From positions 417,064 to 481,063 of the forward strand of contig NZ_QFOB01000002.1 of the NCBI RefSeq assembly GCF_003248515.1: a stretch of 64,000 nucleotides of DNA, in the 5' to 3' direction. The translations under genes were made by a program, and so were the position numbers. Of the stretch, positions 1-64,000 are shown piece after piece. The DNA is from Sphingomonas sp. Its GTDB lineage: Bacteria; Pseudomonadota; Alphaproteobacteria; Sphingomonadales; Sphingomonadaceae. Each line of letters starts with the position of its first letter. Positions within the stretch are counted from its first letter, which is position 1. The notes below the pieces were generated by a model that saw only the letters and a program-made list of their open reading frames with translations, ran no database searches and had not been told where the DNA came from.

Positions 1-1
1 G

Positions 2-322
2 GACAATTCGAAGATCCAGACGAACGTCGCCATCTTCTACCAGGATCAGCATCTGCAGGCGCGCATCGCCTGGAACTATCGTTCCAAGCGCGCTGTGCAG
101 CAGGATTTCGGCGGAATAAGCGGGCTGGAACTGTATCAGCGCCCGACCAATTATTTCGATGCCTCGGTAAGCTATGACATCAATTCGCACTTCACCGTCT
201 ATGCGCAGGGATCGAACCTGACCGGAGAATATGAGAAATATTATCTCACCTTCCCGGATCAGCATGCGTACAACAACATCTACGAGCGTCGTTTCACCGG
301 CGGGATGCGCGTGAAATTCTGA
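2..322 (+). CDS. TonB-dependent receptor, C-terminal fragment (5' end outside the window)
   Basis: The frame is open from position 2 (DNSKIQTNVAIFYQD...ARIAWNYRS...) and ends in beta-strand-like YFDASVSYDIN...NLTGE...RRFTGGMRVKF with the terminal Phe typical of outer-membrane barrels. Confidence 0.85.
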   Translation, partial: DNSKIQTNVAIFYQDQHLQARIAWNYRSKRAVQQDFGGISGLELYQRPTNYFDASVSYDINSHFTVYAQGSNLTGEYEKYYLTFPDQHAYNNIYERRFTGGMRVKF

Positions 323-349
323 TAGCGCGCGTGTTGGATGCGTAGCAGG

Positions 350-385
350 CGCCCGCCATCCCATGACGGGATGGCGGGCGTTCTT
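350..385 (+). terminator. Intrinsic terminator-like hairpin after the TonB receptor
   Basis: Perfect 13-bp stem CGCCCGCCATCCC / GGGATGGCGGGCG, loop ATGAC, followed by TTCTT. Confidence 0.7.
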
Positions 386-424
386 GCGTCGGGCCTGTCA
401 GCATCCGAGCGGAGAGGGAAAAAG

Positions 425-1966
425 ATGACCAAAGGGGCAGAATCCGCGCCGTCGCAGCCAGCGTCGGGGAATCGCGCGATCCGATCCATCGTGATCGTCG
501 GCGGCGGCACGGCGGGCTGGATGGCGGCGACCATGCTGGTGCGCCGTCTGGAAAAACAGCCGGTGCGTATCACGGTGGTGGAATCGAGCGAGATCAGCAC
601 CGTGGGGGTAGGGGAGGCGACCGTCCCCGGCATCCGCGATTTCTTCCGCGAGATCGGCGTGACCGAACAGGAAGTGCTGGTGGCCTCGCGCGGGACGGTG
701 AAGCTCGGCATCGAATTCGTCGACTGGAAGCAGCCGGGCGAGCGCTTCTTCCACCCCTTCGGTCTGTACGGGATGCGGTCGCGTGGCGTCGCCTTCCATC
801 AATATTGGCTGAAGATGCGGCAGGCGGGGCTGGCGATCGATCTGGAGGATTATTGCCTTGCCACCGCCATGGCGCGCGCGAACCGCTTCATGCTGCCCAC
901 CGACAGGCCCGTCCACGATCTGCTCTTCTTCGATTGGGCGGTGCATTTCGATGCGGGGCTGTTCGCGAAATTCTTGGCCGCGCGCGCGACGGCCCAGGGG
1001 GTGGGCCATGTCGACGCCCGCATCGTCAATGTCCGCCGAAATGGCGAGAGCGGGATGATCGATGGCGTGGATACGGCGTGCGGCAAATCGATCGACGGTG
1101 ATCTGTTCATCGATTGCTCCGGCTTCCGCTCCCTGCTGCTCGGCGCCGCGCTGGGCAGCCCCTATGAGGACTGGACGAACCTGCTGCCGTGCGATCGGGC
1201 CGTGGCGATGCCATGCGAACTGGCGGGGCCGCTCACGCCGTTCACGCGCAGCACCGCGCTTGCCGCCGGGTGGCAGTGGCGCATCCCGCTTCAGCATCGG
1301 GTGGGCAACGGCTATGTCTATTCCAGCCGGCACCTTTCCGATGACGAGGCAGTCCATGTCCTGCGCTCGCGGCTGGAGGGGGAGGCGCTGGCGGAACCCA
1401 ACATGATCCGCTTCCGCACGGGGCATCGCCGTGATTTCTGGCGCGGCAATTGCGTGGCGCTGGGGCTGGCGGCGGGCTTCATGGAGCCGCTGGAATCGAC
1501 GAGCATCACGCTGATCCAGACGGGCATCGAAAAGCTGCTAGCGCTCTTTCCCGATCGCGATTTCGATCCGGCACTGGCGGCCGAATATAATCGCACCACC
1601 GCGCTGGAATATGAGCGGATCCGCGATTTCCTGCTGCTGCACTACTGGGCGAACCGCCGCCGGGGAGAGCCGATGTGGGATCGGTGCCGCGATACGGCGC
1701 TGCCGGAAACGCTCGCGCGCAAGATCCGGCTGTTCAAGGCGCATGGCCATCTGGTGCGCTACGACTGGGAATCGTTCCATGATCCCAGTTGGCTTTCCAT
1801 GTATGCTGGCTTCGATATCGTGGCGGCGGGGCATGATCGGGCGGCCGATTATTTTTCCCTTCCCGATCTGGAATCGGCGCTGGCGCGGATGCGCGACGCG
1901 ATCGGCCAGTCGTTGGCCTTGGCGGAGCCGCACGATGCCTTCCTGAAGGCCTATTGCGCGGCGTAA
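425..1966 (+). CDS. Tryptophan halogenase-family flavin-dependent halogenase
   Basis: Motifs GGGTAG, GVGEAT, catalytic-Lys region TVKLGIEF, WxWxIP (WQWRIP) and GFMEPLESTSI. ATG 425 follows the GGAGAGGG RBS; the listed 338 start would run through the hairpin. Confidence 0.9.
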   Translation: MTKGAESAPSQPASGNRAIRSIVIVGGGTAGWMAATMLVRRLEKQPVRITVVESSEISTVGVGEATVPGIRDFFREIGVTEQEVLVASRGTVKLGIEFVDWKQPGERFFHPFGLYGMRSRGVAFHQYWLKMRQAGLAIDLEDYCLATAMARANRFMLPTDRPVHDLLFFDWAVHFDAGLFAKFLAARATAQGVGHVDARIVNVRRNGESGMIDGVDTACGKSIDGDLFIDCSGFRSLLLGAALGSPYEDWTNLLPCDRAVAMPCELAGPLTPFTRSTALAAGWQWRIPLQHRVGNGYVYSSRHLSDDEAVHVLRSRLEGEALAEPNMIRFRTGHRRDFWRGNCVALGLAAGFMEPLESTSITLIQTGIEKLLALFPDRDFDPALAAEYNRTTALEYERIRDFLLLHYWANRRRGEPMWDRCRDTALPETLARKIRLFKAHGHLVRYDWESFHDPSWLSMYAGFDIVAAGHDRAADYFSLPDLESALARMRDAIGQSLALAEPHDAFLKAYCAA

Positions 1967-1991
1967 TCGCGGCCGCGCGCCGCGCCCCCGA

Positions 1992-3215
1992 TCAGGAGGC
2001 GCGAAGCCGGATCATCACCACGCCGTGGGGCGCCACCGTCGCGGAATAGCGGCTCTGCATCCGCCCCAGTTCCTTGTGCTGCCACAGATCCCGCGCCGAG
2101 AGCGAAAGGCCCGCCGGATAGCCGATAGACGTCCAGTCCACGGAGATGGTGGCGGGCGCCTCGCCACGGTTGAACAGCAGGATCGCCCGGCCGCCATCGG
2201 CCAGCGGTTTCGACCAGATCTCGCTCGTTCCGCTGGTGGCGACCCTGCGACCCTGCGCGCCGAGCGGATCCTGATCCATAGCGATCACATCGCGATTGAG
2301 CAGGATGGCGGCGGTAGCGGGCGACATCGCCGCCACGTCATTGCCGGCGATCAGGGGAGCCGCCATCATCGCCCAGAGCGAGAAGTGGCTGCGATATTCG
2401 ATGTCCGTCATCCCGCCATTGCCCACTTCCAGCATGTCGGGATCATTCCAGTGGCCCGGGCCGGCGAAGGCCGCGAGTTCGGCATTGCGATCCACGATTG
2501 GCAGCAGGCCCAGGCTGTAGCCATGCTTGCCATCCCAATGATCGATGATGTCGGGCGTTGTGCGCCACAGATTGCCGATGCGGGTGGCCCACAGCCAGGG
2601 GCGGGTGGAGCCCCATTCGCAGATCGACAGCACGATCTGTCGTCCCGATGCGCGCAGCGCATCCGCCATCAGCGCATAGGCTTCTTCCGAATTGCGGGAT
2701 CCCGTCGAGCACCAGTCATATTTCAGATAATCCGCGCCCCACCGGGCATATTGCAGCGCATCCTGATATTCATGGCCCTGGCTGCCGGGGCGGCCGCCGC
2801 ACGTTTTGGCGCCCGCGTCCGAATAGATGCCGAACAAGAGCCCCTTGCTGTGGACATAATCGGCCAGCGCCTTGATCCCGGCTGGGAAGCGCGTGCGATC
2901 CTCGCTGATGAAGCCATCGGCATCGCGCGTGCCGTGCCAGCAATCATCGATCACGACATAACGATAGCCGGCATCCTTCATGCCGCTGGATACGATCGCA
3001 TCGGCGGTGGCGCGGATCGTCGCCTCGTCGATTTTGCAGGCGAACCTGTTCCAGCTGTTCCAGCCCATGGGCGGGGTCTGCGCGAGGCCGTTGGCCGTGC
3101 GCGCCGGATCGAGCGACGGCGGGATCCTGTTGAGATCGGGCTGCTCCTGCGCGAAAGCGGGGGTGCCTAGAAGGAGCAGGGCCAGCGCCGCCGCCAAGAG
3201 CCGTGCCAATTTCAT
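1992..3215 (-). CDS. Secreted alpha-galactosidase, glycoside hydrolase family 27
   Basis: TPPMGWNSWN, IDDCW, YLKYDWC (nucleophile Asp), WRTTPDI and WNDPDMLEVGN; signal peptide MKLARLLAAALALLLLGTPAFA. Confidence 0.92.
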   Translation of the reverse strand: MKLARLLAAALALLLLGTPAFAQEQPDLNRIPPSLDPARTANGLAQTPPMGWNSWNRFACKIDEATIRATADAIVSSGMKDAGYRYVVIDDCWHGTRDADGFISEDRTRFPAGIKALADYVHSKGLLFGIYSDAGAKTCGGRPGSQGHEYQDALQYARWGADYLKYDWCSTGSRNSEEAYALMADALRASGRQIVLSICEWGSTRPWLWATRIGNLWRTTPDIIDHWDGKHGYSLGLLPIVDRNAELAAFAGPGHWNDPDMLEVGNGGMTDIEYRSHFSLWAMMAAPLIAGNDVAAMSPATAAILLNRDVIAMDQDPLGAQGRRVATSGTSEIWSKPLADGGRAILLFNRGEAPATISVDWTSIGYPAGLSLSARDLWQHKELGRMQSRYSATVAPHGVVMIRLRAS

Positions 3216-3274
3216 CCGCCTCTCCCGTGATCGATCCGCTCCATCCATCGGGGAGCGTGCTCACCCATCATGCC

Positions 3275-3298
3275 AATAAATAAAGTTGATTGTCTATT
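3275..3298. promoter_or_regulatory. Candidate ROK-repressor operator (imperfect 24-bp palindrome)
   Basis: AATAAATAAAGTTGATTGTCTATT in the GH27/ROK divergent region; related sites at 4663, 10644 and 12323. Confidence 0.55.
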
Positions 3299-3403
3299 GA
3301 TGTTTTACACCATATTCGAAGCAGGGCGTGGACAGCGGTCGTCAAGCTGCGCCAAGGTGTCGTTGCGTAACGGGCTCGTGCCCGTGGCCATAGAAACTGC
3401 ATT

Positions 3404-4657
3404 GTGGGAGCAGGCGGCGTTTTGGACCTATCGGACTTCGGGCCGGCCAGTAATGGTGTGACCGCCAGCGATCGCGCGGCCCGGTTGGGGACCAGCCTCT
3501 CCGGCACCAATCTGGTGCGCGCAGGGGATTACAACCAGCGCGTCGTGCTGCAGGTGATCCGCAAGAATCCCGATATCACCCGCACCGAAATCGCGACGAT
3601 GACGGGGCTTACCGCCCCCACCATCGCCAATATCACCGCCCGCCTGTTCGACAGCGATCTCGTCATGGATGCGGGGCGCCGCGTGGGCGGCAGGGGGCAG
3701 CCGGCGGTACGGCTGCGCATCAATCCCGACGGATGCTTCGCCATCGGCCTGAATGTCGATCGCGATCATGTGACGCTCGTGTCGCTCGATCTGGCGGGCA
3801 CGGTGCGTTCGCGTCTCACGCGGCAGATCGCCTTCGCGATGCCGCATCATGTTGCGGCGATCGTTCGCGAAGGAATGGCCGAAATCCGGCAAAGCGGCGC
3901 CGTGCGTGAAGACAGGGTGCTGGGCATGGGGGTAGCGATCCCCGATGATCTGGGCAGTGTCGCGCTGCCGCACCGGCCGGCCGATTATGGTGTGTGGAGC
4001 GAGATCGATCTGGCCGCCCTGCTGGGGGAGATCGTGCCGCATTCGATCCATGTCGACAATGATGCCGCCGCCGCCGCGATCGGCGAGGCGCAGTTCGGCA
4101 GCGGGCTGGATCATGCCAGCTTCTTCTACATCCTCGTCAGCGCCGGTCTGGGCGGCGGGCTGGTGATCGACGGTGCTTATTATCGCGGCGCGAGCGCGCG
4201 CAGCGGCGAGATCGGTTTCCTGCCGCTGCATCGTAACGATCCCTATGGCCAGGTGTTGCAGGATGTCGTCTCGCTCTCCGCGCTCGCGGCGCGGCTGGAA
4301 CGGGCGGGCATTCAGTTGGATGATGTGGATCCCACGGTGGAATTTCCCGCCGCCGCCCTGCCTTATGTCAACGACTGGATCGATGATGCGACCAATGCGC
4401 TGGTGCCGCCGCTGACGGCGATCAATTGCCTGATCAATCCGGCGATCGTGCTGCTGGCCGGCCGAATGCCTGATGCGGTGCTGGATCGCATCGCCGATTC
4501 CAGCAATCGCAAGCTGCGGGAGGTCGCGCCTAATCTGCCGGCCGTGGCCCCGGTGGCGCGGGCGGCGCTGTCCCGCGATGCGCCGGCGGTGGGGGCGGCG
4601 ATCCTGCCTTTCCTCGATCGCATCCTCCCGTCCGATTCCATTCTCATCAAAAGCTAA
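3404..4657 (+). CDS. ROK-family transcriptional repressor (NagC/XylR-like)
   Basis: N-terminal HTH (ITRTEIATMTGLTAPTIANITARL, GRGQP), ROK motifs VDNDAAAAAIGE, GLGGGLVIDG and SGEIG. The start codon is uncertain. Confidence 0.88.
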   Translation: MGAGGVLDLSDFGPASNGVTASDRAARLGTSLSGTNLVRAGDYNQRVVLQVIRKNPDITRTEIATMTGLTAPTIANITARLFDSDLVMDAGRRVGGRGQPAVRLRINPDGCFAIGLNVDRDHVTLVSLDLAGTVRSRLTRQIAFAMPHHVAAIVREGMAEIRQSGAVREDRVLGMGVAIPDDLGSVALPHRPADYGVWSEIDLAALLGEIVPHSIHVDNDAAAAAIGEAQFGSGLDHASFFYILVSAGLGGGLVIDGAYYRGASARSGEIGFLPLHRNDPYGQVLQDVVSLSALAARLERAGIQLDDVDPTVEFPAAALPYVNDWIDDATNALVPPLTAINCLINPAIVLLAGRMPDAVLDRIADSSNRKLREVAPNLPAVAPVARAALSRDAPAVGAAILPFLDRILPSDSILIKS

Positions 4658-4662
4658 TTTCG

Positions 4663-4686
4663 ATTATCCAAATTGACTTTATAAAT
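4663..4686. promoter_or_regulatory. Candidate ROK operator overlapping a TTGACT -35 element
   Basis: ATTATCCAAATTGACTTTATAAAT upstream of the sugar transporter; a weaker match to the 3275 site. Confidence 0.4.
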
Positions 4687-4741
4687 TCCCGCAGCAAAGT
4701 ACGAAGCCAGTAGCCGGGCTCGTGATTCCGGCACCGGGAGA

Positions 4742-6025
4742 GTGTGGGTGCGGGAACAGGCGGATAGTGGCACAGGGCGGGCGTTCGGTTACGTCACCAT
4801 CCTGTTTTTCGTGTGGGGCGCGGTTACCTCCATCAATGATGTGATGGTTCCGGCGGTGCGCTCGATCTTCTCGCTGAGCGTCACAGAGGGGCTGCTCACC
4901 CAATTCGCCTTCTTTCTGGCCTATGGCATCGTCTCCCTGCCGGCGGCGGCGCTCGTCGGGCGGCTCGGCGCGTCGCGGTCGATCACGCTCGCGCTCTTCA
5001 CGATGGTCGCGGGCTGCCTGCTCATGCCCGTCGCCACGGCGGTCCGCGCTTACTGGATCGTCCTGCTCGCGCTGTTCGTGATCGCCTCGGGCATCACGCT
5101 GCTGCAGGTGGCGGCGAACCCGCTGTCCGCCGCGCTCGGCAGATCGGAACGATCGCATTTCCGCCTCGCGCTCAGCCAGGCCTTCAATTCGCTGGGCACG
5201 CTCGTCGCGCCGCCGCTCGCCGCCACTCTGCTGCTCACGGGTGGCCTGTTCGCGGGCGGCGCGGCGACGCCCGAGGCACTGGCCCAGTCGCTGCGGCGGA
5301 TCGACATCGCCTATGCGGCGATCGCCATCGTCATCATCCTGCTCGCCGGCTTCCTGTGGCGCCAGCGCGGAACAATCGATCGGGCGGGCCGTGCGGGTGC
5401 GACAGAAGCGGGGCAGGGCACGATCCGCGATGCGCTGCGCTCGCCGTTCGCACGGCTCGGCGCGATGGCGATCTTCCTCTATGTGGGCGCGGAAGTCTCG
5501 ATCGGATCGGTCCTCGTCAATTTCCTGGAGCAGCCGGCGATTGCCGGCGTGACGGCCGAGCGCGCCGGCCAGATGCTCGCTTTCTATTGGGGGGGCGCGA
5601 TGCTGGGGCGCTTCGCCGGCAGCGCGCTGCTGACGCGGATGCGCGCCGATCGCCTGCTTGCGCTGGCGGCGCTGGCGGCGGCCATTCTGTGCGGCATCGT
5701 CATCGCCGCGGCAGGCACGCCGGCGGCGATCGCCGCGCTTGCCATCGGCCTGTTCAATTCGATCATGTTTCCGACCATCTTCACCATCACGCTCGATCGA
5801 TCGAGCGCGCCGCCCGCGGCCACGGCGGGCATGCTGTGCGTGGCGATCGTCGGCGGTGCCGTCGTGCCGCTGCTGTTCGGTGCGGTATCGCGGATGGCGG
5901 GATTGTCGGGCGCGTTCGTCGTCCCGGCGATATGCTATGCTGCCATCGCCCTTTTCGCCGTCGCCGTCGGGCTCGCGCCTGTCGCGATTTCGCCCGGTCG
6001 TTCGCGGCTTTCGGCCAGCCACTAG
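4742..6025 (+). CDS. gluP: MFS glucose/galactose/fucose-type sugar:H+ symporter (GluP/FucP family)
   Basis: LFFVWG, QFAFFLAYG, ASGITLLQVAANP, QAFNSLG, IFLYVGAEVSIGS and FNSIMFPTIF, with about 12 hydrophobic segments. Confidence 0.85.
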   Translation: MWVREQADSGTGRAFGYVTILFFVWGAVTSINDVMVPAVRSIFSLSVTEGLLTQFAFFLAYGIVSLPAAALVGRLGASRSITLALFTMVAGCLLMPVATAVRAYWIVLLALFVIASGITLLQVAANPLSAALGRSERSHFRLALSQAFNSLGTLVAPPLAATLLLTGGLFAGGAATPEALAQSLRRIDIAYAAIAIVIILLAGFLWRQRGTIDRAGRAGATEAGQGTIRDALRSPFARLGAMAIFLYVGAEVSIGSVLVNFLEQPAIAGVTAERAGQMLAFYWGGAMLGRFAGSALLTRMRADRLLALAALAAAILCGIVIAAAGTPAAIAALAIGLFNSIMFPTIFTITLDRSSAPPAATAGMLCVAIVGGAVVPLLFGAVSRMAGLSGAFVVPAICYAAIALFAVAVGLAPVAISPGRSRLSASH

Positions 6026-6036
6026 AAGGGGCGCTT

Positions 6037-6933
6037 GTGATTCAGATCGGTATCGATTTCGGTGGAACCAAGATCGAGGCGGCGGCGCTGGACAATGCCG
6101 GCCGCTATCTCGCCCGGATGCGCGTGCCGAATCCGGGCAGCTATGATGCCGCGATCCGCGATGTGTGCGCGCTGATCGGCGCCGCCGAGCAGGAAGCGGG
6201 GGCGGCCGGCACGATCGGCATCGGCACACCGGGCTCGGCCAGCCCGCGCACCGGTCTGATGCGCAACGCCAATTCCACCTACATTAACGGCCGGAGCTTC
6301 CGCCAGGATCTGGAAGTCGCGCTGGGCCGCGACGTGCGTATGGCGAACGATGCCAATTGTCTGGCGCTTTCGGAGGTGGTGGATGGCGCTGCGGCGGGCG
6401 CGCGCACCGTCTTCGCCGTCATCATCGGTACGGGCGTCGGCGGGGGGCTGGTGGTCGACGGCCAGATTATCGGCGGCGCGAACGGGATTGGCGGCGAATG
6501 GGGCCATGTTCCCCTGCCGTGGATGACGGCCGAGGAATATCCGGGGCCGTCCTGCTGGTGCGGCCATTCAGGCTGCCTGGACATGCTGATATCGGGCACG
6601 GGCCTGCGCAAGGATTATGCCGCGCGCACCGGCCACACGCTGGATGGCGAGGCCATCGTTCAGGCCGCGCGGCGCGGAGACGCCACCGCCGTCACAGTGC
6701 TGGATGCCTATATCAGCCGATTGGGTCGCGCGCTGGCGATGGTCGTCAACATCGTCGATCCCGATGTCTTCGTGCTTGGCGGTGGCATGTCCAATGTCGA
6801 GGAGATCTATCCGTGCCTTCCCGATATCATCCGCGCGCACAGCTTTGGGCGGGCATGGGACGGGCGCATCGTTCCCGCCAAGTGGGGCGATTCCTCGGGC
6901 GTGCGCGGCGCGGCGCGGCTCTGGGGAAACTGA
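6037..6933 (+). CDS. mak: ROK-family sugar kinase (manno/fructokinase-like)
   Basis: IGIDFGGTKIE, NDANCLALSE, GTGVGGG, GEWGH and the Zn motif CWCGHSGC; GTG start just after the transporter stop. Confidence 0.85.
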   Translation: MIQIGIDFGGTKIEAAALDNAGRYLARMRVPNPGSYDAAIRDVCALIGAAEQEAGAAGTIGIGTPGSASPRTGLMRNANSTYINGRSFRQDLEVALGRDVRMANDANCLALSEVVDGAAAGARTVFAVIIGTGVGGGLVVDGQIIGGANGIGGEWGHVPLPWMTAEEYPGPSCWCGHSGCLDMLISGTGLRKDYAARTGHTLDGEAIVQAARRGDATAVTVLDAYISRLGRALAMVVNIVDPDVFVLGGGMSNVEEIYPCLPDIIRAHSFGRAWDGRIVPAKWGDSSGVRGAARLWGN

Positions 6934-7056
6934 TCCCGCTCGCGATCCTGTAAAACGGGCCAGCACCGGGCGGGGCGGCTTGGGGCTGGCCGAGCGTCAG
7001 GATGAGACGGCGGGAAGCCTGCCGCATTTCGCCGAGCCCTCCTGAACCCCGGCGCT

Positions 7057-7089
7057 GCCAAGTCCGCGCCAAGTCCGCGCCAAGTCCGC
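7057..7089 (+). repeat. Tandem repeat, 3 x 11 bp GCCAAGTCCGC
   Basis: Three exact consecutive copies in the convergent gap between the kinase and GH2. Confidence 0.9.
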
Positions 7090-7167
7090 GAATGAAACCG
7101 GTCCCGGCGAGCGGACGCCGATCGGGATCGACAATCCGCTCGCCCGCACGGGCCGCACGGTGCTCCG

Positions 7168-10100
7168 TTAATTCAATCTCTTGCTCGTGCCCGTCACGTT
7201 CCAGCCGCGCAGCGTCACGGATGGGGTGGCCGCCTTTGCGGTCGGGTAACGGATCTCCACGGTACGCGTCTCGCCGGGCAGCAACGAGACATAATTGTCG
7301 GTGAAGTAAGCGGGCAGGATCTGTGTGCCGTCCGCGTTCATCACCGTCAGCTTGGCCTCAATGGCGGGGGTGGCGCTGTCGTTGATGAGCGTGACGGTCG
7401 ATACCGTTTCGTCGCCTTCGATCCTGCTGACGGCGCTGGAAGCCAGGGTGACCGGCGCGAGGCTATTGAGCGCGCGGAACTGCGCATCATTGCCCGCCTG
7501 CCAGTAGAAGTTGGTCGACAGCAGCGTGCCGGCGGCGTCGGCCGCCTCGAGGCGGACGAGGGCGACGCCGCTGGCCAGGATAGGCGCGAGATCCAGGGTG
7601 AAGGCGGGGCTGGCGGCTTCGCCTTTGGCGGTGATCGAAACCTCCTTTTCCGCCAGCAGGCGATTGTCGAGGCTGACCACCTTGGCCCGCACCCGGACGC
7701 CGCTCAGATCGCCGCTCCGGTTATTGACCAGGATGACTTTATAATCAGGCAGGTTCATCTGCACGTGCAGGGGCTCGGACGCTTTCTTGACCCCGTAGAA
7801 GGATGCCTGCGTGTCATAGTCTGACGAGAAGATCTGCCATGTCGATGAGGGCCAAGCGGGCTGCGTCATCCACAGCATCCGGCCGCTGTTCACCGTCCAC
7901 AGGCCGGCATTCATGCCCTCGAAGATGGCGCGGTAGGATTCATATTGCATCATCTGCGCCTTGCGCTCGAAATCCTCGAGGCTGGTGCCCGGGCCGAAGC
8001 GCGCTGCCAGCGCGTTCATGTAGGAGGTGACGGCGCCATTCCCGGTCTGGTGCCAGTCATGATAGGCCCATGTGTCGCTGATCGGCCAGCGATCGGGCGC
8101 CGGGATCGCGCGCTTCCACGCCTCCAGCGTGGGCAGGGAAGGCGTTCCGCTCTCCACCGAGAATCCGCGCGCATGCTCGGTGAAATATTCCACCGGCGGG
8201 CGCCAATTATAGGGGCCGCTATTCTGCAGGTTCACCCGGTTCGAGGATCCCATGTAGAGCCGCGTGCCATCCTGTTCGTGGATCAGCGCCTGCAGCCCTT
8301 CATTGAGGATCGGCTGCGGTACGCCTTCGTTGCGGCCGAACCAGACGACGATGGAGGGATGGTTGCGATAGCGTTTGACGACATCCGCCGCATTTTTGAG
8401 GAACAGCTCCGGATCCTGCGCCTCGACATTATAGTCCTGCGTCGATTCCCAGAAATCGTTGAGCACCATCAGGCCATATTCGTCGGCCAGATCATAGAAG
8501 GCGTCTTCCGTATTCTGGCCGACCCAGTTGCGGATGATGTTGAGATGGGCATCCTGATGCAGGCGGAAAAACGGCTCGAGGCGCGCGCGATCGACGCGCT
8601 TCATGAAATCGTCCATCCCGATATTGCCGCCGCGCGCCGCGATGCGCACGCCGTTCACGCGGATGACGAGATGGGGCGACAGCCCATCCTCTCCCGCGAT
8701 GCGATGCACGGCCGCGGAGTTTTCCGCGCCGGGCAGCAGGGAGGCTGCCCAGCCGCCCGTCACCTTGCGGATGCCTTCATGGCTGCCGTCGACGATCTGC
8801 TGACCGAGCGCGCGCGCCTTCGTAAGATCGACGCCGACGCGCTCCAGCTCGCCCTTCTGATCCATCAGCGAGATATCGTAGGTCACCTGCCGCATGCCGA
8901 AGCGCAACTGCCGGGTGTCGCTGGTCTGGCCCGCGATGCTTGCGGTCAGCGTCAGCGTGTGGAGCGCGGGATCGCCATAGCCGTTCGGCCACCATAATTT
9001 GGGATTGCGCACGGCCAGCTGCGCGAATTCGGCGGGACGGAAGACGGCCTGGTTCGTCTGGCCCGGGGCCAGCGTCACCTGCTTTTCCACCGTCACGTCG
9101 TCGAACGACGCGCGCACCGTGGCGGTGACGGGCGCATCGGACATGTTGGTGACGGGCGCGGTGATCTCGATCTCCGCGATACTGTTGTCTGCCCTGGGCA
9201 GCGATGTCACCACCTGCGGATCGCCCAGCGTCGCATCGCCGTTCGCACTGAGGGTGACGCCCTGCCACAGGCCGGTATTGCGATCGCGGATGCTGGGGAT
9301 CCAGTCCCATCCTTCCGTCGCGCCGAAGGTTGGCCCGTCCAGCATCATGGCGCCGCCATTTTCGCCGACGCCGGCCGTCAGCGATTCCTCATGCGCCACG
9401 CCGGGATGGGGCGGGGGCGACACTTTCACGGCGATGGCGTTGCGGCCGGGCACCAGCTTGTCGGTCACGTCGAAGCGACCCCGGATGAAGGCGCCCTTCA
9501 TCGTGCCGATCCTCTGGCCGTTCACCCAGATTTCGGCCGCATAGTTGATGCCGTTGAAGGTCAGGAACTGGCGCTTGCCCGCGGCTTCCGCCGGCGCATC
9601 GAATTCGCTCCGATACCAGTAATCCTGCCGCGCCAGCCCTTCCGGAATGGCGAGATTGTTCAGGCCATGCGCCGGATCGGGATAGACGCCGCGATCGACC
9701 AGGGTGGTCAGCACCGTGCCCGGCACGGTCGCCTCATACCAGGTGCGGGCATCAAAGCCGGGCCGGCTGAGCGATGCGCCGGGCGCGCTCACGCGTGGGG
9801 CTTCGGCCAGGCGCCAGCGTGCCACGTCCCACGTGCCGGGGCCGGTCGCGACGATGGCGGGGCCGGCGGGTTCGGGGCGGGCGACGGGCGCTCCGAACGG
9901 GGTCTTCGATGCGGGCCGCGTCGCGGCGTCCTGCGGCGTGATCTGGCCGTACATCTGCTGGATCTGGCCCGGCCAGCGGGGGCTGCCCTGCTTGAAGGCG
10001 ATCAGCGCGGGATCGGGCGTGCGGGAGGCAGCGGCCTTGATCGCGCGCGCGTCTGCCGCGCCCGCATCGAGGGTGAAGGCGGCTACCCGGCCCGCAAAGA

Positions 10101-10578
10101 CGGCGGTGCCGGTGCGCGGAGCCAGCATGGCCGTGGCGGGGACGGGCGCGAGCGTCATGGCGCGCTGCGCAACGGGGCGGCCATCGAGATACAGGTGCGC
10201 GGTCGTTCCGTCGAAGCTCACAGCGATATGGTGCCAGCCGCGCGCCGGAAGCGGCCGAGAGGCGCTCAGAGTGCCTCCTTCGGTCACCAGACCCGGCCGG
10301 CCGCCATCGAGCGACAGATATCGGCGCGGGCCCGCCAGCGGATCGCCAAAGCCGCCGATCAGCACCGGCCCCGCTGCAATCGTCGATGGCTCGATCCACG
10401 CCGAAAGCGTCCATTCGCGTGCGGCGATAGGAGCCGCATCGGCGCCGCCGATCGCGCTTTTGAGCGCTTCGCCGCCTGCGGGCAGCTCCGCATTGATCGG
10501 GCCATAGCTCTGCGCGCGCGCCGTTGCCGTCGTCGCCAGCAGCGCCAGAATGATCGCGCTTGCCCCGTTTCTGCCCAT
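7168..10578 (-). CDS. Secreted GH2 glycosidase (beta-mannosidase/exo-beta-glucosaminidase-like) with N-terminal LamG-like domain
   Basis: Signal peptide; LamG-like WHHIAVSFDG...LYLDG; GH2 motifs ATVPGTVLT, FNGINYAAEIWVNG, GWDWIP and RNHPSIVVWFGRNEG. Confidence 0.85.
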   Translation of the reverse strand: MGRNGASAIILALLATTATARAQSYGPINAELPAGGEALKSAIGGADAAPIAAREWTLSAWIEPSTIAAGPVLIGGFGDPLAGPRRYLSLDGGRPGLVTEGGTLSASRPLPARGWHHIAVSFDGTTAHLYLDGRPVAQRAMTLAPVPATAMLAPRTGTAVFAGRVAAFTLDAGAADARAIKAAASRTPDPALIAFKQGSPRWPGQIQQMYGQITPQDAATRPASKTPFGAPVARPEPAGPAIVATGPGTWDVARWRLAEAPRVSAPGASLSRPGFDARTWYEATVPGTVLTTLVDRGVYPDPAHGLNNLAIPEGLARQDYWYRSEFDAPAEAAGKRQFLTFNGINYAAEIWVNGQRIGTMKGAFIRGRFDVTDKLVPGRNAIAVKVSPPPHPGVAHEESLTAGVGENGGAMMLDGPTFGATEGWDWIPSIRDRNTGLWQGVTLSANGDATLGDPQVVTSLPRADNSIAEIEITAPVTNMSDAPVTATVRASFDDVTVEKQVTLAPGQTNQAVFRPAEFAQLAVRNPKLWWPNGYGDPALHTLTLTASIAGQTSDTRQLRFGMRQVTYDISLMDQKGELERVGVDLTKARALGQQIVDGSHEGIRKVTGGWAASLLPGAENSAAVHRIAGEDGLSPHLVIRVNGVRIAARGGNIGMDDFMKRVDRARLEPFFRLHQDAHLNIIRNWVGQNTEDAFYDLADEYGLMVLNDFWESTQDYNVEAQDPELFLKNAADVVKRYRNHPSIVVWFGRNEGVPQPILNEGLQALIHEQDGTRLYMGSSNRVNLQNSGPYNWRPPVEYFTEHARGFSVESGTPSLPTLEAWKRAIPAPDRWPISDTWAYHDWHQTGNGAVTSYMNALAARFGPGTSLEDFERKAQMMQYESYRAIFEGMNAGLWTVNSGRMLWMTQPAWPSSTWQIFSSDYDTQASFYGVKKASEPLHVQMNLPDYKVILVNNRSGDLSGVRVRAKVVSLDNRLLAEKEVSITAKGEAASPAFTLDLAPILASGVALVRLEAADAAGTLLSTNFYWQAGNDAQFRALNSLAPVTLASSAVSRIEGDETVSTVTLINDSATPAIEAKLTVMNADGTQILPAYFTDNYVSLLPGETRTVEIRYPTAKAATPSVTLRGWNVTGTSKRLN

Positions 10579-10643
10579 CGGTGGTCATCTCCCAAATCCG
10601 CCGATCGCGCCGACGTTGATCCCCTGAAAGCACATCGCCTCAA

Positions 10644-10667
10644 AAAAACCAAATCGAATTATTTATT
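10644..10667. promoter_or_regulatory. Candidate ROK operator in the GH2/zwf divergent region
   Basis: AAAAACCAAATCGAATTATTTATT; the right arm is the exact reverse complement of AATAAATAA. Confidence 0.55.
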
Positions 10668-10775
10668 CGTTGGAGAGCAGGCGACGAGGCGCCATAGGGC
10701 TGGCTGCGGACCCGCGTGAGACGCCACGCCTCCGCATCGATCGCGCGGGAAACGTTGTCGGGAGGGGATTTGCGA

Positions 10776-12236
10776 ATGAGGCGGGACGCCAGTCAGAAAC
10801 TCCTCCTGTTCGGTGCGACGGGGGATTTGTCCTATCGGATGCTGCTGCCGTCGCTGTTCGGATTGGCCAGCGATGGCCTGCTGGCCCCCGGCCTCTCGAT
10901 CATCTGCACCGCGCACACGGATCTTTCGGACGGCGCGTTCCGAGGCAGCGTTGCCGAATCCCTGCGCCGGACCATTCCCACAGATCGCATGGACGGCACT
11001 TCCCTGCAGCGGTTTCTCGATCGCCTCCGCTATGTCCGTGTCGATGTTTCCCGCCCCCGGGATTTCGCCGATCTTGCCGAAGCGGTCGGATCGACCAAGG
11101 GCGGCCTGGCCATCTTCCTTTCGATGGCACCTTCGCTGTTCCAGCCCACGATCCAGGGGCTGGCCGCCGTGGGACTGGGTGGGGACAATGTGCGCATCGG
11201 GCTGGAAAAGCCCCTCGGTTATGATCTCGAATCCAGCCGATCGATCAACGATACGGTGTCGGGTGTCTTTTCGGAGGGGCGCATCTTCCGGGTCGATCAT
11301 TATCTCGGCAAGGAGACGGTGCTGAATCTCCTCGCGCTCCGGTTCGCCAATTCGCTGTTCGAGCCGCTGTGGAATGCGGGCGGGATCGAGCATGTCCAGA
11401 TCACCGTCGCGGAAACGGTGGGTCTGGAAGGGCGGGTCGGCTTCTATGATGCCGCCGGCGCGACCCGCGATATGGTGCAGAACCATATCCTGCAGTTGCT
11501 GACGCTCGTCGCAATGGAGCCACCCCCGCATTTCGACGCGACCGCCGTTCGTGACGAGAAGGTGAAGGTGTTGCGGTCGCTGCGCCGGATCGACCAGACC
11601 AATGTCGGGGCGCTCACCGTGACCGGGCAATATGCGGCGGGAGCCATCGACGGACACGCGGTGCCCGCTTATGCGGACGAACTGGTGGCCCTTTCGGACA
11701 CGGAGACGTTCGTCGCGATCAAGGCGCATGTCGATACGTGGCGATGGAAGGGCGTACCCTTCTATCTCAGGACCGGCAAAAGGCTGCCCAGCCGGAAATC
11801 GGAAATATCCATCCAGTTCAGAGGGGTGCCCCATTCCATATTTGGCGATGTCGGCGCGGCGCTGCGCCCCAATCGACTGATCATCAGCCTGCAGCCGAAC
11901 GAGAATGTCCGGTTGCTGCTGATGACGAAGGATCCGGGGCTCGATCGCGACGGCATACGGTTGCGCGAAGTGCCGCTCGATATCGCCATCCCGAACGCCT
12001 TCGTCGATGGCCGCCGCCGGATCGCCTATGAGCGCCTGCTGCTGGATCTGATCGAAGGCGATCAGACTTTGTTCGTCCGCCGGGACGAGGTGGAGGCCCA
12101 GTGGCGCTGGATCGACGGAATCCGGAATGGCTGGAAGGCGAACGCCATCAGGCCCCGGCTGTATGGCGCGGGAACATGGGGACCTTCGGCGGCCATCGCA
12201 TTGGCAGAGCGGGATGGCGTCACCTGGCATGATTAA
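10776..12236 (+). CDS. zwf: Glucose-6-phosphate 1-dehydrogenase
   Basis: FGATGDL, EKPLG, RVDHYLGKE, RDMVQNH and WKGVPFYLRTGK; ATG 10776 follows GGAGGGG. Confidence 0.95.
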   Translation: MRRDASQKLLLFGATGDLSYRMLLPSLFGLASDGLLAPGLSIICTAHTDLSDGAFRGSVAESLRRTIPTDRMDGTSLQRFLDRLRYVRVDVSRPRDFADLAEAVGSTKGGLAIFLSMAPSLFQPTIQGLAAVGLGGDNVRIGLEKPLGYDLESSRSINDTVSGVFSEGRIFRVDHYLGKETVLNLLALRFANSLFEPLWNAGGIEHVQITVAETVGLEGRVGFYDAAGATRDMVQNHILQLLTLVAMEPPPHFDATAVRDEKVKVLRSLRRIDQTNVGALTVTGQYAAGAIDGHAVPAYADELVALSDTETFVAIKAHVDTWRWKGVPFYLRTGKRLPSRKSEISIQFRGVPHSIFGDVGAALRPNRLIISLQPNENVRLLLMTKDPGLDRDGIRLREVPLDIAIPNAFVDGRRRIAYERLLLDLIEGDQTLFVRRDEVEAQWRWIDGIRNGWKANAIRPRLYGAGTWGPSAAIALAERDGVTWHD

Positions 12237-12322
12237 GAATCCGGGCCAGCGGGTGCGCGGACGGGGGAACGCGCCAGCCGATAGCCGCGGCCGCGCATAA
12301 GCGAGCACAAATGCGGCTATAA

Positions 12323-12346
12323 AATAAATAAATTTGACATATTAAA
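12323..12346. promoter_or_regulatory. Candidate ROK operator overlapping a TTGACA -35 upstream of manA-pgi
   Basis: AATAAATAAATTTGACATATTAAA; the left arm is identical to the 3275 site. Confidence 0.55.
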
Positions 12347-12556
12347 AAGGATCGAGACAAGGCGCGGCTGGCTTTTCGAGGCTGGCGGCGGACGTTTGCG
12401 CAAGGCGCCTCTGATACCGGGAGAGAAGATCGTGGGACTGGTCATCCTCAAGCCCGCTCCGGCACCCTTGCCCGATGCGCCACCGGGTGTGCGATCCGCA
12501 CCGCCGCTGTGCGATCCCATGCCCGCTTCCCTCAGTGCCTGATCGGGGATCAGAAG

Positions 12557-13378
12557 ATGAAACTTGTCGCAAACTATGTCGAAAAGCCCTGGGGGCGCCA
12601 TGATCTGCCGGCTTGGGCGAAGCCGCCCGCGACGATGGATGGCGCGATCGGAGAACTCTGGTTCACGCCACCGGACGGGCGCGCGCTGCCCTTGCTGGTC
12701 AAATATATCTTCACCAGCGAGAGGCTTTCGATCCAGGTCCATCCCGACGACGTTCAGGCGCGCGCCCGGGGACTGGCCGGCGGCAAGACCGAATGCTGGT
12801 ATATCATCGCGGCCGAACCGGGGGCGACGCTCGGGGTCGGGCTGGAGGCAGATCTCGATGCCCGTCAGCTGACGGAAGCCGCGCTGGACGGATCGATCGT
12901 GGAGAAGATGGTGTGGCACCCTGTCGTGCCGGGAGACTTCTTCTTCATTCCGGCGGGCACCATCCATGCGATCGGCGCCGGGGTTACGCTCGTCGAGATC
13001 CAGCAGAATGTGGACGTTACCTATCGGCTCTATGATTATGGTCGTCCGCGCGAACTGCATCTCGATGACGGCACCGCCGTATCACGCGCGGGGCCCTATG
13101 ATCCGGTCCAGGCGGTGCGCGCCGCCGATGGCGGCCCGCTCGATCGGATGATGGCGGATTGCCCGATCTTCCACGTCTTCCGCTCGGCGGACGCCGGCGC
13201 GATACGCGATCGGCTGGGGCATGGCCCGATCTGGATCGTGCCGATCTCGGGAGCTATCGGCGCGAACGCCGAGACCGCGGGCGTCGGCGAGTGCCTTTAT
13301 CTGGAGGGTGACGGAATAGCGGCGCTCACTTTGTCCGAAGATGCGGTGGTGCTGGCGGCGGGGCAGGGCATGTGCTGA
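12557..13378 (+). CDS. manA: Class I mannose-6-phosphate isomerase (cupin)
   Basis: EKPWG, LSIQVHPDD, GKTECWY, IPAGTIHAIG, EIQQNVDVTYRLYDYGRPRELH. Confidence 0.88.
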   Translation: MKLVANYVEKPWGRHDLPAWAKPPATMDGAIGELWFTPPDGRALPLLVKYIFTSERLSIQVHPDDVQARARGLAGGKTECWYIIAAEPGATLGVGLEADLDARQLTEAALDGSIVEKMVWHPVVPGDFFFIPAGTIHAIGAGVTLVEIQQNVDVTYRLYDYGRPRELHLDDGTAVSRAGPYDPVQAVRAADGGPLDRMMADCPIFHVFRSADAGAIRDRLGHGPIWIVPISGAIGANAETAGVGECLYLEGDGIAALTLSEDAVVLAAGQGMC

Positions 13379-13533
13379 TGTCGCGCCTTTCCCTCTTCTT
13401 GTCCTGACGCACGGCGCGGGGATGCGGCGCACGGTGCCGGCCGGATCCTGTCGCGCGCGACTTTCCTTCGTGGCCGGTGCGTGGGCGGCATTCCGGCCTG
13501 GCCTTCACCCAGTTCAACAGACGGCGAGGATTT

Positions 13534-15021
13534 ATGAGCAAGGCAATGGAAGCCATCGACACGGCGAATGTGCCGGATCTGCGAACGGCATTTGATCGCG
13601 ATCCCGATCGCCTCGAACGCTATGTGATCCGGCAGGGGCCGATCCGGTTCGATTGGTCGAAGACTCATCTCACCGACGAATTGGTGCAGAGCTTTCTCGC
13701 GCTGGCCGGGGACATGGATTTCGCCGCGCGCCGCGATGCGCTGTTCGCGGGTGAGCCGGTCAACGTTACAGAAGGGCGCGCGGCGGAGCATCCGGCCGAG
13801 CGTGGGGAGGGCAGGCCGGAAAGTGTCGCCCGGGCTCGCGCGCAGCATATGCGGATGCGCGCGCTGATCGAAGCGATCGATGCCGGCGATCTGGGTGAGA
13901 TACGCCACGTCCTGCACATCGGCATTGGCGGTTCGGCGCTTGGCCCCAAGCTGATCCTGGATGCGCTGGGCGATGGTGTGTCCCGCTATGACGTGGCGGT
14001 TGTTTCCAATGTCGACGGTACGGCGCTGGAGCGCGCGATGAAGGGGGTCGATCCGCGCAAGACGCTGGTCGCGGTCGCCTCCAAGACCTTCACCACCACC
14101 GAGACGATGCTCAATGCCGCCAGCGCCGTCGCGTGGATGGATGAGGCGGGCGTGGATGCGCGATCGCGGGTGATCGCGCTCACGGCCGCGCCGGAAAAGG
14201 CCGTCGAATGGGGCGTGGGCGAGGATCGCATCCTGCCGTTCGCGGAAAGCGTCGGTGGCCGCTATTCCTTATGGTCTTCCATCGGATTTCCGGCGGCCAT
14301 CGCGCTGGGGTGGGACCGGTTCGAGCGGCTTCTGGCCGGCGCGGCCGCGATGGATCGGCACTTCCGCCAGGCGGAGCCCGCTGCGAATGCGCCACTGATC
14401 GCGGCCTTCGCCGATCGCTATTATGCGCGCGCGTTGAAATGCCAGACGCGCGCTCTCTTCGCCTATGATGAGCGGCTGGCGCTGCTGCCCTCCTATCTTC
14501 AGCAGCTGGAGATGGAGAGCAATGGCAAGCGCGTGACGGCCGGGGGGCAGGCCGTTGACGGGCCGACCGCGCCGATCACCTGGGGCGGCGTGGGCACGGA
14601 TGCGCAGCATGCCGTGTTCCAGCTGTTGCATCAGGGCACGGTGCTGATGCCGGTGGAGTTCATCGCATCGCTGGCGCCGGGGCACAGCCTCGATCCCGCG
14701 CATCACCGCGCGTTGCTCACCAATTGCTTCGCCCAGGGTGCGGCCCTGATGCAAGGGCGCGACAATCCATCCGATCCCGCCCGCGCCTTTCCGGGCAACC
14801 GGCCTTCCACCACGATCGTGCTGGATGACGTGACACCGGAAGCGCTGGGCGCGCTGATCGCTTTCTATGAGCATCGCACCTTCGCCAATGCCGTGCTGAT
14901 GGGGGTGAATCCGTTCGATCAGTTCGGTGTCGAACTGGGCAAGGAAATCGCCAGGGCCATCGAGAAGGATGGCGCCAGGGGCTTCGATCCCTCGACCACG
15001 GCGCTGATCGAGCTGATCTGA
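13534..15021 (+). CDS. pgi: Glucose-6-phosphate isomerase
   Basis: IGIGGSALGP, ASKTFTTTET, VGGRYSLWS, QQLEMESNGK and NPFDQFGVELGK. Confidence 0.95.
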   Translation: MSKAMEAIDTANVPDLRTAFDRDPDRLERYVIRQGPIRFDWSKTHLTDELVQSFLALAGDMDFAARRDALFAGEPVNVTEGRAAEHPAERGEGRPESVARARAQHMRMRALIEAIDAGDLGEIRHVLHIGIGGSALGPKLILDALGDGVSRYDVAVVSNVDGTALERAMKGVDPRKTLVAVASKTFTTTETMLNAASAVAWMDEAGVDARSRVIALTAAPEKAVEWGVGEDRILPFAESVGGRYSLWSSIGFPAAIALGWDRFERLLAGAAAMDRHFRQAEPAANAPLIAAFADRYYARALKCQTRALFAYDERLALLPSYLQQLEMESNGKRVTAGGQAVDGPTAPITWGGVGTDAQHAVFQLLHQGTVLMPVEFIASLAPGHSLDPAHHRALLTNCFAQGAALMQGRDNPSDPARAFPGNRPSTTIVLDDVTPEALGALIAFYEHRTFANAVLMGVNPFDQFGVELGKEIARAIEKDGARGFDPSTTALIELI

Positions 15022-15318
15022 CAGGCTGCCGATGCGGACATGGCCGATCGGGCGGGAGGCGCGGCGGCAAGGGGATCCGGCGGGCGATCATGATCGGGCC
15101 GGCCGGATCCCATGTCACTGCCTGGCAAATGCGGGGGGCGTGATGGAGCCCGCGGTTCCGGAGCATTTGCCCGCCTTTTCTCTCGCCCGCCATGATCGCC
15201 CGCGTCGACCGATGGAGCGGGGAAGGCCAGGAAATTATTCTATGAGAGAATATTTGTAAGGGGGTGCCCGGGCTGATAATCCTGTCGGACAAACAGGAAA
15301 GCTGGAGGGGGAGACGGG

Positions 15319-15780
15319 ATGCCAAAGGCGACGGGCGCGATCGTGGGTATCGTGCTGATCCTGCAGGCGTGGGAACCGGTTTCGGCGCGATCGCGGCAGG
15401 AGGCGGCCAATGCCGTGGCCGCTTCAGGCTTCATCGATATGGTGTTCAACCGGCATCGTGTGGAGGAAGCGTTCGATCGCTATGTTGGGGCCGACTATAT
15501 CCAGCACAATCCTCGTGTGGCGACAGGCCGTGCCAACGGCATCCAGGCGCTGGGGCGGCTCGTCGCCCGCTTCCCCCAGATGCGCGTGTCTGTCGCCCGG
15601 ATCTTGGCCGACGGCGATCTGGTGGCGATCCACACGCATCAGGTGAAGCAGCCCGGCGAGCGCGGCTCGGCGATCGCCGAATTCTTTCGCTTCGCCCGTG
15701 GCCGGATCGTCGAGCACTGGGACGTGATCGAGGAGGTTCCGGGTCCCGCTGAGGCGAAGAATGGCAACGGAATGTTCTAG
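15319..15780 (+). CDS. SnoaL-like/NTF2-fold protein with signal peptide
   Basis: YIQHNP, ADGDLVAIH, FFRFARGRIVEHWDVI; hydrophobic N-terminus. Confidence 0.8.
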   Translation: MPKATGAIVGIVLILQAWEPVSARSRQEAANAVAASGFIDMVFNRHRVEEAFDRYVGADYIQHNPRVATGRANGIQALGRLVARFPQMRVSVARILADGDLVAIHTHQVKQPGERGSAIAEFFRFARGRIVEHWDVIEEVPGPAEAKNGNGMF

Positions 15781-15807
15781 CGCGATACGCGTGATGTCCG
15801 GTGGGCC

Positions 15808-16755
15808 ATGGATCTGCTCAGCGAATTCCTGACCAAGTTCCGCATTGATGGCTCGTCGATCGGGAGCTTCCTGTTCAGCGATCCTTGGGGGCTGGAAATG
15901 GCTGGAGGAGCATTCCTCTATGTGGTCACGCAGGGCGATTGCCTGCTGCTCGTTCCGGGGAGCAGCCCGCAAAAGCTGGAGGTGGGCGATTCCGTACTCA
16001 GCCTCGGGGGCGCCAGGGTCGTCCTCGCCTCGCGCCCTGACGCGGAAATCCTTGGCATCAAGGATCTGTGGCGCAGGACGCGAAGCCCCAAGACACCGAA
16101 GGACGGTTATCATCGGCCGATCCGGCTTTGTTGGGGTGGGGGTGGCCGGGATTGCCGCCTGTTCACGCTCGTCGCGGCCGTGCCAGCCGACGCGACCGCG
16201 CAGGCCATCCTGCGCGCATTGCCTGATGTCATCGTGCAGAAGCGCACCGATACCGATCTGCTTTCCTGGATAAGCCGCATCGACGGTTTCGGAATGGCCG
16301 AGAGCATGGAGGAAAGGCCGGGTTTCATCGCGCTCGCCACCGCGCTGAGCCGTTTCATCCTGATGAGCCTCGTTCGTGCCTTCGTGCTGACGAGCAGCCT
16401 TTCCACGCTGGATCTGATCCGCTCGCCCGGGACGGAGGGCATTGCCCGTAGCCTGAAGGCTATCCGCATGCGACCGCTCGATTCCTGGTCCGTGAAGAGG
16501 CTCGCGCGCGAAGCCGGCATGTCCCGGACCTGCTTCTGTGATGCCTTTCGCCGTATCGTCGGCCATACGCCGATGACGTTCGTGCGGAATCAGAGGATGG
16601 AGACGGCGGCCGTACTCCTGGCAGAGGGCGGCCAATCCGTGGCGGAGATCGGTGTGCAGCTGGGCTATGCATCCGAAAAGGCGTTTCGTGGCGCGTTTGT
16701 CCGAAGCCGTGGCGTTTCCCCGAGCGCCTATCGCCGGGCCGTTCGCGCCGGCTGA
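15808..16755 (+). CDS. AraC-family transcriptional regulator with N-terminal cupin
   Basis: MDLLSEFL...PWGL N-terminus; C-terminal WSVKRLAREAGMSR...LGYASEKAFRGAF...GVSPSAYR. Confidence 0.85.
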   Translation: MDLLSEFLTKFRIDGSSIGSFLFSDPWGLEMAGGAFLYVVTQGDCLLLVPGSSPQKLEVGDSVLSLGGARVVLASRPDAEILGIKDLWRRTRSPKTPKDGYHRPIRLCWGGGGRDCRLFTLVAAVPADATAQAILRALPDVIVQKRTDTDLLSWISRIDGFGMAESMEERPGFIALATALSRFILMSLVRAFVLTSSLSTLDLIRSPGTEGIARSLKAIRMRPLDSWSVKRLAREAGMSRTCFCDAFRRIVGHTPMTFVRNQRMETAAVLLAEGGQSVAEIGVQLGYASEKAFRGAFVRSRGVSPSAYRRAVRAG

Positions 16756-16854
16756 TCCTTCCAGGTCAGTGCCGGACGCCGGAGCCGTTTATCCGGACGG
16801 CATGCCATCGCGGGCGGACGAACGAGGGAGCATCCTACCTTGCGGGAGGATGCC

Positions 16855-17916
16855 ATGACCTATCTGAGAAATGCCTGGTATGCCGCGCTGTGGAGCGAAA
16901 TGCTCGGCCAAGGCACGGTCGCGCGCCGCATGCTGGACGAGCCGATCCTTTTCTATCGCGATTCCGGAGGGAGGGCGGTGGCCCTCGCCAATCGCTGCCC
17001 GCATCGCTTCGCCCCGCTGGATAGGGGGATCATCATCGGTGATGAGGTGCAGTGCGGCTATCACGGCCTTCGTTTCGCACCGGACGGCCGCTGTCGTTAC
17101 AGCCCGCAGACGCCCGAGGCCCCTCCGGCGGCGCGCATCCGCAGCTATCCGATCGCGGAGCGGGATACGATCCTGTGGATCTGGATGGGCCATGCAGAGG
17201 ATGCCGATCCTGGCCTGATTCCGGCTTATCCCGTGCTGAACGACGATCGGGAGCATCGCACCGTGCGCGGTTATTATCGCTCGGCGGGTCATTATCAACT
17301 CGTGATCGACAATCTCATGGACCTAACCCACCCGGAGTTCGTCCATGCCGGTTCGCTCGGCAGCCCGGATCTGAATCGTGCTTGCTACGAGGTGGAGCGG
17401 GCGGGCCCGCGCAGCGTCCGATCGAACAGATGGTATACGCACGGCGCTTCTCCGCCCGCCTTCGAGCGCTTCTTTCCGACGGCGGGCCGCCAGGTCGAAC
17501 ATTGGGTCGACATGCTGTGGACCGCGCCGGCCAATCTCGCGCTGACGGTGGGCATCACGCTTTCGGACACGCCACGGAGCGAAGGGCGGGAATCCCTCTC
17601 GCTGCATCTCCTCAGTCCGGAGACGGCTACCCACACCCATTATCTCTTCTCGTCGACGCGTAGCCACTCGCTGGACTCCGTCGAGCAGGACCGGCGCTCG
17701 CTCGAAACGATCCGCCACGCCTTCGAGATGGAGGACAGTCCGATGCTGGCCGCGGTGCAGGCAAATATGGGAACGAGCGATCTCTGGTCGTTGCGACCTT
17801 TGATCCTGCCCGGCGATGCGGGAGCGGTCCGGGCGCGGCGTCTTCTCGACAAGCTGATCCGTGAGGAAGTGGCGCTGGATGCCGGCAAGATTCCCGTCGA
17901 TCAGGGCTCGATATAG
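16855..17916 (+). CDS. Rieske non-heme iron oxygenase alpha subunit (VanA/DdmC-like O- or N-dealkylase)
   Basis: YLRNAWYAA, Rieske CPHR...CGYHG, mononuclear iron motif DNLMDLTHPEFVH and distal ED; RBS GGAGGA. Confidence 0.9.
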   Translation: MTYLRNAWYAALWSEMLGQGTVARRMLDEPILFYRDSGGRAVALANRCPHRFAPLDRGIIIGDEVQCGYHGLRFAPDGRCRYSPQTPEAPPAARIRSYPIAERDTILWIWMGHAEDADPGLIPAYPVLNDDREHRTVRGYYRSAGHYQLVIDNLMDLTHPEFVHAGSLGSPDLNRACYEVERAGPRSVRSNRWYTHGASPPAFERFFPTAGRQVEHWVDMLWTAPANLALTVGITLSDTPRSEGRESLSLHLLSPETATHTHYLFSSTRSHSLDSVEQDRRSLETIRHAFEMEDSPMLAAVQANMGTSDLWSLRPLILPGDAGAVRARRLLDKLIREEVALDAGKIPVDQGSI

Positions 17917-18872
17917 GGGAGGAAGGCCGGGCGAGAGTCCCCCGGCCATCGATCGGGCAGGCGCCGGACGAGATCGGACACCAGCCGGGCGATCGTCCGG
18001 ATCGCGAGCGTCGGGGGGCGCTGGGTCGACCGCGCCAGCGCCAGGATGATTTCGAGGGCGGGCTCGACGATCTCTACCGCGCCGACGTTGCCCAGGGCCG
18101 CCGCCTCGCGCACCGCACCCCGAGTGGCGATCGTGCAGCCGAGGCCGGCGGCGACGAGCGTGCGTTGGGTCGCGAGCTGATCCACGTCCATCCCGAAATT
18201 GAGCTGCACACCCGCTTTTCGGGCCGCCTGATCCACCAGCATGCGAGGGGCATTGGGTGGTTTCGCCATCAGCAGGCGCCGTGATCCGATCGTCTCCAGT
18301 GTCACGCCTGCCGCGCTTGCCAGGGGATCGTCCGGGGGTGTGACGAAGCACATGGGCAGGCGCAAAAGTGCCTCGTCCTTGCTCTGGAGCATGCCGGGTT
18401 CGCGCAGCACCAAGGCCAGATCGATCCGCCCGGCCGCTACCTGTTCGCCAAGCTGGCCTCCGCTCGCCTCGGTCAGGTGCAGATCGATACCTGGATGATC
18501 CCGTGCCACCATCCGCGTGAGATCGGCTGCGATCGGGACGGACGGAAGCAGGCCGAGGCTGACATTCCCGACCGGCAGCCCGCCGCGCGATTTCAGATCC
18601 ACGAGAAGCTGGTCCGCTTCCGTCACGAGCGCGCGGACGCGATCACGGATCGCCTCCCCCGTCTCCGTCAGCTTCAGGCCCCGACCGGTGCGATAGAAAA
18701 GCGTGCACTGGCAGGCGATTTCCAGCGCGGCGATCTGTCTGCTGATCACGGGTTGTGGGCGGCTCAGCATTACCGCCGCACGCGACAGGCTGCCGACTTC
18801 GGCGATCAGCAGAAAGAGCTTCCATCGCTCAATATCCAGGGCAGCCCCGGTCCGGCGCGGATTGCTCGCCAT
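17901..18872 (-). CDS. LysR-family transcriptional regulator (paralogue of 38060-39031)
   Basis: HTH GSLSRAAVMLSRPQPVISRQIAALE...LFYRTGRGLKLT. Confidence 0.9.
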   Translation of the reverse strand: MASNPRRTGAALDIERWKLFLLIAEVGSLSRAAVMLSRPQPVISRQIAALEIACQCTLFYRTGRGLKLTETGEAIRDRVRALVTEADQLLVDLKSRGGLPVGNVSLGLLPSVPIAADLTRMVARDHPGIDLHLTEASGGQLGEQVAAGRIDLALVLREPGMLQSKDEALLRLPMCFVTPPDDPLASAAGVTLETIGSRRLLMAKPPNAPRMLVDQAARKAGVQLNFGMDVDQLATQRTLVAAGLGCTIATRGAVREAAALGNVGAVEIVEPALEIILALARSTQRPPTLAIRTIARLVSDLVRRLPDRWPGDSRPAFLPYIEP

Positions 18873-18881
18873 CGCGCCTGC

Positions 18882-20348
18882 TCAGCCCTCGCGTGCGCCT
18901 TCCCAGGCCAGGTATTTCAGCTCCAGATACTCATCGATTCCATAGATCGATCCTTCGCGGCCCAGGCCCGATTGCTTGATTCCGCCGAAGGGCGCGATCT
19001 CGTTGGAGATGAGACCAGTATTGATGCCGACCATTCCGGCTTCCAGCGCCGCCGCGACCCGCCAGATCCGCCTGTCGTCCGCCGAGAAGAGATAGGCGGC
19101 AAGGCCGAAATCCGTGTCGTTCGCCATGCGGATAGCGTCTGCCTCATTGGTAAAGCGGATCAGCGGGGCGACGGGTCCGAACGTCTCCTCGCGGGTGACG
19201 ATCATGTCGTGCGTCACGTCGGTGAGAACGGTGGGCTGGAAGAACAGCCCACCGCGATCGTGACGGCCGCCGCCACAGCGGACCCGTGCGCCCTTTGCCA
19301 CCGCATCCGCGATATGGGATTCCACCTTGGCGATCGCATCGCCGTCGATCAGCGGGCCTTGCTGCACGCCTTCCTCGAAGCCGCCGCCCACGCGCAATTT
19401 CCTGACGCGTTCGGCGAGCCTTTCAGCCACGGCTTCATAGATTCCATCCTGAACGTAGATCCGGTTCGCGCTGATGCAGGCCTGGCCGGTGTTGCGATAT
19501 TTGGTGGCGATCAGGCCATCCACTGCCGTGTCAACATCGGCATCATCGAATATCAGGAGCGGCGCGTTACCGCCCAGTTCCATGGACATCTTCTTGATGG
19601 TCGGCGCTGATTGCGCGATCAGGATGCGGCCCACTTCGGTCGATCCGGTAAAGGTGATCTTCCGCACGAGCGGATTGCTGGTCAGTTCCGCGCCGATCGT
19701 TCTTGCGTTGCCGGTGACCACGTTGAACACGCCGCCCGGAATGCCTGCGCGTTGGGCCAGTTCGGCCAGCGCAAAGGCGGTTAGCGGCGTTTGTTCGGCG
19801 GGCTTCACGACCATTGTGCAGCCGGCTGCCAAGGCGGGTGCCGCCTTGCGAGTGATCATCGCGGCGGGAAAATTCCAGGGTGTGATCGCCGCGCAGACGC
19901 CGACCGGTTCCTTCAGGGTGACAATCCGGCGCGACGGCTCCGGAGAGGCCATGATGTCGCCCTTCACGCGCTTGGCTTCCTCGGCGAACCATTCGATGAA
20001 GGACGCGGCATAAGCGATTTCTCCTTTCGCCTCCGCGAAGGGCTTGCCTTCCTCAAGTACGATCAAACGCGCCAGATCGTCGCTATGCTCGATCGTGAGA
20101 TCAAACCAGCGCCGCAGGAGAATCGAGCGCTGTTTGGGGGGCAAGGCGCGCCATCCGGGGCCGGCCCGATGGGCCGCCTCGATCGCGTCCACTGTCTGCG
20201 CGCGATCGAGTTGGGGAATATCGCCGAGTTTCTCGCCCGTTGCAGGATTGTGCAGCGGAAAGCCGCCATCGGCGCCTTCCCGGATCCACTGACCGCCCAC
20301 ATAGGCGGCCGATCGGAACAAGTCTGCGTCGCGCATTTCGTGGGGCAT
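18882..20348 (-). CDS. gabD: NAD(P)-dependent succinate-semialdehyde dehydrogenase
   Basis: AITPWNFPAAMITRK, FTGSTEVG, MELGGNAP, YRNTGQACI, EETFGP and PFGGIKQSGLGREGS. Confidence 0.85.
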   Translation of the reverse strand: MPHEMRDADLFRSAAYVGGQWIREGADGGFPLHNPATGEKLGDIPQLDRAQTVDAIEAAHRAGPGWRALPPKQRSILLRRWFDLTIEHSDDLARLIVLEEGKPFAEAKGEIAYAASFIEWFAEEAKRVKGDIMASPEPSRRIVTLKEPVGVCAAITPWNFPAAMITRKAAPALAAGCTMVVKPAEQTPLTAFALAELAQRAGIPGGVFNVVTGNARTIGAELTSNPLVRKITFTGSTEVGRILIAQSAPTIKKMSMELGGNAPLLIFDDADVDTAVDGLIATKYRNTGQACISANRIYVQDGIYEAVAERLAERVRKLRVGGGFEEGVQQGPLIDGDAIAKVESHIADAVAKGARVRCGGGRHDRGGLFFQPTVLTDVTHDMIVTREETFGPVAPLIRFTNEADAIRMANDTDFGLAAYLFSADDRRIWRVAAALEAGMVGINTGLISNEIAPFGGIKQSGLGREGSIYGIDEYLELKYLAWEGAREG

Positions 20349-20418
20349 TCCATCCTCGCCTGTTCTGCGCGCCCTTTCGGCGCAGTCGGGATCATGTGCC
20401 TCGCAGGCATAGCATTGT

Positions 20419-20454
20419 CCAGATTAATATGGATATTGAGTCATATTAATCTGG
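20419..20454. repeat. Perfect 13-bp AT-rich inverted repeat with a 10-bp spacer
   Basis: CCAGATTAATATG-GATATTGAGT-CATATTAATCTGG, between the GntR stop and the gabD start. Confidence 0.85.
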
Positions 20455-21108
20455 CTAGATGGCGCCGAAGACGCGCTGGCGGATGGATTCGATGTGAAGT
20501 CGCATCAGTTCTTCGGCCTGGCGTGGATCATGGTCGGCGATAGCCTCCACCCACGCGTCATGCTCGGCATCGATGTCGTCCGCGCCGGTCGAAAGCGTCT
20601 GGATCCGAAATTTCAGCTTCGGCGGCATGGCTTCGCGCACCATATCGTAGAGGGCGAGCAGCAATGTATTCCGAGCCGCCTGCGCCATCAGGCGATGAAG
20701 CCTGTGATCCAGCTTTATCCACTGATCCTGCTCGCGGGTCTCGCGCATCGTGGCGACGCACCGCCGCATCTCCTCGATATCGGCGGGGAGGGCGCGTGCG
20801 GCAGCGAGACTGGCCAGTTTCGGCTCGATCGCGAGACGCGCCTCGAAGGCTTCGAGCGGACTGATCCGGTCGGCGAGGCCGGTCGGCAAATCGGGGAGTG
20901 ACCGATTGCCGATGAACGTGCCTTTGCCGACATGTCGCCAGATCAGACCTTCGCCTTCGGCTGCTTTGAGCAATCGCCGGATTCGGTTGCGGGTGACGCC
21001 CAGCAATGCGGCCAGTTCTGGCTCGGTGGGCAGGCGATCCCCCTCGCTGCTGCCCTCGCGGGAAACGAACGAGCGGAATCGCGACAGGTCTGCGGCAAAA
21101 TCCTCCAT
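20455..21108 (-). CDS. GntR/FadR-family transcriptional regulator
   Basis: GDRLPTEPELAALLGVTR...RHVGKGTFI HTH and FCD domain (EARLAIEP, DHRLH, EH...H). The start may extend to 21174. Confidence 0.88.
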   Translation of the reverse strand: MEDFAADLSRFRSFVSREGSSEGDRLPTEPELAALLGVTRNRIRRLLKAAEGEGLIWRHVGKGTFIGNRSLPDLPTGLADRISPLEAFEARLAIEPKLASLAAARALPADIEEMRRCVATMRETREQDQWIKLDHRLHRLMAQAARNTLLLALYDMVREAMPPKLKFRIQTLSTGADDIDAEHDAWVEAIADHDPRQAEELMRLHIESIRQRVFGAI

Positions 21109-21211
21109 GTCGGAACGGTAATGCCAAACATCTCCATGGTCCACGACCCCATATAAATAACTTGCAATGCCCATATTGACATGCCCACCGACGGCCGGTT
21201 AGGCAGGAAAA

Positions 21212-21231
21212 AATTCGCGGAGAGGGTAATT
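21212..21231. promoter_or_regulatory. 20-bp region-wide operator candidate
   Basis: AATTCGCGGAGAGGGTAATT just upstream of the cyclodeaminase operon, downstream of TTGACA at 21176. Confidence 0.55.
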
Positions 21232-21238
21232 AAGGGCG

Positions 21239-22246
21239 ATGGGGCAACCAGTGTTCGTATCGGCTCAGGCCGCCGTCCGCGCATTTGCGTGGCCGGATGC
21301 CATCGCGGCGATCCAGGCGGCTTATACCGTGCCGGCAGATCCGACCGCATTGCCGCCGCGCACGGTGGCCAGGGCGCCCGGCGTATGGTTGCGCTGCCTG
21401 CCCGCCATTCCTGCGAATGGTCGCTATTTCGGCGCGAAGCTGATGGGCATGGCACCATCGTCGACGACGCCCGGTGTTGATTATGTGATCGTGCTGTTCG
21501 ATCGCGAGACGAGCGGTATCGCGGCATTTGTCGATGCCAATCTCGTGACGGGTTATCGCACGGCATCCACCACGGCCGCTGCTCTCGACAGGCTCGTGCC
21601 GCGTGAGCCGGTGACCCTCGCTATATTGGGCAGCGGTCTCGAGGCGACGATGCATCTTCGCGCTTTCGCCTCAATCCGCGAGATCGGTGCCTGTACCGTC
21701 TTCAGCCCCACGCCGCACAAACGGGACGCCTTCGCGCAATCTTTGGGCGCGGAGTTGGGAATCGATATTCGCGCCGTCGCCACGCCTGCGGAAGGCGTGC
21801 GTGAGGCGGGTGTTGTGCTGGCGGCCGCGCGCTCGCGGGGGGAGCAGCCGATCCTGTTCGGGAATTGGCTGCGGCCAGACGCAACGATCCTTTCGATCGG
21901 ATCCACCGTGCCCGAGCAACGCGAGTTGGATGCCAGCGTCATCGCTGCGGCGGATCTGATCGTGTGCGACACGCTGGAGGAAGTGATCGAGGAAACCGGC
22001 GACATGCTGGCTGCGGCGGCATCGGGCGTGGATACTCATGGCCGCTGCTTCGGCATGGACCAGTTGATGGCGGGCGCGCTGGACGCGCGCATCGCGCAGG
22101 CGGGCATCCGCATGTTCAAATCGGTCGGGGCCGGTCTTCAGGATGTCGTGATCGCGGAGATGATCCTCACGCGCGCGCTGGAGGCTGGTCTGGCCACACC
22201 GCTGCCGATCCAATTCGATACGAAGCGGCCGCAGAAGAAAGGATAA
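21239..22246 (+). CDS. Ornithine cyclodeaminase/mu-crystallin-family protein (imine reductase or deaminase)
   Basis: VTGYRTA, LAILGSGLEA Rossmann motif, SIGS...RELD and MFKSVGAGLQD. Confidence 0.85.
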   Translation: MGQPVFVSAQAAVRAFAWPDAIAAIQAAYTVPADPTALPPRTVARAPGVWLRCLPAIPANGRYFGAKLMGMAPSSTTPGVDYVIVLFDRETSGIAAFVDANLVTGYRTASTTAAALDRLVPREPVTLAILGSGLEATMHLRAFASIREIGACTVFSPTPHKRDAFAQSLGAELGIDIRAVATPAEGVREAGVVLAAARSRGEQPILFGNWLRPDATILSIGSTVPEQRELDASVIAAADLIVCDTLEEVIEETGDMLAAAASGVDTHGRCFGMDQLMAGALDARIAQAGIRMFKSVGAGLQDVVIAEMILTRALEAGLATPLPIQFDTKRPQKKG

Positions 22247-22248
22247 AA

Positions 22249-23259
22249 ATGGCGCGATATACACGCGGGGAAGCTCGGGACTGGGCGCGCGAGGCTCTGA
22301 ATGGCGTCGCGAGCGTCACCATACCGACGATGACCGCCGATTTCAGACAACTCAACGAACGCGCCATACGCCATGATATCGATCTGGCGGTGGAGCATGG
22401 TTTCGTTGGTACGCTGGCCTGTTCGGAAGTTGCGATCACGGCACCTGAGTATCGCCGCTTCTGCGAGATCGCGGCGGACCAGGCGGCGAACCGGCTATTC
22501 ATTGTCCATCACGCTGTTTTCAATACACTGGAAGATAATATCGAGGCGGCGAAGGCGGCCTATGACGCCGGCGCGGAACTGATGCTGCTCGGTTATCCTC
22601 CCTACTTTTTTCCGCAATCGCTGGATGAAGTCCACGCCTATACCAGGGCCCTGTGTGACGCGACGGACATGGCGGTCATGCTTTTCCCGATCCCGACATG
22701 GGGTTTCTCGCGCCTCCATCCGTCGGATCTGCCCGTTCCGCTGCTGCGGCGCCTGATCGACGAATGCCCCAACGTGGTCGCGATCAAGGCGGAAGGAGGC
22801 GCGCCGCACATCATGGCCGCGCTGGAGGTGCATCGCGCCTTCCACAAGGATGTCGTGATCAGTTCCCCGATCGAACATGAATATGTCGCGCTTTCGCAAT
22901 TCATGCCGATCCCGTTCTGCGGAACCAATTTCTCGGCCTATTATGGCCCCTGGCTGCCACGCATCCATGCCATGGTGCAGGCAGGCGATCACGCGGCCGC
23001 CACCGAAACCTTCTATCGGCTGGATCCGGCCCGAAAGGCCTTTTACGGCGTCGCCAATTCAGGTGCCGGGCTGATCAACCGGATGATGTGGAAATATCAG
23101 TCCTGGTTGCAGGGCTATAATGGCGGCCCGCTCCGGCACCCGACCGGCCGTGTCTATCAGCGTGACATGACGCTGCTCCGCAAGGGGCAGGAAAATGCGG
23201 GCCTCGCGCCGACCTGCGATGCGGACGTCGCCTTCTTCCATGGGCGTCACCCGCAATGA
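22249..23259 (+). CDS. DHDPS/NAL-family Schiff-base aldolase or hydratase-aldolase
   Basis: (beta/alpha)8 DHDPS-like pattern: LLGYPPYF and CPNVVAIKAEGG (Schiff-base Lys). The canonical GTTGE motif is replaced by ACSE. Confidence 0.75.
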   Translation: MARYTRGEARDWAREALNGVASVTIPTMTADFRQLNERAIRHDIDLAVEHGFVGTLACSEVAITAPEYRRFCEIAADQAANRLFIVHHAVFNTLEDNIEAAKAAYDAGAELMLLGYPPYFFPQSLDEVHAYTRALCDATDMAVMLFPIPTWGFSRLHPSDLPVPLLRRLIDECPNVVAIKAEGGAPHIMAALEVHRAFHKDVVISSPIEHEYVALSQFMPIPFCGTNFSAYYGPWLPRIHAMVQAGDHAAATETFYRLDPARKAFYGVANSGAGLINRMMWKYQSWLQGYNGGPLRHPTGRVYQRDMTLLRKGQENAGLAPTCDADVAFFHGRHPQ

Positions 23260-23290
23260 CCCGCTCCCGCGACGGGAAAGGCTGTCGGGG

Positions 23291-23887
23291 ATGACGACGC
23301 GACGCGATTTTCTGCAGGCTTCGGCGATCATCGGTGCGGCGGGCATGGGCGGCGGCGCGCGCGCATCGTTTGGCATTATCGGCGCGCCGGAGCCCCGTCT
23401 CCTGATCGCCGACCGGCGTTATCCGGCGAGCCGCGCCTTCGGTGGTGCGGCCGCCGCCGGAGGCCGAACTGTCGTGATGACGGGGGGTGACGTGAGCGGC
23501 CTGTGGACCGGGCGGCTTCGTGCGCTCTGGCAAGATGGCGAGGCCGAGATTGCCGGCATGACCGGGTACGACGTTCTTTTCTGCCTCGAGCGTTTCGCCT
23601 GGGATCATCGCCATTGCGTGATCGCGCTGGTCGATCATGTTCCCGATGCCGCGGGCGGCTATCAGCATGTTGCGAGGACAAGCAGTTGCGAGCGCCTGGC
23701 CGAGGCGCTCGCGGCCGCACGTGCCGATTTTCCGGGCTTTCAGGCCCAGGCGCTCGGGGTTTTCGATCCCGAGCCTTCGCGCTGCCCGCCCAGCCACGCG
23801 CCGGGAAAAGGGATGGGGGGCGAACCGCTTGCCAGCTGGATCATTGCCCCCCGATCGCGCATCCGCCTGACCGGAGCATCGGCATGA
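23291..23887 (+). CDS. Hypothetical protein with twin-arginine signal, PchX-like position in front of a VAO-family flavoprotein
   Basis: MTTRRDFLQASAIIGAAG; the stop overlaps the next ATG (ATGA). Confidence 0.65.
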   Translation: MTTRRDFLQASAIIGAAGMGGGARASFGIIGAPEPRLLIADRRYPASRAFGGAAAAGGRTVVMTGGDVSGLWTGRLRALWQDGEAEIAGMTGYDVLFCLERFAWDHRHCVIALVDHVPDAAGGYQHVARTSSCERLAEALAAARADFPGFQAQALGVFDPEPSRCPPSHAPGKGMGGEPLASWIIAPRSRIRLTGASA

Positions 23888-25500
23888 TCCCGTCCGGTGT
23901 CAGCGCATCCGATTGGACGAAGGCACTCGCCGAATTCCGCACGGCGGTAGGGCCGGACTGGGTTTTCACCAGCGACGAGGATGTCGCTCTTTACCGCGAC
24001 GCTTATTCTCCGGAATGGGGGGAGCCGACAGAACGGCTGGTCTCCGCCGCAATAGCCCCGGTGGAGCGCGAGCAGGTTCAGGCGATCGTCCGTACGGCCA
24101 ACCGCTATCGCATTCCGATCTATCCGGTCTCGACCGGAAAGAATCTGGGTTATGGCGGTTCGGCGCCCAATCTTTCGGGCAGCGTCGTGCTCGATCTGAA
24201 GCGAATGCGGAAGATCGTCGAGGTTAACGACAAGCGCCATTTCGCGATCGTAGAACCGGGCGTCTCCTATTTCGATCTCCATCATCACATCCGCGCGAAC
24301 AAGTTGCGATCATGGATCGACTGTCCCGATCCGGGCTGGGGCAGCCTGGTTGGCAATGCGCTGGATCATGGTGTCGGCCATACGTTGACGAGCTATCGCG
24401 ATCATTTCCAGTCGCATTGCGGCATGGAGATCGTGCTGCCCAATGGCGAGTTAATGCGCACGGGCATGGCGGCGCTGCCCGGATCGGAAACGTGGGCGGA
24501 TTTTCGCTACGGCTTCGGACCGCATGTCGACGGACTGTTCGGTCAGGGCAATTTCGGCGTCGTGACGAAGATGGGCTTCCATCTCATGCCACAGCCCGAG
24601 GCCTATCTCTCACGCGAGGTGCTGCTGCCCCGCCGCAAGGACATCATCGCACTCACGGAGATCGTCAACGAACTCGAATATCTCGGTATCATCGGCATGC
24701 CCGAATATTCGAGCCCGCTCGCGCCCTTCCGCTATACGAACATGGATACCGAGCTGAAGGCGCTGCTTGCGCGGCCGGACTCCTTCACCACCGATATCGT
24801 GGACGAATTTGCGGCGCGCCGCGGCCGGGCCGTCTGGGCCGTCAAGCTTCAGTTTTACGGCGCGCCGGAGGGGATATGCGCGAACTGGGAGAATGCGCGC
24901 TCGAGGCTGGAGAAGGTGATTCCCGGTCTGCGCGTCGGCGAGCAGGAGGATCTCCGCTTTCCCCTGACCGACGAGCAGGAGCAAGCCGTCGGCAAGAAGG
25001 TGCTCGTCGGCATACCCAACATGAACGTCTTTTCGCTTGGCGCGCGATCCGATCTCAATCCCCAGCCGCGTGATGGGCATCTGCTGTTCACCCCCATCAT
25101 TCCGAAAGACGGGGAGTCCATCCTGAAGGCCCAGTCCCTGTTCGCGGATGCGCTGCGCGGTACCGATCTGGAAACCGTCTATTCCGCGATCACCGCGCCT
25201 TACACCTGGATTTACCGTGCGTTCGTGTTGGCGGCGGGCTTTCCCGTCTCGCGGGGGGATTCGGCGATCAATCGGCGATCGCGCGATGCGATGCGCCGGC
25301 TTATCGATCTGGGTGCTGCTCATGGCTATGGCGAATATCGCACACCGCCGCTGTTTCAGGATCAGGTGGCCGGAACCTACGGCTTCAACGACGGCATCCT
25401 TCGCCGCTTCAGCGAAACGCTGAAGGATGCCGTGGACCCCAACGGCATCATCGCCGCCGGGCGCGGCGGGATCTGGCCCCGGCATCTGAGGAAGGCATGA
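23884..25500 (+). CDS. VAO/PCMH-family 4-alkylphenol oxidoreductase flavoprotein (PchF/EUGO-like)
   Basis: STGKNLGYGGSAP, VEPGVSYFDL, DCPDPGWGSLVGNALDHGVG, DGHLLFTPI, YGEYRT and LKDAVDPNGIIAAGRGGIWP. Confidence 0.9.
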   Translation: MIPSGVSASDWTKALAEFRTAVGPDWVFTSDEDVALYRDAYSPEWGEPTERLVSAAIAPVEREQVQAIVRTANRYRIPIYPVSTGKNLGYGGSAPNLSGSVVLDLKRMRKIVEVNDKRHFAIVEPGVSYFDLHHHIRANKLRSWIDCPDPGWGSLVGNALDHGVGHTLTSYRDHFQSHCGMEIVLPNGELMRTGMAALPGSETWADFRYGFGPHVDGLFGQGNFGVVTKMGFHLMPQPEAYLSREVLLPRRKDIIALTEIVNELEYLGIIGMPEYSSPLAPFRYTNMDTELKALLARPDSFTTDIVDEFAARRGRAVWAVKLQFYGAPEGICANWENARSRLEKVIPGLRVGEQEDLRFPLTDEQEQAVGKKVLVGIPNMNVFSLGARSDLNPQPRDGHLLFTPIIPKDGESILKAQSLFADALRGTDLETVYSAITAPYTWIYRAFVLAAGFPVSRGDSAINRRSRDAMRRLIDLGAAHGYGEYRTPPLFQDQVAGTYGFNDGILRRFSETLKDAVDPNGIIAAGRGGIWPRHLRKA

Positions 25501-25886
25501 CGATGCACATCGCCAAGGCGGCCTTCCTGATCGCGGCGCTTTCGCCTTCGGCTGTGCGGGCCGCTCCGGATACACGGCATATGGCCGCGCTGCAGGAAGA
25601 AGGCAGAGCGGTCTTCAAGGAAAATTGTGCCTCCTGTCACGGACCGGGCATCGGAAATCCCGGTCTGGCGCATAAGCCCGGCACGGCGGCGTTGCAGGCC
25701 AAATATGCGGGCGCTGTTCCCGCACTGCTGGAGCAACGGACGGACATGGCGCCGGAAATGATCGCCTATTTCGTTCGCAACGGAATTTCGGTGATGCCGA
25801 TGTTCCGCAAGACCGAGGTGAGCGACGCGCAATTGCGTGCGCTGGAGGCCTATCTCACGCGCAACAGCAAGCCGCCGCGCCGGTGA
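25497..25886 (+). CDS. Monoheme cytochrome c, PchC-like subunit
   Basis: Sec signal, CASCH, PGTAALQAKY and VRNGISVMPMFRKTEVSD; translationally coupled to the flavoprotein. Confidence 0.88.
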   Translation: MTMHIAKAAFLIAALSPSAVRAAPDTRHMAALQEEGRAVFKENCASCHGPGIGNPGLAHKPGTAALQAKYAGAVPALLEQRTDMAPEMIAYFVRNGISVMPMFRKTEVSDAQLRALEAYLTRNSKPPRR

Positions 25887-25934
25887 GACGGGTCCGGAAG
25901 CGGCGCGACCGAACGATGGGAGTGGAGGGCAAGG

Positions 25935-26783
25935 ATGAAGGGTGATGATCCCCGGCTGAAGCCGCAATATCGGATGCCGAGAGTGTTCGGCGCGCTGCCT
26001 GGCCCGCGCAATGTTCCGAAGGACAGGCAGCATCTCCTCAACCGCCAGCGCAATCTCGCGCTTTCGATGACGATGCTGACCGACCGGGACGCGCTGGTCG
26101 AATTGCTTCCGCCGGGCTGCGTGCTGGATGGCGAGCCGCTGCTGACGCTCAATGCGCTTTACATGACCAACATCGGCTGGCTGGCCGGGCGCGGCTATGC
26201 GCTGATCAGCGCGGGCTTTCGGATAGCCCGTGATTCCCCGTCGCAGGGCCGGTTGACGGGCAATTTCCTCGCAGTCGTGTGGGAGAATATGGCCGATCCG
26301 ATCCTGACGGGTCGGGAGGAACTCGGGTGGGCGAAGCTCTTTGCCGAAATCCCCGACCCCATCGCGATCGACACCGATCATGTCGGCAGCGCAGGCTGGG
26401 ATGGATTTCGCTTCCTGGATTTCAGCATAAGGGAGTGCCGCGAGACGGATCCGTCGCCGGCCACAGCTTCCGGCAGCTTCCACTACAAATATGTTCCCGA
26501 AACCGGCGCCCTGGACCGGGCCGACGTTGAATATCTCGAATATTCGCCGCCCGGCGCCTTCGCGACGGGCTATGGCGGGATGACGGTCAGGCAACGCTTC
26601 ACCGGCCGGGGCGATTTCGTTTTCCATCCGGCGCGCTGGGAGGACATTCCCTTCCAATATCCGATCATCAACGCGCTGGCGGCGCTGCCACGCCTCGAGA
26701 TGCGGGAGGCAAGCGTCACGATCAGCGAAGCTGATGGAAAGATTGGGGATCCCGGAGGTGGCGCGCTGCGGAAGGTGACATGA
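25935..26783 (+). CDS. Acetoacetate decarboxylase-like superfamily protein
   Basis: YRMPRVFG, WLAGRGY and WENMADPILTGREELGWAKLF (Schiff-base Lys); paralogue of 45746-46585. Confidence 0.75.
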   Translation: MKGDDPRLKPQYRMPRVFGALPGPRNVPKDRQHLLNRQRNLALSMTMLTDRDALVELLPPGCVLDGEPLLTLNALYMTNIGWLAGRGYALISAGFRIARDSPSQGRLTGNFLAVVWENMADPILTGREELGWAKLFAEIPDPIAIDTDHVGSAGWDGFRFLDFSIRECRETDPSPATASGSFHYKYVPETGALDRADVEYLEYSPPGAFATGYGGMTVRQRFTGRGDFVFHPARWEDIPFQYPIINALAALPRLEMREASVTISEADGKIGDPGGGALRKVT

Positions 26784-27000
26784 CGATATGTGCGTTCCGG
26801 CGGCGCTGTGCGGACGGTTTCGCTTTCTTCGTTAGTAACATCGTTCGGAACAATAGCCCTGAGATCAAGAGACGGGGGTGAAGCTCTACGTTCGGTGCAC
26901 GGCTGCTATGCAGTTGGCGCCGCTAGTCCACCCCTACGGAACAAGCCAAAAAGTCAGTTCGGATCGTCGACAGAATCGATCTTGAAACGGGGAGGATATC

Positions 27001-29364
27001 ATGAGGCATGCAAAGGCACTGTTATTGTCGTCTGCGTTGGCATTGGTGCCCGGCGCGGTCATGGCGCAGGACGTTGCGCCTGTGGACAAGCGATCGCCAA
27101 AGTCCGCGGCGCGATCATCCGCGCAGCAGGCATCTTCGCGGGAGGCGGACAGCGGGCTCGAGGAGATCGTGGTCACGGCGGAGCGGCGCGAGGCGAGCGT
27201 GCAGCGCACGGCCGTCGCGATCTCGGTGATCGGTGGCGCGGAACTCGCCAAGGCTGGCATCGCAAATCCCACCGCCCTGCTGGATTCTCTGCCGGGGCTG
27301 GATATCACCCGCTCCAATGTTAACGCGAACCTCAGCCTGCGTGGCCTGGGCGGTGGTGGCAGCACCCAATATGCTGATCCGGTGGTCGCCTTCAACGTGG
27401 GTGGCGTGCCGCTGAGCCGAACCTTCTCGCCGGCGTCTGCCGTCTATGACGTGCAGCGCGTCGAACTGCTGAAGGGGCCGCAGGGGACGCTCTATGGTCG
27501 CAACGCCACCGTGGGCGCCCTGAACGTCATTCCCAATCAGCCATCCAACCATTTCGAAGGCGGCGCCACGGCCCAGTTCGGCAACTATTCCTCGAAGAAC
27601 TTCAACGGATATCTCAACGCGCCCCTGTCAGACGGCTTCGCGGCCCGCATCGCGGGGACATATAACAAGCATGATGGCTATCTTACCAACGGCTATGACG
27701 ATGCCGACAATTGGGGCGCGCGCCTGAGCCTGCGGGGCGAAGTGACGCCGAACCTGACGGTGCTGGCATGGGCCGATCTCTACCGGGATCGGTCGCGCGG
27801 CCCGGGTACGATCGTGCGATATCCGACGCCGGGGCAGGCCTATCAGTTCCCAAACAACCCGTGGTTTTCCTATTCCCCGGCTGGCTGCGGCAATCCCGCT
27901 CTTTGCCCCACCTGGGGGGACAGCGCCGGCGCCACCTTCGCGGCGCCGTTCCGTTCGCTTTCCGTGGTCGAGGATACGGGCTTTGTCCGTATCAACCAGG
28001 ATATCTATGCCGGTCAGGTCGACTGGGATATCGGCTTCGCCAAGCTGACCATCCTTCCCGCGCACGTCGATACGGCGGTGGATACGCGCACGTTCAGCGG
28101 TGGCCTTACCTATAATCTGCGCAACCGCACCTATCAAAATTCGGTCGAGACCCGATTGGCTTCGAATAATGATGGTCCGCTGAAATGGCTGATCGGCGGC
28201 ATCTATTTTTACGAGCATATCAATTCGCGGCAGGATACGTTCGAGCCGAACGGATATCAGGTCCTCTACAGCCCCAATCTGACGGATGAGAGCGTCGGCC
28301 TGTTCGGGCAGGCGACCTATTCGATCACCAGCAGGCTGCGGGCCACAGGCGGCATTCGCTATACCAGCGAGACGAAGAAGCAGGACGGTTTCACCCTGCT
28401 GGACGGTGCCTTCACCGCGACGAGCTGTCCGTCGCCCGGTATTTTCGTCACGGGATCGACGACGGCGCTCGGTTATCTCTATCCTGTCGGCTATTGCCAG
28501 GTGCCGAACCAGGGGCGACTGCATTTCACCAACGTCAGTTACAAGGCCGGCGTCGAATTCGATCTCGCCCGGCAATCCCTGCTCTATGCGAACGTGAGCA
28601 CCGGCTTCAAGGCGGGCGGATTTTCGCCGGCGCTGCCGCCGAACACCTACAAGCCGGAAAAGCTGACAGCCTATGTGATCGGATCCAAGAACCGCTTCTT
28701 CGACAACAAGCTGCAGGTGAACCTCGAACTCTTCTACTGGGATTACAAGGATCAGCAGATCAGCCTGCTCCAGGCGCTACATCCCGCCGGGCAATCCTCC
28801 TACCCCGTGAATGTCGATGGCTATGTGAAGGGTGCGGAACTGGATGTTTCTGTTCGGCCCTTGAGCAACAGTGTCATATCGCTGGATCTCCTCTATGAAC
28901 GCGGCAAATATGATGTCTATCCGACGGCGATCTCGTCAGTCGGGACGGTGGGCGGACTGACCGATTATCCGCGCGTCAATCTGCCTCGCTGGTCGGGCAC
29001 GGTGAAGGCCGAGCAGGGCATACCGCTCAAGAATGGCGGCCGTGTCGTCATCGGTGCGGATACCCATTTCGAGAGCGGCACGTGGTTGCGCCCCGTGGCG
29101 GAGGCCGCGAGGCGACCGGGCGAATATCGTGATCCTTTTGCCACCGTAAACGCCTCGCTGGGCTGGGAGAGCAGCGATGCGAAGCTGAGCGTTACCCTGT
29201 TCGTCAACAATATCGGCAACAAGGCTGTGATCGGCACGGGAACGGGCGGCGGGCTCGTCGCACCGGGCACATTCTATCGGCCCGCCGGCAATCCGGCCGA
29301 CGCGCGCTTCGCGACGCTCCAGCCGCCTCGCACCTATGGCGTTCGCGCGGGCGTCAAATTCTAG
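27001..29364 (+). CDS. TonB-dependent receptor
   Basis: Signal peptide, TonB box EEIVVTAERR, RVELLKGPQGTLYGRNATVG and C-terminal PRTYGVRAGVKF. Confidence 0.95.
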   Translation: MRHAKALLLSSALALVPGAVMAQDVAPVDKRSPKSAARSSAQQASSREADSGLEEIVVTAERREASVQRTAVAISVIGGAELAKAGIANPTALLDSLPGLDITRSNVNANLSLRGLGGGGSTQYADPVVAFNVGGVPLSRTFSPASAVYDVQRVELLKGPQGTLYGRNATVGALNVIPNQPSNHFEGGATAQFGNYSSKNFNGYLNAPLSDGFAARIAGTYNKHDGYLTNGYDDADNWGARLSLRGEVTPNLTVLAWADLYRDRSRGPGTIVRYPTPGQAYQFPNNPWFSYSPAGCGNPALCPTWGDSAGATFAAPFRSLSVVEDTGFVRINQDIYAGQVDWDIGFAKLTILPAHVDTAVDTRTFSGGLTYNLRNRTYQNSVETRLASNNDGPLKWLIGGIYFYEHINSRQDTFEPNGYQVLYSPNLTDESVGLFGQATYSITSRLRATGGIRYTSETKKQDGFTLLDGAFTATSCPSPGIFVTGSTTALGYLYPVGYCQVPNQGRLHFTNVSYKAGVEFDLARQSLLYANVSTGFKAGGFSPALPPNTYKPEKLTAYVIGSKNRFFDNKLQVNLELFYWDYKDQQISLLQALHPAGQSSYPVNVDGYVKGAELDVSVRPLSNSVISLDLLYERGKYDVYPTAISSVGTVGGLTDYPRVNLPRWSGTVKAEQGIPLKNGGRVVIGADTHFESGTWLRPVAEAARRPGEYRDPFATVNASLGWESSDAKLSVTLFVNNIGNKAVIGTGTGGGLVAPGTFYRPAGNPADARFATLQPPRTYGVRAGVKF

Positions 29365-29552
29365 GCGGAAGGCGGGTGTTCCGGGCTGATCGGCATGGCC
29401 TTGATGGGGCGATGCCGATCAGGCTCAATCACAGGGCCGAAGCAATTTCGAAGCGGACTGAACGGCTTGCCGGCCCGAAACGGAGAGCGGCGGGGAAAAT
29501 CGGGCCGGTCTAGCAGACCGCCCCCCCTCCCACGCGTGGGAGCGAAGGTCCG

Positions 29553-30428
29553 CTATGCGCGACTTCGCCAAAAATCGAGGACATGCTTGTCGAACATGTC
29601 GGGGAATTCCCAATAAGCGGAATGTCCCGCGCCGGGTATGACGAAGAAGCGGCCTTTGGAAAGTCGCCGTCTATGCTCGTCAAACAGGGGCGGCGGCGCG
29701 TAGGAATCCGCATCCCCCGTGATCCACAGGCTGGGCATGGTGAGGCGACCCAGTTGTTCCCATTCTAATGTTCCTCGTGGTTGCGGCCCCAGCGGCGCCG
29801 TCCTCGATGTGCGCTCCAGTTCCTCCCATCGGGCCACGCCATCCGGGTTGGCCGCGCGGTAGATCGGGCCGAGTTCGCGGAAGGAGGCAGGGAGCTGGCT
29901 GAACGGCGCCGGGCGGAGCGCGTCATAGCGTCTGCGAAAAACCGGATCGGCCATATTCCCGATATGGTTTGCGATGACGAGGCTGAGGATCCGATCCGGA
30001 TGGGCCACCGCGAAATCCAGCACCACACCTCCGCCGGCCGCGCTGCCGAGCGCGTGGAACCGGTTCAGCTTAAGGGCATCGACGATGCGGAGTAGATCCG
30101 CTGTCTGATCCGGCTCGCTTCTGAACGTCTCCGTGCGCGATCGGGCATGGTCCCGCCGCGACCAGCTGATGACGCGATAGCCGGCGCTTGCATAGTGCGC
30201 TTCCTGCGCCTCCCAGACGAGCGCGCTGCCGGTCACCGGATGCGCAAGCAGCACCGGGATGCCCGTGCCGCCGCTGTCGCGCACATAGAGAGAGGCTTCC
30301 CCCACGTCGATCCAGCTTTCCCGAGGGGACGGCAGCGCTGCCGACAACCGTCCCATGATCGCCATCGTCGCGATCCCCGCTCCCAGCGTCTGCCGTCGTG
30401 TCATCACGACGCTTCGATCGACCATCAT
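29553..30428 (-). CDS. Alpha/beta-hydrolase-fold protein with Tat-like signal and non-canonical nucleophile elbow
   Basis: MTRRQTLG, LAHPVTGS, ALGSAAGG, ITGDAD and AGHSAYWE. Confidence 0.8.
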   Translation of the reverse strand: MMVDRSVVMTRRQTLGAGIATMAIMGRLSAALPSPRESWIDVGEASLYVRDSGGTGIPVLLAHPVTGSALVWEAQEAHYASAGYRVISWSRRDHARSRTETFRSEPDQTADLLRIVDALKLNRFHALGSAAGGGVVLDFAVAHPDRILSLVIANHIGNMADPVFRRRYDALRPAPFSQLPASFRELGPIYRAANPDGVARWEELERTSRTAPLGPQPRGTLEWEQLGRLTMPSLWITGDADSYAPPPLFDEHRRRLSKGRFFVIPGAGHSAYWEFPDMFDKHVLDFWRSRA

Positions 30429-30490
30429 CCTGCTCCCGCTCTCTTATGCTGTCCTTGATGGTGATCGACCGTTTCGATCCTCGCAACATA

Positions 30491-30510
30491 AATTAGCACG
30501 TAGGAGAATT
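30491..30510. promoter_or_regulatory. 20-bp region-wide operator candidate
   Basis: AATTAGCACGTAGGAGAATT in the hydrolase / cytochrome c divergent region. Confidence 0.6.
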
Positions 30511-30732
30511 AAATGTCTTGGTCGGTCCGGAGCGATGCCGGTGGGTGGCGAAGCGCGCGTGGGACGGAAGCGGCCTACCGAAGACGTGACGGGGCGCACG
30601 CGACGGGGAGGAGGGGAGCGGGCGGGGCGGCCTGCCACGAAGCGTATAGCTGATACCTCCGCTGCCGGCCTGTGAGGCGCCGGCCGGCTTTGTATCATGC
30701 ACGCGACAGAGAACAGATCAGGCGAGGGAAAT

Positions 30733-31101
30733 TTGCTCCGGATATTGTTGATGATGGCCGTGATCGCCGGTGCGGCACCACAGGCCGCGCTGGCGCAGCC
30801 TGATCTTGCCAACGGCAAGCGTGTGTTCACGACCTGCTCCTACTGCCACGGCGCCAATGGAGAGGGCGCGGGAGTCGGGCCGCCGCTGAAGGGGGTCGTC
30901 GGCCGGAAGGCCGGCGCCGCGCCCGACTTTCCCTATAGCGAGGCGATGAAGACGGGCGGCATCACCTGGACGCCGGAACGGCTGGAAGCCTTCCTCGCGC
31001 ATCCGATGCAGGACGTGAAAGGCACGCGGATGGCCTTTCCCGGCGTTTCCCGGCCGAAGGATCTGGCGGACGTCATCGCCTATCTCAAGACATTGAAATG
31101 A
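30733..31101 (+). CDS. Class I cytochrome c (c2-like)
   Basis: Signal peptide, CSYCH, VGPPLKGVVGRKAG, ITWT and KGTRMAFPG; TTG start after GAGGG (alternative ATG at 30697). Confidence 0.88.
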   Translation: MLRILLMMAVIAGAAPQAALAQPDLANGKRVFTTCSYCHGANGEGAGVGPPLKGVVGRKAGAAPDFPYSEAMKTGGITWTPERLEAFLAHPMQDVKGTRMAFPGVSRPKDLADVIAYLKTLK

Positions 31102-31141
31102 GCCGCCCCACGGGCGCACTCCGGAACAGATTGGGCTGAAG

Positions 31142-32584
31142 ATGTTGACGAGACGGACGATGCTCGGCGGCGCGGTTGCGGCTGCTCTTGTCGAGGGACG
31201 CGGGCTTGGCACGGTGGCGCGCAGCGTGGCGGCGCAGGGCGTGCCCGGCGCCGCCACGCTGCGCAAGCGGCTGGGCGCACGGATGCTGATGCGCGGCAAT
31301 CCCGATTATGAGGCGATGCGCCAGCTTGCCGTGTTCAACGCGCGCAAGCCCAATCGCTTTCCCAACGCGATCGTGATGGCCGAAAGCGTCGATGATGTGC
31401 AGAATGCCGTGCGCTACGCCAAGGCGCGGGGTTGGAAGGTCGGTATTCGATCCGGCGGCCACGGGTGGGTCGGTTCGCATATGCGCGACGGGGCACTGCT
31501 GATCAGCCTCGCCAATCTGCGCGAGTTGCGCGTGGAACCGGAGACGATGACCGCGATCATCAGCCCGTCCATCACGGGAGACGGGCTCAACGCCGTCCTG
31601 CAGGGCGAGCACAAGCTGATGACGCCCTCCGCGCATGGCGTGAGCGTCGGCATGGGCGGCTTCGTGATGTGTGGCGGCCATGGCTGGAATTCGCGCGTAT
31701 GGGGACCGGGGTGCCAGCAACTCAAGGCGATCGACGTGATCGATGCCGACGGCAATCTGATCCACGCCACCGCCGAAGAACACAATGATTGGCTGTGGGC
31801 GGCGCGCGGCGCCGGCCCGGGCTATTTCGGTGCGGCCGTCCGCTATTATCTTCAGGTGCATCCGATGCCGCAGGTGATGCGCCGCAACGGCTATACCTTC
31901 GATCTCTCGCATCTCGAGGAGGTGACGGCCTTCCTGCGGAATAATACTCCGAAGTTCCCCGCGCATCTTGAGGTAGTGATGCTCGGCCGGATGATCGATG
32001 GCCGGCCGGGCCTCTTCGTCGGTGCCTCCGGTTTCGGCAGTGAGGAGGAGGTACGCGGCGCGCTGGACGCTTTCGATGCCGCGCCCGTCTTCCGCAAGGC
32101 GGCCACCCGCAAGGTGCAGCAGCCCTTCGTGGCGCCGTCGCGCTATGAATCGCCGACCGAAAGCCTTCCCGCCGGCTATCGCATCGTCATCGACAATATC
32201 TGGACCAACGCGCCTTCGGAGCAGCTCGTACCGCTGATGCGCAGCCTCTTCGAAAATCTTCCGGGTGAGCGCTTCAACATCTTCTTCCAGTGCTGGGGCC
32301 CGGTGCGCGAGGTTCCGAATGCTGCTTATTCGGTGCAGGGCGAAATCTATATTTCGGCCAACGCCGTCTACATGGACGAGGCGGAGGATGCGAAGAACGA
32401 TGCCTGGGCGCTCGATGCGATCCGCAGGCTGCATCCGATCTCGGTGGGCGCGCAGATGAACGACGAAAATATGGCGCTCGATCCGCAGCGCTATCTTTCG
32501 GAAGAGGCATCGAAAAGACTGGAGGAACTGCGCGCCAGATACGATCCTGAAGGGCGCTTCGTATCGTTTCTGATGAAGGCGTGA
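31142..32584 (+). CDS. Tat-exported BBE/6-HDNO-like FAD-linked oxidoreductase
   Basis: MLTRRTMLGG, IRSGGH (covalent-FAD His), WAARGAGPGYFG and C-terminal LRARYDPEGRF. Confidence 0.88.
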   Translation: MLTRRTMLGGAVAAALVEGRGLGTVARSVAAQGVPGAATLRKRLGARMLMRGNPDYEAMRQLAVFNARKPNRFPNAIVMAESVDDVQNAVRYAKARGWKVGIRSGGHGWVGSHMRDGALLISLANLRELRVEPETMTAIISPSITGDGLNAVLQGEHKLMTPSAHGVSVGMGGFVMCGGHGWNSRVWGPGCQQLKAIDVIDADGNLIHATAEEHNDWLWAARGAGPGYFGAAVRYYLQVHPMPQVMRRNGYTFDLSHLEEVTAFLRNNTPKFPAHLEVVMLGRMIDGRPGLFVGASGFGSEEEVRGALDAFDAAPVFRKAATRKVQQPFVAPSRYESPTESLPAGYRIVIDNIWTNAPSEQLVPLMRSLFENLPGERFNIFFQCWGPVREVPNAAYSVQGEIYISANAVYMDEAEDAKNDAWALDAIRRLHPISVGAQMNDENMALDPQRYLSEEASKRLEELRARYDPEGRFVSFLMKA

Positions 32585-32760
32585 GATGCGCCCGTCTTGG
32601 CCGCGCCTAAACGGACTCGGTCAGACTGATATGCAATTCGCGGCATGGTTCGCCGCGACGCATGCGAATACACCCGCATCATAAATCGACCGACACGAGG
32701 CAAGGCCGCTCCACTGCGGGGGTTTCGATGTCGACATCCAAAAAATGAAGGGGAGGTTGT

Positions 32761-35181
32761 GTGAGCAAATTCTCGGGCCTGCTGGCGGCATCGGCGCTCG
32801 GTGCCCTGTTCCTTTCGCTTACCCCGGTCGCGGCCCAAAGCGCGCAAGCTGGCCCGCAGACCGGCAGCTCGACTGCCGAGCCGGAAGGCGGCATTGCCGA
32901 GATCGTGGTGACCGCCGAGCGGCGTTCGGCATCGACGCAGAAGACGGCGCTCACGATTACGGCGATCAGCGGTGCCGATCTGCAGAAGGCCGGCGTCGTC
33001 GACAGTCGCACGCTGCTCGACAGCATACCGGGCCTGAAGCTCACGGTCGCCAATCCCAATGCCTATATTGGCCTTTACGGCCTGGCCAGCGGATCGGGTT
33101 CGCAATATTCGGACGCGATCATGGGCTTCAACTATGGTGGTGTTCCGCTTGCGCGCCAGACCTCGGCGTCCAGCGCTTATTATGATGTCGAGCGCGTCGA
33201 GGTACTGAAGGGGCCGCAAGGCACGCTCTATGGCCGCAACGCGACGGTGGGCGCGATCAACATCATTCCGACGCGGCCAAAGGATCGCTTTGAGGGTGGT
33301 GCGACGCTGACGCTCGGCAATTATTCCACGGTCAACAGTCAGGGCTACATCAATACCCCGATCACGGACACGCTGGCCGGCCGCGTCGCTTTCCAGACGA
33401 CCCGCCATGACGGCTATTTCACCAATGGCTATGATGACGCCAACAATTATGGCGCGCGTGTAAGCCTGCTCTATAAGCCGAGTTCGGATTTCTCGATCCT
33501 GTTGTTCGGCGACGGGTTCTGGAATCGATCGAAGGGGCCTTACAGCACCTTCACCTATTGGCTTAGCCCGACGCAGAAGTGGATCGATCCCAGCAACCCC
33601 TGGTTCGGACTGGGAGCGGCGGGTACCTGCACCAACCAGCTGCTGTGCCCTTCTTTCGCCTCCACCAGCGTCGGTGGGGTCAATGCGGTGAGCAATCCGG
33701 CCGGCTTCACCAACACCGGGGCCAATGGATATGGCAATATTTCCCTGGTCGGCCAGGATGGGTTCAATAACGCCGACCAGTATATCCTTTCCACGGAGAT
33801 CAACTGGAACACGCCGATCGGCACGCTGACGGTGCAGCCGAGCTATGTCCACACGAAGATCAACTACAGGACCTACTCCAATGGCCTGCTGTTCCTGAAC
33901 AACACAAAATCAGACCAGGAATCGCTCGAGATGCGTCTCGCGTCGAACGGGAATGGTCCGTTCCGATGGGTGATCGGCACCTTCCTGTTCCATGAGGATC
34001 AAAACGCCTTCCAGAACAATCTGCAGAGCACCGGCTATGCGATCCTGAGCACGCCGAAGCTGACGGACAGCAATTATGCCGGCTTCGCCGATGCCACCTA
34101 CGCGCTCACCGATCGGTTCCGGTTGACGGGCGGCATCCGCTTCACACGGGAAACCAAGAGTCAGAATGGCTATACGGTGGCCAGCGGCCTTTCGGCGGCG
34201 AGCGTCGCGACGATCCAGGCGGCCGGCGGCGTCTGCACGCTCGTTGCCTCGCCGCTGACGCCGGTGCTCTATCAGGGCGTCTATTACATGCCGACCAACT
34301 TCTGCGAGGTTCCGAACGGCGGCCGCTACGAGAAGAATAATGTGAGCTGGAAGGCGGGCGTGGAGTTCGATCCGCGTCCGGGCTCCATGCTCTACGCAAA
34401 CGTCAAGACCGGTTTTCGCGCCGGCGGCTTCACCGTCGGCACGCAGAACAGCTACAAGCCGGAGATGCTGACGGCATATGAGATCGGATCGAAGAACCGC
34501 TTCCTGGGTGGAAAGCTACAGATCAACCTTTCCGGTTTCTACTGGAAGTACAAGAATCAGCAGATCAGCCAGCTTCAGCTTTATTATCTGAATGGTATCG
34601 CCATCGGTCAGACGAGCTTTCCGTCCAACTTCGATGGCAATCTCTATGGTGGTGAACTGAGCATCGATACGCTGGTCACGCCGAATGATCGCATCTCGGG
34701 CGACATCCTCTATGCGCGCGGCAAATATGACAGCACGCCGCCGGTCGCGACCGTCAACACCGCCGCGCTCGTTCCGCAATATGATCTTCGCCGCATCAAT
34801 CTGCCGCGCTGGTCGATCACCGGCAGCTACGACCACACCTTCCACCTCCAGAGCGGGGCGGCGGTGATCGCAGCGGCGCACAGCCATTTCGAGAGCAGCA
34901 CGCCGCTTCGCATCATCGACCCCGCCTTGCTGACTCCGGGCGACATGCGCGGCGCCTATGCCAAGCTGGATCTGGATCTCACCTATCGCGCGCCGGGCGA
35001 TCAATGGTCGATCCAGCTGTTCGTCCGCAACGTGACCAACAAGGCGGTGGTGGGCGTCGGCTCTTCCGGCCAGACCGCGCTGCCCACCTTCTTCCGCTCC
35101 TCGGCTGATCCGCTCAACCAGCGTTCCGCCACGCTCGATCCGCCGCGCACCTTCGGTGCTACGATCAGCGCCAAGTTCTGA
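32761..35181 (+). CDS. TonB-dependent receptor (paralogue of 27001-29364)
   Basis: Signal peptide, AEIVVTAERR, RVEVLKGPQGTLYGRNATVG and C-terminal PRTFGATISAKF. Confidence 0.95.
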   Translation: MSKFSGLLAASALGALFLSLTPVAAQSAQAGPQTGSSTAEPEGGIAEIVVTAERRSASTQKTALTITAISGADLQKAGVVDSRTLLDSIPGLKLTVANPNAYIGLYGLASGSGSQYSDAIMGFNYGGVPLARQTSASSAYYDVERVEVLKGPQGTLYGRNATVGAINIIPTRPKDRFEGGATLTLGNYSTVNSQGYINTPITDTLAGRVAFQTTRHDGYFTNGYDDANNYGARVSLLYKPSSDFSILLFGDGFWNRSKGPYSTFTYWLSPTQKWIDPSNPWFGLGAAGTCTNQLLCPSFASTSVGGVNAVSNPAGFTNTGANGYGNISLVGQDGFNNADQYILSTEINWNTPIGTLTVQPSYVHTKINYRTYSNGLLFLNNTKSDQESLEMRLASNGNGPFRWVIGTFLFHEDQNAFQNNLQSTGYAILSTPKLTDSNYAGFADATYALTDRFRLTGGIRFTRETKSQNGYTVASGLSAASVATIQAAGGVCTLVASPLTPVLYQGVYYMPTNFCEVPNGGRYEKNNVSWKAGVEFDPRPGSMLYANVKTGFRAGGFTVGTQNSYKPEMLTAYEIGSKNRFLGGKLQINLSGFYWKYKNQQISQLQLYYLNGIAIGQTSFPSNFDGNLYGGELSIDTLVTPNDRISGDILYARGKYDSTPPVATVNTAALVPQYDLRRINLPRWSITGSYDHTFHLQSGAAVIAAAHSHFESSTPLRIIDPALLTPGDMRGAYAKLDLDLTYRAPGDQWSIQLFVRNVTNKAVVGVGSSGQTALPTFFRSSADPLNQRSATLDPPRTFGATISAKF

Positions 35182-35195
35182 TCCTTCTCCTCCCG

Positions 35196-35229
35196 CGCCC
35201 CGCCGGCTTTCCGTTGGGGCGTTCTTCTT
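35196..35229 (+). terminator. Terminator-like hairpin after the second receptor
   Basis: CGCCCCGCCGG-CTTT-CCGTTGGGGCG followed by TTCTTCTT. Confidence 0.5.
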
Positions 35230-35244
35230 CCGGAGGCACGCGGA

Positions 35245-35817
35245 ATGGAGCAAAGCTATCGCTATGATCGTGTCGCGATCACGCTGCACTGGCTGATCGC
35301 CGTCCTGATCCTCGTGAATATCGGGATCGGGCTCGGTTTCCCCGATCCACTGCCAGGGCAGCGTTTTTCGCCCAAGCCGCTGTTGCCGCTGCACATATCG
35401 ATCGGCATATCCGTGCTGCTGCTCAGCCTGGCGCGACTTGCCTGGAGGTTGACCCATCGGCCGCCGCCCTATCGCTGGCCGCTGCCCAACAGGGAGCATC
35501 TTCTCGCCAGGGCGGGGCACTGGGCCTTCTATGGCCTGATGATCCTGATGCCGCTGACGGGCTGGATGGCGATATCGGCGCACAAGGTTCAGAAGACGCC
35601 GCTCAGGCTCTTCGGGCTGCATTGGCCGCATTTTCCGGTCTTTCCGATGCTGCCGGCCGTCCTCGTCGATCGGCTCCATGATCTGCTCGTCATCGCGCAT
35701 GCCTTCCTCACGGCCTGGCTCATGCCGGCTCTGCTGGCGCTTCATGTCGCGGCGATCGCCAAGCATCACCTGATCGATCGCAAGCCGCTCCTCGGCCGGA
35801 TGCTCGGGGGAAAATGA
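35245..35817 (+). CDS. Cytochrome b561 (diheme, CybB/YceJ-like)
   Basis: YDRVAITLHWL, LHISIG, GHWAFYGLMILMPLTGW and LHVAAIAKHH; four TM segments. Confidence 0.88.
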   Translation: MEQSYRYDRVAITLHWLIAVLILVNIGIGLGFPDPLPGQRFSPKPLLPLHISIGISVLLLSLARLAWRLTHRPPPYRWPLPNREHLLARAGHWAFYGLMILMPLTGWMAISAHKVQKTPLRLFGLHWPHFPVFPMLPAVLVDRLHDLLVIAHAFLTAWLMPALLALHVAAIAKHHLIDRKPLLGRMLGGK

Positions 35818-36917
35818 CAGGAGAGCGCGGGATGTCGACCATGTCCAAACGGGGATTTCTGGCGGGCACGGCGGCGGCACTCGCCGTGCGATCCGCCAGC
35901 CACGCCACGACACCTGACAGTGCCCGGAAACGATCCTATCGCCGGATCGCCACCGAGGAAGGCTTCACCATTCCGGAGGTCGATGCGGCCGCCGCCGCCG
36001 CCAACCGCGCGACTGGCGGGGCCGGAATGCCCAACAATCCGGCCGTGCGCGAAGCCTTTCGCAACGCGGCCGCCGATCTGGGCGAGGGGCGGATCGCGGC
36101 GATGGACGCGGCTGGGCTGGACATCGCCCTGTTGTCACTCGGCTCGCCGGGAGTTCAGAATTTCCCCGTGGAGCAGGCGAGGGAGCTTGCCCAACTCGCC
36201 AATGATCGCGTCGCCGCCGCCGTTCGCGCGCATCCCGCGCGGTTCGCAGCGCTGGCGACGGTGGCGCCGCAGGATCCGGAAGCGGCAGCGCGGGAACTGG
36301 AGCGCGCGATCGGTACGCTCGGCCTCAACGGCCTGCTGATCAATTCGCACACCGCCGGCGAGACGCTTGACGCACCCCGGTTCACGCCGATCCTCGATGC
36401 GTTGCAGGCACTGGACGTGCCGCTTTACATTCATCCGCGTGATCCGTTGCCGTCGATGCGCGGCCTTGATCTTCCCGGCTTCAATGTCGGCTGGGGCTAT
36501 GGGGTGGAGGTGGGTACGCATGTCCTGCGCCTGATCGCGGGCGGGGTGTTCGATCGTTTTCCGAAGCTGAAGATTGTCATCGGCCATATGGGCGAGATGC
36601 TGCCCTTCTATCTGGATCGCATCGACAATCGCTATCTGTGGGAATGGAATTTCCGGGGCGCGACGCCACCGCTCAAGCTCAGGCCGAGCGATTATTTCCG
36701 CCGGAACATCTGGGTCACCACCAGCGGCGTGAATTACTGGCACCCGCTACGCTACACGATCGACCGCGTCGGCATCGATCGTGTCCTGTTCGCTGCCGAT
36801 TATCCCTATGAGGATATGGCGCGCGATGTGCGCGCGATCGAGCGGACGCCGCTCTCGATATCCGAAAAGCGCAAGCTGTTCGACATCAATGCCAGCCGCC
36901 TGTTCCGTATCGCCTGA
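35814..36917 (+). CDS. Amidohydrolase-family non-oxidative aromatic acid decarboxylase (LigW/gamma-resorcylate decarboxylase-like) with Tat-like leader
   Basis: RIATEEGF, PLYIHP, IGHMGE, WVTTSG and FAADYPYE; leader MSKRGFLAGTAAALA (start may be 35832 or 35841). Confidence 0.8.
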   Translation: MTGERGMSTMSKRGFLAGTAAALAVRSASHATTPDSARKRSYRRIATEEGFTIPEVDAAAAAANRATGGAGMPNNPAVREAFRNAAADLGEGRIAAMDAAGLDIALLSLGSPGVQNFPVEQARELAQLANDRVAAAVRAHPARFAALATVAPQDPEAAARELERAIGTLGLNGLLINSHTAGETLDAPRFTPILDALQALDVPLYIHPRDPLPSMRGLDLPGFNVGWGYGVEVGTHVLRLIAGGVFDRFPKLKIVIGHMGEMLPFYLDRIDNRYLWEWNFRGATPPLKLRPSDYFRRNIWVTTSGVNYWHPLRYTIDRVGIDRVLFAADYPYEDMARDVRAIERTPLSISEKRKLFDINASRLFRIA

Positions 36918-36928
36918 GCCTGCAAGGA

Positions 36929-37933
36929 ATGAGGATGAAGGATCGATCGATCGGACCTGGACGGCGGGAGGTGGTCGCGGCGGGCCTGGCATGGGCCGGA
37001 GCGGCGATGGCGGATGCGCGCATTGCTGCATCGCGCGAGCCGCTGTTCGACAGTCATGCGCATCTCGTTTCCCCCGATACGATACGCTATCCGCAGGTAC
37101 CCGCCGATGCACCCGGCGCGACCGCGAACCTGCCCGGCATGGGCTTTCGCCAGTTCGGCACGGCGCGGCCAGTGCCCGGGGCGGAAGCAATGGCCGGCTG
37201 GATGAAGCAGAAAGGGGTGGACGGGCTGGCGGCCATCCAGAAGCGTGGCGCCTATGGTCTCGACAATCGCTATATCCTCGATAGCGCGGCGCATTACCCG
37301 CATCTCTTCTTCCCCGTCGTGATCCTTGATGCGCAGGACGATGCTACACCTGGCACGGTGCGCGATCTGGCGGCGCGCGGCCTGGCCGGAGTGAGGCTCA
37401 CCGGCGTGATGGCGTCGGACGGAGGCTTTCCCTGGCTGGCATCCGATCGCGCGCTGCGGCTGTGGGACACCGCCGCGAAAACGGGCCTCGTCATGGAGAT
37501 CATGACCAATCCCTTCGGCCATCCGGTGGAGGCGCTCCCGGTCTATGTCGATCTCGCCCTTCGCTTTCCCGGCGTCCCGATCGTGATCGATCACCTGAAC
37601 TGGCCGGATGCGCACGGCGCGCCGGATTTCGGTCTCGATGCGCCGCTACGCGCGCTCGCCGCCCGGCCGAACATCTTCTTCAAGTTCACGACGATCAACA
37701 TGGACAAGCTGCAGGATGCGGGTATCTCGTCCGCCGCATTCCTGGCGCATGCGGTCGGGCTGTTCGGTGCCGGGCGCATCCTGTGGGGCTCCGACATGGG
37801 CAATACCCCCGGCTCCTATGCCGAGCTTATCGGCCGGGCGCGGGCGTCGGCAGGCCATCTGCCCATGGCGGCCCGCCGCGCCGTCTTCCACGATAATGGC
37901 CGCCGGCTCTTCACCCGCCGTGCCGGGGTGTGA
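36929..37933 (+). CDS. Amidohydrolase-family protein with Tat-like leader
   Basis: GRREVVAAGLAWAG, FDSHAH, VIDHLNWP and LWGSDMG. Confidence 0.78.
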   Translation: MRMKDRSIGPGRREVVAAGLAWAGAAMADARIAASREPLFDSHAHLVSPDTIRYPQVPADAPGATANLPGMGFRQFGTARPVPGAEAMAGWMKQKGVDGLAAIQKRGAYGLDNRYILDSAAHYPHLFFPVVILDAQDDATPGTVRDLAARGLAGVRLTGVMASDGGFPWLASDRALRLWDTAAKTGLVMEIMTNPFGHPVEALPVYVDLALRFPGVPIVIDHLNWPDAHGAPDFGLDAPLRALAARPNIFFKFTTINMDKLQDAGISSAAFLAHAVGLFGAGRILWGSDMGNTPGSYAELIGRARASAGHLPMAARRAVFHDNGRRLFTRRAGV

Positions 37934-38059
37934 TGGCGGGGCAACAGTGCGGCTAAAGCGTCGGGCGCACACTGGAAGCGGATCGCGCGCGGAGTATGAT
38001 CGCGCGGATAATCGGATAATGGGCACCCGTCGGAGAGGCGGGGCCAGCTGGAGCACAGG

Positions 38060-39031
38060 GTGACGTTGGATCTCGAACGATGGAAACTGTTCCTCCTCGT
38101 CAGCGAGATGGGGAGCCTTTCGAAGGCGGCGACGGTTCTCAATCGGCCGCAGCCGGTGATCAGCCGGCACATCAATTCGCTTGAAACCGAATGCGGCTGC
38201 CATCTCTTCTATCGTACCGGCAGGGGCGTGGTGCTGAGCGAGGTCGGCCAGGCGATCCAGCCGCGCGTGCAGGCGATGATCGCCGAATTCGATCAGATCA
38301 TGCGGGATATAAAGGGGCAGGCTGGGGTTCCGGTCGGGCGCGTCAGCGTCGGCCTGCTGCCTTCGATCCGCATCGCTACCGAACTGGTGCATGCCGCGAC
38401 GACCCAGTTTCCGGGGATCGACCTGCATCTGACCGAGGCTTCGGGCGGCCAGCTTGCCGAACAGGTCGCGGTCGGGCGCATCGATCTGGCGCTCGTTCTG
38501 CGCGAACAGGGCGCGCTGCTCTCGACCGAGGAGGCTTTGCTAACGCTGCCCATGTGCGTGGTGGGGTCGGCAGGCGATCCCGTCACGAGCCGGCGGAGCG
38601 TCGCACTGTCCGAATTGTCCGCACTTCCGCTGATCATGGCCAAGCCTCCCAACGCGGTGCGGATGCTCGTCGAGCAGACGGCGCGGCGGGCGGAAGTGCC
38701 GCTCCGCTTCGCGACACAGGTCGATCCTCCGGCCACGCAGCGCCAGCTCGTCGCAGCGGGCTTCGGCTATTCGATCACGACGCGCATGTCCGTTCGCGAT
38801 GATGTGGCGGCTGGCCTGCTCAGCGCCGCTGCGATCTCCGATCCGCCGATGGATATGGTGCTGGTGCTCGTTCGCTCCAATCAGCGCCCGGCGACGCTGG
38901 CGATCCGCAAGATAGCGCGACTGCTGTCCGATCTCATCCGGCACTTGCCCGAGCGACATGCCGGGGACGAGATGCCCGCTTATCTGCCGGTCGAGCCATC
39001 GACCGGGAATTCGAAGGCGACGCCGGAATAG
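38060..39031 (+). CDS. LysR-family transcriptional regulator (paralogue of 17901-18872)
   Basis: LDLERWKLFLL...GSLSKAATVLNRPQPVISRHINSLE...LFYRTGRG. Confidence 0.9.
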   Translation: MTLDLERWKLFLLVSEMGSLSKAATVLNRPQPVISRHINSLETECGCHLFYRTGRGVVLSEVGQAIQPRVQAMIAEFDQIMRDIKGQAGVPVGRVSVGLLPSIRIATELVHAATTQFPGIDLHLTEASGGQLAEQVAVGRIDLALVLREQGALLSTEEALLTLPMCVVGSAGDPVTSRRSVALSELSALPLIMAKPPNAVRMLVEQTARRAEVPLRFATQVDPPATQRQLVAAGFGYSITTRMSVRDDVAAGLLSAAAISDPPMDMVLVLVRSNQRPATLAIRKIARLLSDLIRHLPERHAGDEMPAYLPVEPSTGNSKATPE

Positions 39032-39582
39032 GGCGTCCGCGCGACGTTCATCACCATCGCAAGCAAGGCATAATAGCCGCAAAGGCCGACCAGTTCGATC
39101 GTGCCGCTTTCGCCCAGAATCGCCACCGTGCGGGTATGGAGATCGTCATCGATGCGGCGATCGGCATCCAGCGCGGTGCAGAAGTCGAGGATCAGCCGTT
39201 CGTCGGCCGGCATGTCCGGTGCGGCGCGGCCGTCGCGCAGCGCCGCCAGCGTCGCCTGCGCTACGCCGGCCCGGGCCGCAAGCGGCGCATGCGCCCGCCA
39301 TTCATAAGGCTGGCTCCACAGGCGCGCGATCACGCAGATCGCGAATTCCCGCAGGCGCTCCTCCACGCCGCAGCGATAGCGGAGGAACTCGCCCAGCTTC
39401 TGGGTCCTGTCCAGGAGATCCGGGCTGCGTAGCAGCGGCACGAACGGCCCCCGGACCTCGCCGCGCGGTGTGGCGATCAGGGCCGCGGCGGCGGCGCGCA
39501 TCGCATCGTCCCAGTCGGCCGGGTCCGTCGGTGGAAAGCGATCAGCTCCCTCGACGGGGTTCAGGGCAGGAAAGTTCACCAC
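38980..39582 (-). CDS. Carboxymuconolactone decarboxylase (CMD/AhpD)-family protein
   Basis: GPFVPLLRSP, LGEFLRY, REFAICVIAR...QPYEWRAH and ELVGLCGYYALLAMVMN. The start is uncertain (GTG 39582). Confidence 0.8.
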   Translation of the reverse strand: MVNFPALNPVEGADRFPPTDPADWDDAMRAAAAALIATPRGEVRGPFVPLLRSPDLLDRTQKLGEFLRYRCGVEERLREFAICVIARLWSQPYEWRAHAPLAARAGVAQATLAALRDGRAAPDMPADERLILDFCTALDADRRIDDDLHTRTVAILGESGTIELVGLCGYYALLAMVMNVARTPYSGVAFEFPVDGSTGR

Positions 39583-39593
39583 AAAAGCTCCGA

Positions 39594-39613
39594 AATTCGC
39601 GTTAGCGTCAATA
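39594..39613. promoter_or_regulatory. 20-bp region-wide operator candidate at the TetR's own divergent promoter
   Basis: AATTCGCGTTAGCGTCAATA; it overlaps a minus-strand TTGACG. Confidence 0.45.
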
Positions 39614-39680
39614 GTGTTGCAGCTTCGCCTGCCGCGCGGCAAATGGCGGGCAGAGCGAGCAATGTTTTGGGGGACTTACG

Positions 39681-40382
39681 TTGGCAAAAGCGAGCCGGAC
39701 GCCAGGGCGGCCGCGCAGCGGTGGTGAAGGCGAGGGCAATGCCGTCGGCAAGGATGCGTTGATCGACGCGACGATCGATCTGCTGCGGACGACGCCGCCG
39801 AGCGCGATCACGCCGATCGCCGTCGCCCGGGCGACCGGGGTGCATCCGTCGCTGATCCGCTATTATTTCAAGAATCGCGCGCGCCTGCTGGTGGCAGCCG
39901 CGGAACGGATGATGTCGCGTCTGAGCGCGCGCGTCGAGCAGGCGGCGGCCGATTCTGATGGAAGCCCGCGCAGCCGTCTCTTCGCTCGCATCGCTGCGAT
40001 CATCGAACTGAACGACAGTTTCCCAAACTTTCATCAGCTCATGGTCAACGAAATGGGAGAATCCTCCGATCCGGCGGCGCGCGCCCTGATTTCGCAGGCA
40101 ACGTTCAACGGCACCACCGCTTATGGGCGCATCCTCAGCGCCGGTGTCGCTGACGGCACCTTCCGTGATCTCGATCCGGCGATGCTCTACACCGTCATTG
40201 TCGGCATGGCCGAATTCCTGCCTGCCGCGCGGCACCAACTGGAAATCGCGCGCGGACGCCCGATCGACAAGGAAGAGCTTCGCGCGAGCTACACCGATTT
40301 CGTGTGCGATCTCATCATGCACGGTATTTCCGCGTCCGCATCTCAGCGGAGCGGGCGGAAGACGCCGCGCCCCGCCGCCTGA
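39681..40382 (+). CDS. TetR/AcrR-family transcriptional regulator
   Basis: PGRPR, ALIDATIDLL, VARATGVHPSLIRYYFKNR HTH and GVADGTFRDLDP. Confidence 0.88.
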   Translation: MAKASRTPGRPRSGGEGEGNAVGKDALIDATIDLLRTTPPSAITPIAVARATGVHPSLIRYYFKNRARLLVAAAERMMSRLSARVEQAAADSDGSPRSRLFARIAAIIELNDSFPNFHQLMVNEMGESSDPAARALISQATFNGTTAYGRILSAGVADGTFRDLDPAMLYTVIVGMAEFLPAARHQLEIARGRPIDKEELRASYTDFVCDLIMHGISASASQRSGRKTPRPAA

Positions 40383-40888
40383 AACCACGCGCCCTTCTCC
40401 AACTCTGCACGCCAGGCCGTCGATCGCGCGAAGGCGCGTTCCGGCGAATCCATGACGGAGACATCCCGCAGATCGTGAAAAGCCATGCTCGTCCAGCGCG
40501 GCCCGCCATCGTGCGACAAGACGCGATAGCGACGCGCGCGCAGCCAGCCATCCGCCTTCATCAGCAGTCCGATATGTTCTTCGTCATACCAGCGATCGAC
40601 TTCGGCGGTCATATCGGGCGGAACGTTGAAGGCGACGAGCATCAGCGCGCCAGGCGCTTCGGTCGCGGCTCCTGTATCGCTGACCTGTTCGAGCACATAG
40701 GTCGCCGCCCCGGGCGACGCCAGGTGATGGCCGGCGACCTCCCCATCACATGAGAAGATTGCCACCTCGGCCGGCGGCACGGCGGAAACGAGCCGCCGCC
40801 CGCCGCCCTGGTCCCGCATCAGCGCTTGGATGTCGCCATTCTCGGCATCGCTGCCCAGCGGAAGGCGGGAGAAGAGGGCGTCAATCAT
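40343..40888 (-). CDS. Hypothetical dimeric alpha+beta barrel (EthD/DUF4286-like) protein
   Basis: VDRWYDEEHIGLLMKADGWLRARRY pattern; it overlaps the 3' end of the FAH gene. Confidence 0.6.
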   Translation of the reverse strand: MIDALFSRLPLGSDAENGDIQALMRDQGGGRRLVSAVPPAEVAIFSCDGEVAGHHLASPGAATYVLEQVSDTGAATEAPGALMLVAFNVPPDMTAEVDRWYDEEHIGLLMKADGWLRARRYRVLSHDGGPRWTSMAFHDLRDVSVMDSPERAFARSTAWRAELEKGAWFQAAGRGVFRPLR

Positions 40889-41843
40889 GGTCGGGCACGA
40901 CCGAGGGCGTCAAAACCGCATCGGGGCGATGGCGACGGACCGCATCGTGATGGGTGGAGCCTTCGCCCATATAGACGCCGCGCTCCCATTCGCGTTTCAG
41001 CGGATCACGGACCTTCACCTCCATCTCGCCGATGCCGTGGATCTGGATCTTCAGCGTCTCGCCGTCCTGGATGAAGCCCAGCCCCTCATGATTGGTGCCG
41101 CAGGCGACGACGTCGCCCGAATTCATCGTCATGATCGTGGTGATCCATTCGACGATCTCGGGCACGCGATGCTCCATATCGTCGGTCATGTAGTTGTGGC
41201 GTAACTGGCCGTCGTTCCAGAACTGGACCCACAGATCGTTGGGTTCCTCTATCTCGTCGGCGGTGACGATGCAGGGGCCGATCGGCGCGAACGTATCGAA
41301 GCTCTTGCCCATCCAGCTGTTGTTGCGCCACGTCCGCCGCCCGCTCTCGCGGGCGGTGACGTCGATCAGGCAGGTGTAGCCGAAAATGGCCTTGCGCCAG
41401 TCGGCCTGGGAAACCTTCTTGGCGGGGCCCCTGAACACCAGCGCCAGCTCGGCTTCGTGCATGAAGGCATAGGGTTCGGTGAAGTCGGGAAGCTCCACCG
41501 TGTCGCCCGGGCCGATCACCGCATCCGGATTCTTCATGAACATGTTGAGAGGCCGCGCTTCCCGCTGGGCATGCTCCCAGTAATTGGCGAGGCAGTTCAC
41601 GATTTTGCCCGGGCGGGGCAGGGGCGCGAGCAGGCGCACGCTTTCCAGCGGGAGGACGACGGCACTCGAGGCAAGCGCCTCGAGCGGAGCCTTGAGTGTG
41701 TCATAGGCATCGATCAGGCCGATCATCGTAAGCTGCGGCGTATGGCCGTCGGGCACCAAGGACGAGGCGTCGATAACGCCCGCATCGGTCAGGATTCCGG
41801 CATGCGGGGTCCCGCCCGCGACGGTGAACAGCACGAACTTCAC
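40881..41843 (-). CDS. Fumarylacetoacetate hydrolase-family protein
   Basis: PGKIVNCLANYWEH, HEAELAL, IDVTARE, GKSFDTFAPIGP and GDVVACGT; RBS GGGGAGGA. Confidence 0.9.
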   Translation of the reverse strand: MKFVLFTVAGGTPHAGILTDAGVIDASSLVPDGHTPQLTMIGLIDAYDTLKAPLEALASSAVVLPLESVRLLAPLPRPGKIVNCLANYWEHAQREARPLNMFMKNPDAVIGPGDTVELPDFTEPYAFMHEAELALVFRGPAKKVSQADWRKAIFGYTCLIDVTARESGRRTWRNNSWMGKSFDTFAPIGPCIVTADEIEEPNDLWVQFWNDGQLRHNYMTDDMEHRVPEIVEWITTIMTMNSGDVVACGTNHEGLGFIQDGETLKIQIHGIGEMEVKVRDPLKREWERGVYMGEGSTHHDAVRRHRPDAVLTPSVVPDHD

Positions 41844-41952
41844 GCAATCCTCCCCATGTCTGGCGGCGGACTTTAGGCCGCGTCGCGCCCCGCCACCTCC
41901 CCCGTGGAATGCATAAGAGAATTACCAATTCCGCCGGGGCCGTTTCGTTGAC

Positions 41953-41972
41953 AATTATCGGAGGCGCTAATA
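41953..41972. promoter_or_regulatory. 20-bp region-wide operator candidate, immediately after a TTGACA -35
   Basis: AATTATCGGAGGCGCTAATA (reverse complement TATTAGCGCCTCCGATAATT); TTGACA at 41948. Confidence 0.65.
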
Positions 41973-42020
41973 TCCGCCGGACAACGCCGGTCCCAAGACC
42001 GTTTTTTCCGGAGAGAGATA

Positions 42021-43472
42021 ATGGCCGAGGCGCCCAGCTATCGCAGTGTGCAGCTTCTGATCGACGGGGTCTGGGCCGATGCGACGGAAGGCCGCACGCT
42101 GCCGGTAGTCAATCCCGCGACCGGCCAGCCGATCGGGACCGTGGCCCATGCTGCTATCGCCGATCTCGATCGGGCGCTGACGGCCGCCGAGAAGGGGCTG
42201 GCGGAATGGCGCCGGGTGCCGCCGCTCGGCCGCGCCAGAGTGCTGAACGGGGCCGCCCGTCTGCTGCGCGAGCGTGCCGAGGATATCGCCACCCAGATGG
42301 TGCTGGAGCAGGGCAAGATGATCGGCGAGGCGCGCGGCGAAGTCGAACGCGCGGCCGAGGCGTGCGACTGGATGGCTGGCGAGACACAGCGTATCTATGG
42401 CCGCACCATTGCGGGGCGCGCGCCCAACATCACGAATCTGGTGCTGCGCGAGCCGGTGGGCGTGGTCGCGGCATTCACGCCGTGGAATTTCCCGGTCAAC
42501 CAGATCGTCCGAAAGGTAGCCGGTGCGCTCGCGGCGGGCTGCGCGCTGGTCGTGAAGGGGCCGGAGGAGGCGCCGGGCTCCTGTGCCGAGCTGGTTCGTG
42601 CTTTCGTCGATGCGGGCGCACCCGCCGGCTCGGTCAACCTGGTCTACGGCACTCCATCGGAAATCTCGGAATATCTCGTCCCGCATCCCATTGTGCGGAA
42701 GATCAGCTTCACCGGCTCTACGATCGTGGGCAAGCATCTCGCCTCTCTGGCCGGCAAGAATATGAAGCTCACCACGATGGAGCTTGGCGGCCATGCGCCG
42801 GTGCTGGTGTTCGACGATACCGATCCGGTTGCGGCGGCCAGGGCACTGGCGGGCAACAAGTTCCGCAACGCCGGCCAGAGCTGCATCAATCCCACCCGCT
42901 TTCTGATCGAGGGCGACAGTTTCGAGCCGTTCGCGGAGGCGTTCGTGGAGGCTGCCTCCGCGCTCAGGCCCGGGGCGGGGCTCGATCCCGCCACCACCAC
43001 CGGCCCGCTTGCCAATATCCGCCGGGTCGAGGCGATGGAGCGTTTCACCGCCGATGCGCTGGCCAAGGGGGCCACGCTGCGCACGGGCGGCCGCCGCATC
43101 GGCAATCAGGGCTTTTTCTTCGAGCCGACCGTGTTCACGGATGTGCCTCTGGACGCGCAACTCATGAATGAGGAGCCCTTCGGCCCGATCGCGATGATCA
43201 ATCGCTTCGACAGCCGCGAGGCCGCCTATCGCGAGGCCAATCGTCTCCCCTACGGTCTTTCCGCTTATGCCTTCACCACCTCCTCGCAGACGGCAAGGGA
43301 GGTGATGGAAAAGGTGGAGAGCGCGATGATCTCCTTCAACCATTTCGGCCTCGGCCATCCGGAAACGCCCTTCGGAGGCATGAAGGATTCGGGCTATGGC
43401 TTCGAGGGCGGATCGGAGGCGATCGAACCCTATCTCCAGACTCGTTTCATGACGATGGCCGACCTGATCTGA
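42021..43472 (+). CDS. Aldehyde dehydrogenase (alpha-ketoglutaric/succinic semialdehyde dehydrogenase-like)
   Basis: AAFTPWNFPVNQ, FTGST, MELGGHAP, KFRNAGQSC, EEPFGP and PFGGMKDSGYG. Confidence 0.9.
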   Translation: MAEAPSYRSVQLLIDGVWADATEGRTLPVVNPATGQPIGTVAHAAIADLDRALTAAEKGLAEWRRVPPLGRARVLNGAARLLRERAEDIATQMVLEQGKMIGEARGEVERAAEACDWMAGETQRIYGRTIAGRAPNITNLVLREPVGVVAAFTPWNFPVNQIVRKVAGALAAGCALVVKGPEEAPGSCAELVRAFVDAGAPAGSVNLVYGTPSEISEYLVPHPIVRKISFTGSTIVGKHLASLAGKNMKLTTMELGGHAPVLVFDDTDPVAAARALAGNKFRNAGQSCINPTRFLIEGDSFEPFAEAFVEAASALRPGAGLDPATTTGPLANIRRVEAMERFTADALAKGATLRTGGRRIGNQGFFFEPTVFTDVPLDAQLMNEEPFGPIAMINRFDSREAAYREANRLPYGLSAYAFTTSSQTAREVMEKVESAMISFNHFGLGHPETPFGGMKDSGYGFEGGSEAIEPYLQTRFMTMADLI

Positions 43473-43498
43473 AGCGGCACGGGAAGGGAGGCATCGAT

Positions 43499-44272
43499 AT
43501 GGCGGGGCGGCTGCAGAGCAAGATCGCGCTGGTGACCGGCATAGGCGCGGGCATCGGCCAGGGCATCGGCCTGATGTTCGCGCGCGAGGGCGCGACGGTG
43601 ATCGGCTGCGACATTTCCGAACAATGGGCGGAGGCGGCCGTTGCCACGGCACAGGCCGAAGGGCTGGATTTCGAGAGCGTCCATCCGATCGACCTCACGA
43701 AGCCGGCGGATGTTCAGCGCTATATCGACTACGCGGGCCGCAAGCACGGCCGGATCGACATACTCGTCAACGCCGCCGCCATCCCGCCGCACATGAAGCC
43801 CGTCGCCGAGCTGGACTATGACGCGGAATGGGTACCGACGATGGTGGGCGAGGTTGATCTCGTCTTCCTCGCGGTGAAGGCGGCCTGGCCCTGGATGGTC
43901 GGGCATGGCGGCGGATCGATCATCAATTTCGCCAGCGTCAATGCGTTTCGCGGATCGACCAACACCGGTATGGTCGCGCATTGTGCGGGCAAGGCCGCCG
44001 TGCTGGCGATGAGCCGCCAGATCGCGATCGAGGGCGGCCCGCACGGCATACGCTGCAACACGATCTCGCCCGGCATGGTGAAGACCCCCTCGACGCAAGG
44101 TGCCGGCACCAGCACGGGTGCGATCGCGGATCGCATCCTCCAGCGCTTGCAGATCAAGCGCCTGGGCGAGCCCGAGGATATCGCCTACGGGGCGCTCTAC
44201 CTCGCCTCCGATGAATCCACCTGGGTCACCGGCGCCAACTTCCCGATCGACGGCGGCGTGCTGGCGGGCTGA
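43499..44272 (+). CDS. SDR-family oxidoreductase with HxxxK in place of YxxxK
   Basis: TGIGAGIG, ILVNAA, INFASV, AHCAGK and WVTGANFPIDGG. Confidence 0.88.
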   Translation: MAGRLQSKIALVTGIGAGIGQGIGLMFAREGATVIGCDISEQWAEAAVATAQAEGLDFESVHPIDLTKPADVQRYIDYAGRKHGRIDILVNAAAIPPHMKPVAELDYDAEWVPTMVGEVDLVFLAVKAAWPWMVGHGGGSIINFASVNAFRGSTNTGMVAHCAGKAAVLAMSRQIAIEGGPHGIRCNTISPGMVKTPSTQGAGTSTGAIADRILQRLQIKRLGEPEDIAYGALYLASDESTWVTGANFPIDGGVLAG

Positions 44273-44274
44273 TC

Positions 44275-45144
44275 GTGGCGCTTCCTTCCCTGCCGCCGCC
44301 GCATCCCGCGCCCCATGCACCGACGCGCCTTTCGGTGCCGGCTGGTGCCTGCGACGCGCATTGCCATATCTTCGGGCCGGTCGCGCGCTTCCCTTATGTC
44401 CAGCCCCGGCCTTACGAGCCCGCCGAATTGCCGCTGGAACGGTATCGCGCGATGGCGGATCGGCTCGGGCTGGAACGGGCCGTGTTCGTGCAACCGGTCG
44501 TCTACGGCACCGATCATGCGGCGATCGTCGATGCGCTGGAGCGGGAACCGGGGCGCTATGGCGGCGTGGGCCTCGTCAACGACAGTCTGGACGATGCGGC
44601 GCTGGAGAGGATGCATGTCGCGGGCTTTCGCGGCGCGCGCTTCAATTTCGTCGGTCGGCTCGGCATCTTCCCCGCGCCGGACGAGATCCGCCGCACCTAT
44701 GATCGGGTGAAGCGCTATGGCTGGCACCTCGTCTTTCATTTCGACGACCAGTCTTTCCTCGCGCGATCGGATTTTCTGGCGAGCCTGCCCTGCGCCTATG
44801 TGATCGATCACATGGCGCGGCCAAATGCGGCGCTCGGCACGGATCAGCCGGGCTTCGCGAAGCTGCTGGAATTGGCCGCGACACCCCGGTGCCACGTCAA
44901 GATATCGGCGGCCGATCGCGTCGTCGGTGCCGAACGGCTCGAGGACGGCGTGCGTTTCATGCGCGCGCTCGCCGATGCCGCGCCGGAGCGCACGCTCTGG
45001 GGCACGGACTGGCCGCATCCCAATACGCCGATCATGCCCGACGATGGCGATCTGATCGATCTGCTTGCCATCGCGGTTCCGGATGTGGGGACGCGTGAGG
45101 CGATCCTCGTCGCTAATCCGGCGCGACTTTACGATTTCGAATAA
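44275..45144 (+). CDS. Amidohydrolase-family lactonase (LigI/2-pyrone-4,6-dicarboxylate hydrolase-like)
   Basis: GACDAHCHIFGP, VQPVVYGTDH, VIDHMARP and LWGTDWPHPN. Confidence 0.82.
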   Translation: MALPSLPPPHPAPHAPTRLSVPAGACDAHCHIFGPVARFPYVQPRPYEPAELPLERYRAMADRLGLERAVFVQPVVYGTDHAAIVDALEREPGRYGGVGLVNDSLDDAALERMHVAGFRGARFNFVGRLGIFPAPDEIRRTYDRVKRYGWHLVFHFDDQSFLARSDFLASLPCAYVIDHMARPNAALGTDQPGFAKLLELAATPRCHVKISAADRVVGAERLEDGVRFMRALADAAPERTLWGTDWPHPNTPIMPDDGDLIDLLAIAVPDVGTREAILVANPARLYDFE

Positions 45145-45164
45145 AGACAGAGGGGAGACCGACC

Positions 45165-45725
45165 TTGCCCAGACCAGCCCGCCGGATCGTGACCGGCCAT
45201 GATGCCTCCGGCAGGTCGATCATCCTGTCTGATGGCACGCCCCCCAACATTCGTGATCGCGGCACCGGCGTCGATTTCTTCGAGATCTGGAACACGCCAA
45301 CCGTGCCGGCTACGATTACCGCGGAGGAGCCGGAGCCGACCGACGGTCCGCTCGTCACGCCGCCGCCGCCGGGTGGCACCAAGTTCCGCTTCAACGATTT
45401 CTATCCTGGCCACATCGACAAGCTGCCGCCGCGCGCGGACGGCCGCCACAAGATGATGCACCGCACCACGTCGATCGATTACGGCCTGGTGCTGGATGGC
45501 GAGATCTACATGATCCTCGACGACAGCGAAGTCCTGCTCACGCCGGGCACGGTCGTCGTCCAGCGCGGCACCGATCATGCGTGGGAAAATCGATCGGACA
45601 AGGTGTGCCGCATGGCCTTCATCCTGGTCTCGGGCGATTTCGCGCCGGAACTGCGCGAAATCCTTCCCGAAAATCTGGAGCTTCGCACCGGCGCGGTCTT
45701 CAACGAGCCGATCCCCGGCAACTGA
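45165..45725 (+). CDS. Cupin-domain protein
   Basis: RRIVTGHDASGRS, MHRTTSIDYGLVLDGEI and VVQRGTDHAWENRS. Confidence 0.85.
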   Translation: MPRPARRIVTGHDASGRSIILSDGTPPNIRDRGTGVDFFEIWNTPTVPATITAEEPEPTDGPLVTPPPPGGTKFRFNDFYPGHIDKLPPRADGRHKMMHRTTSIDYGLVLDGEIYMILDDSEVLLTPGTVVVQRGTDHAWENRSDKVCRMAFILVSGDFAPELREILPENLELRTGAVFNEPIPGN

Positions 45726-45745
45726 TCCCCAAAGGAATTCTACCG

Positions 45746-46585
45746 ATGTCCTTCCCGCGCGAGCCCGGAAAATATTATCGGATGCCCGTTTTCTTCGGGC
45801 CGAACCCCTGTCCGCGCTGGACGCCCGAAGGCGTGCCGCAGGATTTCGCGCGGGAGCCGGTGCGCAGCACGCTCGGCACCCGCTACCTGAGCGACAAGGC
45901 GGCGATCGAGGCCGTCCTGCCCGAGGGCTTCTCCATATGGGGCGATCCGGTCGTGACGGTCGAGGCGATCTACATGACGGGTTTCTCCTGGCTCGCCGGC
46001 GGCGGCTACAACATGTTCGACGTCAAGATTCCCGCAATCTATGCATCGAAAACGGAGGGTGACGTGCCCGGCACATTGCTGATGGCGCGCTGGGAAAGCC
46101 TGTCCGATCCGATCACCACCGGCCGTGAGGAACTGGGACACAACAAGCTCTTCTGCGACATTCCCGAGATCAGCGATTTCAACGGCCGCCGGCATGCCAG
46201 CATGAGCTGGCGCGGCTTCCCGTTCGCCAAGCTCTGGGCCGAGGATCTCATCGAAACGCCGGCGCCCAAGGGCAATCCTGACAATCGAGGCCTGCTCTCC
46301 TGGAAATATATTCCGGCGACGCCGCGCCCCGGCAAGAAATGGGGCGAGGAGGCGGACGCCAACTATGCCACGCTGACGCCGCCCGCCTGGAGCGGGGTGA
46401 AGACGACCCGTTACCTTTCGGGCAGGGGCGGCGTCGAATGGGCGCGGCCGACCTTCGAACAATTGCCGACCCAACATACGATCGTGAACGGCTTCGCCTC
46501 CTTCCCGATCCTGGAATCGCGCGGCGCCTATCTGTTCGACATGGTCGGCGGGGCATCGGGCGACGACACCTATCGCCTCGATTGA
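45746..46585 (+). CDS. Acetoacetate decarboxylase-like superfamily protein
   Basis: YRMPVFFGP, WLAGGGY and WESLSDPITTGREELGHNKLF; RBS AAGGA. Confidence 0.75.
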   Translation: MSFPREPGKYYRMPVFFGPNPCPRWTPEGVPQDFAREPVRSTLGTRYLSDKAAIEAVLPEGFSIWGDPVVTVEAIYMTGFSWLAGGGYNMFDVKIPAIYASKTEGDVPGTLLMARWESLSDPITTGREELGHNKLFCDIPEISDFNGRRHASMSWRGFPFAKLWAEDLIETPAPKGNPDNRGLLSWKYIPATPRPGKKWGEEADANYATLTPPAWSGVKTTRYLSGRGGVEWARPTFEQLPTQHTIVNGFASFPILESRGAYLFDMVGGASGDDTYRLD

Positions 46586-46595
46586 GGGCAAGGCG

Positions 46596-47669
46596 ATGGC
46601 GGAAGGCGTGATTGGCCCCGGCGATGTTCCCACATCGCCGCCGTCACCCCGGATCGTCGGCGGCGACGGCAAGCCCCTGCTGACGATCGACATTCACGCC
46701 CATGCGATGTTTCCGGAGGTGGAAAAGCGCACGGCCGCACGGCCCGAGCGGGCAGGCGAGGCGGACTTCCGCCTGCGCACGATGGGGCAGGACACGGTCG
46801 ACTATAATCGCGAGGTGATGATCCCTGCGGCATTTCCGGCAATGACACAGCTGGCCCGGCGTCTCGTGGACATGGACGTGATGGGTGTGGACATCCAGCT
46901 CGTCAGCCCGTCACCGAACCAATATCATTACTGGGCGCCCGTCGATCTCGCCGCTGAGCTTGTCTCGATCCAGAATGAAGGTCTTGCGGAGTTGTGCGCG
47001 GGTGCACCCGATCGCCTCCGTGGCCTCGGTATGGTCGCATTGCAGCATCCGGCGCTGGCGGTGGACCAATTGCGTCATGCGGTGAAGGCGCTCGGTTTCC
47101 GGGGCGTCGAGATCAGTTCGGTGATCGCCGGCAAGGATCTGTCCGACCGGGCCTTCGATCCCTTCTGGACGGCTGCCGAGGAGTTGGGCGCCATCATCTT
47201 CATTCATCCGATGGGCTGTTCGCTCGATGAGAGGTTGGCACCTGCCTATCTTTCCAATCATGTCGGCCAGCCGGTGGAACATGCGGTGGCGCTGTCGCAC
47301 CTGATCTTCGGCGGCGTGCTGGATCGCCATCCGGGGCTGAAGATCGTAGCGGCGCATGGCGGCGGCTATCTGCCCGCGCATCTCGGGCGGGCGGATCATG
47401 CCTGGGCGCAGCGGCGCGACGCGCGCACCTGCTGCCACAAGCCCAGTTCCTATCTCTCCCGGCTCCATTTCGACAGCCTCGTGTTCGAGGCGAAGGATCT
47501 GGCGCTGCTGATTGAGCGCGTCGGGATCGGCAATGTGGTGATCGGCACGGATTATCCGTTCGACATGGGCCATTACGATATTCACGGCTTGGTTTCGGCG
47601 CTTCCCGGCCTGGACGAGTCCGACCGCGCGGCGCTGCTCGGCGGCAATCTTCTGAAATTGATGGGATGA
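46596..47669 (+). CDS. Amidohydrolase-family protein (ACMSD-like decarboxylase/hydratase)
   Basis: IDIHAH, IFIHPMG, AAHGGG and IGTDYPFDMG. Confidence 0.85.
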   Translation: MAEGVIGPGDVPTSPPSPRIVGGDGKPLLTIDIHAHAMFPEVEKRTAARPERAGEADFRLRTMGQDTVDYNREVMIPAAFPAMTQLARRLVDMDVMGVDIQLVSPSPNQYHYWAPVDLAAELVSIQNEGLAELCAGAPDRLRGLGMVALQHPALAVDQLRHAVKALGFRGVEISSVIAGKDLSDRAFDPFWTAAEELGAIIFIHPMGCSLDERLAPAYLSNHVGQPVEHAVALSHLIFGGVLDRHPGLKIVAAHGGGYLPAHLGRADHAWAQRRDARTCCHKPSSYLSRLHFDSLVFEAKDLALLIERVGIGNVVIGTDYPFDMGHYDIHGLVSALPGLDESDRAALLGGNLLKLMG

Positions 47670-47695
47670 AGCCCCGCGTCGAGGGAGAGGGCATC

Positions 47696-48301
47696 ATGAT
47701 TCAGGCGGATATCGGACGGCGGACATTGCTCGCTGCGGTCGCGGGCGTCGCGGGCGCAGTCTATGCCGGTGTGGCACGGGGTGCCCCTCCGGTCGGTGCG
47801 CGGACCAGCCCGCGTCAGGCATGGGCGCATCTCGACGGCAAGATCGCCCTGCGGGGAAATCGTCCGCCCGTCGCGGACGCGATCGACATGCTGATGATTC
47901 AGGAGGCCTTTGGCCGTTACGGCATCGCCTATGACGAGGGGCGCGACGCGGTGCTCGCCGGGCTTTTCACCGAGGATGTTGTGGTCGACGTCGCCGAGGG
48001 ATCGGCCAAGCCCTTCCAGTCGGTGAAGGGGCATGCGGCGGTCATGCACAATTTCACCAGCGCCTTCTCCCAGCAGCGCGACCAGCGCCGTCACTGCTTC
48101 AGCAATGTGCTGGTCGAGGAGGTAACGGGCGATGTTGCGACGGCGCTCGCTTACGCGATCGTCACCGTCGCCGCCGATGGCCTCACGCTCGGCGCGACCG
48201 TCATCTACACGACGCGCCTGCGCAAGCAGGATGGTCTCTGGCGCTTCGCCTACATGTTCATCGGCATGGACGCCTATACGACGCCCAAGCCGAAGGTCTG
48301 A
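47696..48301 (+). CDS. SnoaL-like/NTF2-fold protein with Tat-like leader
   Basis: IGRRTLLAAVAG, RYGIAYDE...LFTED, RHCFSNV and LRKQDGLWRF. Confidence 0.72.
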   Translation: MIQADIGRRTLLAAVAGVAGAVYAGVARGAPPVGARTSPRQAWAHLDGKIALRGNRPPVADAIDMLMIQEAFGRYGIAYDEGRDAVLAGLFTEDVVVDVAEGSAKPFQSVKGHAAVMHNFTSAFSQQRDQRRHCFSNVLVEEVTGDVATALAYAIVTVAADGLTLGATVIYTTRLRKQDGLWRFAYMFIGMDAYTTPKPKV

Positions 48302-48305
48302 AGGG

Positions 48306-49634
48306 TCAGCGGGCGGCCGCCTTGGGGCTCGAGAAGACGAATTTCGGCAGGAAGGTCACGCAGATCAGTGCCGCCGTCATCGCGCCGCCGGTTAGATAGC
48401 GGCAAATGTCGTAGCTGCCCGAAAGATCGCGCAGATAGCCCAGCAGGATCACGCCCGTCCCGTTGCCCAGTGCGCTGGCGGCGAAGGTCAGGCCATAGAT
48501 GGCGCCAAACGCCTTCAGCCCGAAATAGCGCGAGACGAGATAGGCATTCTGGCTGATCTCCCCGCCGAGCCCGAGGCCCATCATTACCGCCGCAGGCAGT
48601 AGGATATGCTTGTCGTGCGCGCTGTAGAGTATCACAACACCGATCAGCGCGGAGGCGAAATAGGGCGTCAGTACGCGCGGCGTGTTCAGCCGATCGATCA
48701 CGAAGCCGGACGAGAACTGGCCGACGATCACGCCCGCGAAGGCGCAACTCATTACCGTCGTCGCGTCACTCACGCTCAGGCCACGCTCGGTCAGCAGCGG
48801 CACTGCGTGCGCCATCGTGGCGAGCAGCGCCATGGATCCGAACATGATCGCGGCGAAGAGCTGGTAGAAGGTGCGCTGGCGCAAGGCTTCCCCGCGCGTA
48901 TAGCCTTGCTGGCCGAAGCGGGCCCGCTGCTCGGTTTCGGCCTGCTCGCCGGAGCTTGCCGCGTGATCCGCGACGAGCATGGCCTTCGGCGTTCGCGCCA
49001 GCAGCGCCACTGCCGGGAAACCGATGGCGAGCACGATCAGGGCGATGCCAATAAAGCCTCCACGCCAGCCATATGTGTTGATCAGCGCCTGCGTCACCTT
49101 GGGCATGATCGTCTGGCCGAGGCCGGCGCCCAGCGCGACAGCGAGGCCCAGCACGAAACCGCGATGCCGATCGAACCATAGCGAGATCAGCTTCGCATAA
49201 GCGGGCGAGGCATGCATGGAGACAGGCACCGCGATCAGGATCTGCACCAGCAGGAATTCCCACGCATTGGTCACCTGGCTGAGCAGCAGATAGGCGATGC
49301 TGAACAGCACGATGCCGGGCAGCACCACCTTGCGCAGGCCGAACCGGTCGACCAGCCGTCCGCCGATCGGCACGCAGATGGCGTTGAGCCACAGCGCCAC
49401 GGCCAGCGCGGTCGAAAGCATCGTGCGATTGGTGTGCAGCGCTTCGGGCAGGATGCGCAGGAAATTGCTGTTGGTGGCCGCGACCATCACATTCGGCCCG
49501 GTGAGAAAGCCGAACCAGGCTCCCAGCGCAGCCAGAATTGCAGGTCGCGTGAATTCGCTGCGTGCCAAGATCCTCTCCCTTATGCCCGGGTTGTCCGGTT
49601 TTCCACATGCCTGGGCTGACTGCCTAGTGCGCAA
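48306..49634 (-). CDS. MFS transporter (MCT/OxlT-like)
   Basis: GRLVDRFGLRK, WFDRHRGFVLG, YGWRGG and SRYFGLKAFGAIYG; 12 TM pattern. Confidence 0.88.
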   Translation of the reverse strand: MRTRQSAQACGKPDNPGIRERILARSEFTRPAILAALGAWFGFLTGPNVMVAATNSNFLRILPEALHTNRTMLSTALAVALWLNAICVPIGGRLVDRFGLRKVVLPGIVLFSIAYLLLSQVTNAWEFLLVQILIAVPVSMHASPAYAKLISLWFDRHRGFVLGLAVALGAGLGQTIMPKVTQALINTYGWRGGFIGIALIVLAIGFPAVALLARTPKAMLVADHAASSGEQAETEQRARFGQQGYTRGEALRQRTFYQLFAAIMFGSMALLATMAHAVPLLTERGLSVSDATTVMSCAFAGVIVGQFSSGFVIDRLNTPRVLTPYFASALIGVVILYSAHDKHILLPAAVMMGLGLGGEISQNAYLVSRYFGLKAFGAIYGLTFAASALGNGTGVILLGYLRDLSGSYDICRYLTGGAMTAALICVTFLPKFVFSSPKAAAR

Positions 49635-49649
49635 ACTGTATATCTGACT

Positions 49650-49669
49650 AATTAGCGCATGTGATAATT
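49650..49669. promoter_or_regulatory. 20-bp region-wide operator candidate (most symmetric-core copy)
   Basis: AATTAGCGCATGTGATAATT in the MFS / VOC divergent region. Confidence 0.65.
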
Positions 49670-49763
49670 TTTTTCTTGTCTCGCGGCGACGGCCGATCCA
49701 TTCATCGATGGAGAGGGCGCGAGGCGCAGCACATCAGGCCGACGCCCGCAGAGAGGATTTTCC

Positions 49764-50792
49764 ATGGCGATACTCGGTATCGAAAGCGTCGTTTATGGCG
49801 TCGATGACGTCGCGCTCTGCACGCGTTTCTGGGACGATTATGGTCTGGTCCGTGCGGACCGGTCGATCGACGAGCCGGTGTGGGAACTGCCTTCGGGATC
49901 TCGCATCATCGTTCGTGCCATCGACGATCCCGATTTGCCGCCGGCCCATTTCCAGGGCTCGGGCGTGCGGGAATGCTTCCTGGGCGTTGATACGGCCGAA
50001 AATCTGGAAAAGCTCGTCGCGCGGATCGCGGTGGATCGCGAGGTCTGGCGCGATGCGGATGGCACAGCGCATTTCATCGATCCGGACGGCAATCCGATGG
50101 GGCTGCGCATCTGGGCGAAGCGGCCCGTGATGTGTCGCCCCGATCCCGTCAACGCGCCGGATCATATCGTGCGGCTGAACCAGCATCGCAAATGGCGGAT
50201 GCGTGCCCGCCCGAAGACGATCAACCACATCGTTTATTTTTCCGACAATTATGTCGAGGCCTATGAATTCTATCGTGACCGGCTCGATTTCAGAATGACC
50301 GATCATTCCAAGGCGAACGGCATCTTCGCCCGTGCGAACGGAACCTATGAGCATCATACCTTATTCTGGCTGACCACCCAGCATCCGGGCACGCGCGGCA
50401 AGCGTGGCTATGCGCATATCGCCTTCGGCTGCGAGGACGTGGACGAGGTAATGGTCGGCGCCAATTACATGCAGGACAAGGGCTGGTCGAACGTCCGTCC
50501 GTTCGCCGCGGCGCTCAACCGGCATCGCATCTCGTCTGCCATGTATTATTATTTTCCGTGCCCGGCCGGCGGCGACGCCGAATATCACGCGGATTCCGAT
50601 TATCTCGATGACGCGTGGATCCCGCGCGTGTGGGAGATGGCGTTCGGCGCGACGATCTGGGGATCGTCTTCGTCCGGCTTCTTCGCGCACAAGCCCGCGA
50701 CTTACGATGTGCAACTCGATCCCGACGAGGCGAGCCTCGAGGCGTGCCGCCATCTGGGCAAGGACGGGAAAGACGTTCCCAGCATCTACTGA
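49764..50792 (+). CDS. Two-domain VOC-family extradiol-type ring-cleavage dioxygenase
   Basis: INHIVY, EHHTLF, AHIAF and [22 protein letters not shown] (His/His/Glu metal triad pattern). Confidence 0.8.
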
Positions 50793-50853
50793 CATTCGCG
50801 GTGGCGGATCTGATCGCCCTGCGGCGCGCCACCGATTCCAAGGAGTTCACGTC

Positions 50854-52182
50854 ATGGCAACCTATCTGAAGCGTGGTGCGACGGCCGAGGCTCGTGCCGA
50901 GGGGGATCGCAAGGTCCGCGATATCGTCGAAGCCACGCTGGCGGACATCGAAACGCGCGGCGACGCGGCTGTGCGCGATCTTTCGATCAAGTTCGATAAG
51001 TGGGATCGCGAGAGCTATGTGCTGACCGCGCAGGAAAAACAGGATTGTCTGGATCAGCTTTCCGGGCAGGATCTGAAGGATATCGAATTCGCGCAGGCGC
51101 AGGTGCGCAACTTCGCGCAGATCCAGCGCGACAGCATAAAGGATGTCGAGGTCGAGACGCTGCCCGGCATCGTCCTGGGCCACAAGAATCTGCCGCTCAA
51201 TGCGGCCGGCTGCTATGTGCCCGGCGGCAAATATCCCTTGCTGGCGTCCGCCCATATGTCCGTGATCACCGCCAAGGTGGCCGGCGTGCCGCGCGTGATC
51301 ACTTGCGCCCCGCCTTTCCAGGGCAAGCCGGCCCCCGCGATCGTGGCCGCGCAGGTCATGGCAGGGGCCGACGAAATCTATGCGCTCGGCGGTATCCAGG
51401 CTATTGGCGCGATGGCGCTCGGCACGGAGACGATCCGGCCAGTCGATATCCTCGTCGGCCCGGGCAACGCCTTCGTCGCGGAGGCCAAGCGCCAGCTCTA
51501 CGGCCGCGTGGGCATCGATCTGTTCGCCGGGCCGACGGAGACGCTCGTCATCGCCGACGAGATCGGCTGTGACGGCGAACTTGCCGCCACGGACCTGCTG
51601 GGCCAGGCCGAGCATGGGCCGGACAGCCCCGCCGTTCTGCTCACCAATTCGGAAAAGCTCGCGCGGGAGACGATGGCGGAGGTCGAGCGGCTCCTGCAGA
51701 TCCTGCCGACCGCCGATTATGCCCGCAAGGCATGGGAGACCTATGGCGAGGTGATCGTCGCCGACAGCTATGAGGAGATGGTCAGGATCGCCGACGACAT
51801 CGCTTCCGAACATGTTCAGGTGATGACCGCCGACCCCGATTATTTCCTGAAGAACATGACCAATTACGGCGCCCTGTTCCTCGGTGCGCGCACCAACGTC
51901 AGCTACGGGGACAAGGTGATCGGCACCAATCACACGCTGCCGACCAAGAAGGCGGCGCGCTATACGGGCGGCCTCTGGGTCGGAAAGTTCATCAAGACCT
52001 GCACCTATCAGAAGGTGCTGACCGATGAGGCGAGCGCGATGATCGGCGAATATTGCAGCCGCCTGTGCGCGCTGGAAGGTTTCGCCGGCCATGGCGAGCA
52101 GGCGAACATCCGCGTGCGGCGTTATGGCCATCGCGATGTTCCCTATGCCGGCCGCGCCGAGCCACTCATCACCGCGGAATGA
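50854..52182 (+). CDS. hpsN: Histidinol-dehydrogenase-family enzyme of the HpsN (sulfopropanediol 3-dehydrogenase) type
   Basis: [38 protein letters not shown] and [13 protein letters not shown]; followed by an SDR and not by his genes. Confidence 0.7.
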
Positions 52183-52949
52183 GGATGGAACTCCCCCGCA
52201 CGCCCAGCTTCCGCCTGGATGGCCGCCGCGCCCTGGTGACGGGGGCCGGGCGCGGGATCGGGCTCGCGCTGGCGGTCGCTCTGGCCGATGCCGGCGCGGC
52301 CGTGACGCTCGCCGCACGCACGGCCGCCGAGATCGAGGCTGGGGCCGGGGCGATCCGCCTTGCCGGAGGAGAGGCCGAGGCGGCGATGCTCGACGTTTCG
52401 GATTCGGCGGCGGTGTCCGCTTTCTTCGATGGCCGGCCAGCCTTCCACATTCTCGTCAACAATGCCGGCACCAACCGGCCCAAGCCGATGCAGGACGTGG
52501 GCGAGGCGGATTATGATGCCGTGCTCGATCTCAACGTGAAGGCGGCCTTCTTCGTCGCACAGGCTTGTGTGCGGCGGATGCTGGCGCAGGGCGTAGCCGG
52601 CAGTCTCATCCATATCGGCAGCCAGATGGGGCATGTCGGCGGCCCGAACCGCTCCCTTTACTGCGCTTCTAAATGGGCGATCGAGGGAATGAGCAAGGCG
52701 TTCGCGCTGGATCTCGCGCCGCACGGCATCCGATCCAACACGATCGCGCCGACCTTCATCGAAACGCCGATGACGCGACCCTTTTTCGAAGACCCGGCCT
52801 TCAAGGCGAGCGTGCTGGCCAAGATCAAACTGGGCCGACTCGGCACCGTCGAGGATCTCATGGGCGCGGCGCTGTTTCTCGCCACCGATGCTTCGGCGCT
52901 CGTCACTGGCACCAGCCTCGTCGTCGATGGCGGATGGACTGCCGATTGA
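52179..52949 (+). CDS. SDR-family oxidoreductase (HpsO-like by position)
   Basis: [35 protein letters not shown] and YCASK; ATGA overlap with the hpsN-like gene. Confidence 0.85.
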
Positions 52950-54142
52950 GCGGCGATCCCGCGTCGAAAGGGCTGATCCCCGTCCTAGCGCTCGTGGGCA
53001 GTTTCGGGCCGCTGGCGATGGACATGTATTTGTCCGCCTTGCCCGCGCTTCGCCACGATCTCCATACCGATGCGGCGGGCGCGGGATCCACGCTCTCCGT
53101 CTTCCTGCTCGGCATGGCGATCGGCCAGTTGCTCTATGGTCCGCTTAGCGATCGCTTCGGTCGCAAGACGATGCTGCTCACGGGCGCCACGCTCTACATG
53201 GTCGCCAGCCTGCTCTGCCTGCTGTCGCACGACCTGATCAGCTTCAACGCGCTGAGGCTGGTGCAGGCGATGGGGGCGGCGAGCGGGCTCACGCTCAGCC
53301 GCGCGATGGTGCGGGATCTGTTCGACGAGCGGCATCTGGCCGATCTTTTCTCCATCCTGTCGGTGGTCAGCCTTGCCGCGCCCCTGATCGCGCCAATATT
53401 CGGCACCGGCATTATCCTCATAGGGGGCTGGCGTCTCATCTTCGCGGTGCTCGCGGCGCTCGGACTTGTCTGTCTCACGGCGATTGCTCTCGTCCTGCCC
53501 GAATCCCTGCCGCCCGAAAGGCGTACTGGGCGGCTTCGCCTCGGCGCGACGCTGGCCGGTTTTGGTGGGCTGGTCATCCACCCGCGCTTCCTCACGGCCG
53601 CGCTCGCAACGGGATGCGTCTCTGGGATATTGTTCGCGAATGTCACGGGATCCGCGCTGCTCCTCATGGAGCGTTTCGGGTTCGGGCGGATGGGCTTCAC
53701 GATCATCTTCACCCTCGCGATGATCGGGATGATGGGGGGCGGGCAGGCCAACCGGCGGCTGCTCCTCCGCTACAGCGGGCGCGTGATCATGCGCACCGCA
53801 GGGACAATCGCCATCCTGGCCGGGCTGGCGATGATCGCGGCAACCGCGATCAATCCCTATCTGCTGTGCACGGTGCTGGTTGTGATGACGACATGTGTTG
53901 GCTTCATGCTGCCGAACGGCGCCGCCTCGGCCATGATGGCGACGGACCGGATCGGGATCGCTTCCTCGCTGCTGGGCGTCATCCAGTTCGGCAGCGGATC
54001 CTTGTCGAGCGCGCTGGTCACGTTCGCCGGCGCACGCACGGCGGAAGGAATGGCGCTGGTGATGTGCGGCTTCGCGATCGCCGCGCGTGGGCTATGGGCA
54101 ATGCGCGAAAGGCTGGATGATCGTCAGGCGATGGCCGTCTGA
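52946..54142 (+). CDS. Bcr/CflA-family MFS efflux transporter
   Basis: PLAMDMYLSALP, GQLLYGPLSDRFGRK, RAMVRDLF and LPESLPPERR; TTGA overlap with the SDR. Confidence 0.85.
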   Translation: MSGDPASKGLIPVLALVGSFGPLAMDMYLSALPALRHDLHTDAAGAGSTLSVFLLGMAIGQLLYGPLSDRFGRKTMLLTGATLYMVASLLCLLSHDLISFNALRLVQAMGAASGLTLSRAMVRDLFDERHLADLFSILSVVSLAAPLIAPIFGTGIILIGGWRLIFAVLAALGLVCLTAIALVLPESLPPERRTGRLRLGATLAGFGGLVIHPRFLTAALATGCVSGILFANVTGSALLLMERFGFGRMGFTIIFTLAMIGMMGGGQANRRLLLRYSGRVIMRTAGTIAILAGLAMIAATAINPYLLCTVLVVMTTCVGFMLPNGAASAMMATDRIGIASSLLGVIQFGSGSLSSALVTFAGARTAEGMALVMCGFAIAARGLWAMRERLDDRQAMAV

Positions 54143-54526
54143 TCATTTCGCCGGAGGGTGAGCCAGCAAGATCGCCACGATCGCATTCGCTTGCTCGGGC
54201 GTAACCTGGGTCTGCGGCGGCATGGTCGCCTCGCCCCATTTACCCACGCTGCCCTTGAGGATGCTCTGCTTCAGCCGGTCCACATCTCCGGGAGTGGGGG
54301 AGGGGAAGGCCGCTCGGATCGACATGATCGGCGGCCCCACGCGCATATAATCGACGGCGTGGCAGTTGGAGCATTGATGTGCGACCAGCGTGGTATCGAG
54401 CGTGAGATTCTTGTCCACGTCCGGGCGCGGCGCGCCTTCGGTGTCGGCGGCAGTCTCGCCCGGTGCTTTCTGGCAACCTGCGGCGAGGATGCTTCCCATC
54501 AGCGCGAGCGCGAGCGCGATCCTCAC
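54143..54526 (-). CDS. Lipoprotein cytochrome c (c551/c552-like)
   Basis: Lipobox LAAGC, CSNCH, VGPP and GSVGKWGEATMPPQ. Confidence 0.82.
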   Translation of the reverse strand: MRIALALALMGSILAAGCQKAPGETAADTEGAPRPDVDKNLTLDTTLVAHQCSNCHAVDYMRVGPPIMSIRAAFPSPTPGDVDRLKQSILKGSVGKWGEATMPPQTQVTPEQANAIVAILLAHPPAK

Positions 54527-54604
54527 CGGGCAATCTCTCCTTCCGTTCGGGCCGTGATGAGCCTTGGCCGCGAATTTACGGAGGCTCCGGCTTTTCGTCC
54601 ACGA

Positions 54605-54624
54605 AATTATTCGATACGCTAATT
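54605..54624. promoter_or_regulatory. 20-bp region-wide operator candidate
   Basis: AATTATTCGATACGCTAATT (reverse complement AATTAGCGTATCGAATAATT) in the cytochrome c / flavoprotein divergent region. Confidence 0.65.
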
Positions 54625-54642
54625 TAAAGCGAATGGGAGAGG

Positions 54643-56142
54643 ATGGATATGGTCGGTACGGTGGAGCGGCGGAGCGTGCTGAAGGGCATGGCCGGCGCCG
54701 GGGCGGTGGCGGGTCTTTCCCGACTGCTCGTGGCCTGTGATGGCCGTGGCCGCCCGCTTTCCCCCGATACGAAGCAGGCGCTCAACGATGCGGTGGAAGG
54801 GGATGTCTATTGGCGGGGTGACGAGGCCTATGAAATGGCGCGCGGTCGCGCCGCCTATCGCGCGAACAAGCCCAGACGCTATCCGCAGGTGATCGTCCTG
54901 CCGGAGACCGACAAGGATGTGGTTGCGGCGGTCAAGTTCGCCGGGCAGCATGATCTCAGGGTCACTACCCGTTCCGGCGGGCACAGCTGGTCTTCCGCGC
55001 ATATCCGCGATGGCGTGCTGATGATCGACATGTCGAAGATGCAGGAGATCAGCGTCGATCCGGAGAGCAAGACTTTGTGGGTCAATCCTGGCGTGATCGG
55101 ATCGACGATCAACGCCCAGCTCAAGGATTATGGCCTGATCATCCCCACCGCGCATCATCCCTCTCCGGGAATAGGCGGTTTCTCGATGAACGGCGGTTTC
55201 GGCTGGAATTCGCGCCTGTGGGGCAATGGCGCACGGCAGGTGATCGCGCTCGATGTCGTGACCGCCGATGGCGAGCTGCTTCGGTGCGACAAGGATCGGA
55301 ACAGCGATTTCTGGTGGGCGGCGCGCGGCGGCGGCGCGGGCTTCTTCGGAGTCGTGACGCGCATGCAGATCCAGGCCCACGACCGGCCCAAGGTGTGGAA
55401 GGCGAGTGTACTGAGCTTCGATGATGCGCATGGCGTGTTTGATGAACTGATGGCCTGGGCGTGCGATCTCGTGCCGCGCATCCCGCCTCATATGGAAATG
55501 GTCATGACGACGACAGCGAACAGCCGCGAGACGGGCGAGCCCGTCTCGACGCGGATTACCGCCGCGGCGCTGGTGCTGACTGACGACGAGGCGGAGGCCG
55601 ATGCGGCGCTGGCCCTGTTCGACAGCTGCCCGGTGAAGGACAAGGCGAACTTCGTCGTCGATAAGGCGCCCACCACGCTGGAGGCGCGCTATGACAGCGG
55701 CTTCAAGGCAGATCCCGCAGGCTATCGCTTCGCCGCCGACAATTTCTACACCGACGCGCCCACCGAAAAGCTCGTTCCCCGGCTACGCAAGGTGTTCCTC
55801 GATCTCCCGAGCCCGCACACCCATACCTTCTGGTTCGCCTGGGGCCCGATCAAGCCTTTTTCGATCGACATGGCGCTGTCGATGCAGGGGCCGATCTATG
55901 TCGGCACCTATACGCTGTGGAGGGACCCGGCCGAGGATGAGGCGATGGAGGCGTGGCCGCCGGCGCGGATGAAGGAACTGGACGATATTTCGCTGGGTGG
56001 TCAGCTCAACGATGAGAACATGCTCCACCACCCCCAGCGCTATTTCACTCCGGAGGCCTTTGCCAAGCTGGAGCGGCTCCGGCGGCAGCATGATCCGAAG
56101 GGGCGCTTCGAAGGCTTTCTCGGCAAGCCTATGTCGGCCTGA
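54643..56142 (+). CDS. Tat-exported BBE/6-HDNO-like FAD-linked oxidoreductase (paralogue of 31142-32584)
   Basis: VERRSVLKG...LLVAC, TRSGGH, GFGWNSRLWG, WAARGGGAGFFG, QLNDENM and HDPKGRF. Confidence 0.88.
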   Translation: MDMVGTVERRSVLKGMAGAGAVAGLSRLLVACDGRGRPLSPDTKQALNDAVEGDVYWRGDEAYEMARGRAAYRANKPRRYPQVIVLPETDKDVVAAVKFAGQHDLRVTTRSGGHSWSSAHIRDGVLMIDMSKMQEISVDPESKTLWVNPGVIGSTINAQLKDYGLIIPTAHHPSPGIGGFSMNGGFGWNSRLWGNGARQVIALDVVTADGELLRCDKDRNSDFWWAARGGGAGFFGVVTRMQIQAHDRPKVWKASVLSFDDAHGVFDELMAWACDLVPRIPPHMEMVMTTTANSRETGEPVSTRITAAALVLTDDEAEADAALALFDSCPVKDKANFVVDKAPTTLEARYDSGFKADPAGYRFAADNFYTDAPTEKLVPRLRKVFLDLPSPHTHTFWFAWGPIKPFSIDMALSMQGPIYVGTYTLWRDPAEDEAMEAWPPARMKELDDISLGGQLNDENMLHHPQRYFTPEAFAKLERLRRQHDPKGRFEGFLGKPMSA

Positions 56143-56257
56143 TCTCTCCCTTCCATTCGATGATCGGGGAAGGCTGATATACGGATGGCGTCGTTGGTCG
56201 CGCGCATCCGCCTCGATAGGGTCTGCCTCATACAAGAAGCACTGGCTGGGGCGGGTG

Positions 56258-57385
56258 ATGCAGGATCGACTGAAAGTTCTGGTGATTGGCGGCGGTATCG
56301 GCGGGATGGCGTGCGCGCTCGCGCTGCATCGGGCGGGGCAGCCGGTCGAGATGATCGAGATCGATCCCCGGTGGAATGCGCTTGGAGCCGGCCTCACGCT
56401 CAATGGAGGAGCGATGCGCGCGCTCGCCGATCTCGGGCTGCTGGAGGAAGTGAAGGCGGCCGGCTTCGCGTCGATCGGTCCGGTGCGGCTGTGCGACGCG
56501 GAGGGCCATGTCGTGAGCGAGGGGTCGAGCGCGCCGATCTATGCCAACGGAATTCCCAATATGGGCGGTATTCTGCGGCCGAGGCTGCACGAGGTGATGC
56601 GTGAGGCGATCGTCGCGGCGGGCATCGATATGCGCAGTGGCGTCACCGCCGAGCGTTTCGAGGAAGGGCCTGATCGTGTTGCCGTCACCACATCGGACGG
56701 TGGGGTGCGCGACTATCTCTTCGTGCTCGGCGCCGATGGCCTCTTCTCGCGGACCCGCGCCATGATCATGCCGGATGCGCCGAAGCCGCGCTTCACGGGG
56801 CAGGGGTGCTGGCGCGCCGTCGTGCCGCGGCCAAAGGACGTCACCGCGACCTGGGTCTACTCGAACGGGACATCCAAGGCGGGGTTCAATCCGATCAGCG
56901 ATGCGCTGATGTATGTCTATCTCCTCGAATCCGCGCACGGCAATCCCTGGATGGCGCAGGAGGACTGGCTGCCGCTGTTGCGTGCGCGGCTGGCGAAATT
57001 CGGGGGCCATTTTCGTACGATCGCGGAGGAACTTGGTGGGGAATCGCTTATCAACTATCGTCCGCTTGAGGTGATTTTGGTGACGCCGCCCTGGCACCGG
57101 GGGCGTGTCCTGCTGGTGGGCGATGCCGCGCACGCGACCACCCCGCATGTCGGTTATGGCGCGGGCCTCGCCATCGAGGATGCGGTGGTGCTTGGCGAGT
57201 TGGTCGGCCTGATCGACGATGTCGAAACGCTGTTTCCGGCGTTTACTGCGCGTCGCTTCGAGCGGTGTCGCACGATCCTCGAGGGGTCGGTGAAGATCGG
57301 CGATCTCGAACAGGCCGATACCCCGCTCGCGGAGCAGCGCGCGCTCTCCGCATCGCTCGGGCGGGTCATCCGTGAGCCCATCTGA
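56258..57385 (+). CDS. Group A flavoprotein monooxygenase (aromatic hydroxylase)
   Basis: VLVIGGGIGG, GADGLFS and LVGDAAHATTPHVGYGAGLAIEDA. Confidence 0.9.
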   Translation: MQDRLKVLVIGGGIGGMACALALHRAGQPVEMIEIDPRWNALGAGLTLNGGAMRALADLGLLEEVKAAGFASIGPVRLCDAEGHVVSEGSSAPIYANGIPNMGGILRPRLHEVMREAIVAAGIDMRSGVTAERFEEGPDRVAVTTSDGGVRDYLFVLGADGLFSRTRAMIMPDAPKPRFTGQGCWRAVVPRPKDVTATWVYSNGTSKAGFNPISDALMYVYLLESAHGNPWMAQEDWLPLLRARLAKFGGHFRTIAEELGGESLINYRPLEVILVTPPWHRGRVLLVGDAAHATTPHVGYGAGLAIEDAVVLGELVGLIDDVETLFPAFTARRFERCRTILEGSVKIGDLEQADTPLAEQRALSASLGRVIREPI

Positions 57386-58199
57386 CGAAGCGGGCCGGTT
57401 GTCTCTGGCGGGTCGCGTCGCGATCGTGACGGGGGCCGCTGGCGGGATTGGCGGGGCTGCCGTGCGGCTGCTGCGCGCGCGGGGCGCACACGTGCTGGCG
57501 GCCGATATCGATATCGCCGGTTGCGCGGCCCTGTCGGATGATGGTGTCGCGCCGTTCGCCGTCGATCTCACCGATGAGGCATCGGTCGCGGCGATGATCG
57601 CCGGGGCCGTGCGGCGTTTCGGCCGGCTGGATATCCTGCACAACAATGCCGCCGATCAATCATCGGCCCAGTCGGCCGCCGATGGCGATATCCTCTCGAC
57701 GGGCACGTCCGCCTGGGATCGGGCCTTCGCCGTCAATGTGCGCGGGGCGATGCTCGCCGCGCAAGCCGCCATCCCGCACATGCTGGCGGCCGGCGGCGGA
57801 GCGATCGTCAACATGGCATCCAATCGCGGCATGCAGGGCGGTCTTACAGGCATCGCCTACAGCGCCTCGAAGGCGGCGCTGATTCAGCTCACACGGTCGA
57901 TCGCCGCCAGTCACGGCCCGTCCGGCATCCGCGCCAACACGGTTTCGCCGGGTTTGATCGTGACGGCGGGTGTGATCGACAAGGTGCCCCCGGTCTTCCG
58001 CAGTATCGTCGCGGAGGAGACGCTGGCTCCGGCGCTGGGCACGCCCGGGGATGTGGCGGAGATGGTCGCTTTCCTCGTCTCGGATGCGGCGCGCTACATC
58101 AACGGTGCCAATTTTGTGGTCGATGGCGGCACCGCTTCGCACATGCCGGGCCTTGCCGCGATGCGCGCGCTGGTTGCGGCGGGAGGGGGCCGGGAATGA
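57372..58199 (+). CDS. SDR-family oxidoreductase
   Basis: TGAAGGIG, HNNAA, YSASK and YINGANFVVDGG. Confidence 0.88.
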   Translation: MSPSDEAGRLSLAGRVAIVTGAAGGIGGAAVRLLRARGAHVLAADIDIAGCAALSDDGVAPFAVDLTDEASVAAMIAGAVRRFGRLDILHNNAADQSSAQSAADGDILSTGTSAWDRAFAVNVRGAMLAAQAAIPHMLAAGGGAIVNMASNRGMQGGLTGIAYSASKAALIQLTRSIAASHGPSGIRANTVSPGLIVTAGVIDKVPPVFRSIVAEETLAPALGTPGDVAEMVAFLVSDAARYINGANFVVDGGTASHMPGLAAMRALVAAGGGRE

Positions 58200-58633
58200 A
58201 TGAATTTTGGTTTCACCATGTCGGCGTCAGCGTGGCCGATATGGATGCGGCGCTGGGATGGTGGGAGGAGATGCTCGGCTTCACGCTGGAGCGACGTTAC
58301 CGGCTGGAGGCGATCCCGTCCGAGATCGCGATCGTCCGCAATGGCGCGCTTCATGTGGAGCTGTTCCAAGTCCCCCGGCCCAGGGCCAAGTCGGCCGAAC
58401 GGTCCGTGCCGGATGATGACGTGCAGACGCTTGGCAACAAGCATGTTGCATTTTCCGTGGCGGACGTCCGCGCCACGATCGAACGGTTGCGCGCCAAAGG
58501 CGCCGATATCGTGTGGATCAAGGATCTGCCCAACGGCCGCGCCGCAGCCTTCATCAGGGACAATGAGGGCAATCTGATCGAATTCGTTCAATGGCCCAAG
58601 GTGGACGATCCTGCGTCCCGCCTGCCGGAGTAG
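58196..58633 (+). CDS. Single-domain VOC/glyoxalase-family protein
   Basis: HHVGVSVAD, VELF, KHVAFSVAD and FIRDNEGNLIEF. Confidence 0.85.
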   Translation: MNEFWFHHVGVSVADMDAALGWWEEMLGFTLERRYRLEAIPSEIAIVRNGALHVELFQVPRPRAKSAERSVPDDDVQTLGNKHVAFSVADVRATIERLRAKGADIVWIKDLPNGRAAAFIRDNEGNLIEFVQWPKVDDPASRLPE

Positions 58634-58637
58634 GATA

Positions 58638-59318
58638 ATGATCGACAAGATATGGATCGCTCCGGGCGATGCAGTCGCGGATATCGGCGAGGGCGCATCG
58701 GTGATGATCGGCGGTTTCGGCACGGCGGGTATGCCGGACGAACTGATCGATGCTCTGATCGCGCGCGGCGTTGGAGATCTCACGATCATCAACAACAATG
58801 CCGGCAATGGTGAGGCCGGCGTCGCCGCGCTCATCAAGGCGGGACGGGTGCGCAAGATCATCTGCTCCTTCCCGCGCCAGACGGATTCGCACCATTTCGA
58901 TGCGGCCTATCGCGCGGGGGAGATCGAGCTGGAACTGGTGCCGCAAGGCAATCTGGCGGCGCGCATCCAGGCGGCGGGGGCGGGGCTGGGCGCGATCTTC
59001 ACGCCCACCGGCTATGGCACGATCCTCGCCGAAGGGAAGGAAACCCGTGAGATAAACGGGCGGCATTATGTGCTCGAATATCCGATCCACGCCGATTTCG
59101 CGCTGATCAAGGCGCACAGGGGCGATCGCTGGGGCAACCTCGTCTATCGCAAGACGGCGCGCAATTTCGGCCCGATCATGGCGATGGCCGCGAAGACAAC
59201 GATCGCGCAGGTCTCCGATGTCGTTCCGCTTGGCGGTCTCGATCCTGAAGTCGTCGTGACGCCGGGCATCTTCGTCCAGCGCGTCGTGCCGCTTTCACCG
59301 ATCCGCGCCGCCTCCTGA
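58638..59318 (+). CDS. pcaI: 3-oxoadipate CoA-transferase subunit A
   Basis: MIDK, MIGGFGTAGMP, NNNAGNG, ICSFPRQ and LVYRKTARNFGPIMA. Confidence 0.92.
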   Translation: MIDKIWIAPGDAVADIGEGASVMIGGFGTAGMPDELIDALIARGVGDLTIINNNAGNGEAGVAALIKAGRVRKIICSFPRQTDSHHFDAAYRAGEIELELVPQGNLAARIQAAGAGLGAIFTPTGYGTILAEGKETREINGRHYVLEYPIHADFALIKAHRGDRWGNLVYRKTARNFGPIMAMAAKTTIAQVSDVVPLGGLDPEVVVTPGIFVQRVVPLSPIRAAS

Positions 59319-59331
59319 TCTGGAGCATCAG

Positions 59332-59967
59332 ATGAACCGCCTGTCCCGTGACCAGATGGCCGCCCGCGTCGCCCTCGACATTCCCGAGGGCGCCTATGTG
59401 AACCTGGGCATCGGCCTGCCCACCAAGGTTGCCAATTATCTGCCGATCGATCGTGAAATCTTCCTGCAGAGCGAGAATGGCCTGCTGGGCATGGGCCCCG
59501 CGCCGGCGCCGGGCGAGGAGGATTGGGAATTGATCAATGCCGGAAAGCAGGCGGTGACGCTGCTGACCGGCGGCTGCTTTTTCCATCATGCCGATAGCTT
59601 CGCGATGATGCGCGGCGGTCATATCGATATCTGCGTGCTCGGCGCATTCCAGGTTTCTACGCGGGGCGATATCGCCAACTGGCATACGGGCGAAGCGGGC
59701 GCGATCCCGGCGGTGGGCGGCGCGATGGATCTCGCGATCGGCGCCCGACAGACCTTCGTGATGATGGAATTGTCGACCAGGCAGGGTGAGAGCAAGCTGG
59801 TGGAGAATTGCTCCTACCCGCTGACGGGGCTGGGCTGCGTCTCGCGGCTCTACACCGATATTGCCGTGTTCGATCTGGGGCCGGCCGGCGCACGCATCGT
59901 GGAAATGGTGGACGGTCTCGGCACGGATGAATTGCGCGCGCTGACCGGCGTTCCCCTGACCGGCTGA
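59332..59967 (+). CDS. pcaJ: 3-oxoadipate CoA-transferase subunit B
   Basis: YVNLGIGLPT, SENG catalytic motif and AIPAVGGAMDLA. Confidence 0.92.
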   Translation: MNRLSRDQMAARVALDIPEGAYVNLGIGLPTKVANYLPIDREIFLQSENGLLGMGPAPAPGEEDWELINAGKQAVTLLTGGCFFHHADSFAMMRGGHIDICVLGAFQVSTRGDIANWHTGEAGAIPAVGGAMDLAIGARQTFVMMELSTRQGESKLVENCSYPLTGLGCVSRLYTDIAVFDLGPAGARIVEMVDGLGTDELRALTGVPLTG

Positions 59968-59978
59968 GGAGTATCAGG

Positions 59979-61187
59979 ATGACCGAGGCTTTCCTCTGCG
60001 ATGCCATCCGCACGCCCGTCGGCCGTTATGGCGGGGGACTGGCGAAGATCCGCGCCGATGATCTGGGTGCACTGCCGATGAAAGCGCTGCTCTCGCGCAA
60101 TCCGGAGCTCGATCCCGCAGCGATTGAGGAGGTCTTCTATGGCTGTGCCAATCAGTCGGGCGAGGATAATCGCAACGTCGCACGCATGAGCCTGCTGCTC
60201 GCGGGGCTGCCGTTCGGCGTTCCCGGCGTGACGATCAACCGGCTGTGCGCTTCCGGGCTCGAGGCAGTCGGCGCGGCGGCGCGGGCCATCCGGGGCGGGG
60301 AGATGGCGCTCGCCATCGCCGGCGGCGTGGAGAGCATGACGCGCGCGCCCTTCGTGCTGGGTAAGGCGGAGAGCGCCTTCGGTCGCGCCCAGAAGCTGGA
60401 AGATACGACGATGGGCTGGCGCTTCGTCAATCCCGCGCTCGACGTGCTTTACGGAACCGAGACGATGCCGCGCACCGGCGAGAATGTCGCCGAAGCCTAT
60501 CGGATCAGCCGTGCCGATCAGGACGCTTTCGCGCTCCGCAGCCAGCAGCGCGCCGCGCGGGCGCAGGCAGGCGGCTTCTTCGCCGACGAGATCATTCCCG
60601 TTGCCGTGCCCGGGCGGAAGAAGGGCGAAGTGATCGAGGTTTCGCGTGACGAGCATCCGCGCGCCGACACGACCATCGAGGTGCTGCAGAAGCTGAAGCC
60701 GCTATTCGGCCCGGAAGGCAGCGTTACCGCCGGTAACGCATCGGGCATCAACGATGGCGCCGCCGCGCTGCTCGTCGCCAGCGAATCCGCCGCCAGGCGA
60801 CATGGGCTCACGCCGCGCGCCCGGATCCTCGGCATGGCTTCGGCGGGCGTGGAGCCGCGCGTCATGGGAATCGGCCCGCTGCCAGCGATGGAAAAGCTGC
60901 TGGGCCGGCTCAGCCTCGCGATGGCCGATTTCGATGCCATTGAATTGAACGAAGCCTTCGCGAGCCAATCCCTCGCCGTGATGCGCAGCCTGGGGCTTCC
61001 CGATGACGCGCCGCACGTCAACGCGAATGGCGGCGCGATCGCGCTCGGCCATCCACTCGGCATGTCGGGCGCGCGTCTCGCCATGACGCTGGTCCATCAA
61101 CTGGAGGCAAGCGGGGGACGGCGGGGTATGGCCACATTGTGTGTTGGTGTGGGCATGGGCCTTGCGCTCGCGATCGAGCGAGTCTGA
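59979..61187 (+). CDS. pcaF: 3-oxoadipyl-CoA thiolase
   Basis: RTPVGRYGG, GCANQSGEDNRNVARM, NRLCASG, NEAFA, GHPLG and TLCVGVGMG. Confidence 0.9.
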   Translation: MTEAFLCDAIRTPVGRYGGGLAKIRADDLGALPMKALLSRNPELDPAAIEEVFYGCANQSGEDNRNVARMSLLLAGLPFGVPGVTINRLCASGLEAVGAAARAIRGGEMALAIAGGVESMTRAPFVLGKAESAFGRAQKLEDTTMGWRFVNPALDVLYGTETMPRTGENVAEAYRISRADQDAFALRSQQRAARAQAGGFFADEIIPVAVPGRKKGEVIEVSRDEHPRADTTIEVLQKLKPLFGPEGSVTAGNASGINDGAAALLVASESAARRHGLTPRARILGMASAGVEPRVMGIGPLPAMEKLLGRLSLAMADFDAIELNEAFASQSLAVMRSLGLPDDAPHVNANGGAIALGHPLGMSGARLAMTLVHQLEASGGRRGMATLCVGVGMGLALAIERV

Positions 61188-61495
61188 TCCTTCCGGCTTG
61201 CTCGCAGCTGAAACCTGTCCCTCACGCGCTGGCCGTCGCCTGATAGCTCGACCCACACTGATCCACGGTAGCGGGTGCCGGCGGTGCTCACCCATGTGGA
61301 TTGCGGCCTCGGTTGTTTGCCGTCCCGTTATTTTTTCATCCATCTCAGGCGAAGGTTTTCCGGTCCTTTGATGTCTACGGGCAACGGGCGGGCCGGCGTG
61401 GACAAATTCGAGCCAGAAGGTGATTTCACCTGCATGGAAATCGCTCTGGTTTGACCGCGTAGCTGAGCGTCGTCTTGGCTGCGGGTGATCTAAGT

Positions 61496-63010
61496 TCACG
61501 CGGCAGCGCTATCTCCTTGGATCGCCCTGCGTAGGCAATCACCGGTATCGTCCGCCAGAGCTGCCAGACGCAGTCGCCTTACGGTCCCCGCTGCTTCGGG
61601 GCGACCGATGTGCGTTCTGGCAACGGCCAAGATCATCAGATGGTGGGACAGGCCACGTTCGAAGGTATCGCCGTAGCCCTTCAGGAGCACCTGGCATTCG
61701 GCGATTTCACAGGCAAGCGCTGAATCTACGGCAGCTGCCTCCCGGATAAGCGCCAGCCAGTCGTTGATACGATCTTGCTCTTCCGCATATCGCGCCGTCG
61801 AAGAGCGAAGCCTTCGAAGTGCAGAGATCAGACGGAGGGCAAGATACCAACGCAGGCCTGTCGATACTACGTGCCGGCCCTTGGCAAAACGTGGCTCTAG
61901 CCAGCGTCGCAGCCAAACGCTGCGGAGGATCAGGGCGCCTAAACCGAAAGGTATCGTTTCGCACACCTCGCGAAGTCGGGGGTGCATATATTCCGTCACG
62001 GTCATCACCTGTGTCGTGCCCAGTTCGACTTCCCGGGTGATGCGGGCTCGCCGGCTCGCCCGAACCTTGAGATCAGCTACGCGGATCGTGTCCTCATAGG
62101 CCATCCAGGCCGCCAGATGACGCGCGGTCAGGGCCGTAAGCCGGAATATATCGGCTCCGGCATCTACTGCCGTTATCGTGTCGAGGCGATCAAGATAGAA
62201 AGCGGCATATCCGGCATCCTGATAGTCCATCAGTCTGCGCACGCCTTCGAGCGCAAACCGGTGCGATGAGGGCGGCAGATTACCGAGGATCCGGGCTTTG
62301 AAATGCTGGCCAGCGGGCGTCGTCGGTTCCGGCGGCGCATCTGCGGGTGCTTGGGCTTCTGGCTCGTGTCTCGTTCCTGCCTGGCCGGCGGCGAACCCCC
62401 TGAGATTGGGAGCAACGGCCTTGCCACCAGCGCGGATCGCCTCCTCGAAGGCCTCGGTCGGAAAAGGCAGCGCGCCGCTGCTCGCAAGAGCGCCGAACAT
62501 CACCGAACTGATGATGCTGCCGGCCTCGGCGGCCGCCGCCTCCATGTCGAATCCGATGAACCGTGCAGAGCGTCGCCCCGCCGCATCGAGGATGCGCCGG
62601 CTGGAGCCGATCCCGTCGCCAAGCGCTGCCTTTTCCGAGATTGCATAGATGCGATGCGTCGAGCCTATCAGTGTCGTCCGATCCTGTGAGACGAAGCCAC
62701 GCAGGATCGCGCGGCCGGCTTCCATCAATTCCGATGCGATGACGATGTCGACATCACCTAGCACGGGCATCATCGCCATCACGGGCGCGGGATGGTTGGC
62801 ACCGGTTGAGGCACTGCGCACCATCTCGATATAATAGACGGTCGATCCGGTCCTCTGCGCGACGCCCGGCACAGACGTTCCCTGGGCGACGAAGCCATTG
62901 CGGTCGGCGAGATCGAGTATCCAGTCGGCCAGCACGCCGCCACCCTGGCCCCCAAGGGCGAGAATGGCGATCGTGATCCGGTCGCGACGCTGCGGTATGA
63001 GCAGGTCCAT
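61496..63010 (-). CDS. iorB: Indolepyruvate:ferredoxin oxidoreductase beta-subunit family protein
   Basis: ALGGQGGGVL, TSVPGVAQRTGST, EGVRRLMDYQD and WMAYEDTIRVADLK. Confidence 0.82.
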   Translation of the reverse strand: MDLLIPQRRDRITIAILALGGQGGGVLADWILDLADRNGFVAQGTSVPGVAQRTGSTVYYIEMVRSASTGANHPAPVMAMMPVLGDVDIVIASELMEAGRAILRGFVSQDRTTLIGSTHRIYAISEKAALGDGIGSSRRILDAAGRRSARFIGFDMEAAAAEAGSIISSVMFGALASSGALPFPTEAFEEAIRAGGKAVAPNLRGFAAGQAGTRHEPEAQAPADAPPEPTTPAGQHFKARILGNLPPSSHRFALEGVRRLMDYQDAGYAAFYLDRLDTITAVDAGADIFRLTALTARHLAAWMAYEDTIRVADLKVRASRRARITREVELGTTQVMTVTEYMHPRLREVCETIPFGLGALILRSVWLRRWLEPRFAKGRHVVSTGLRWYLALRLISALRRLRSSTARYAEEQDRINDWLALIREAAAVDSALACEIAECQVLLKGYGDTFERGLSHHLMILAVARTHIGRPEAAGTVRRLRLAALADDTGDCLRRAIQGDSAAA

Positions 63011-64000
63011 TCAAAAAGCCCGCGCGGAAATGGAGCGGTCGTGGCGCCGCTGAAACCACCCGATCACGCGCATCGAAAGCAGATTGCGTGCCCGTTCGAG
63101 CCGCGTGGGATTCGTAACGATCCGGGCCTTGTAAAAGGACGGGCAAAGGATCGCGGCATGGGCAACCTCGCCGCAATTGCCGCAACCGACGCAGCTATTA
63201 TCGATATGTGTCACCGGATGGTCGCGCAAGGGATCGGGATTGGGCCTGACGCTGAGTGATGGGCAGCCCGAAAGCCTGATGCAGGCATGGTCGCCAGTGC
63301 AAGTGTCGGGATCGACGCCGAACCGTTCGCGCTCCACCCGCTTTCCCTCCCGTGCGGCCTTGGCCATCATCGGCTTTACCCGGCGCTGCTTGTTCAGCAT
63401 GCACTCCGATTGGGCGACGATCAGCTTGGGGCCCTTTTCCGGCGTGGTCAGGGCGTCTTTGAGCGTATCGCGCATCATGGCGACGTCATAAGTATGTGTG
63501 AGTGTTCGTGCCCAAGTGATGCCAAGCCCGCGAGCGGCCTTCTCGATGGGATTGTTGGTCTTGCGCGTGGGGTTCTGCGCCTTGGATGACAGGAGATCCT
63601 GGCCGCCCGTGGCGGCTGAATAGCCATTGTCGACAATGATCGTAACGTTGTCGTCCTGATTGAACACCGCATTGCCGATGCCGGAGGTAAGGCCGTTATG
63701 CCAGAAGCCCCCGTCACCCATCATCGCCACCGCACGTTTCGCGCCAGCCCCCTCGCTCGGCTTGAAGGCCGAAGCGGCCGCAGTGCCCAAACCATAGCCC
63801 ATCGTGGTATTGCCGATGTGGAACGGTGGCAGGATCGAGAAGAGATGGCAGCCTATGTCGGCCGAGACATGCAACTCGCCGAGCTCTCGTTGAACGAGCT
63901 TCATAGCCGAGAATATCGGGCGTTCGGGGCAACCCGTACAGAATCCCGCCGGACGGGGTGGGACCGCCTCCGCTAAATGACGTTCGGGAGGCACCGGCGC
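63011..64000 (-). CDS. iorA: Indolepyruvate:ferredoxin oxidoreductase alpha subunit, C-terminal part (5' end outside the window)
   Basis: FCTGCPERP, ADIGCH, TPP motif GDGGFWHNG...DNG and ferredoxin motifs CTGDHAC...GCP and CVGCGNC. Confidence 0.85.
   Translation of the reverse strand, partial: APVPPERHLAEAVPPRPAGFCTGCPERPIFSAMKLVQRELGELHVSADIGCHLFSILPPFHIGNTTMGYGLGTAAASAFKPSEGAGAKRAVAMMGDGGFWHNGLTSGIGNAVFNQDDNVTIIVDNGYSAATGGQDLLSSKAQNPTRKTNNPIEKAARGLGITWARTLTHTYDVAMMRDTLKDALTTPEKGPKLIVAQSECMLNKQRRVKPMMAKAAREGKRVERERFGVDPDTCTGDHACIRLSGCPSLSVRPNPDPLRDHPVTHIDNSCVGCGNCGEVAHAAILCPSFYKARIVTNPTRLERARNLLSMRVIGWFQRRHDRSISARAF

Follow-up and report, generated by a model that had tools for sequence, protein, structure and literature searches.

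The window analysed here is a stretch of 64,000 nucleotides from a Sphingomonas sp. genome, in which 45 genes in 13 units lie between positions 15319 and 61187. The leftmost unit (15319..17916, plus strand), an accessory module, encodes a SnoaL-like protein, an AraC regulator and a VanA/DdmC-like Rieske oxygenase. It is followed by genes for a GntR/FCD regulator, a GabD-like aldehyde dehydrogenase and LysR1 (17901..21174, minus strand), and by a second accessory module (21239..29364, plus strand) with an OCD-family protein, a DHDPS-family protein, a protein with a TAT-like leader, a PCMH-type flavoprotein and a cytochrome c, an ADC-like protein and TonB receptor 1. An alpha/beta hydrolase with a twin-arginine-like leader (29553..30428, minus strand) precedes a unit for a cytochrome c, FAD oxidase 1, TonB receptor 2, cytochrome b561, two amidohydrolases and LysR2 (30697..39031, plus strand). 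A CMD-family protein (38980..39501, minus strand; PF02627, E 4e-5) is encoded divergently from a tetR gene (39681..40382, plus strand), whose product is the predicted reader of the element described below. To the right lie genes for an FAA-hydrolase family enzyme and a DUF4286-like protein (40343..41843, minus strand). The conserved core (42021..48301, plus strand) comprises an aldehyde dehydrogenase, an SDR, a lactone-hydrolase-like amidohydrolase, a cupin, an ADC-like protein, an ACMSD-like amidohydrolase and a SnoaL protein. The remaining units encode an MFS transporter (48306..49487, minus strand); a VOC-family extradiol-dioxygenase-like enzyme, a HisD-family protein, an SDR and a Bcr/CflA MFS transporter (49764..54142, plus strand); a cytochrome c (54143..54526, minus strand); and FAD oxidase 2, a PRK06847 flavin monooxygenase, an SDR, a VOC protein, PcaI, PcaJ and PcaF (54643..61187, plus strand).

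The predicted extradiol dioxygenase (49764-50792) was assigned to the VOC fold by PF00903, and its His, His and Glu metal ligands aligned with those of PDB entry 2zi8 in a weak match (E 1e-5). The PCMH-type flavoprotein (23884-25500), whose gene adjoins that of a cytochrome c, aligned over its full length with PDB entry 9h40 (E 3.5e-171), labelled a p-cresol methylhydroxylase and presumably a pinoresinol hydroxylase; it is predicted to resemble the VAO/PCMH flavocytochromes; it is accessory and lies outside the conserved core. Paralogue pairs were found within the cluster for LysR (59%), the TonB receptors (44%) and the FAD oxidases (40%), and gene calling at 15-61 kb gave neither a cyclase nor a small 2Fe-2S gene. 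The N-terminal helix-turn-helix of the TetR protein matched PF00440 just under the cut-off (E 9e-5; 22.6 bits against 24), and its C-terminal ligand/dimer domain matched PF14514 (62 bits; cut-off 25.3) and PF17938 (45 bits). All 12 PDB matches were regulators, mostly labelled TetR (best 2qtq, E 1e-20), and matches to BetI models were weak and far below the cut-off. The helix carries the motif VHPSLIRYYF, and the helix residues were invariant in 32 homologues.

Seven 20-mers listed in a preliminary description of this DNA were located in the window, with all coordinates and strands correct. Their shared form is a symmetric 20-bp palindrome, WATT(A/C)(G/T)C-N6-G(A/C)(G/T)AATW, which replaces the consensus AATT(A/C)GC-N9-AATT proposed earlier, and the copies, all intergenic, are given here without strand. 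The copy at 15233..15252 lies upstream of the SnoaL-AraC-Rieske unit, in a promoter that is not divergent; a SnoaL orthologue in locus L072 is likewise preceded by a site. The other six lie between gntR and the OCD-family gene (21212..21231), between the hydrolase and the cytochrome c/FAD oxidase unit (30491..30510; orthologous site in L072), before tetR (39594..39613), before the aldehyde dehydrogenase unit (41953..41972), between the MFS and dioxygenase genes (49650..49669) and between cytochrome c and FAD oxidase 2 (54605..54624; orthologous sites in L073, L168 and L170). The copy at 39594 is indeed in the tetR promoter, 87 bp ahead of the start, where it is likely autoregulatory, and the same arrangement occurs in N. 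rosa. A TTGACA does adjoin the 41953 copy, as noted earlier, although at 41948-41953 it overlaps the first base of the site instead of merely preceding it; this predicted -35 box of the aldehyde dehydrogenase unit was kept in 6/7 orthologous regions. A decayed second operator (41904..41923) retains its right half and is complete in relatives, and an additional weaker match, absent from the earlier list, lies upstream of the MFS gene (49536..49555), with a counterpart at a similar position in L024. A reading as an RNA family was rejected, as Rfam gave no match.

Across the genome (4.57 Mb) the frame WATT-N12-AATW had 48 matches; the window contains 8 of these against 0.67 expected (binomial P=3.4e-7, for a pattern picked after the sites were known), and the same frame with spacers of 6-11 and 13-19 gave 0-3 matches in the window. 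By the gene calls made for this analysis, the frame was present in 6/6 divergent regions at 15-62 kb and in 1/563 in the rest of the genome. The statement that every divergent promoter carries the element holds for 15-62 kb; both divergent regions to the left of 15 kb are without it. With a matrix built from six of the sites, all seven fell within the top 8 genome-wide. When each site was left out in turn, five retained 1-8 genome matches of equal or higher score; the tetR-promoter site (39594) was weakest, with 342 matches at or above its score. A second matrix, built on 16 sites in other genomes, placed all seven in the top 9, a ranking that is partly circular because those sites had been selected with the flanks of the window or its matrix. 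On this orthologue matrix 49650 was strongest (rank 1), 39594 was sixth, and 15233 (rank 7), earlier called weaker, was not weaker than 21212 (rank 8) or 54605; the match at 49536 ranked 46. Four matrix matches outside the window were annotated (at T2SS, TauD/TonB, SDR and OsmC/MarR genes) and had no common theme, and the C7 match had no called gene nearby.

Sphingobium and Novosphingobium keep the element at the orthologous promoters, where its footprint was conserved amid divergent DNA in sets of 5 and 7 orthologous regions. Among loci with the TetR subfamily, 48/237 promoter regions carried the frame (13/38, 7/33 and 28/166 by group), counts to be read with the facts that the distant loci were selected when many of them were already known to have sites and that related genomes are not independent; similar clusters without the TetR gave 0/141, in promoter regions of equal AT content. 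L029 was removed from the latter group because a TetR of 30% identity was found at the edge of the locus, and the count was 0 with or without it; the 20-bp site was not found at this L029/L179 locus. In a blind count of dyads, ATT-N12-AAT came first in both the close and the distant loci linked to the TetR and second in the middle group; in loci lacking the TetR it was not among the eight highest. Dyad spacing was constant at 12. Two motif-bearing loci without a visible tetR belong to genomes that hold TetR relatives of 40% and 53%, as predicted.

Sites were also found ahead of relatives of tetR itself: distant tetR genes of the DPALVRYYF type had one within 130 bp upstream in 11/15 cases (14/15 with one mismatch), those of the NSALVKYYF type in 1/7, and the close-clade genes examined in 1/5 by the strict and 3/5 by the relaxed pattern. 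Positions 5-7 of the half-site varied with TetR clade (AGC/ATC/CGC/CTC, then CCC, then CCT/CTT), and the DRSLIRYYF clade had a 21-bp form of the element. Across the family, a hand tally gave the strict pattern in 13/17 DPAL-type genomes against 37/383 others, a figure given little weight because the pattern was derived from the same genomes, and for which helix class was assigned to the 30 best TetR matches only. About 20 of the background matches in this tally were one recurring 20-mer, which lay inside a coding sequence in 5/5 of those fetched.

TetR operators are typically palindromic promoter sequences of about 15-25 bp, and the palindrome in the seven promoter regions is probably the operator of the TetR encoded at 39681-40382, which would act as a repressor. 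This attribution, made from sequence, is well supported by comparison: the motif follows the subfamily, stands upstream of tetR relatives and differs by clade, and orthologues of the other local regulators were not found in several genomes that bear it. The genes for AraC, GntR, LysR1 and LysR2 all lie within operator-headed units, and each regulator was considered as a reader. It is improbable that the element is an activator site read by LysR2, which is NAC-like, or by its paralogue LysR1. LysR2 orthologues do accompany the close clade, and in L021, L024, L072, L167 and L172 a site lies immediately ahead of the gene; among motif-bearing genomes, however, LysR2 had no match at E<=1e-20 in G441, G031, G007 and G215 and only a 29% paralogue in G436, and LysR1 was not found in G441 and G436. 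LysR sites are T-N11-A dyads, and the even-length ATT-N12-AAT dyad of the element is not of this form. That the element is read by a regulator from another part of the genome, or by GntR or AraC of the cluster, is slightly less probable again. Sites adjoin gntR (21212) and precede the araC unit (15233), but GntR orthologues occurred in 2/300 family genomes and were not found in several that bear the motif, AraC had matches of <=36% in five motif-bearing genomes, and the matrix matches outside the window shared no theme. In G166, a GntR-OCD-DHDPS-GabD cluster was without the site, and a candidate GntR box searched for there was not found. That the element is mere AT-rich promoter sequence, two -10 boxes back to back with no dedicated reader, is very improbable. 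Its half-sites resemble TAAT boxes and 60/77 sites overlapped predicted sigma-70 cores, a figure that the AT-richness of the site itself inflates; against this reading stand the single occurrence among 563 other divergent regions, the fixed spacing and the absence from TetR-less promoter regions of equal AT content.

The preliminary description went further and made the gene set a single catabolic system under one regulator and one inducer. A regulon with the TetR is supported by sequence comparison; the remainder of the claim overreaches, because four other regulator genes lie in operator-headed units and accessory genes at 15-27 kb have no orthologues in five close regulon-bearing genomes. 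That one TetR and one inducer are enough and that all 45 genes form one linear pathway for one substrate is rather unlikely, even though all divergent regions at 15-62 kb and the 15233 promoter carry an operator, and OCD/DHDPS/GabD homologues adjoin those of HisD, the dioxygenase and the monooxygenase in G166 and G268. The OCD gene was found in 0/5 close regulon-bearing genomes, the same five had no flavoprotein or Rieske orthologues, just 36-42% paralogues, and the LysR, TonB receptor and FAD oxidase pairs suggest more than one entry substrate. A conserved core with accessory modules and a second regulatory tier fits better.

In the proposed mechanism, a TetR dimer over the promoter cores would block the 13 units, its own included, from the seven promoter regions until an aromatic ligand (substrate or intermediate) is bound. 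As araC, gntR and the two lysR genes lie in repressed units, they would form the second tier, and the 15-27 kb block was likely recruited to the regulon. The substrate would enter by TonB uptake. In the periplasm, flavocytochromes and hydrolases bearing TAT-like leaders would oxidize and hydrolyse it; import by MFS transporters, hydroxylation of the ring by the flavin monooxygenase and extradiol cleavage would follow, then FAH, aldehyde dehydrogenase, SDR and decarboxylase reactions with exit via PcaIJF. Searches for the substrate in PDB, NCBIfam, Atlas and annotated plasmids returned families only. The gene-family make-up hints, at slightly less than even chances, at a hydroxylated plant polyphenol of flavonoid/benzopyran type. 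More speculative is the combined proposal of a new Sphingomonadaceae TetR subfamily that would sense a ring-cleavage intermediate of plant polyphenols, with an operator code (inner bases, 20 against 21 bp) co-evolving with the recognition helix, a master switch above four regulators, and a new flavonoid/flavan route with periplasmic flavocytochromes and a HisD homologue of new chemistry.

The regulon is a new example of a familiar kind, and its regulatory logic is textbook. In the available parts of PMC5343134, RutR, PsrA, FadP and LiuQ are likewise TetR-family, autoregulated catabolic regulators of Proteobacteria, with a palindrome at several catabolic and transport operons and at their own gene; the TetR studied here is not an orthologue of these, four other regulator genes are under its putative operator, and about 45 genes in one island compare with averages of 5-18 in the table of that paper. 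Among sphingomonad aromatic regulators, PheR of Sphingobium SHPJ-2 is of the IclR family with a different core site (PMC13273656, in part), and LigR of N. aromaticivorans likewise governs aromatic uptake and catabolism, the available portion of its account (PMC12710314) making no mention of the TetR or of the pNL2 cluster homologous to that of the window. A literature search, which covered PMC8824206 without its supplement (which might list related enzymes), did not find the TetR, motif or cluster described. With the island for aromatic degradation outlined by the motif and its probable switch identified, deleting tetR or screening with operator reporters could lead directly to the substrate. 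Related clusters in many Sphingomonadaceae carry the same pair of regulator and motif, which gives access to an orphan pathway family (PRK06847 monooxygenase, HisD homologue, ACMSD-like enzyme), might supply a biosensor part and forms a natural series in which to study TetR-operator co-evolution. By its set of gene families, the core resembles two flavonoid A-ring-cleavage clusters, fde of Herbaspirillum for naringenin and ifc of Variovorax for isoflavone (PMC11069340), with an FAD monooxygenase, glyoxalase-type dioxygenase, cupin, MFS transporter, alpha/beta hydrolase and FAH-type enzyme in common. The fde cluster is under the LysR activator FdeR, in contrast to the TetR control predicted here, and the window has in addition the HisD homologue, ACMSD-like and ADC-like enzymes, three flavocytochromes and TonB receptors.

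All seven 20-bp sites of the preliminary description (at 15233, 21212, 30491, 39594 in the tetR promoter, 41953, 49650 and 54605) were found exactly as written. Its consensus, AATT(A/C)GC-N9-AATT, was replaced by the symmetric WATT(A/C)(G/T)C-N6-G(A/C)(G/T)AATW, to which three of the seven sites conform exactly. The frame WATT-N12-AATW occurred 48 times in the 4.57-Mb genome, with eight copies inside the window against 0.67 expected; spacers other than 12 gave 0–3 matches in the window. Based on our own gene calls, the frame was present in 6/6 divergent regions at 15–62 kb and in 1 of 563 elsewhere in the genome. Under leave-one-out matrix scoring five sites remained within the top 1–8 genome matches and the tetR-promoter site dropped to 342. 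A matrix built from 16 sites of other genomes, partly circular because those sites were chosen with the window's pattern or matrix, ranked the seven sites 1, 2, 5, 6, 7, 8 and 9. A weak additional match was located at 49536, and 41904–41923 is a half-site in the window that is complete in relatives. The element is real. A perfect-looking 20-mer recurring in about 20 family genomes (L190–L193, L197) lay within coding sequence, not a promoter, in 5/5 fetched cases.

The relatives of the window were sphingomonads. A search with the VOC-family dioxygenase (49764–50792) returned nine genome loci (one too short to include the promoter), and the motif was present in intergenic DNA of six: four from Sphingobium/Novosphingobium (78–80% dioxygenases), N. 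profundi and a Solimonas MAG. The SAR86 locus and that of a 50% Sphingomonas dioxygenase had no clear motif pattern. In alignments of five MFS–dioxygenase and seven FAH–ALDH regions the site formed a conserved island; TTGACA abutted it in 6/7 of the latter, a placement that fits a repressor. A recurrent cluster in several family genera (L123–L136, L070, L194) encodes a TonB receptor, dioxygenase, monooxygenase, FAH, tetR, metallo-hydrolase, fumarylacetoacetase and ACMSD-like enzyme; in many cases two operators in tandem, spaced by 22 bp, precede the receptor gene. A Pseudomonas plasmid cluster of fde-like families (L183 6809–11415; hydrolase, VOC, FAH, cyclase) adjoins a different TetR, and the motif was not present in its promoter.

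On comparative grounds, the element is probably the operator of the local TetR (39681–40382, forward strand; VHPSLIRYYF), an attribution supported by co-occurrence, tetR-upstream sites, co-variation and exclusion of the other regulators. The frame was found in 13/38, 7/33 and 28/166 promoter regions of close, middle and distant TetR-linked loci, the distant ones having been selected after sites were already noticed in many of them. It was found in 0/141 promoter regions, of equal AT content, from 19 loci (L029 omitted) whose dioxygenase clusters are paralogous and lack such a TetR. In a blind dyad count ATT-N12-AAT was the top dyad for close and for distant loci and ranked second for the middle ones. 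At half-site positions 5–7, the HPSLIRYYF clade goes with AGC, ATC, CGC or CTC (64 half-sites from 8 sources), the middle group mostly with CCC (30 half-sites from 5 sources) and DPA types with CCT or CTT (64 half-sites from 9 sources), a co-variation that is descriptive because kin share traits. The DRSLIRYYF clade (L074–L087, largely redundant loci) was flanked by a 21-bp form of the palindrome. Autoregulation, described earlier as usual for TetR repressors, would fit the DPALVRYYF-type tetR genes, with a strict site ≤130 bp upstream in 11/15 vs 1/7 NSALVKYYF-type genes, but less so in the close clade (strict in 1/5, relaxed in 3/5, with N. rosa in addition).

TetR relatives (E ≤ 1e-12) occurred in 76/400 family genomes, and just one of them exceeded 35% identity; genes of 53–89% identity were found by targeted searches only. 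As predicted for motif loci that have no visible tetR, the Solimonas genome contains a 40% relative, on the same contig as its locus, and the N. rosa genome a 53% one. No TetR relative was found in the SAR86 genome, and, against TetR, one locus (L029/L179) has a 30% TetR but no 20-bp site. Among other candidate readers, LysR2 (within 30697–39031) goes with the close clade and has the site immediately upstream in five loci, but 4/5 motif-bearing genomes gave no match at E ≤ 1e-20 and the fifth a 29% match. GntR (within 17901–21174) had matches of ≤32% in five genomes and orthologues in only 2/300 family genomes, and its cluster in G166 had no site. For LysR1, from the same segment, three genomes gave only LysR2-like genes and one 31% paralogue, and two gave none; for AraC (within 15319–17916) the best matches were ≤36%.

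From 15319 to 61187, family scans of 45 called genes delineated an aromatic-catabolic island with 13 predicted units behind seven promoter regions. It encodes two TonB receptors, two MFS transporters, three flavoprotein–cytochrome c pairs, a Rieske oxygenase, a PRK06847 flavin monooxygenase, a VOC enzyme with aligned His/His/Glu ligands, an FAH-family enzyme, two aldehyde dehydrogenases, three SDRs, a cupin, two ADC-like proteins, four amidohydrolases (one ACMSD-like), a HisD homologue, PcaIJF and five regulators (AraC, LysR1, GntR, LysR2, TetR); seven proteins carry twin-arginine-like leaders, judged by eye. A core (TetR, FAH, ALDH, SDR, amidohydrolases, cupin, ADC-like, MFS, dioxygenase, monooxygenase, VOC, CMD-like, FAD oxidase) recurred with its gene order rearranged and with operators heading the units. 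In five close genomes, some of them MAGs in which genes may have been missed, the left block was not found (OCD 0/5; flavoprotein and Rieske as 36–42% paralogues only). In G166 and G268, OCD/DHDPS/GabD homologues adjoin those of HisD and the dioxygenase, which links the left block functionally. Four regulator genes lie in operator-headed units. The single catabolic system proposed earlier, with one regulator and one inducer, is partly supported: the shared operator and this linkage speak for it, the left block not found in the close genomes and the four further regulators against it. We read the island as a conserved core with accessory entry or exit modules under a single master repressor, together with a second regulatory tier.

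TetR-family dimers bind dyads over promoter cores and are released by ligand. Sites, conservation and co-distribution were seen directly; for the rest we infer from the family that a TetR dimer would occupy the dyad over the promoter cores until released by ligand. Enzyme families suggest import, periplasmic oxidation and hydrolysis, then ring hydroxylation and extradiol cleavage, followed by side-chain hydrolysis, decarboxylation and exit via 3-oxoadipate. The substrate is tentatively a flavonoid or benzopyran; ACMSD-like, OCD and DHDPS-family genes leave room for N-heterocycles. Structure records 9h40, which we take to be pinoresinol hydroxylase, and 7qwt, presumably guaiacol demethylase, carry generic names only. 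The accessible part of one source names a PinH clade (PMC7617285). By family set alone, the island resembles the fde/ifc flavonoid A-ring route in its monooxygenase–glyoxalase–cupin–FAH set, as far as excerpts describe it (PMC11069340; PMC11303751). The mode of working matches autoregulated TetR catabolic regulons, and the window's TetR is not an orthologue of the regulators named in the available portion (PMC5343134); two further papers, in their accessible parts, concern other regulators (PMC12710314; PMC13273656). Searches of largely openly readable papers found no account of this TetR, motif or cluster. The finding delimits an orphan pathway and makes its substrate testable.

Neither the sugar genes below 15 kb nor the IorAB-like genes beyond 61 kb had a site. 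Window 1–15021 (TonB receptor end, tryptophan-halogenase-family gene, alpha-galactosidase, ROK regulator, GluP, kinase, GH2, zwf, pgi) is a sugar-use region outside the regulon; the IorB/IorA-like genes (61496–64000 and L188 4224–5590), followed beyond the window by a cyclase and a MarR gene, are a separate module without the motif. Between the gntR stop and gabD start, two 13-bp arms separated by 10 bases form a perfect inverted repeat (20419–20454), a second, different element, either terminator-like or another regulator's site. The protein at 23195–23887, of no Pfam family and with a TAT-like leader, immediately precedes the PCMH-type flavoprotein and is possibly an export or assembly helper. 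The HisD-family protein and SDR (50854–52949) share 85% and 80% identity with a pair carried by N. aromaticivorans pNL2 (L093 17684–19770); the former, matched by 129 plasmid records, probably has a role other than histidine synthesis.

Follow-up and report, generated by a model that had tools for sequence, protein, structure and literature searches.

Predicted exported EncM/BBE-like flavoproteins with cytochrome c neighbours, and a PCMH-type flavocytochrome operon, in a Sphingomonas genome

The window, which is the whole stretch of 64,000 nucleotides of Sphingomonas sp. DNA analysed here, carries three flavoprotein genes (F1, F2 and F3), each with a cytochrome c gene beside it (C1, C2 and C3). 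The pairs are referred to as module 1 (F1 and C1), module 2 (F2 and C2) and module 3 (F3 and C3), and the two TonB-dependent receptors as T1 and T2. All open reading frames named in a preliminary description of this DNA were recovered (Table 1), and the three pairs, the two receptors and the cytochrome b561 were confirmed with Pfam, C3 through its PDB cytochrome c551 match. F1, F2 and F3 match PF01565, the PCMH-type FAD-binding domain, with 95, 94 and 119 bits against a cut-off of 26.4, which places them in the VAO/PCMH superfamily. The cytochromes match PF00034/PF13442 and contain one CxxCH each, C3 staying under both family cut-offs (26.1 versus 27 bits; 24.5 bits without a passing stretch). 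T1 and T2 match PF00593 and PF07715 and are 44% identical. Modules 1 and 2 had both been placed immediately upstream of receptors; this holds for module 2 (176 bp gap), while the gene at 25935-26783 separates module 1 from T1.

Table 1. Features of the window and the basis of their assignment
Feature	Position	Strand	Basis or remark
SSADH-like ALDH (module-1 context, 18882..23259)	18882-20348	-	Pfam
GntR (module-1 context)	20455-21174	-	Pfam
Ornithine-cyclodeaminase (OCD)-like (module-1 context)	21239-22246	+	Pfam
DHDPS-like (module-1 context)	22249-23259	+	Pfam
X1, twin-arginine-leader protein	23291..23887	+	No Pfam family; overlaps F1 start
F1, 4-phenol-oxidising VAO/PCMH-family flavoprotein, no signal peptide	23884..25500	+	PDB 9h40 E 3.5e-171, 8s7p E 1.7e-117
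C1, monohaem cytochrome c	25497..25886	+	Pfam, sequence; 4-bp overlap with F1 stop (ATGA)
Acetoacetate-decarboxylase (ADC)-fold protein, between module 1 and T1	25935..26783	+	PF06314
T1, TonB-dependent receptor	27001..29364	+	Pfam
Alpha/beta hydrolase, twin-arginine motif, conserved cluster member	29553..30428	-	54-56% in G998, G928
C2, cytochrome c2/c-550-like monohaem, hydrophobic leader	30733..31101	+	Pfam; homologues
F2, EncM/BBE-like flavoprotein, Tat motif	31142..32584	+	His107 predicted 8-alpha FAD link; no 6-S-Cys
T2, TonB-dependent receptor	32761..35181	+	Pfam; 70-71% counterparts in module-3 clusters of G998, G928
Cytochrome b561	35245..35817	+	PF01292; 54% counterparts in G998, G928 clusters
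LigW-like aromatic-acid decarboxylase homologue, Tat-like leader (KR variant)	35832..36917	+	PDB 4icm E 3e-79
Conserved, mostly leaderless catabolic block	38060..52949		Pfam
Bcr/CflA-family (efflux-type) MFS, convergent with C3	52934..54142	+	TIGR00710, 240 bits versus 201 cut-off
C3, cytochrome c551-like monohaem, lipoprotein-like leader	54143..54526	-	PDB cytochrome c551 match E 8e-9
F3, EncM/BBE-like flavoprotein	54643..56142	+	Tat motif, possible lipobox Cys; His114
FAD monooxygenase (PRK06847 subfamily), SDR, glyoxalase-fold protein, downstream of F3	56258..58633	+	

With a crude gene caller, 42 of 4029 genes in the genome bear a CxxCH motif, so the chance of such a neighbour for a random gene is at most about 2%. 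Seven genes encode PF01565 proteins; all three inside the window adjoin a cytochrome gene, and none of the remaining four directly adjoins a CxxCH gene, one having such a gene two genes away. The flavoproteins fall into two subfamilies, F1 being of the PCMH/VAO 4-phenol type and F2 and F3 EncM/BBE-like; the latter are 38-40% identical to each other and marginally similar to F1. TatC is encoded in the genome, as are two COX1-family genes. Leaders were called from motif and hydrophobicity, and the twin-arginine leaders of F2 and F3 and the hydrophobic leaders of C1, C2 and C3 agree, at the level of prediction, with the periplasmic location proposed earlier.

F1 is similar over its full length to VAO, EUGO and PCMH (E 1e-80 to 1e-171), as members of the 4-phenol-oxidising subfamily are. 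Its C-terminal Tyr-Arg motif (GEYRT) is kept in alignments with 9h40 and 8s7p; this motif has a role in phenolate binding. The flavin site has Asp149-Pro150 at flavin N5 and His399 as predicted FAD link, the signature of the dehydrogenase VAD, whose D150, P151 and H387 are given in Table 1 of PMC7617285. Pro150, equivalent to VAD Pro151, is one of the two residues (Pro or Ile) that mark 4-phenol dehydrogenases of the VAD/PCMH type at the N5 contact, and VAD itself stays reduced in air for hours according to the accessible part of that paper. PCMH in the strict sense, with 8-alpha-O-tyrosyl FAD and no linking His, was rejected as an assignment, His399 aligning with VAD His387. A C1 homologue adjoins 20 of 22 F1-like loci, and the adjacent small cytochrome c gene is the hallmark of PCMH-type flavocytochromes. 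Module 1 (23884-25886) is a predicted PCMH-type 4-alkylphenol flavocytochrome and as such an already known kind of architecture. As far as the excerpts go, PchCF, PinAB and PinVW (PMC12607616), BpfAB (10.1101/2025.09.08.674859) and VAD (PMC7617285) likewise combine a leaderless 4-phenol-type flavoprotein with an overlapping small cytochrome c gene, and PCMH-type flavocytochromes have Pro at the N5 position; in its His link F1 resembles VAD and the oxidases and not PCMH.

The genes for the ALDH and the GntR, OCD-like and DHDPS-like proteins have counterparts with 73, 44, 46 and 55% identity on a Roseomonas plasmid (L279) and with 59, 46, 40 and 70% in a second genome (G174); module 1 is kept elsewhere as its own operon with this set, without F2 or F3. 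A pseudoazurin gene lies near the Roseomonas counterpart, echoing the use of azurin as acceptor by PCMH.

The X1 gene (23291-23887) had been overlooked. In an alignment of 25 sequences its twin-arginine pair is conserved to at least 90%, and X1 stands beside 17 of 17 F1-like genes of at least 47% identity in 10 genomes. A conserved twin-arginine leader on the small partner of a leaderless flavoprotein is the pattern of Tat hitchhiking of the FAD-GDH gamma type. The X1 model (pLDDT 84) gave no Foldseek match at E 0.001, the best VIA Z of 5.4 being to generic alpha/beta folds. X1 may be the Tat carrier or an accessory subunit of F1, which would reach the periplasm by this route. Such a conserved partner is not described for PchCF, PinAB, PinVW, BpfAB or VAD in the accessible portions of the sources cited above.

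Two further sphingomonad genomes, G998 and G928, share a cluster with module 3, T2 and b561 (23 and 21 of its 29 genes), and the previously noted association of b561 with the second receptor holds there too. The catabolic block encodes LysR, CMD-like, TetR, FAA hydrolase, ALDH, SDR, amidohydrolase, cupin, ADC-fold, Tat-motif SnoaL, MFS, VOC-fold dioxygenase-like and HisD-like proteins, with 55-90% counterparts in G998 for all except the SDR at 52179 (34%). Counterparts of the FAD monooxygenase (70-73%) and the glyoxalase-fold protein (63-69%) occur in both genomes. In the Sphingomonas genome, pcaIJF-like genes follow the cluster.

The preliminary description had read all three flavoprotein-cytochrome pairs, T1, T2, b561 and the MFS as parts of one periplasmic route that acts in a coordinated way on one class of compounds. 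All parts do lie inside 33 kb, the two receptors are paralogues, the F2 relative L140 is accompanied by homologues of the ADC-fold protein and the MFS of the cluster and the F2 relative L224 by a homologue of its dioxygenase, and the Roseomonas module-1 locus has distant SDR (48%), dioxygenase (33%) and monooxygenase (40%) homologues. However, the G998 and G928 clusters lack modules 1 and 2, the best F1 homologue in G998 sits on another contig, G928 has none at E 1e-60, module 1 travels with its own gene set, and all three modules occur together in none of the loci compared. A single system is thus unlikely. The region is composite: module 2 has been added to a conserved cluster around module 3, with the module-1 operon as a further part. 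The MFS next to module 3, earlier taken for a product importer, belongs to an efflux family and is not an evident importer; a homologue also adjoins the F3 relatives L027 and L223.

F2 and F3 are BBE-like in having the VAO fold, with matches to EncM, BBE and 6-hydroxy-D-nicotine oxidase (6-HDNO), and, in an R(S/G)GGH motif, the His that would carry the 8-alpha FAD link. The F3 model (pLDDT 90.6) matches EncM best (TM 0.79), with only about 24% sequence identity between EncM and F2/F3. The C-terminal BBE domain PF08031 was not matched by either at E 1e-4. The bicovalent FAD predominant in the BBE-like family is not predicted, since the Cys166 column holds Gly in F2 and His in F3; many relatives have Cys, and EncM likewise lacks the 6-S-Cys. 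The two proteins, which lie outside the PCMH-type subfamily, are by sequence best called EncM/6-HDNO-like members of a BBE-related branch.

The gate residues of a BBE-type oxidase are Gly (164) and Val (169); this assignment was rejected for F2 (Ala164, Val169) and F3 (Ala170, Pro175). The Gly-x-Cys-x-x-Val motif of a Gly-type relative aligns on BBE 164-169, its Gly column being Ala in F2 and F3. The G164A exchange converts BBE into a dehydrogenase; the PDB entry 4pzf, whose title reads 'G164A variant, a reticuline dehydrogenase', outscores wild-type BBE 3d2d with F2 (76.6 versus 74.8 bits) and F3 (68.5 versus 67.2), whereas the Gly-type query reverses the order (20.9 versus 23.4). Ala at this position denies access to O2, according to the available text of PMC4898691 and PMC7312611. 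Together with F1, all three flavoproteins have dehydrogenase-type flavin-site residues, in line with the character first proposed. EncM and BBE-like enzymes differ from F2 and F3, which have Ala instead of Gly at gate 164, Tat leaders and cytochrome neighbours; the known BBE-like dehydrogenases Phl p 4 and AtBBE-like 15 come from plants and are closed at gate 169.

Covariation was scored on 357 near-full-length relatives (378 examined, 21 partial ones left out). The gate residue was Ala in 129 and Gly in 28 of 162 proteins with a Tat leader, and Gly in 166 and Ala in 8 of 178 leaderless ones; a further 17 were unclassified. Neighbourhoods were scored on 212 distinct sequences for a cytochrome c gene within 2 kb, with two manual Tat corrections. 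Besides F2 and F3, such a gene was found for 18 of 28 scorable Tat relatives with Ala/Pro (8 had none, 2 were ambiguous, and 3 more were left out as too short), and for 0/8 Tat members with Gly, 0/8 leaderless members with Ala and 0/123 leaderless members with Gly. Ala does not therefore imply a cytochrome, 8 members of each Ala group being without one. At paired loci the cytochrome gene is mostly the direct neighbour, and its type tracks the clade: C2 homologues (39-50%) adjoin the F2 relatives L118, L140 and L193, C3 homologues (29-43%) adjoin the F3 relatives L027, L192 and L204 in the same divergent arrangement, and distant clades have dihaem or SnoaL-dihaem cytochromes. The C3 gene is divergent from F3, 116 bp apart, so the two are not co-transcribed. 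No flavoprotein-cytochrome fusion occurs among the 378 proteins. A single clade holding all paired members was rejected (AU p 4e-5). Independent-pairs tests, with 3-5 supported pairs, gave a median p of 0.5-1, never against the trend and none significant among the results listed; these underpowered tests mean that the raw counts overstate the evidence. The pairing of BBE-like flavoprotein and cytochrome, whose conservation the preliminary description had proposed to check, is conserved and tracks export and the Ala gate, and it is spread over several clades, which differ in cytochrome type.

Predicted export signals and a residue that blocks O2 in relatives make it likely that F2 and F3 feed electrons to respiration and not to O2. 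The reading preferred here, with a probability of roughly two in three, is that both are Tat-exported periplasmic dehydrogenases of a probably aromatic substrate that pass electrons to C2 and C3, module 1 being a separate PCMH-type flavocytochrome. Substrate would enter through T1 and T2, and hydride would pass from an activated C-H to the His-linked FAD, in F1 through a p-quinone methide with subsequent water addition, as family chemistry suggests. With the O2 pocket presumably closed by Ala, as BBE mutagenesis indicates, the cognate cytochrome would reoxidise FADH2 one electron at a time and deliver to a haem-copper oxidase; b561 may provide a connection to the quinone pool, the weakest step. 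Exported hydrolase and decarboxylase homologues could trim the product before uptake, and monooxygenase, VOC dioxygenase and lower-pathway enzymes would act in the cytoplasm. The new part is modules 2 and 3.

A parallel exists in the unrelated FAO family (PMC12224317, available sections), where NicA2/Pnao with CycN are dehydrogenases within an 'oxidase' family; there the combination of a Tat leader with a neighbouring cytochrome correctly predicted, in several clades, dehydrogenases that use the cytochrome, and a Tat leader alone oxidases. FAO enzymes differ from F2 and F3 in fold, in having no clear active-site marker in place of one covarying gate residue, and in having natural cytochrome fusions. 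The same source regards oxidase or dehydrogenase behaviour as unreliable to predict from sequence, and F2 retains the oxidase-type Val169; this residue, the lack of fusions and the divergent orientation of C3 and F3 count against the preferred reading. F2 and F3 might instead be oxidases that are exported, or dehydrogenases linked to quinones or dyes, with cytochromes that serve other enzymes or are merely co-regulated. The eight cytochrome-less Tat relatives with Ala/Pro, which have adequate flanks and include near F3 relatives (L028, L107, L123), would fit this, as would Val169, the O2 reactivity of the closest solved relatives EncM and 6-HDNO, and b561 as a possible quinone route. The absence of a cytochrome beside all 131 scorable Gly-type members, the usual direct adjacency and the match of cytochrome type to clade argue against it, and we consider it rather improbable.

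In a broader and more tentative form of the preferred reading, at a little under even odds, the bacterial BBE/EncM branch would have turned respiratory repeatedly by gaining a Tat leader, closing the O2 pocket through Gly-to-Ala at BBE-164 and recruiting c2-like, c551-like, dihaem or SnoaL-fused dihaem cytochromes, and it would here catalyse the first, periplasmic step for a conserved catabolic cluster not described so far; X1 would represent a Tat-carrier family that accounts for the transport of leaderless PCMH-type flavoproteins to the periplasm.

Periplasmic detoxification of an antimicrobial plant or fungal compound, with Bcr/CflA export and incidental electron capture, is the least likely alternative: the efflux-family MFS adjoins module 3 in the window and in two relatives, but the same cluster has TonB receptors, a ring-cleavage-type dioxygenase, FAA hydrolase and ALDH and is followed by the pcaIJF-like genes, which fits assimilation, the two roles not being mutually exclusive. 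The ifc (isoflavone) and fde (naringenin) clusters resemble the window cluster in gene-family content only; the accessible part of PMC11069340 mentions neither a TonB receptor nor an exported pair of flavoprotein and cytochrome for them, and the families in common are FAD monooxygenase, glyoxalase-fold dioxygenase, cupin and alpha/beta hydrolase.

The flavoproteins (F1 to F3) and c-type cytochromes (C1 to C3) of the three modules lie where the preliminary description had placed them, as does every other feature that it claimed. Its arrangement needs correcting on module 1, which is not directly upstream of a TonB-dependent receptor: an acetoacetate decarboxylase (ADC)-fold gene intervenes before the first receptor, T1. 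The contig carrying the window, C27, is part of a 4.57-Mb genome, probably of a sphingomonad judging by its closest relatives. The genome has seven PF01565 genes, and a cytochrome gene is directly adjacent only to the three in the window. Because just 42 of 4029 genes (whole genome, crude gene calling) carry CxxCH, this adjacency is far above chance. A promoter and terminator scan of 20400-40000 gave counts no higher than chance level.

Coordinates of the module genes and associated features in the window
Feature	Position	Strand	Description
X1	23291-23887		small gene upstream of F1
F1	23884-25500	+	module 1 flavoprotein
C1	25497-25886	+	module 1 cytochrome
T1	27001-29364		TonB-dependent receptor
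C2	30733-31101	+	module 2 cytochrome
F2	31142-32584	+	module 2 flavoprotein
T2	32761-35181		TonB-dependent receptor
b561	35245-35817		cytochrome b561
C3	54143-54526	-	module 3 cytochrome, divergent from F3
F3	54643-56142	+	module 3 flavoprotein

F2 and F3 share 38-40% identity and have EncM as their closest solved structure (E 1e-29 to 1e-34); a structure model (pLDDT 90.6) gave TM 0.79 and 24% identity against EncM. Each carries a twin-arginine leader and has the GGH histidine but not the second covalent cysteine. The BBE Gly164 column is Ala in both, and the second gate (Val169) is the oxidase-type Val in F2 and Pro in F3. The gates were mapped via a Gly-type relative aligned on BBE residues 159-197 and via the score switch with PDB 4pzf, the G164A 'reticuline dehydrogenase'. 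Ala at the BBE 164 position is reported to block O2 (PMC4898691; PMC7312611). The likeliest mechanism for F2 and F3, judged from sequence and given odds of roughly two in three, would be a two-electron oxidation of the substrate at the His-linked FAD in the periplasm, with O2 kept out at the 164 gate and the flavin reoxidised by the cognate cytochrome, from which electrons would pass to a haem-copper oxidase. The genome encodes TatC and has two COX1-family genes. At typical potentials, a c-type cytochrome would have to pass electrons uphill to reduce quinone, and b561 would therefore more plausibly be a separate electron route.

Pairing with cytochromes was surveyed in 212 distinct flavoprotein sequences among the matches listed, drawn from genome and metagenome scans (the best 80 of 512 confirmed matches and the best 80 of 280) and from whole-genome searches. 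A cytochrome was scored where a CxxCH or CxxxCH ORF within 2 kb matched a Pfam cytochrome c family, and a negative call required at least 1 kb of flank on each side; locus L144, truncated and slightly below the Pfam cut-off, was taken as cytochrome-positive. Two Tat calls were amended by eye, with L200 added and L068 removed, and L216 is a doubtful case. The pairing of BBE-like proteins with cytochromes recurs in homologues: among the listed Tat+Ala/Pro relatives, F2 and F3 excluded, 18 had a cytochrome, 8 had none, 2 were ambiguous and 3 were too short. No cytochrome was found within 2 kb in the other classes of listed matches, namely Tat+Gly (0/8; 1 more too short), leaderless Ala (0/8; 3 more) and leaderless Gly (0/123; 36 more), and at the protein level the gate residue covaries with the leader. 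C2-like cytochromes accompany F2 relatives (39-50%), and C3-like cytochromes stand in the same divergent layout beside the three closest F3 relatives among the matches listed (29-43%). The partner in distant clades is a dihaem or SnoaL-dihaem cytochrome, and cytochrome type tracks flavoprotein clade. A relevant precedent for this pairing comes from the FAO family, whose members with Tat and an adjacent cytochrome are reported as true dehydrogenases, and those with Tat alone as oxidases (PMC12224317). SnoaL-domain fusions to dihaem cytochrome c directly follow distant Tat+Ala BBE-like relatives (L011:322-1485, L015:2517-4103, L022:2574-4148, L023:2920-4092). A leaderless clade (L003-L009, L194-L196) has the Ala gate and no cytochrome neighbour; its members are possible cytoplasmic dehydrogenases.

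The pairing trait requires 6 changes on a quick tree of 94 rows (all Tat rows, all non-Gly rows and a subset of the Gly rows). A single clade of 20 paired and 3 undetermined rows was rejected (p 4e-5) by a test that does not distinguish gains from losses, with labels set before the tree and the test run post hoc, the tree having been seen. Independent-pairs tests were underpowered and, among the results listed, non-significant. F3 relatives one shell further out (L028, L107, L123) and four F2 relatives of an acidobacterial clade had no cytochrome nearby. Flavoprotein-cytochrome fusions numbered 0 in 378 proteins (lengths up to 1.75x), the long matches being other domains or upstream extensions. 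The missing fusions, these unpaired relatives and the non-significant pairs tests count against a respiratory role of F2 and F3.

The view that the architecture is undescribed stands, within open-access literature, for modules 2 and 3 and falls for module 1. Periplasmic flavoenzymes coupled to cytochromes have been described in the PCMH subfamily and in the FAO family (PMC12224317). Searches of open-access literature, the scope here (subscription journals lay outside it), listed no description of such enzymes in the bacterial BBE/EncM-like branch, for which modules 2 and 3 likely represent a new, cytochrome-coupled strategy within that literature. If this is confirmed, F2/F3-type enzymes are predicted to seem inactive in standard O2/H2O2 screens. 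There would also be natural pairs of close relatives differing at the known O2 gate and in cytochrome partner, a direct test of one residue setting oxidase or dehydrogenase behaviour; no such residue marker was found in the FAO study (PMC12224317).

Module 1 is a further member of an already-described flavocytochrome type. F1 is similar over its full length to 4-phenol-oxidising enzymes (PDB 9h40, E 3.5e-171; 8s7p, E 1.7e-117) and matches VAO and PCMH at E 1e-80 or better. The 9h40 entry, named 'p-cresol methylhydroxylase' in the database, is presumably pinoresinol hydroxylase. F1 Asp149-Pro150 and His399 align with 8s7p Asp150-Pro151 and His387, as counted along the printed alignment; the latter are residues of vanillyl-alcohol dehydrogenase (PMC7617285, Table 1), which is reported to remain reduced in air and to become an oxidase on the P151L exchange (PMC7617285). 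The sphingomonad pairs PinVW (PMC12607616) and BpfAB (10.1101/2025.09.08.674859) are reported flavoprotein/cytochrome pairs of the same kind. F1-like loci (n=22) occur in 15 of 280 family genomes, with a C1 homologue at 20 of the 22. A Roseomonas plasmid and genome G174 have a shared GntR/OCD (ornithine cyclodeaminase)/SSADH/DHDPS/X1/F1/C1 set, alongside which F2/F3 were not found in the stretches fetched. Six family genomes hold tandem PCMH-type flavocytochrome pairs with a single X1-like gene between them (L251/L269, L252/L266, L254/L270, L255/L267, L256/L264, L257/L268).

F1 lacks a leader and X1 has an RR motif conserved at 90% or more, from which we infer that X1 may carry F1 through Tat. 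An X1 homologue is present at 17/17 F1-like loci of 47% identity or more, tandem pairs having one copy in common. In FAD glucose dehydrogenase a hitchhiker subunit is reported to take its partner through Tat (PMC6719666). A preprint offers the guess that the cytochrome's Sec/SPII leader guides the leaderless flavoprotein (10.1101/2025.09.08.674859), which would fit poorly with the flavoprotein being folded. Pfam, fold and Atlas searches gave no Pfam match, recognisable fold or named family for X1, and no description of an X1-type partner of PCMH-type flavoproteins was found in the literature searched. X1 as carrier is a testable answer to the export of leaderless PCMH-type flavoproteins. The small twin-arginine family adjoining such flavoproteins, which lacks a Pfam match and is a candidate Tat carrier or accessory subunit, comprises X1 and members at L249-L258, L262-L270, L279 and L280.

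The modules, receptors and b561 had been put forward as one candidate periplasmic aromatic-oxidation system. The F3 cluster of the cultured strain Novosphingobium sediminicola DSM 27057 (G998) holds counterparts of 23 of the 29 window genes in 29553-58633 (43-90%), and that of G928, whose contig stops within the cluster, of 21 of the 29 (38-90%). Counterparts include T2 (70-71%), b561 (54%), C3, F3 and the monooxygenase, with a VOC dioxygenase (79%) in G998; F2/C2 and module 1 are missing from both clusters. Accordingly b561 and T2, conserved with F3/C3, go with module 3, which bears out the one-system view in part, but taken together the three modules resemble a mosaic of two or more units. 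Among 17 congeners none had an F2/F3-like gene that scored comparably (one distant leaderless Gly-type match), and DNA-level comparison with 40 relatives gave short matches only; the block is not conserved within the genus. Related clusters in two other genomes place a Gly-type member, leaderless (L213) or with Tat (L219), near the same cupin/ADC/SDR/ALDH genes, which suggests a retained chemical step with variable location and oxidant; neither member has a cytochrome beside it. Tat-like leaders on an alpha/beta hydrolase, a LigW-like decarboxylase homologue and a SnoaL protein would fit a periplasmic stage. The MFS adjoining C3 is an efflux-family protein; for the supposed product importer a second MFS (48306-49634; 68% in G998) would be the better candidate.

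The conserved cluster suggests a catabolic pathway that is not yet characterised. Reported flavonoid-type clusters resemble it in gene content at family level only (PMC11069340). The GMC oxidase, DUF3237 decarboxylase and lignostilbene dioxygenase reported as markers of the pin pathway (PMC12607616) were not seen among 58 + 4 window ORFs in a Pfam scan. The LigW-like homologue (35832-36917) and a second amidohydrolase (36929-37933) both have Tat-like leaders, and Tat-leader amidohydrolases likewise flank the F2 relatives L079 and L229; it would be unusual for an aromatic-acid decarboxylase to be exported. Right after b561 in the two related clusters (L282:10815-11657, L283:13956-14795) lies a protein that has an intradiol-dioxygenase domain and a leader that is RR-type or signal-like, unlike in the window, where no such gene occupies that position. 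The HisD-like dehydrogenase at 50854-52182 (80% in G998, 61% beside the leaderless relative L175) is probably not for histidine biosynthesis.

Just upstream, 15319-18872 encodes SnoaL, a cupin-AraC regulator, a VanA-like Rieske oxygenase and a LysR (17901-18872) that is a 66% DNA paralogue of the LysR at 38060-39031. The stretch 338-15021, with a tryptophan-halogenase-family gene, alpha-galactosidase, ROK regulator, GH2 and sugar-phosphate genes, is an unrelated sugar locus. The right end (58638-63994) holds pcaIJF-like CoA transferase and thiolase genes together with indolepyruvate-ferredoxin-oxidoreductase-like genes.
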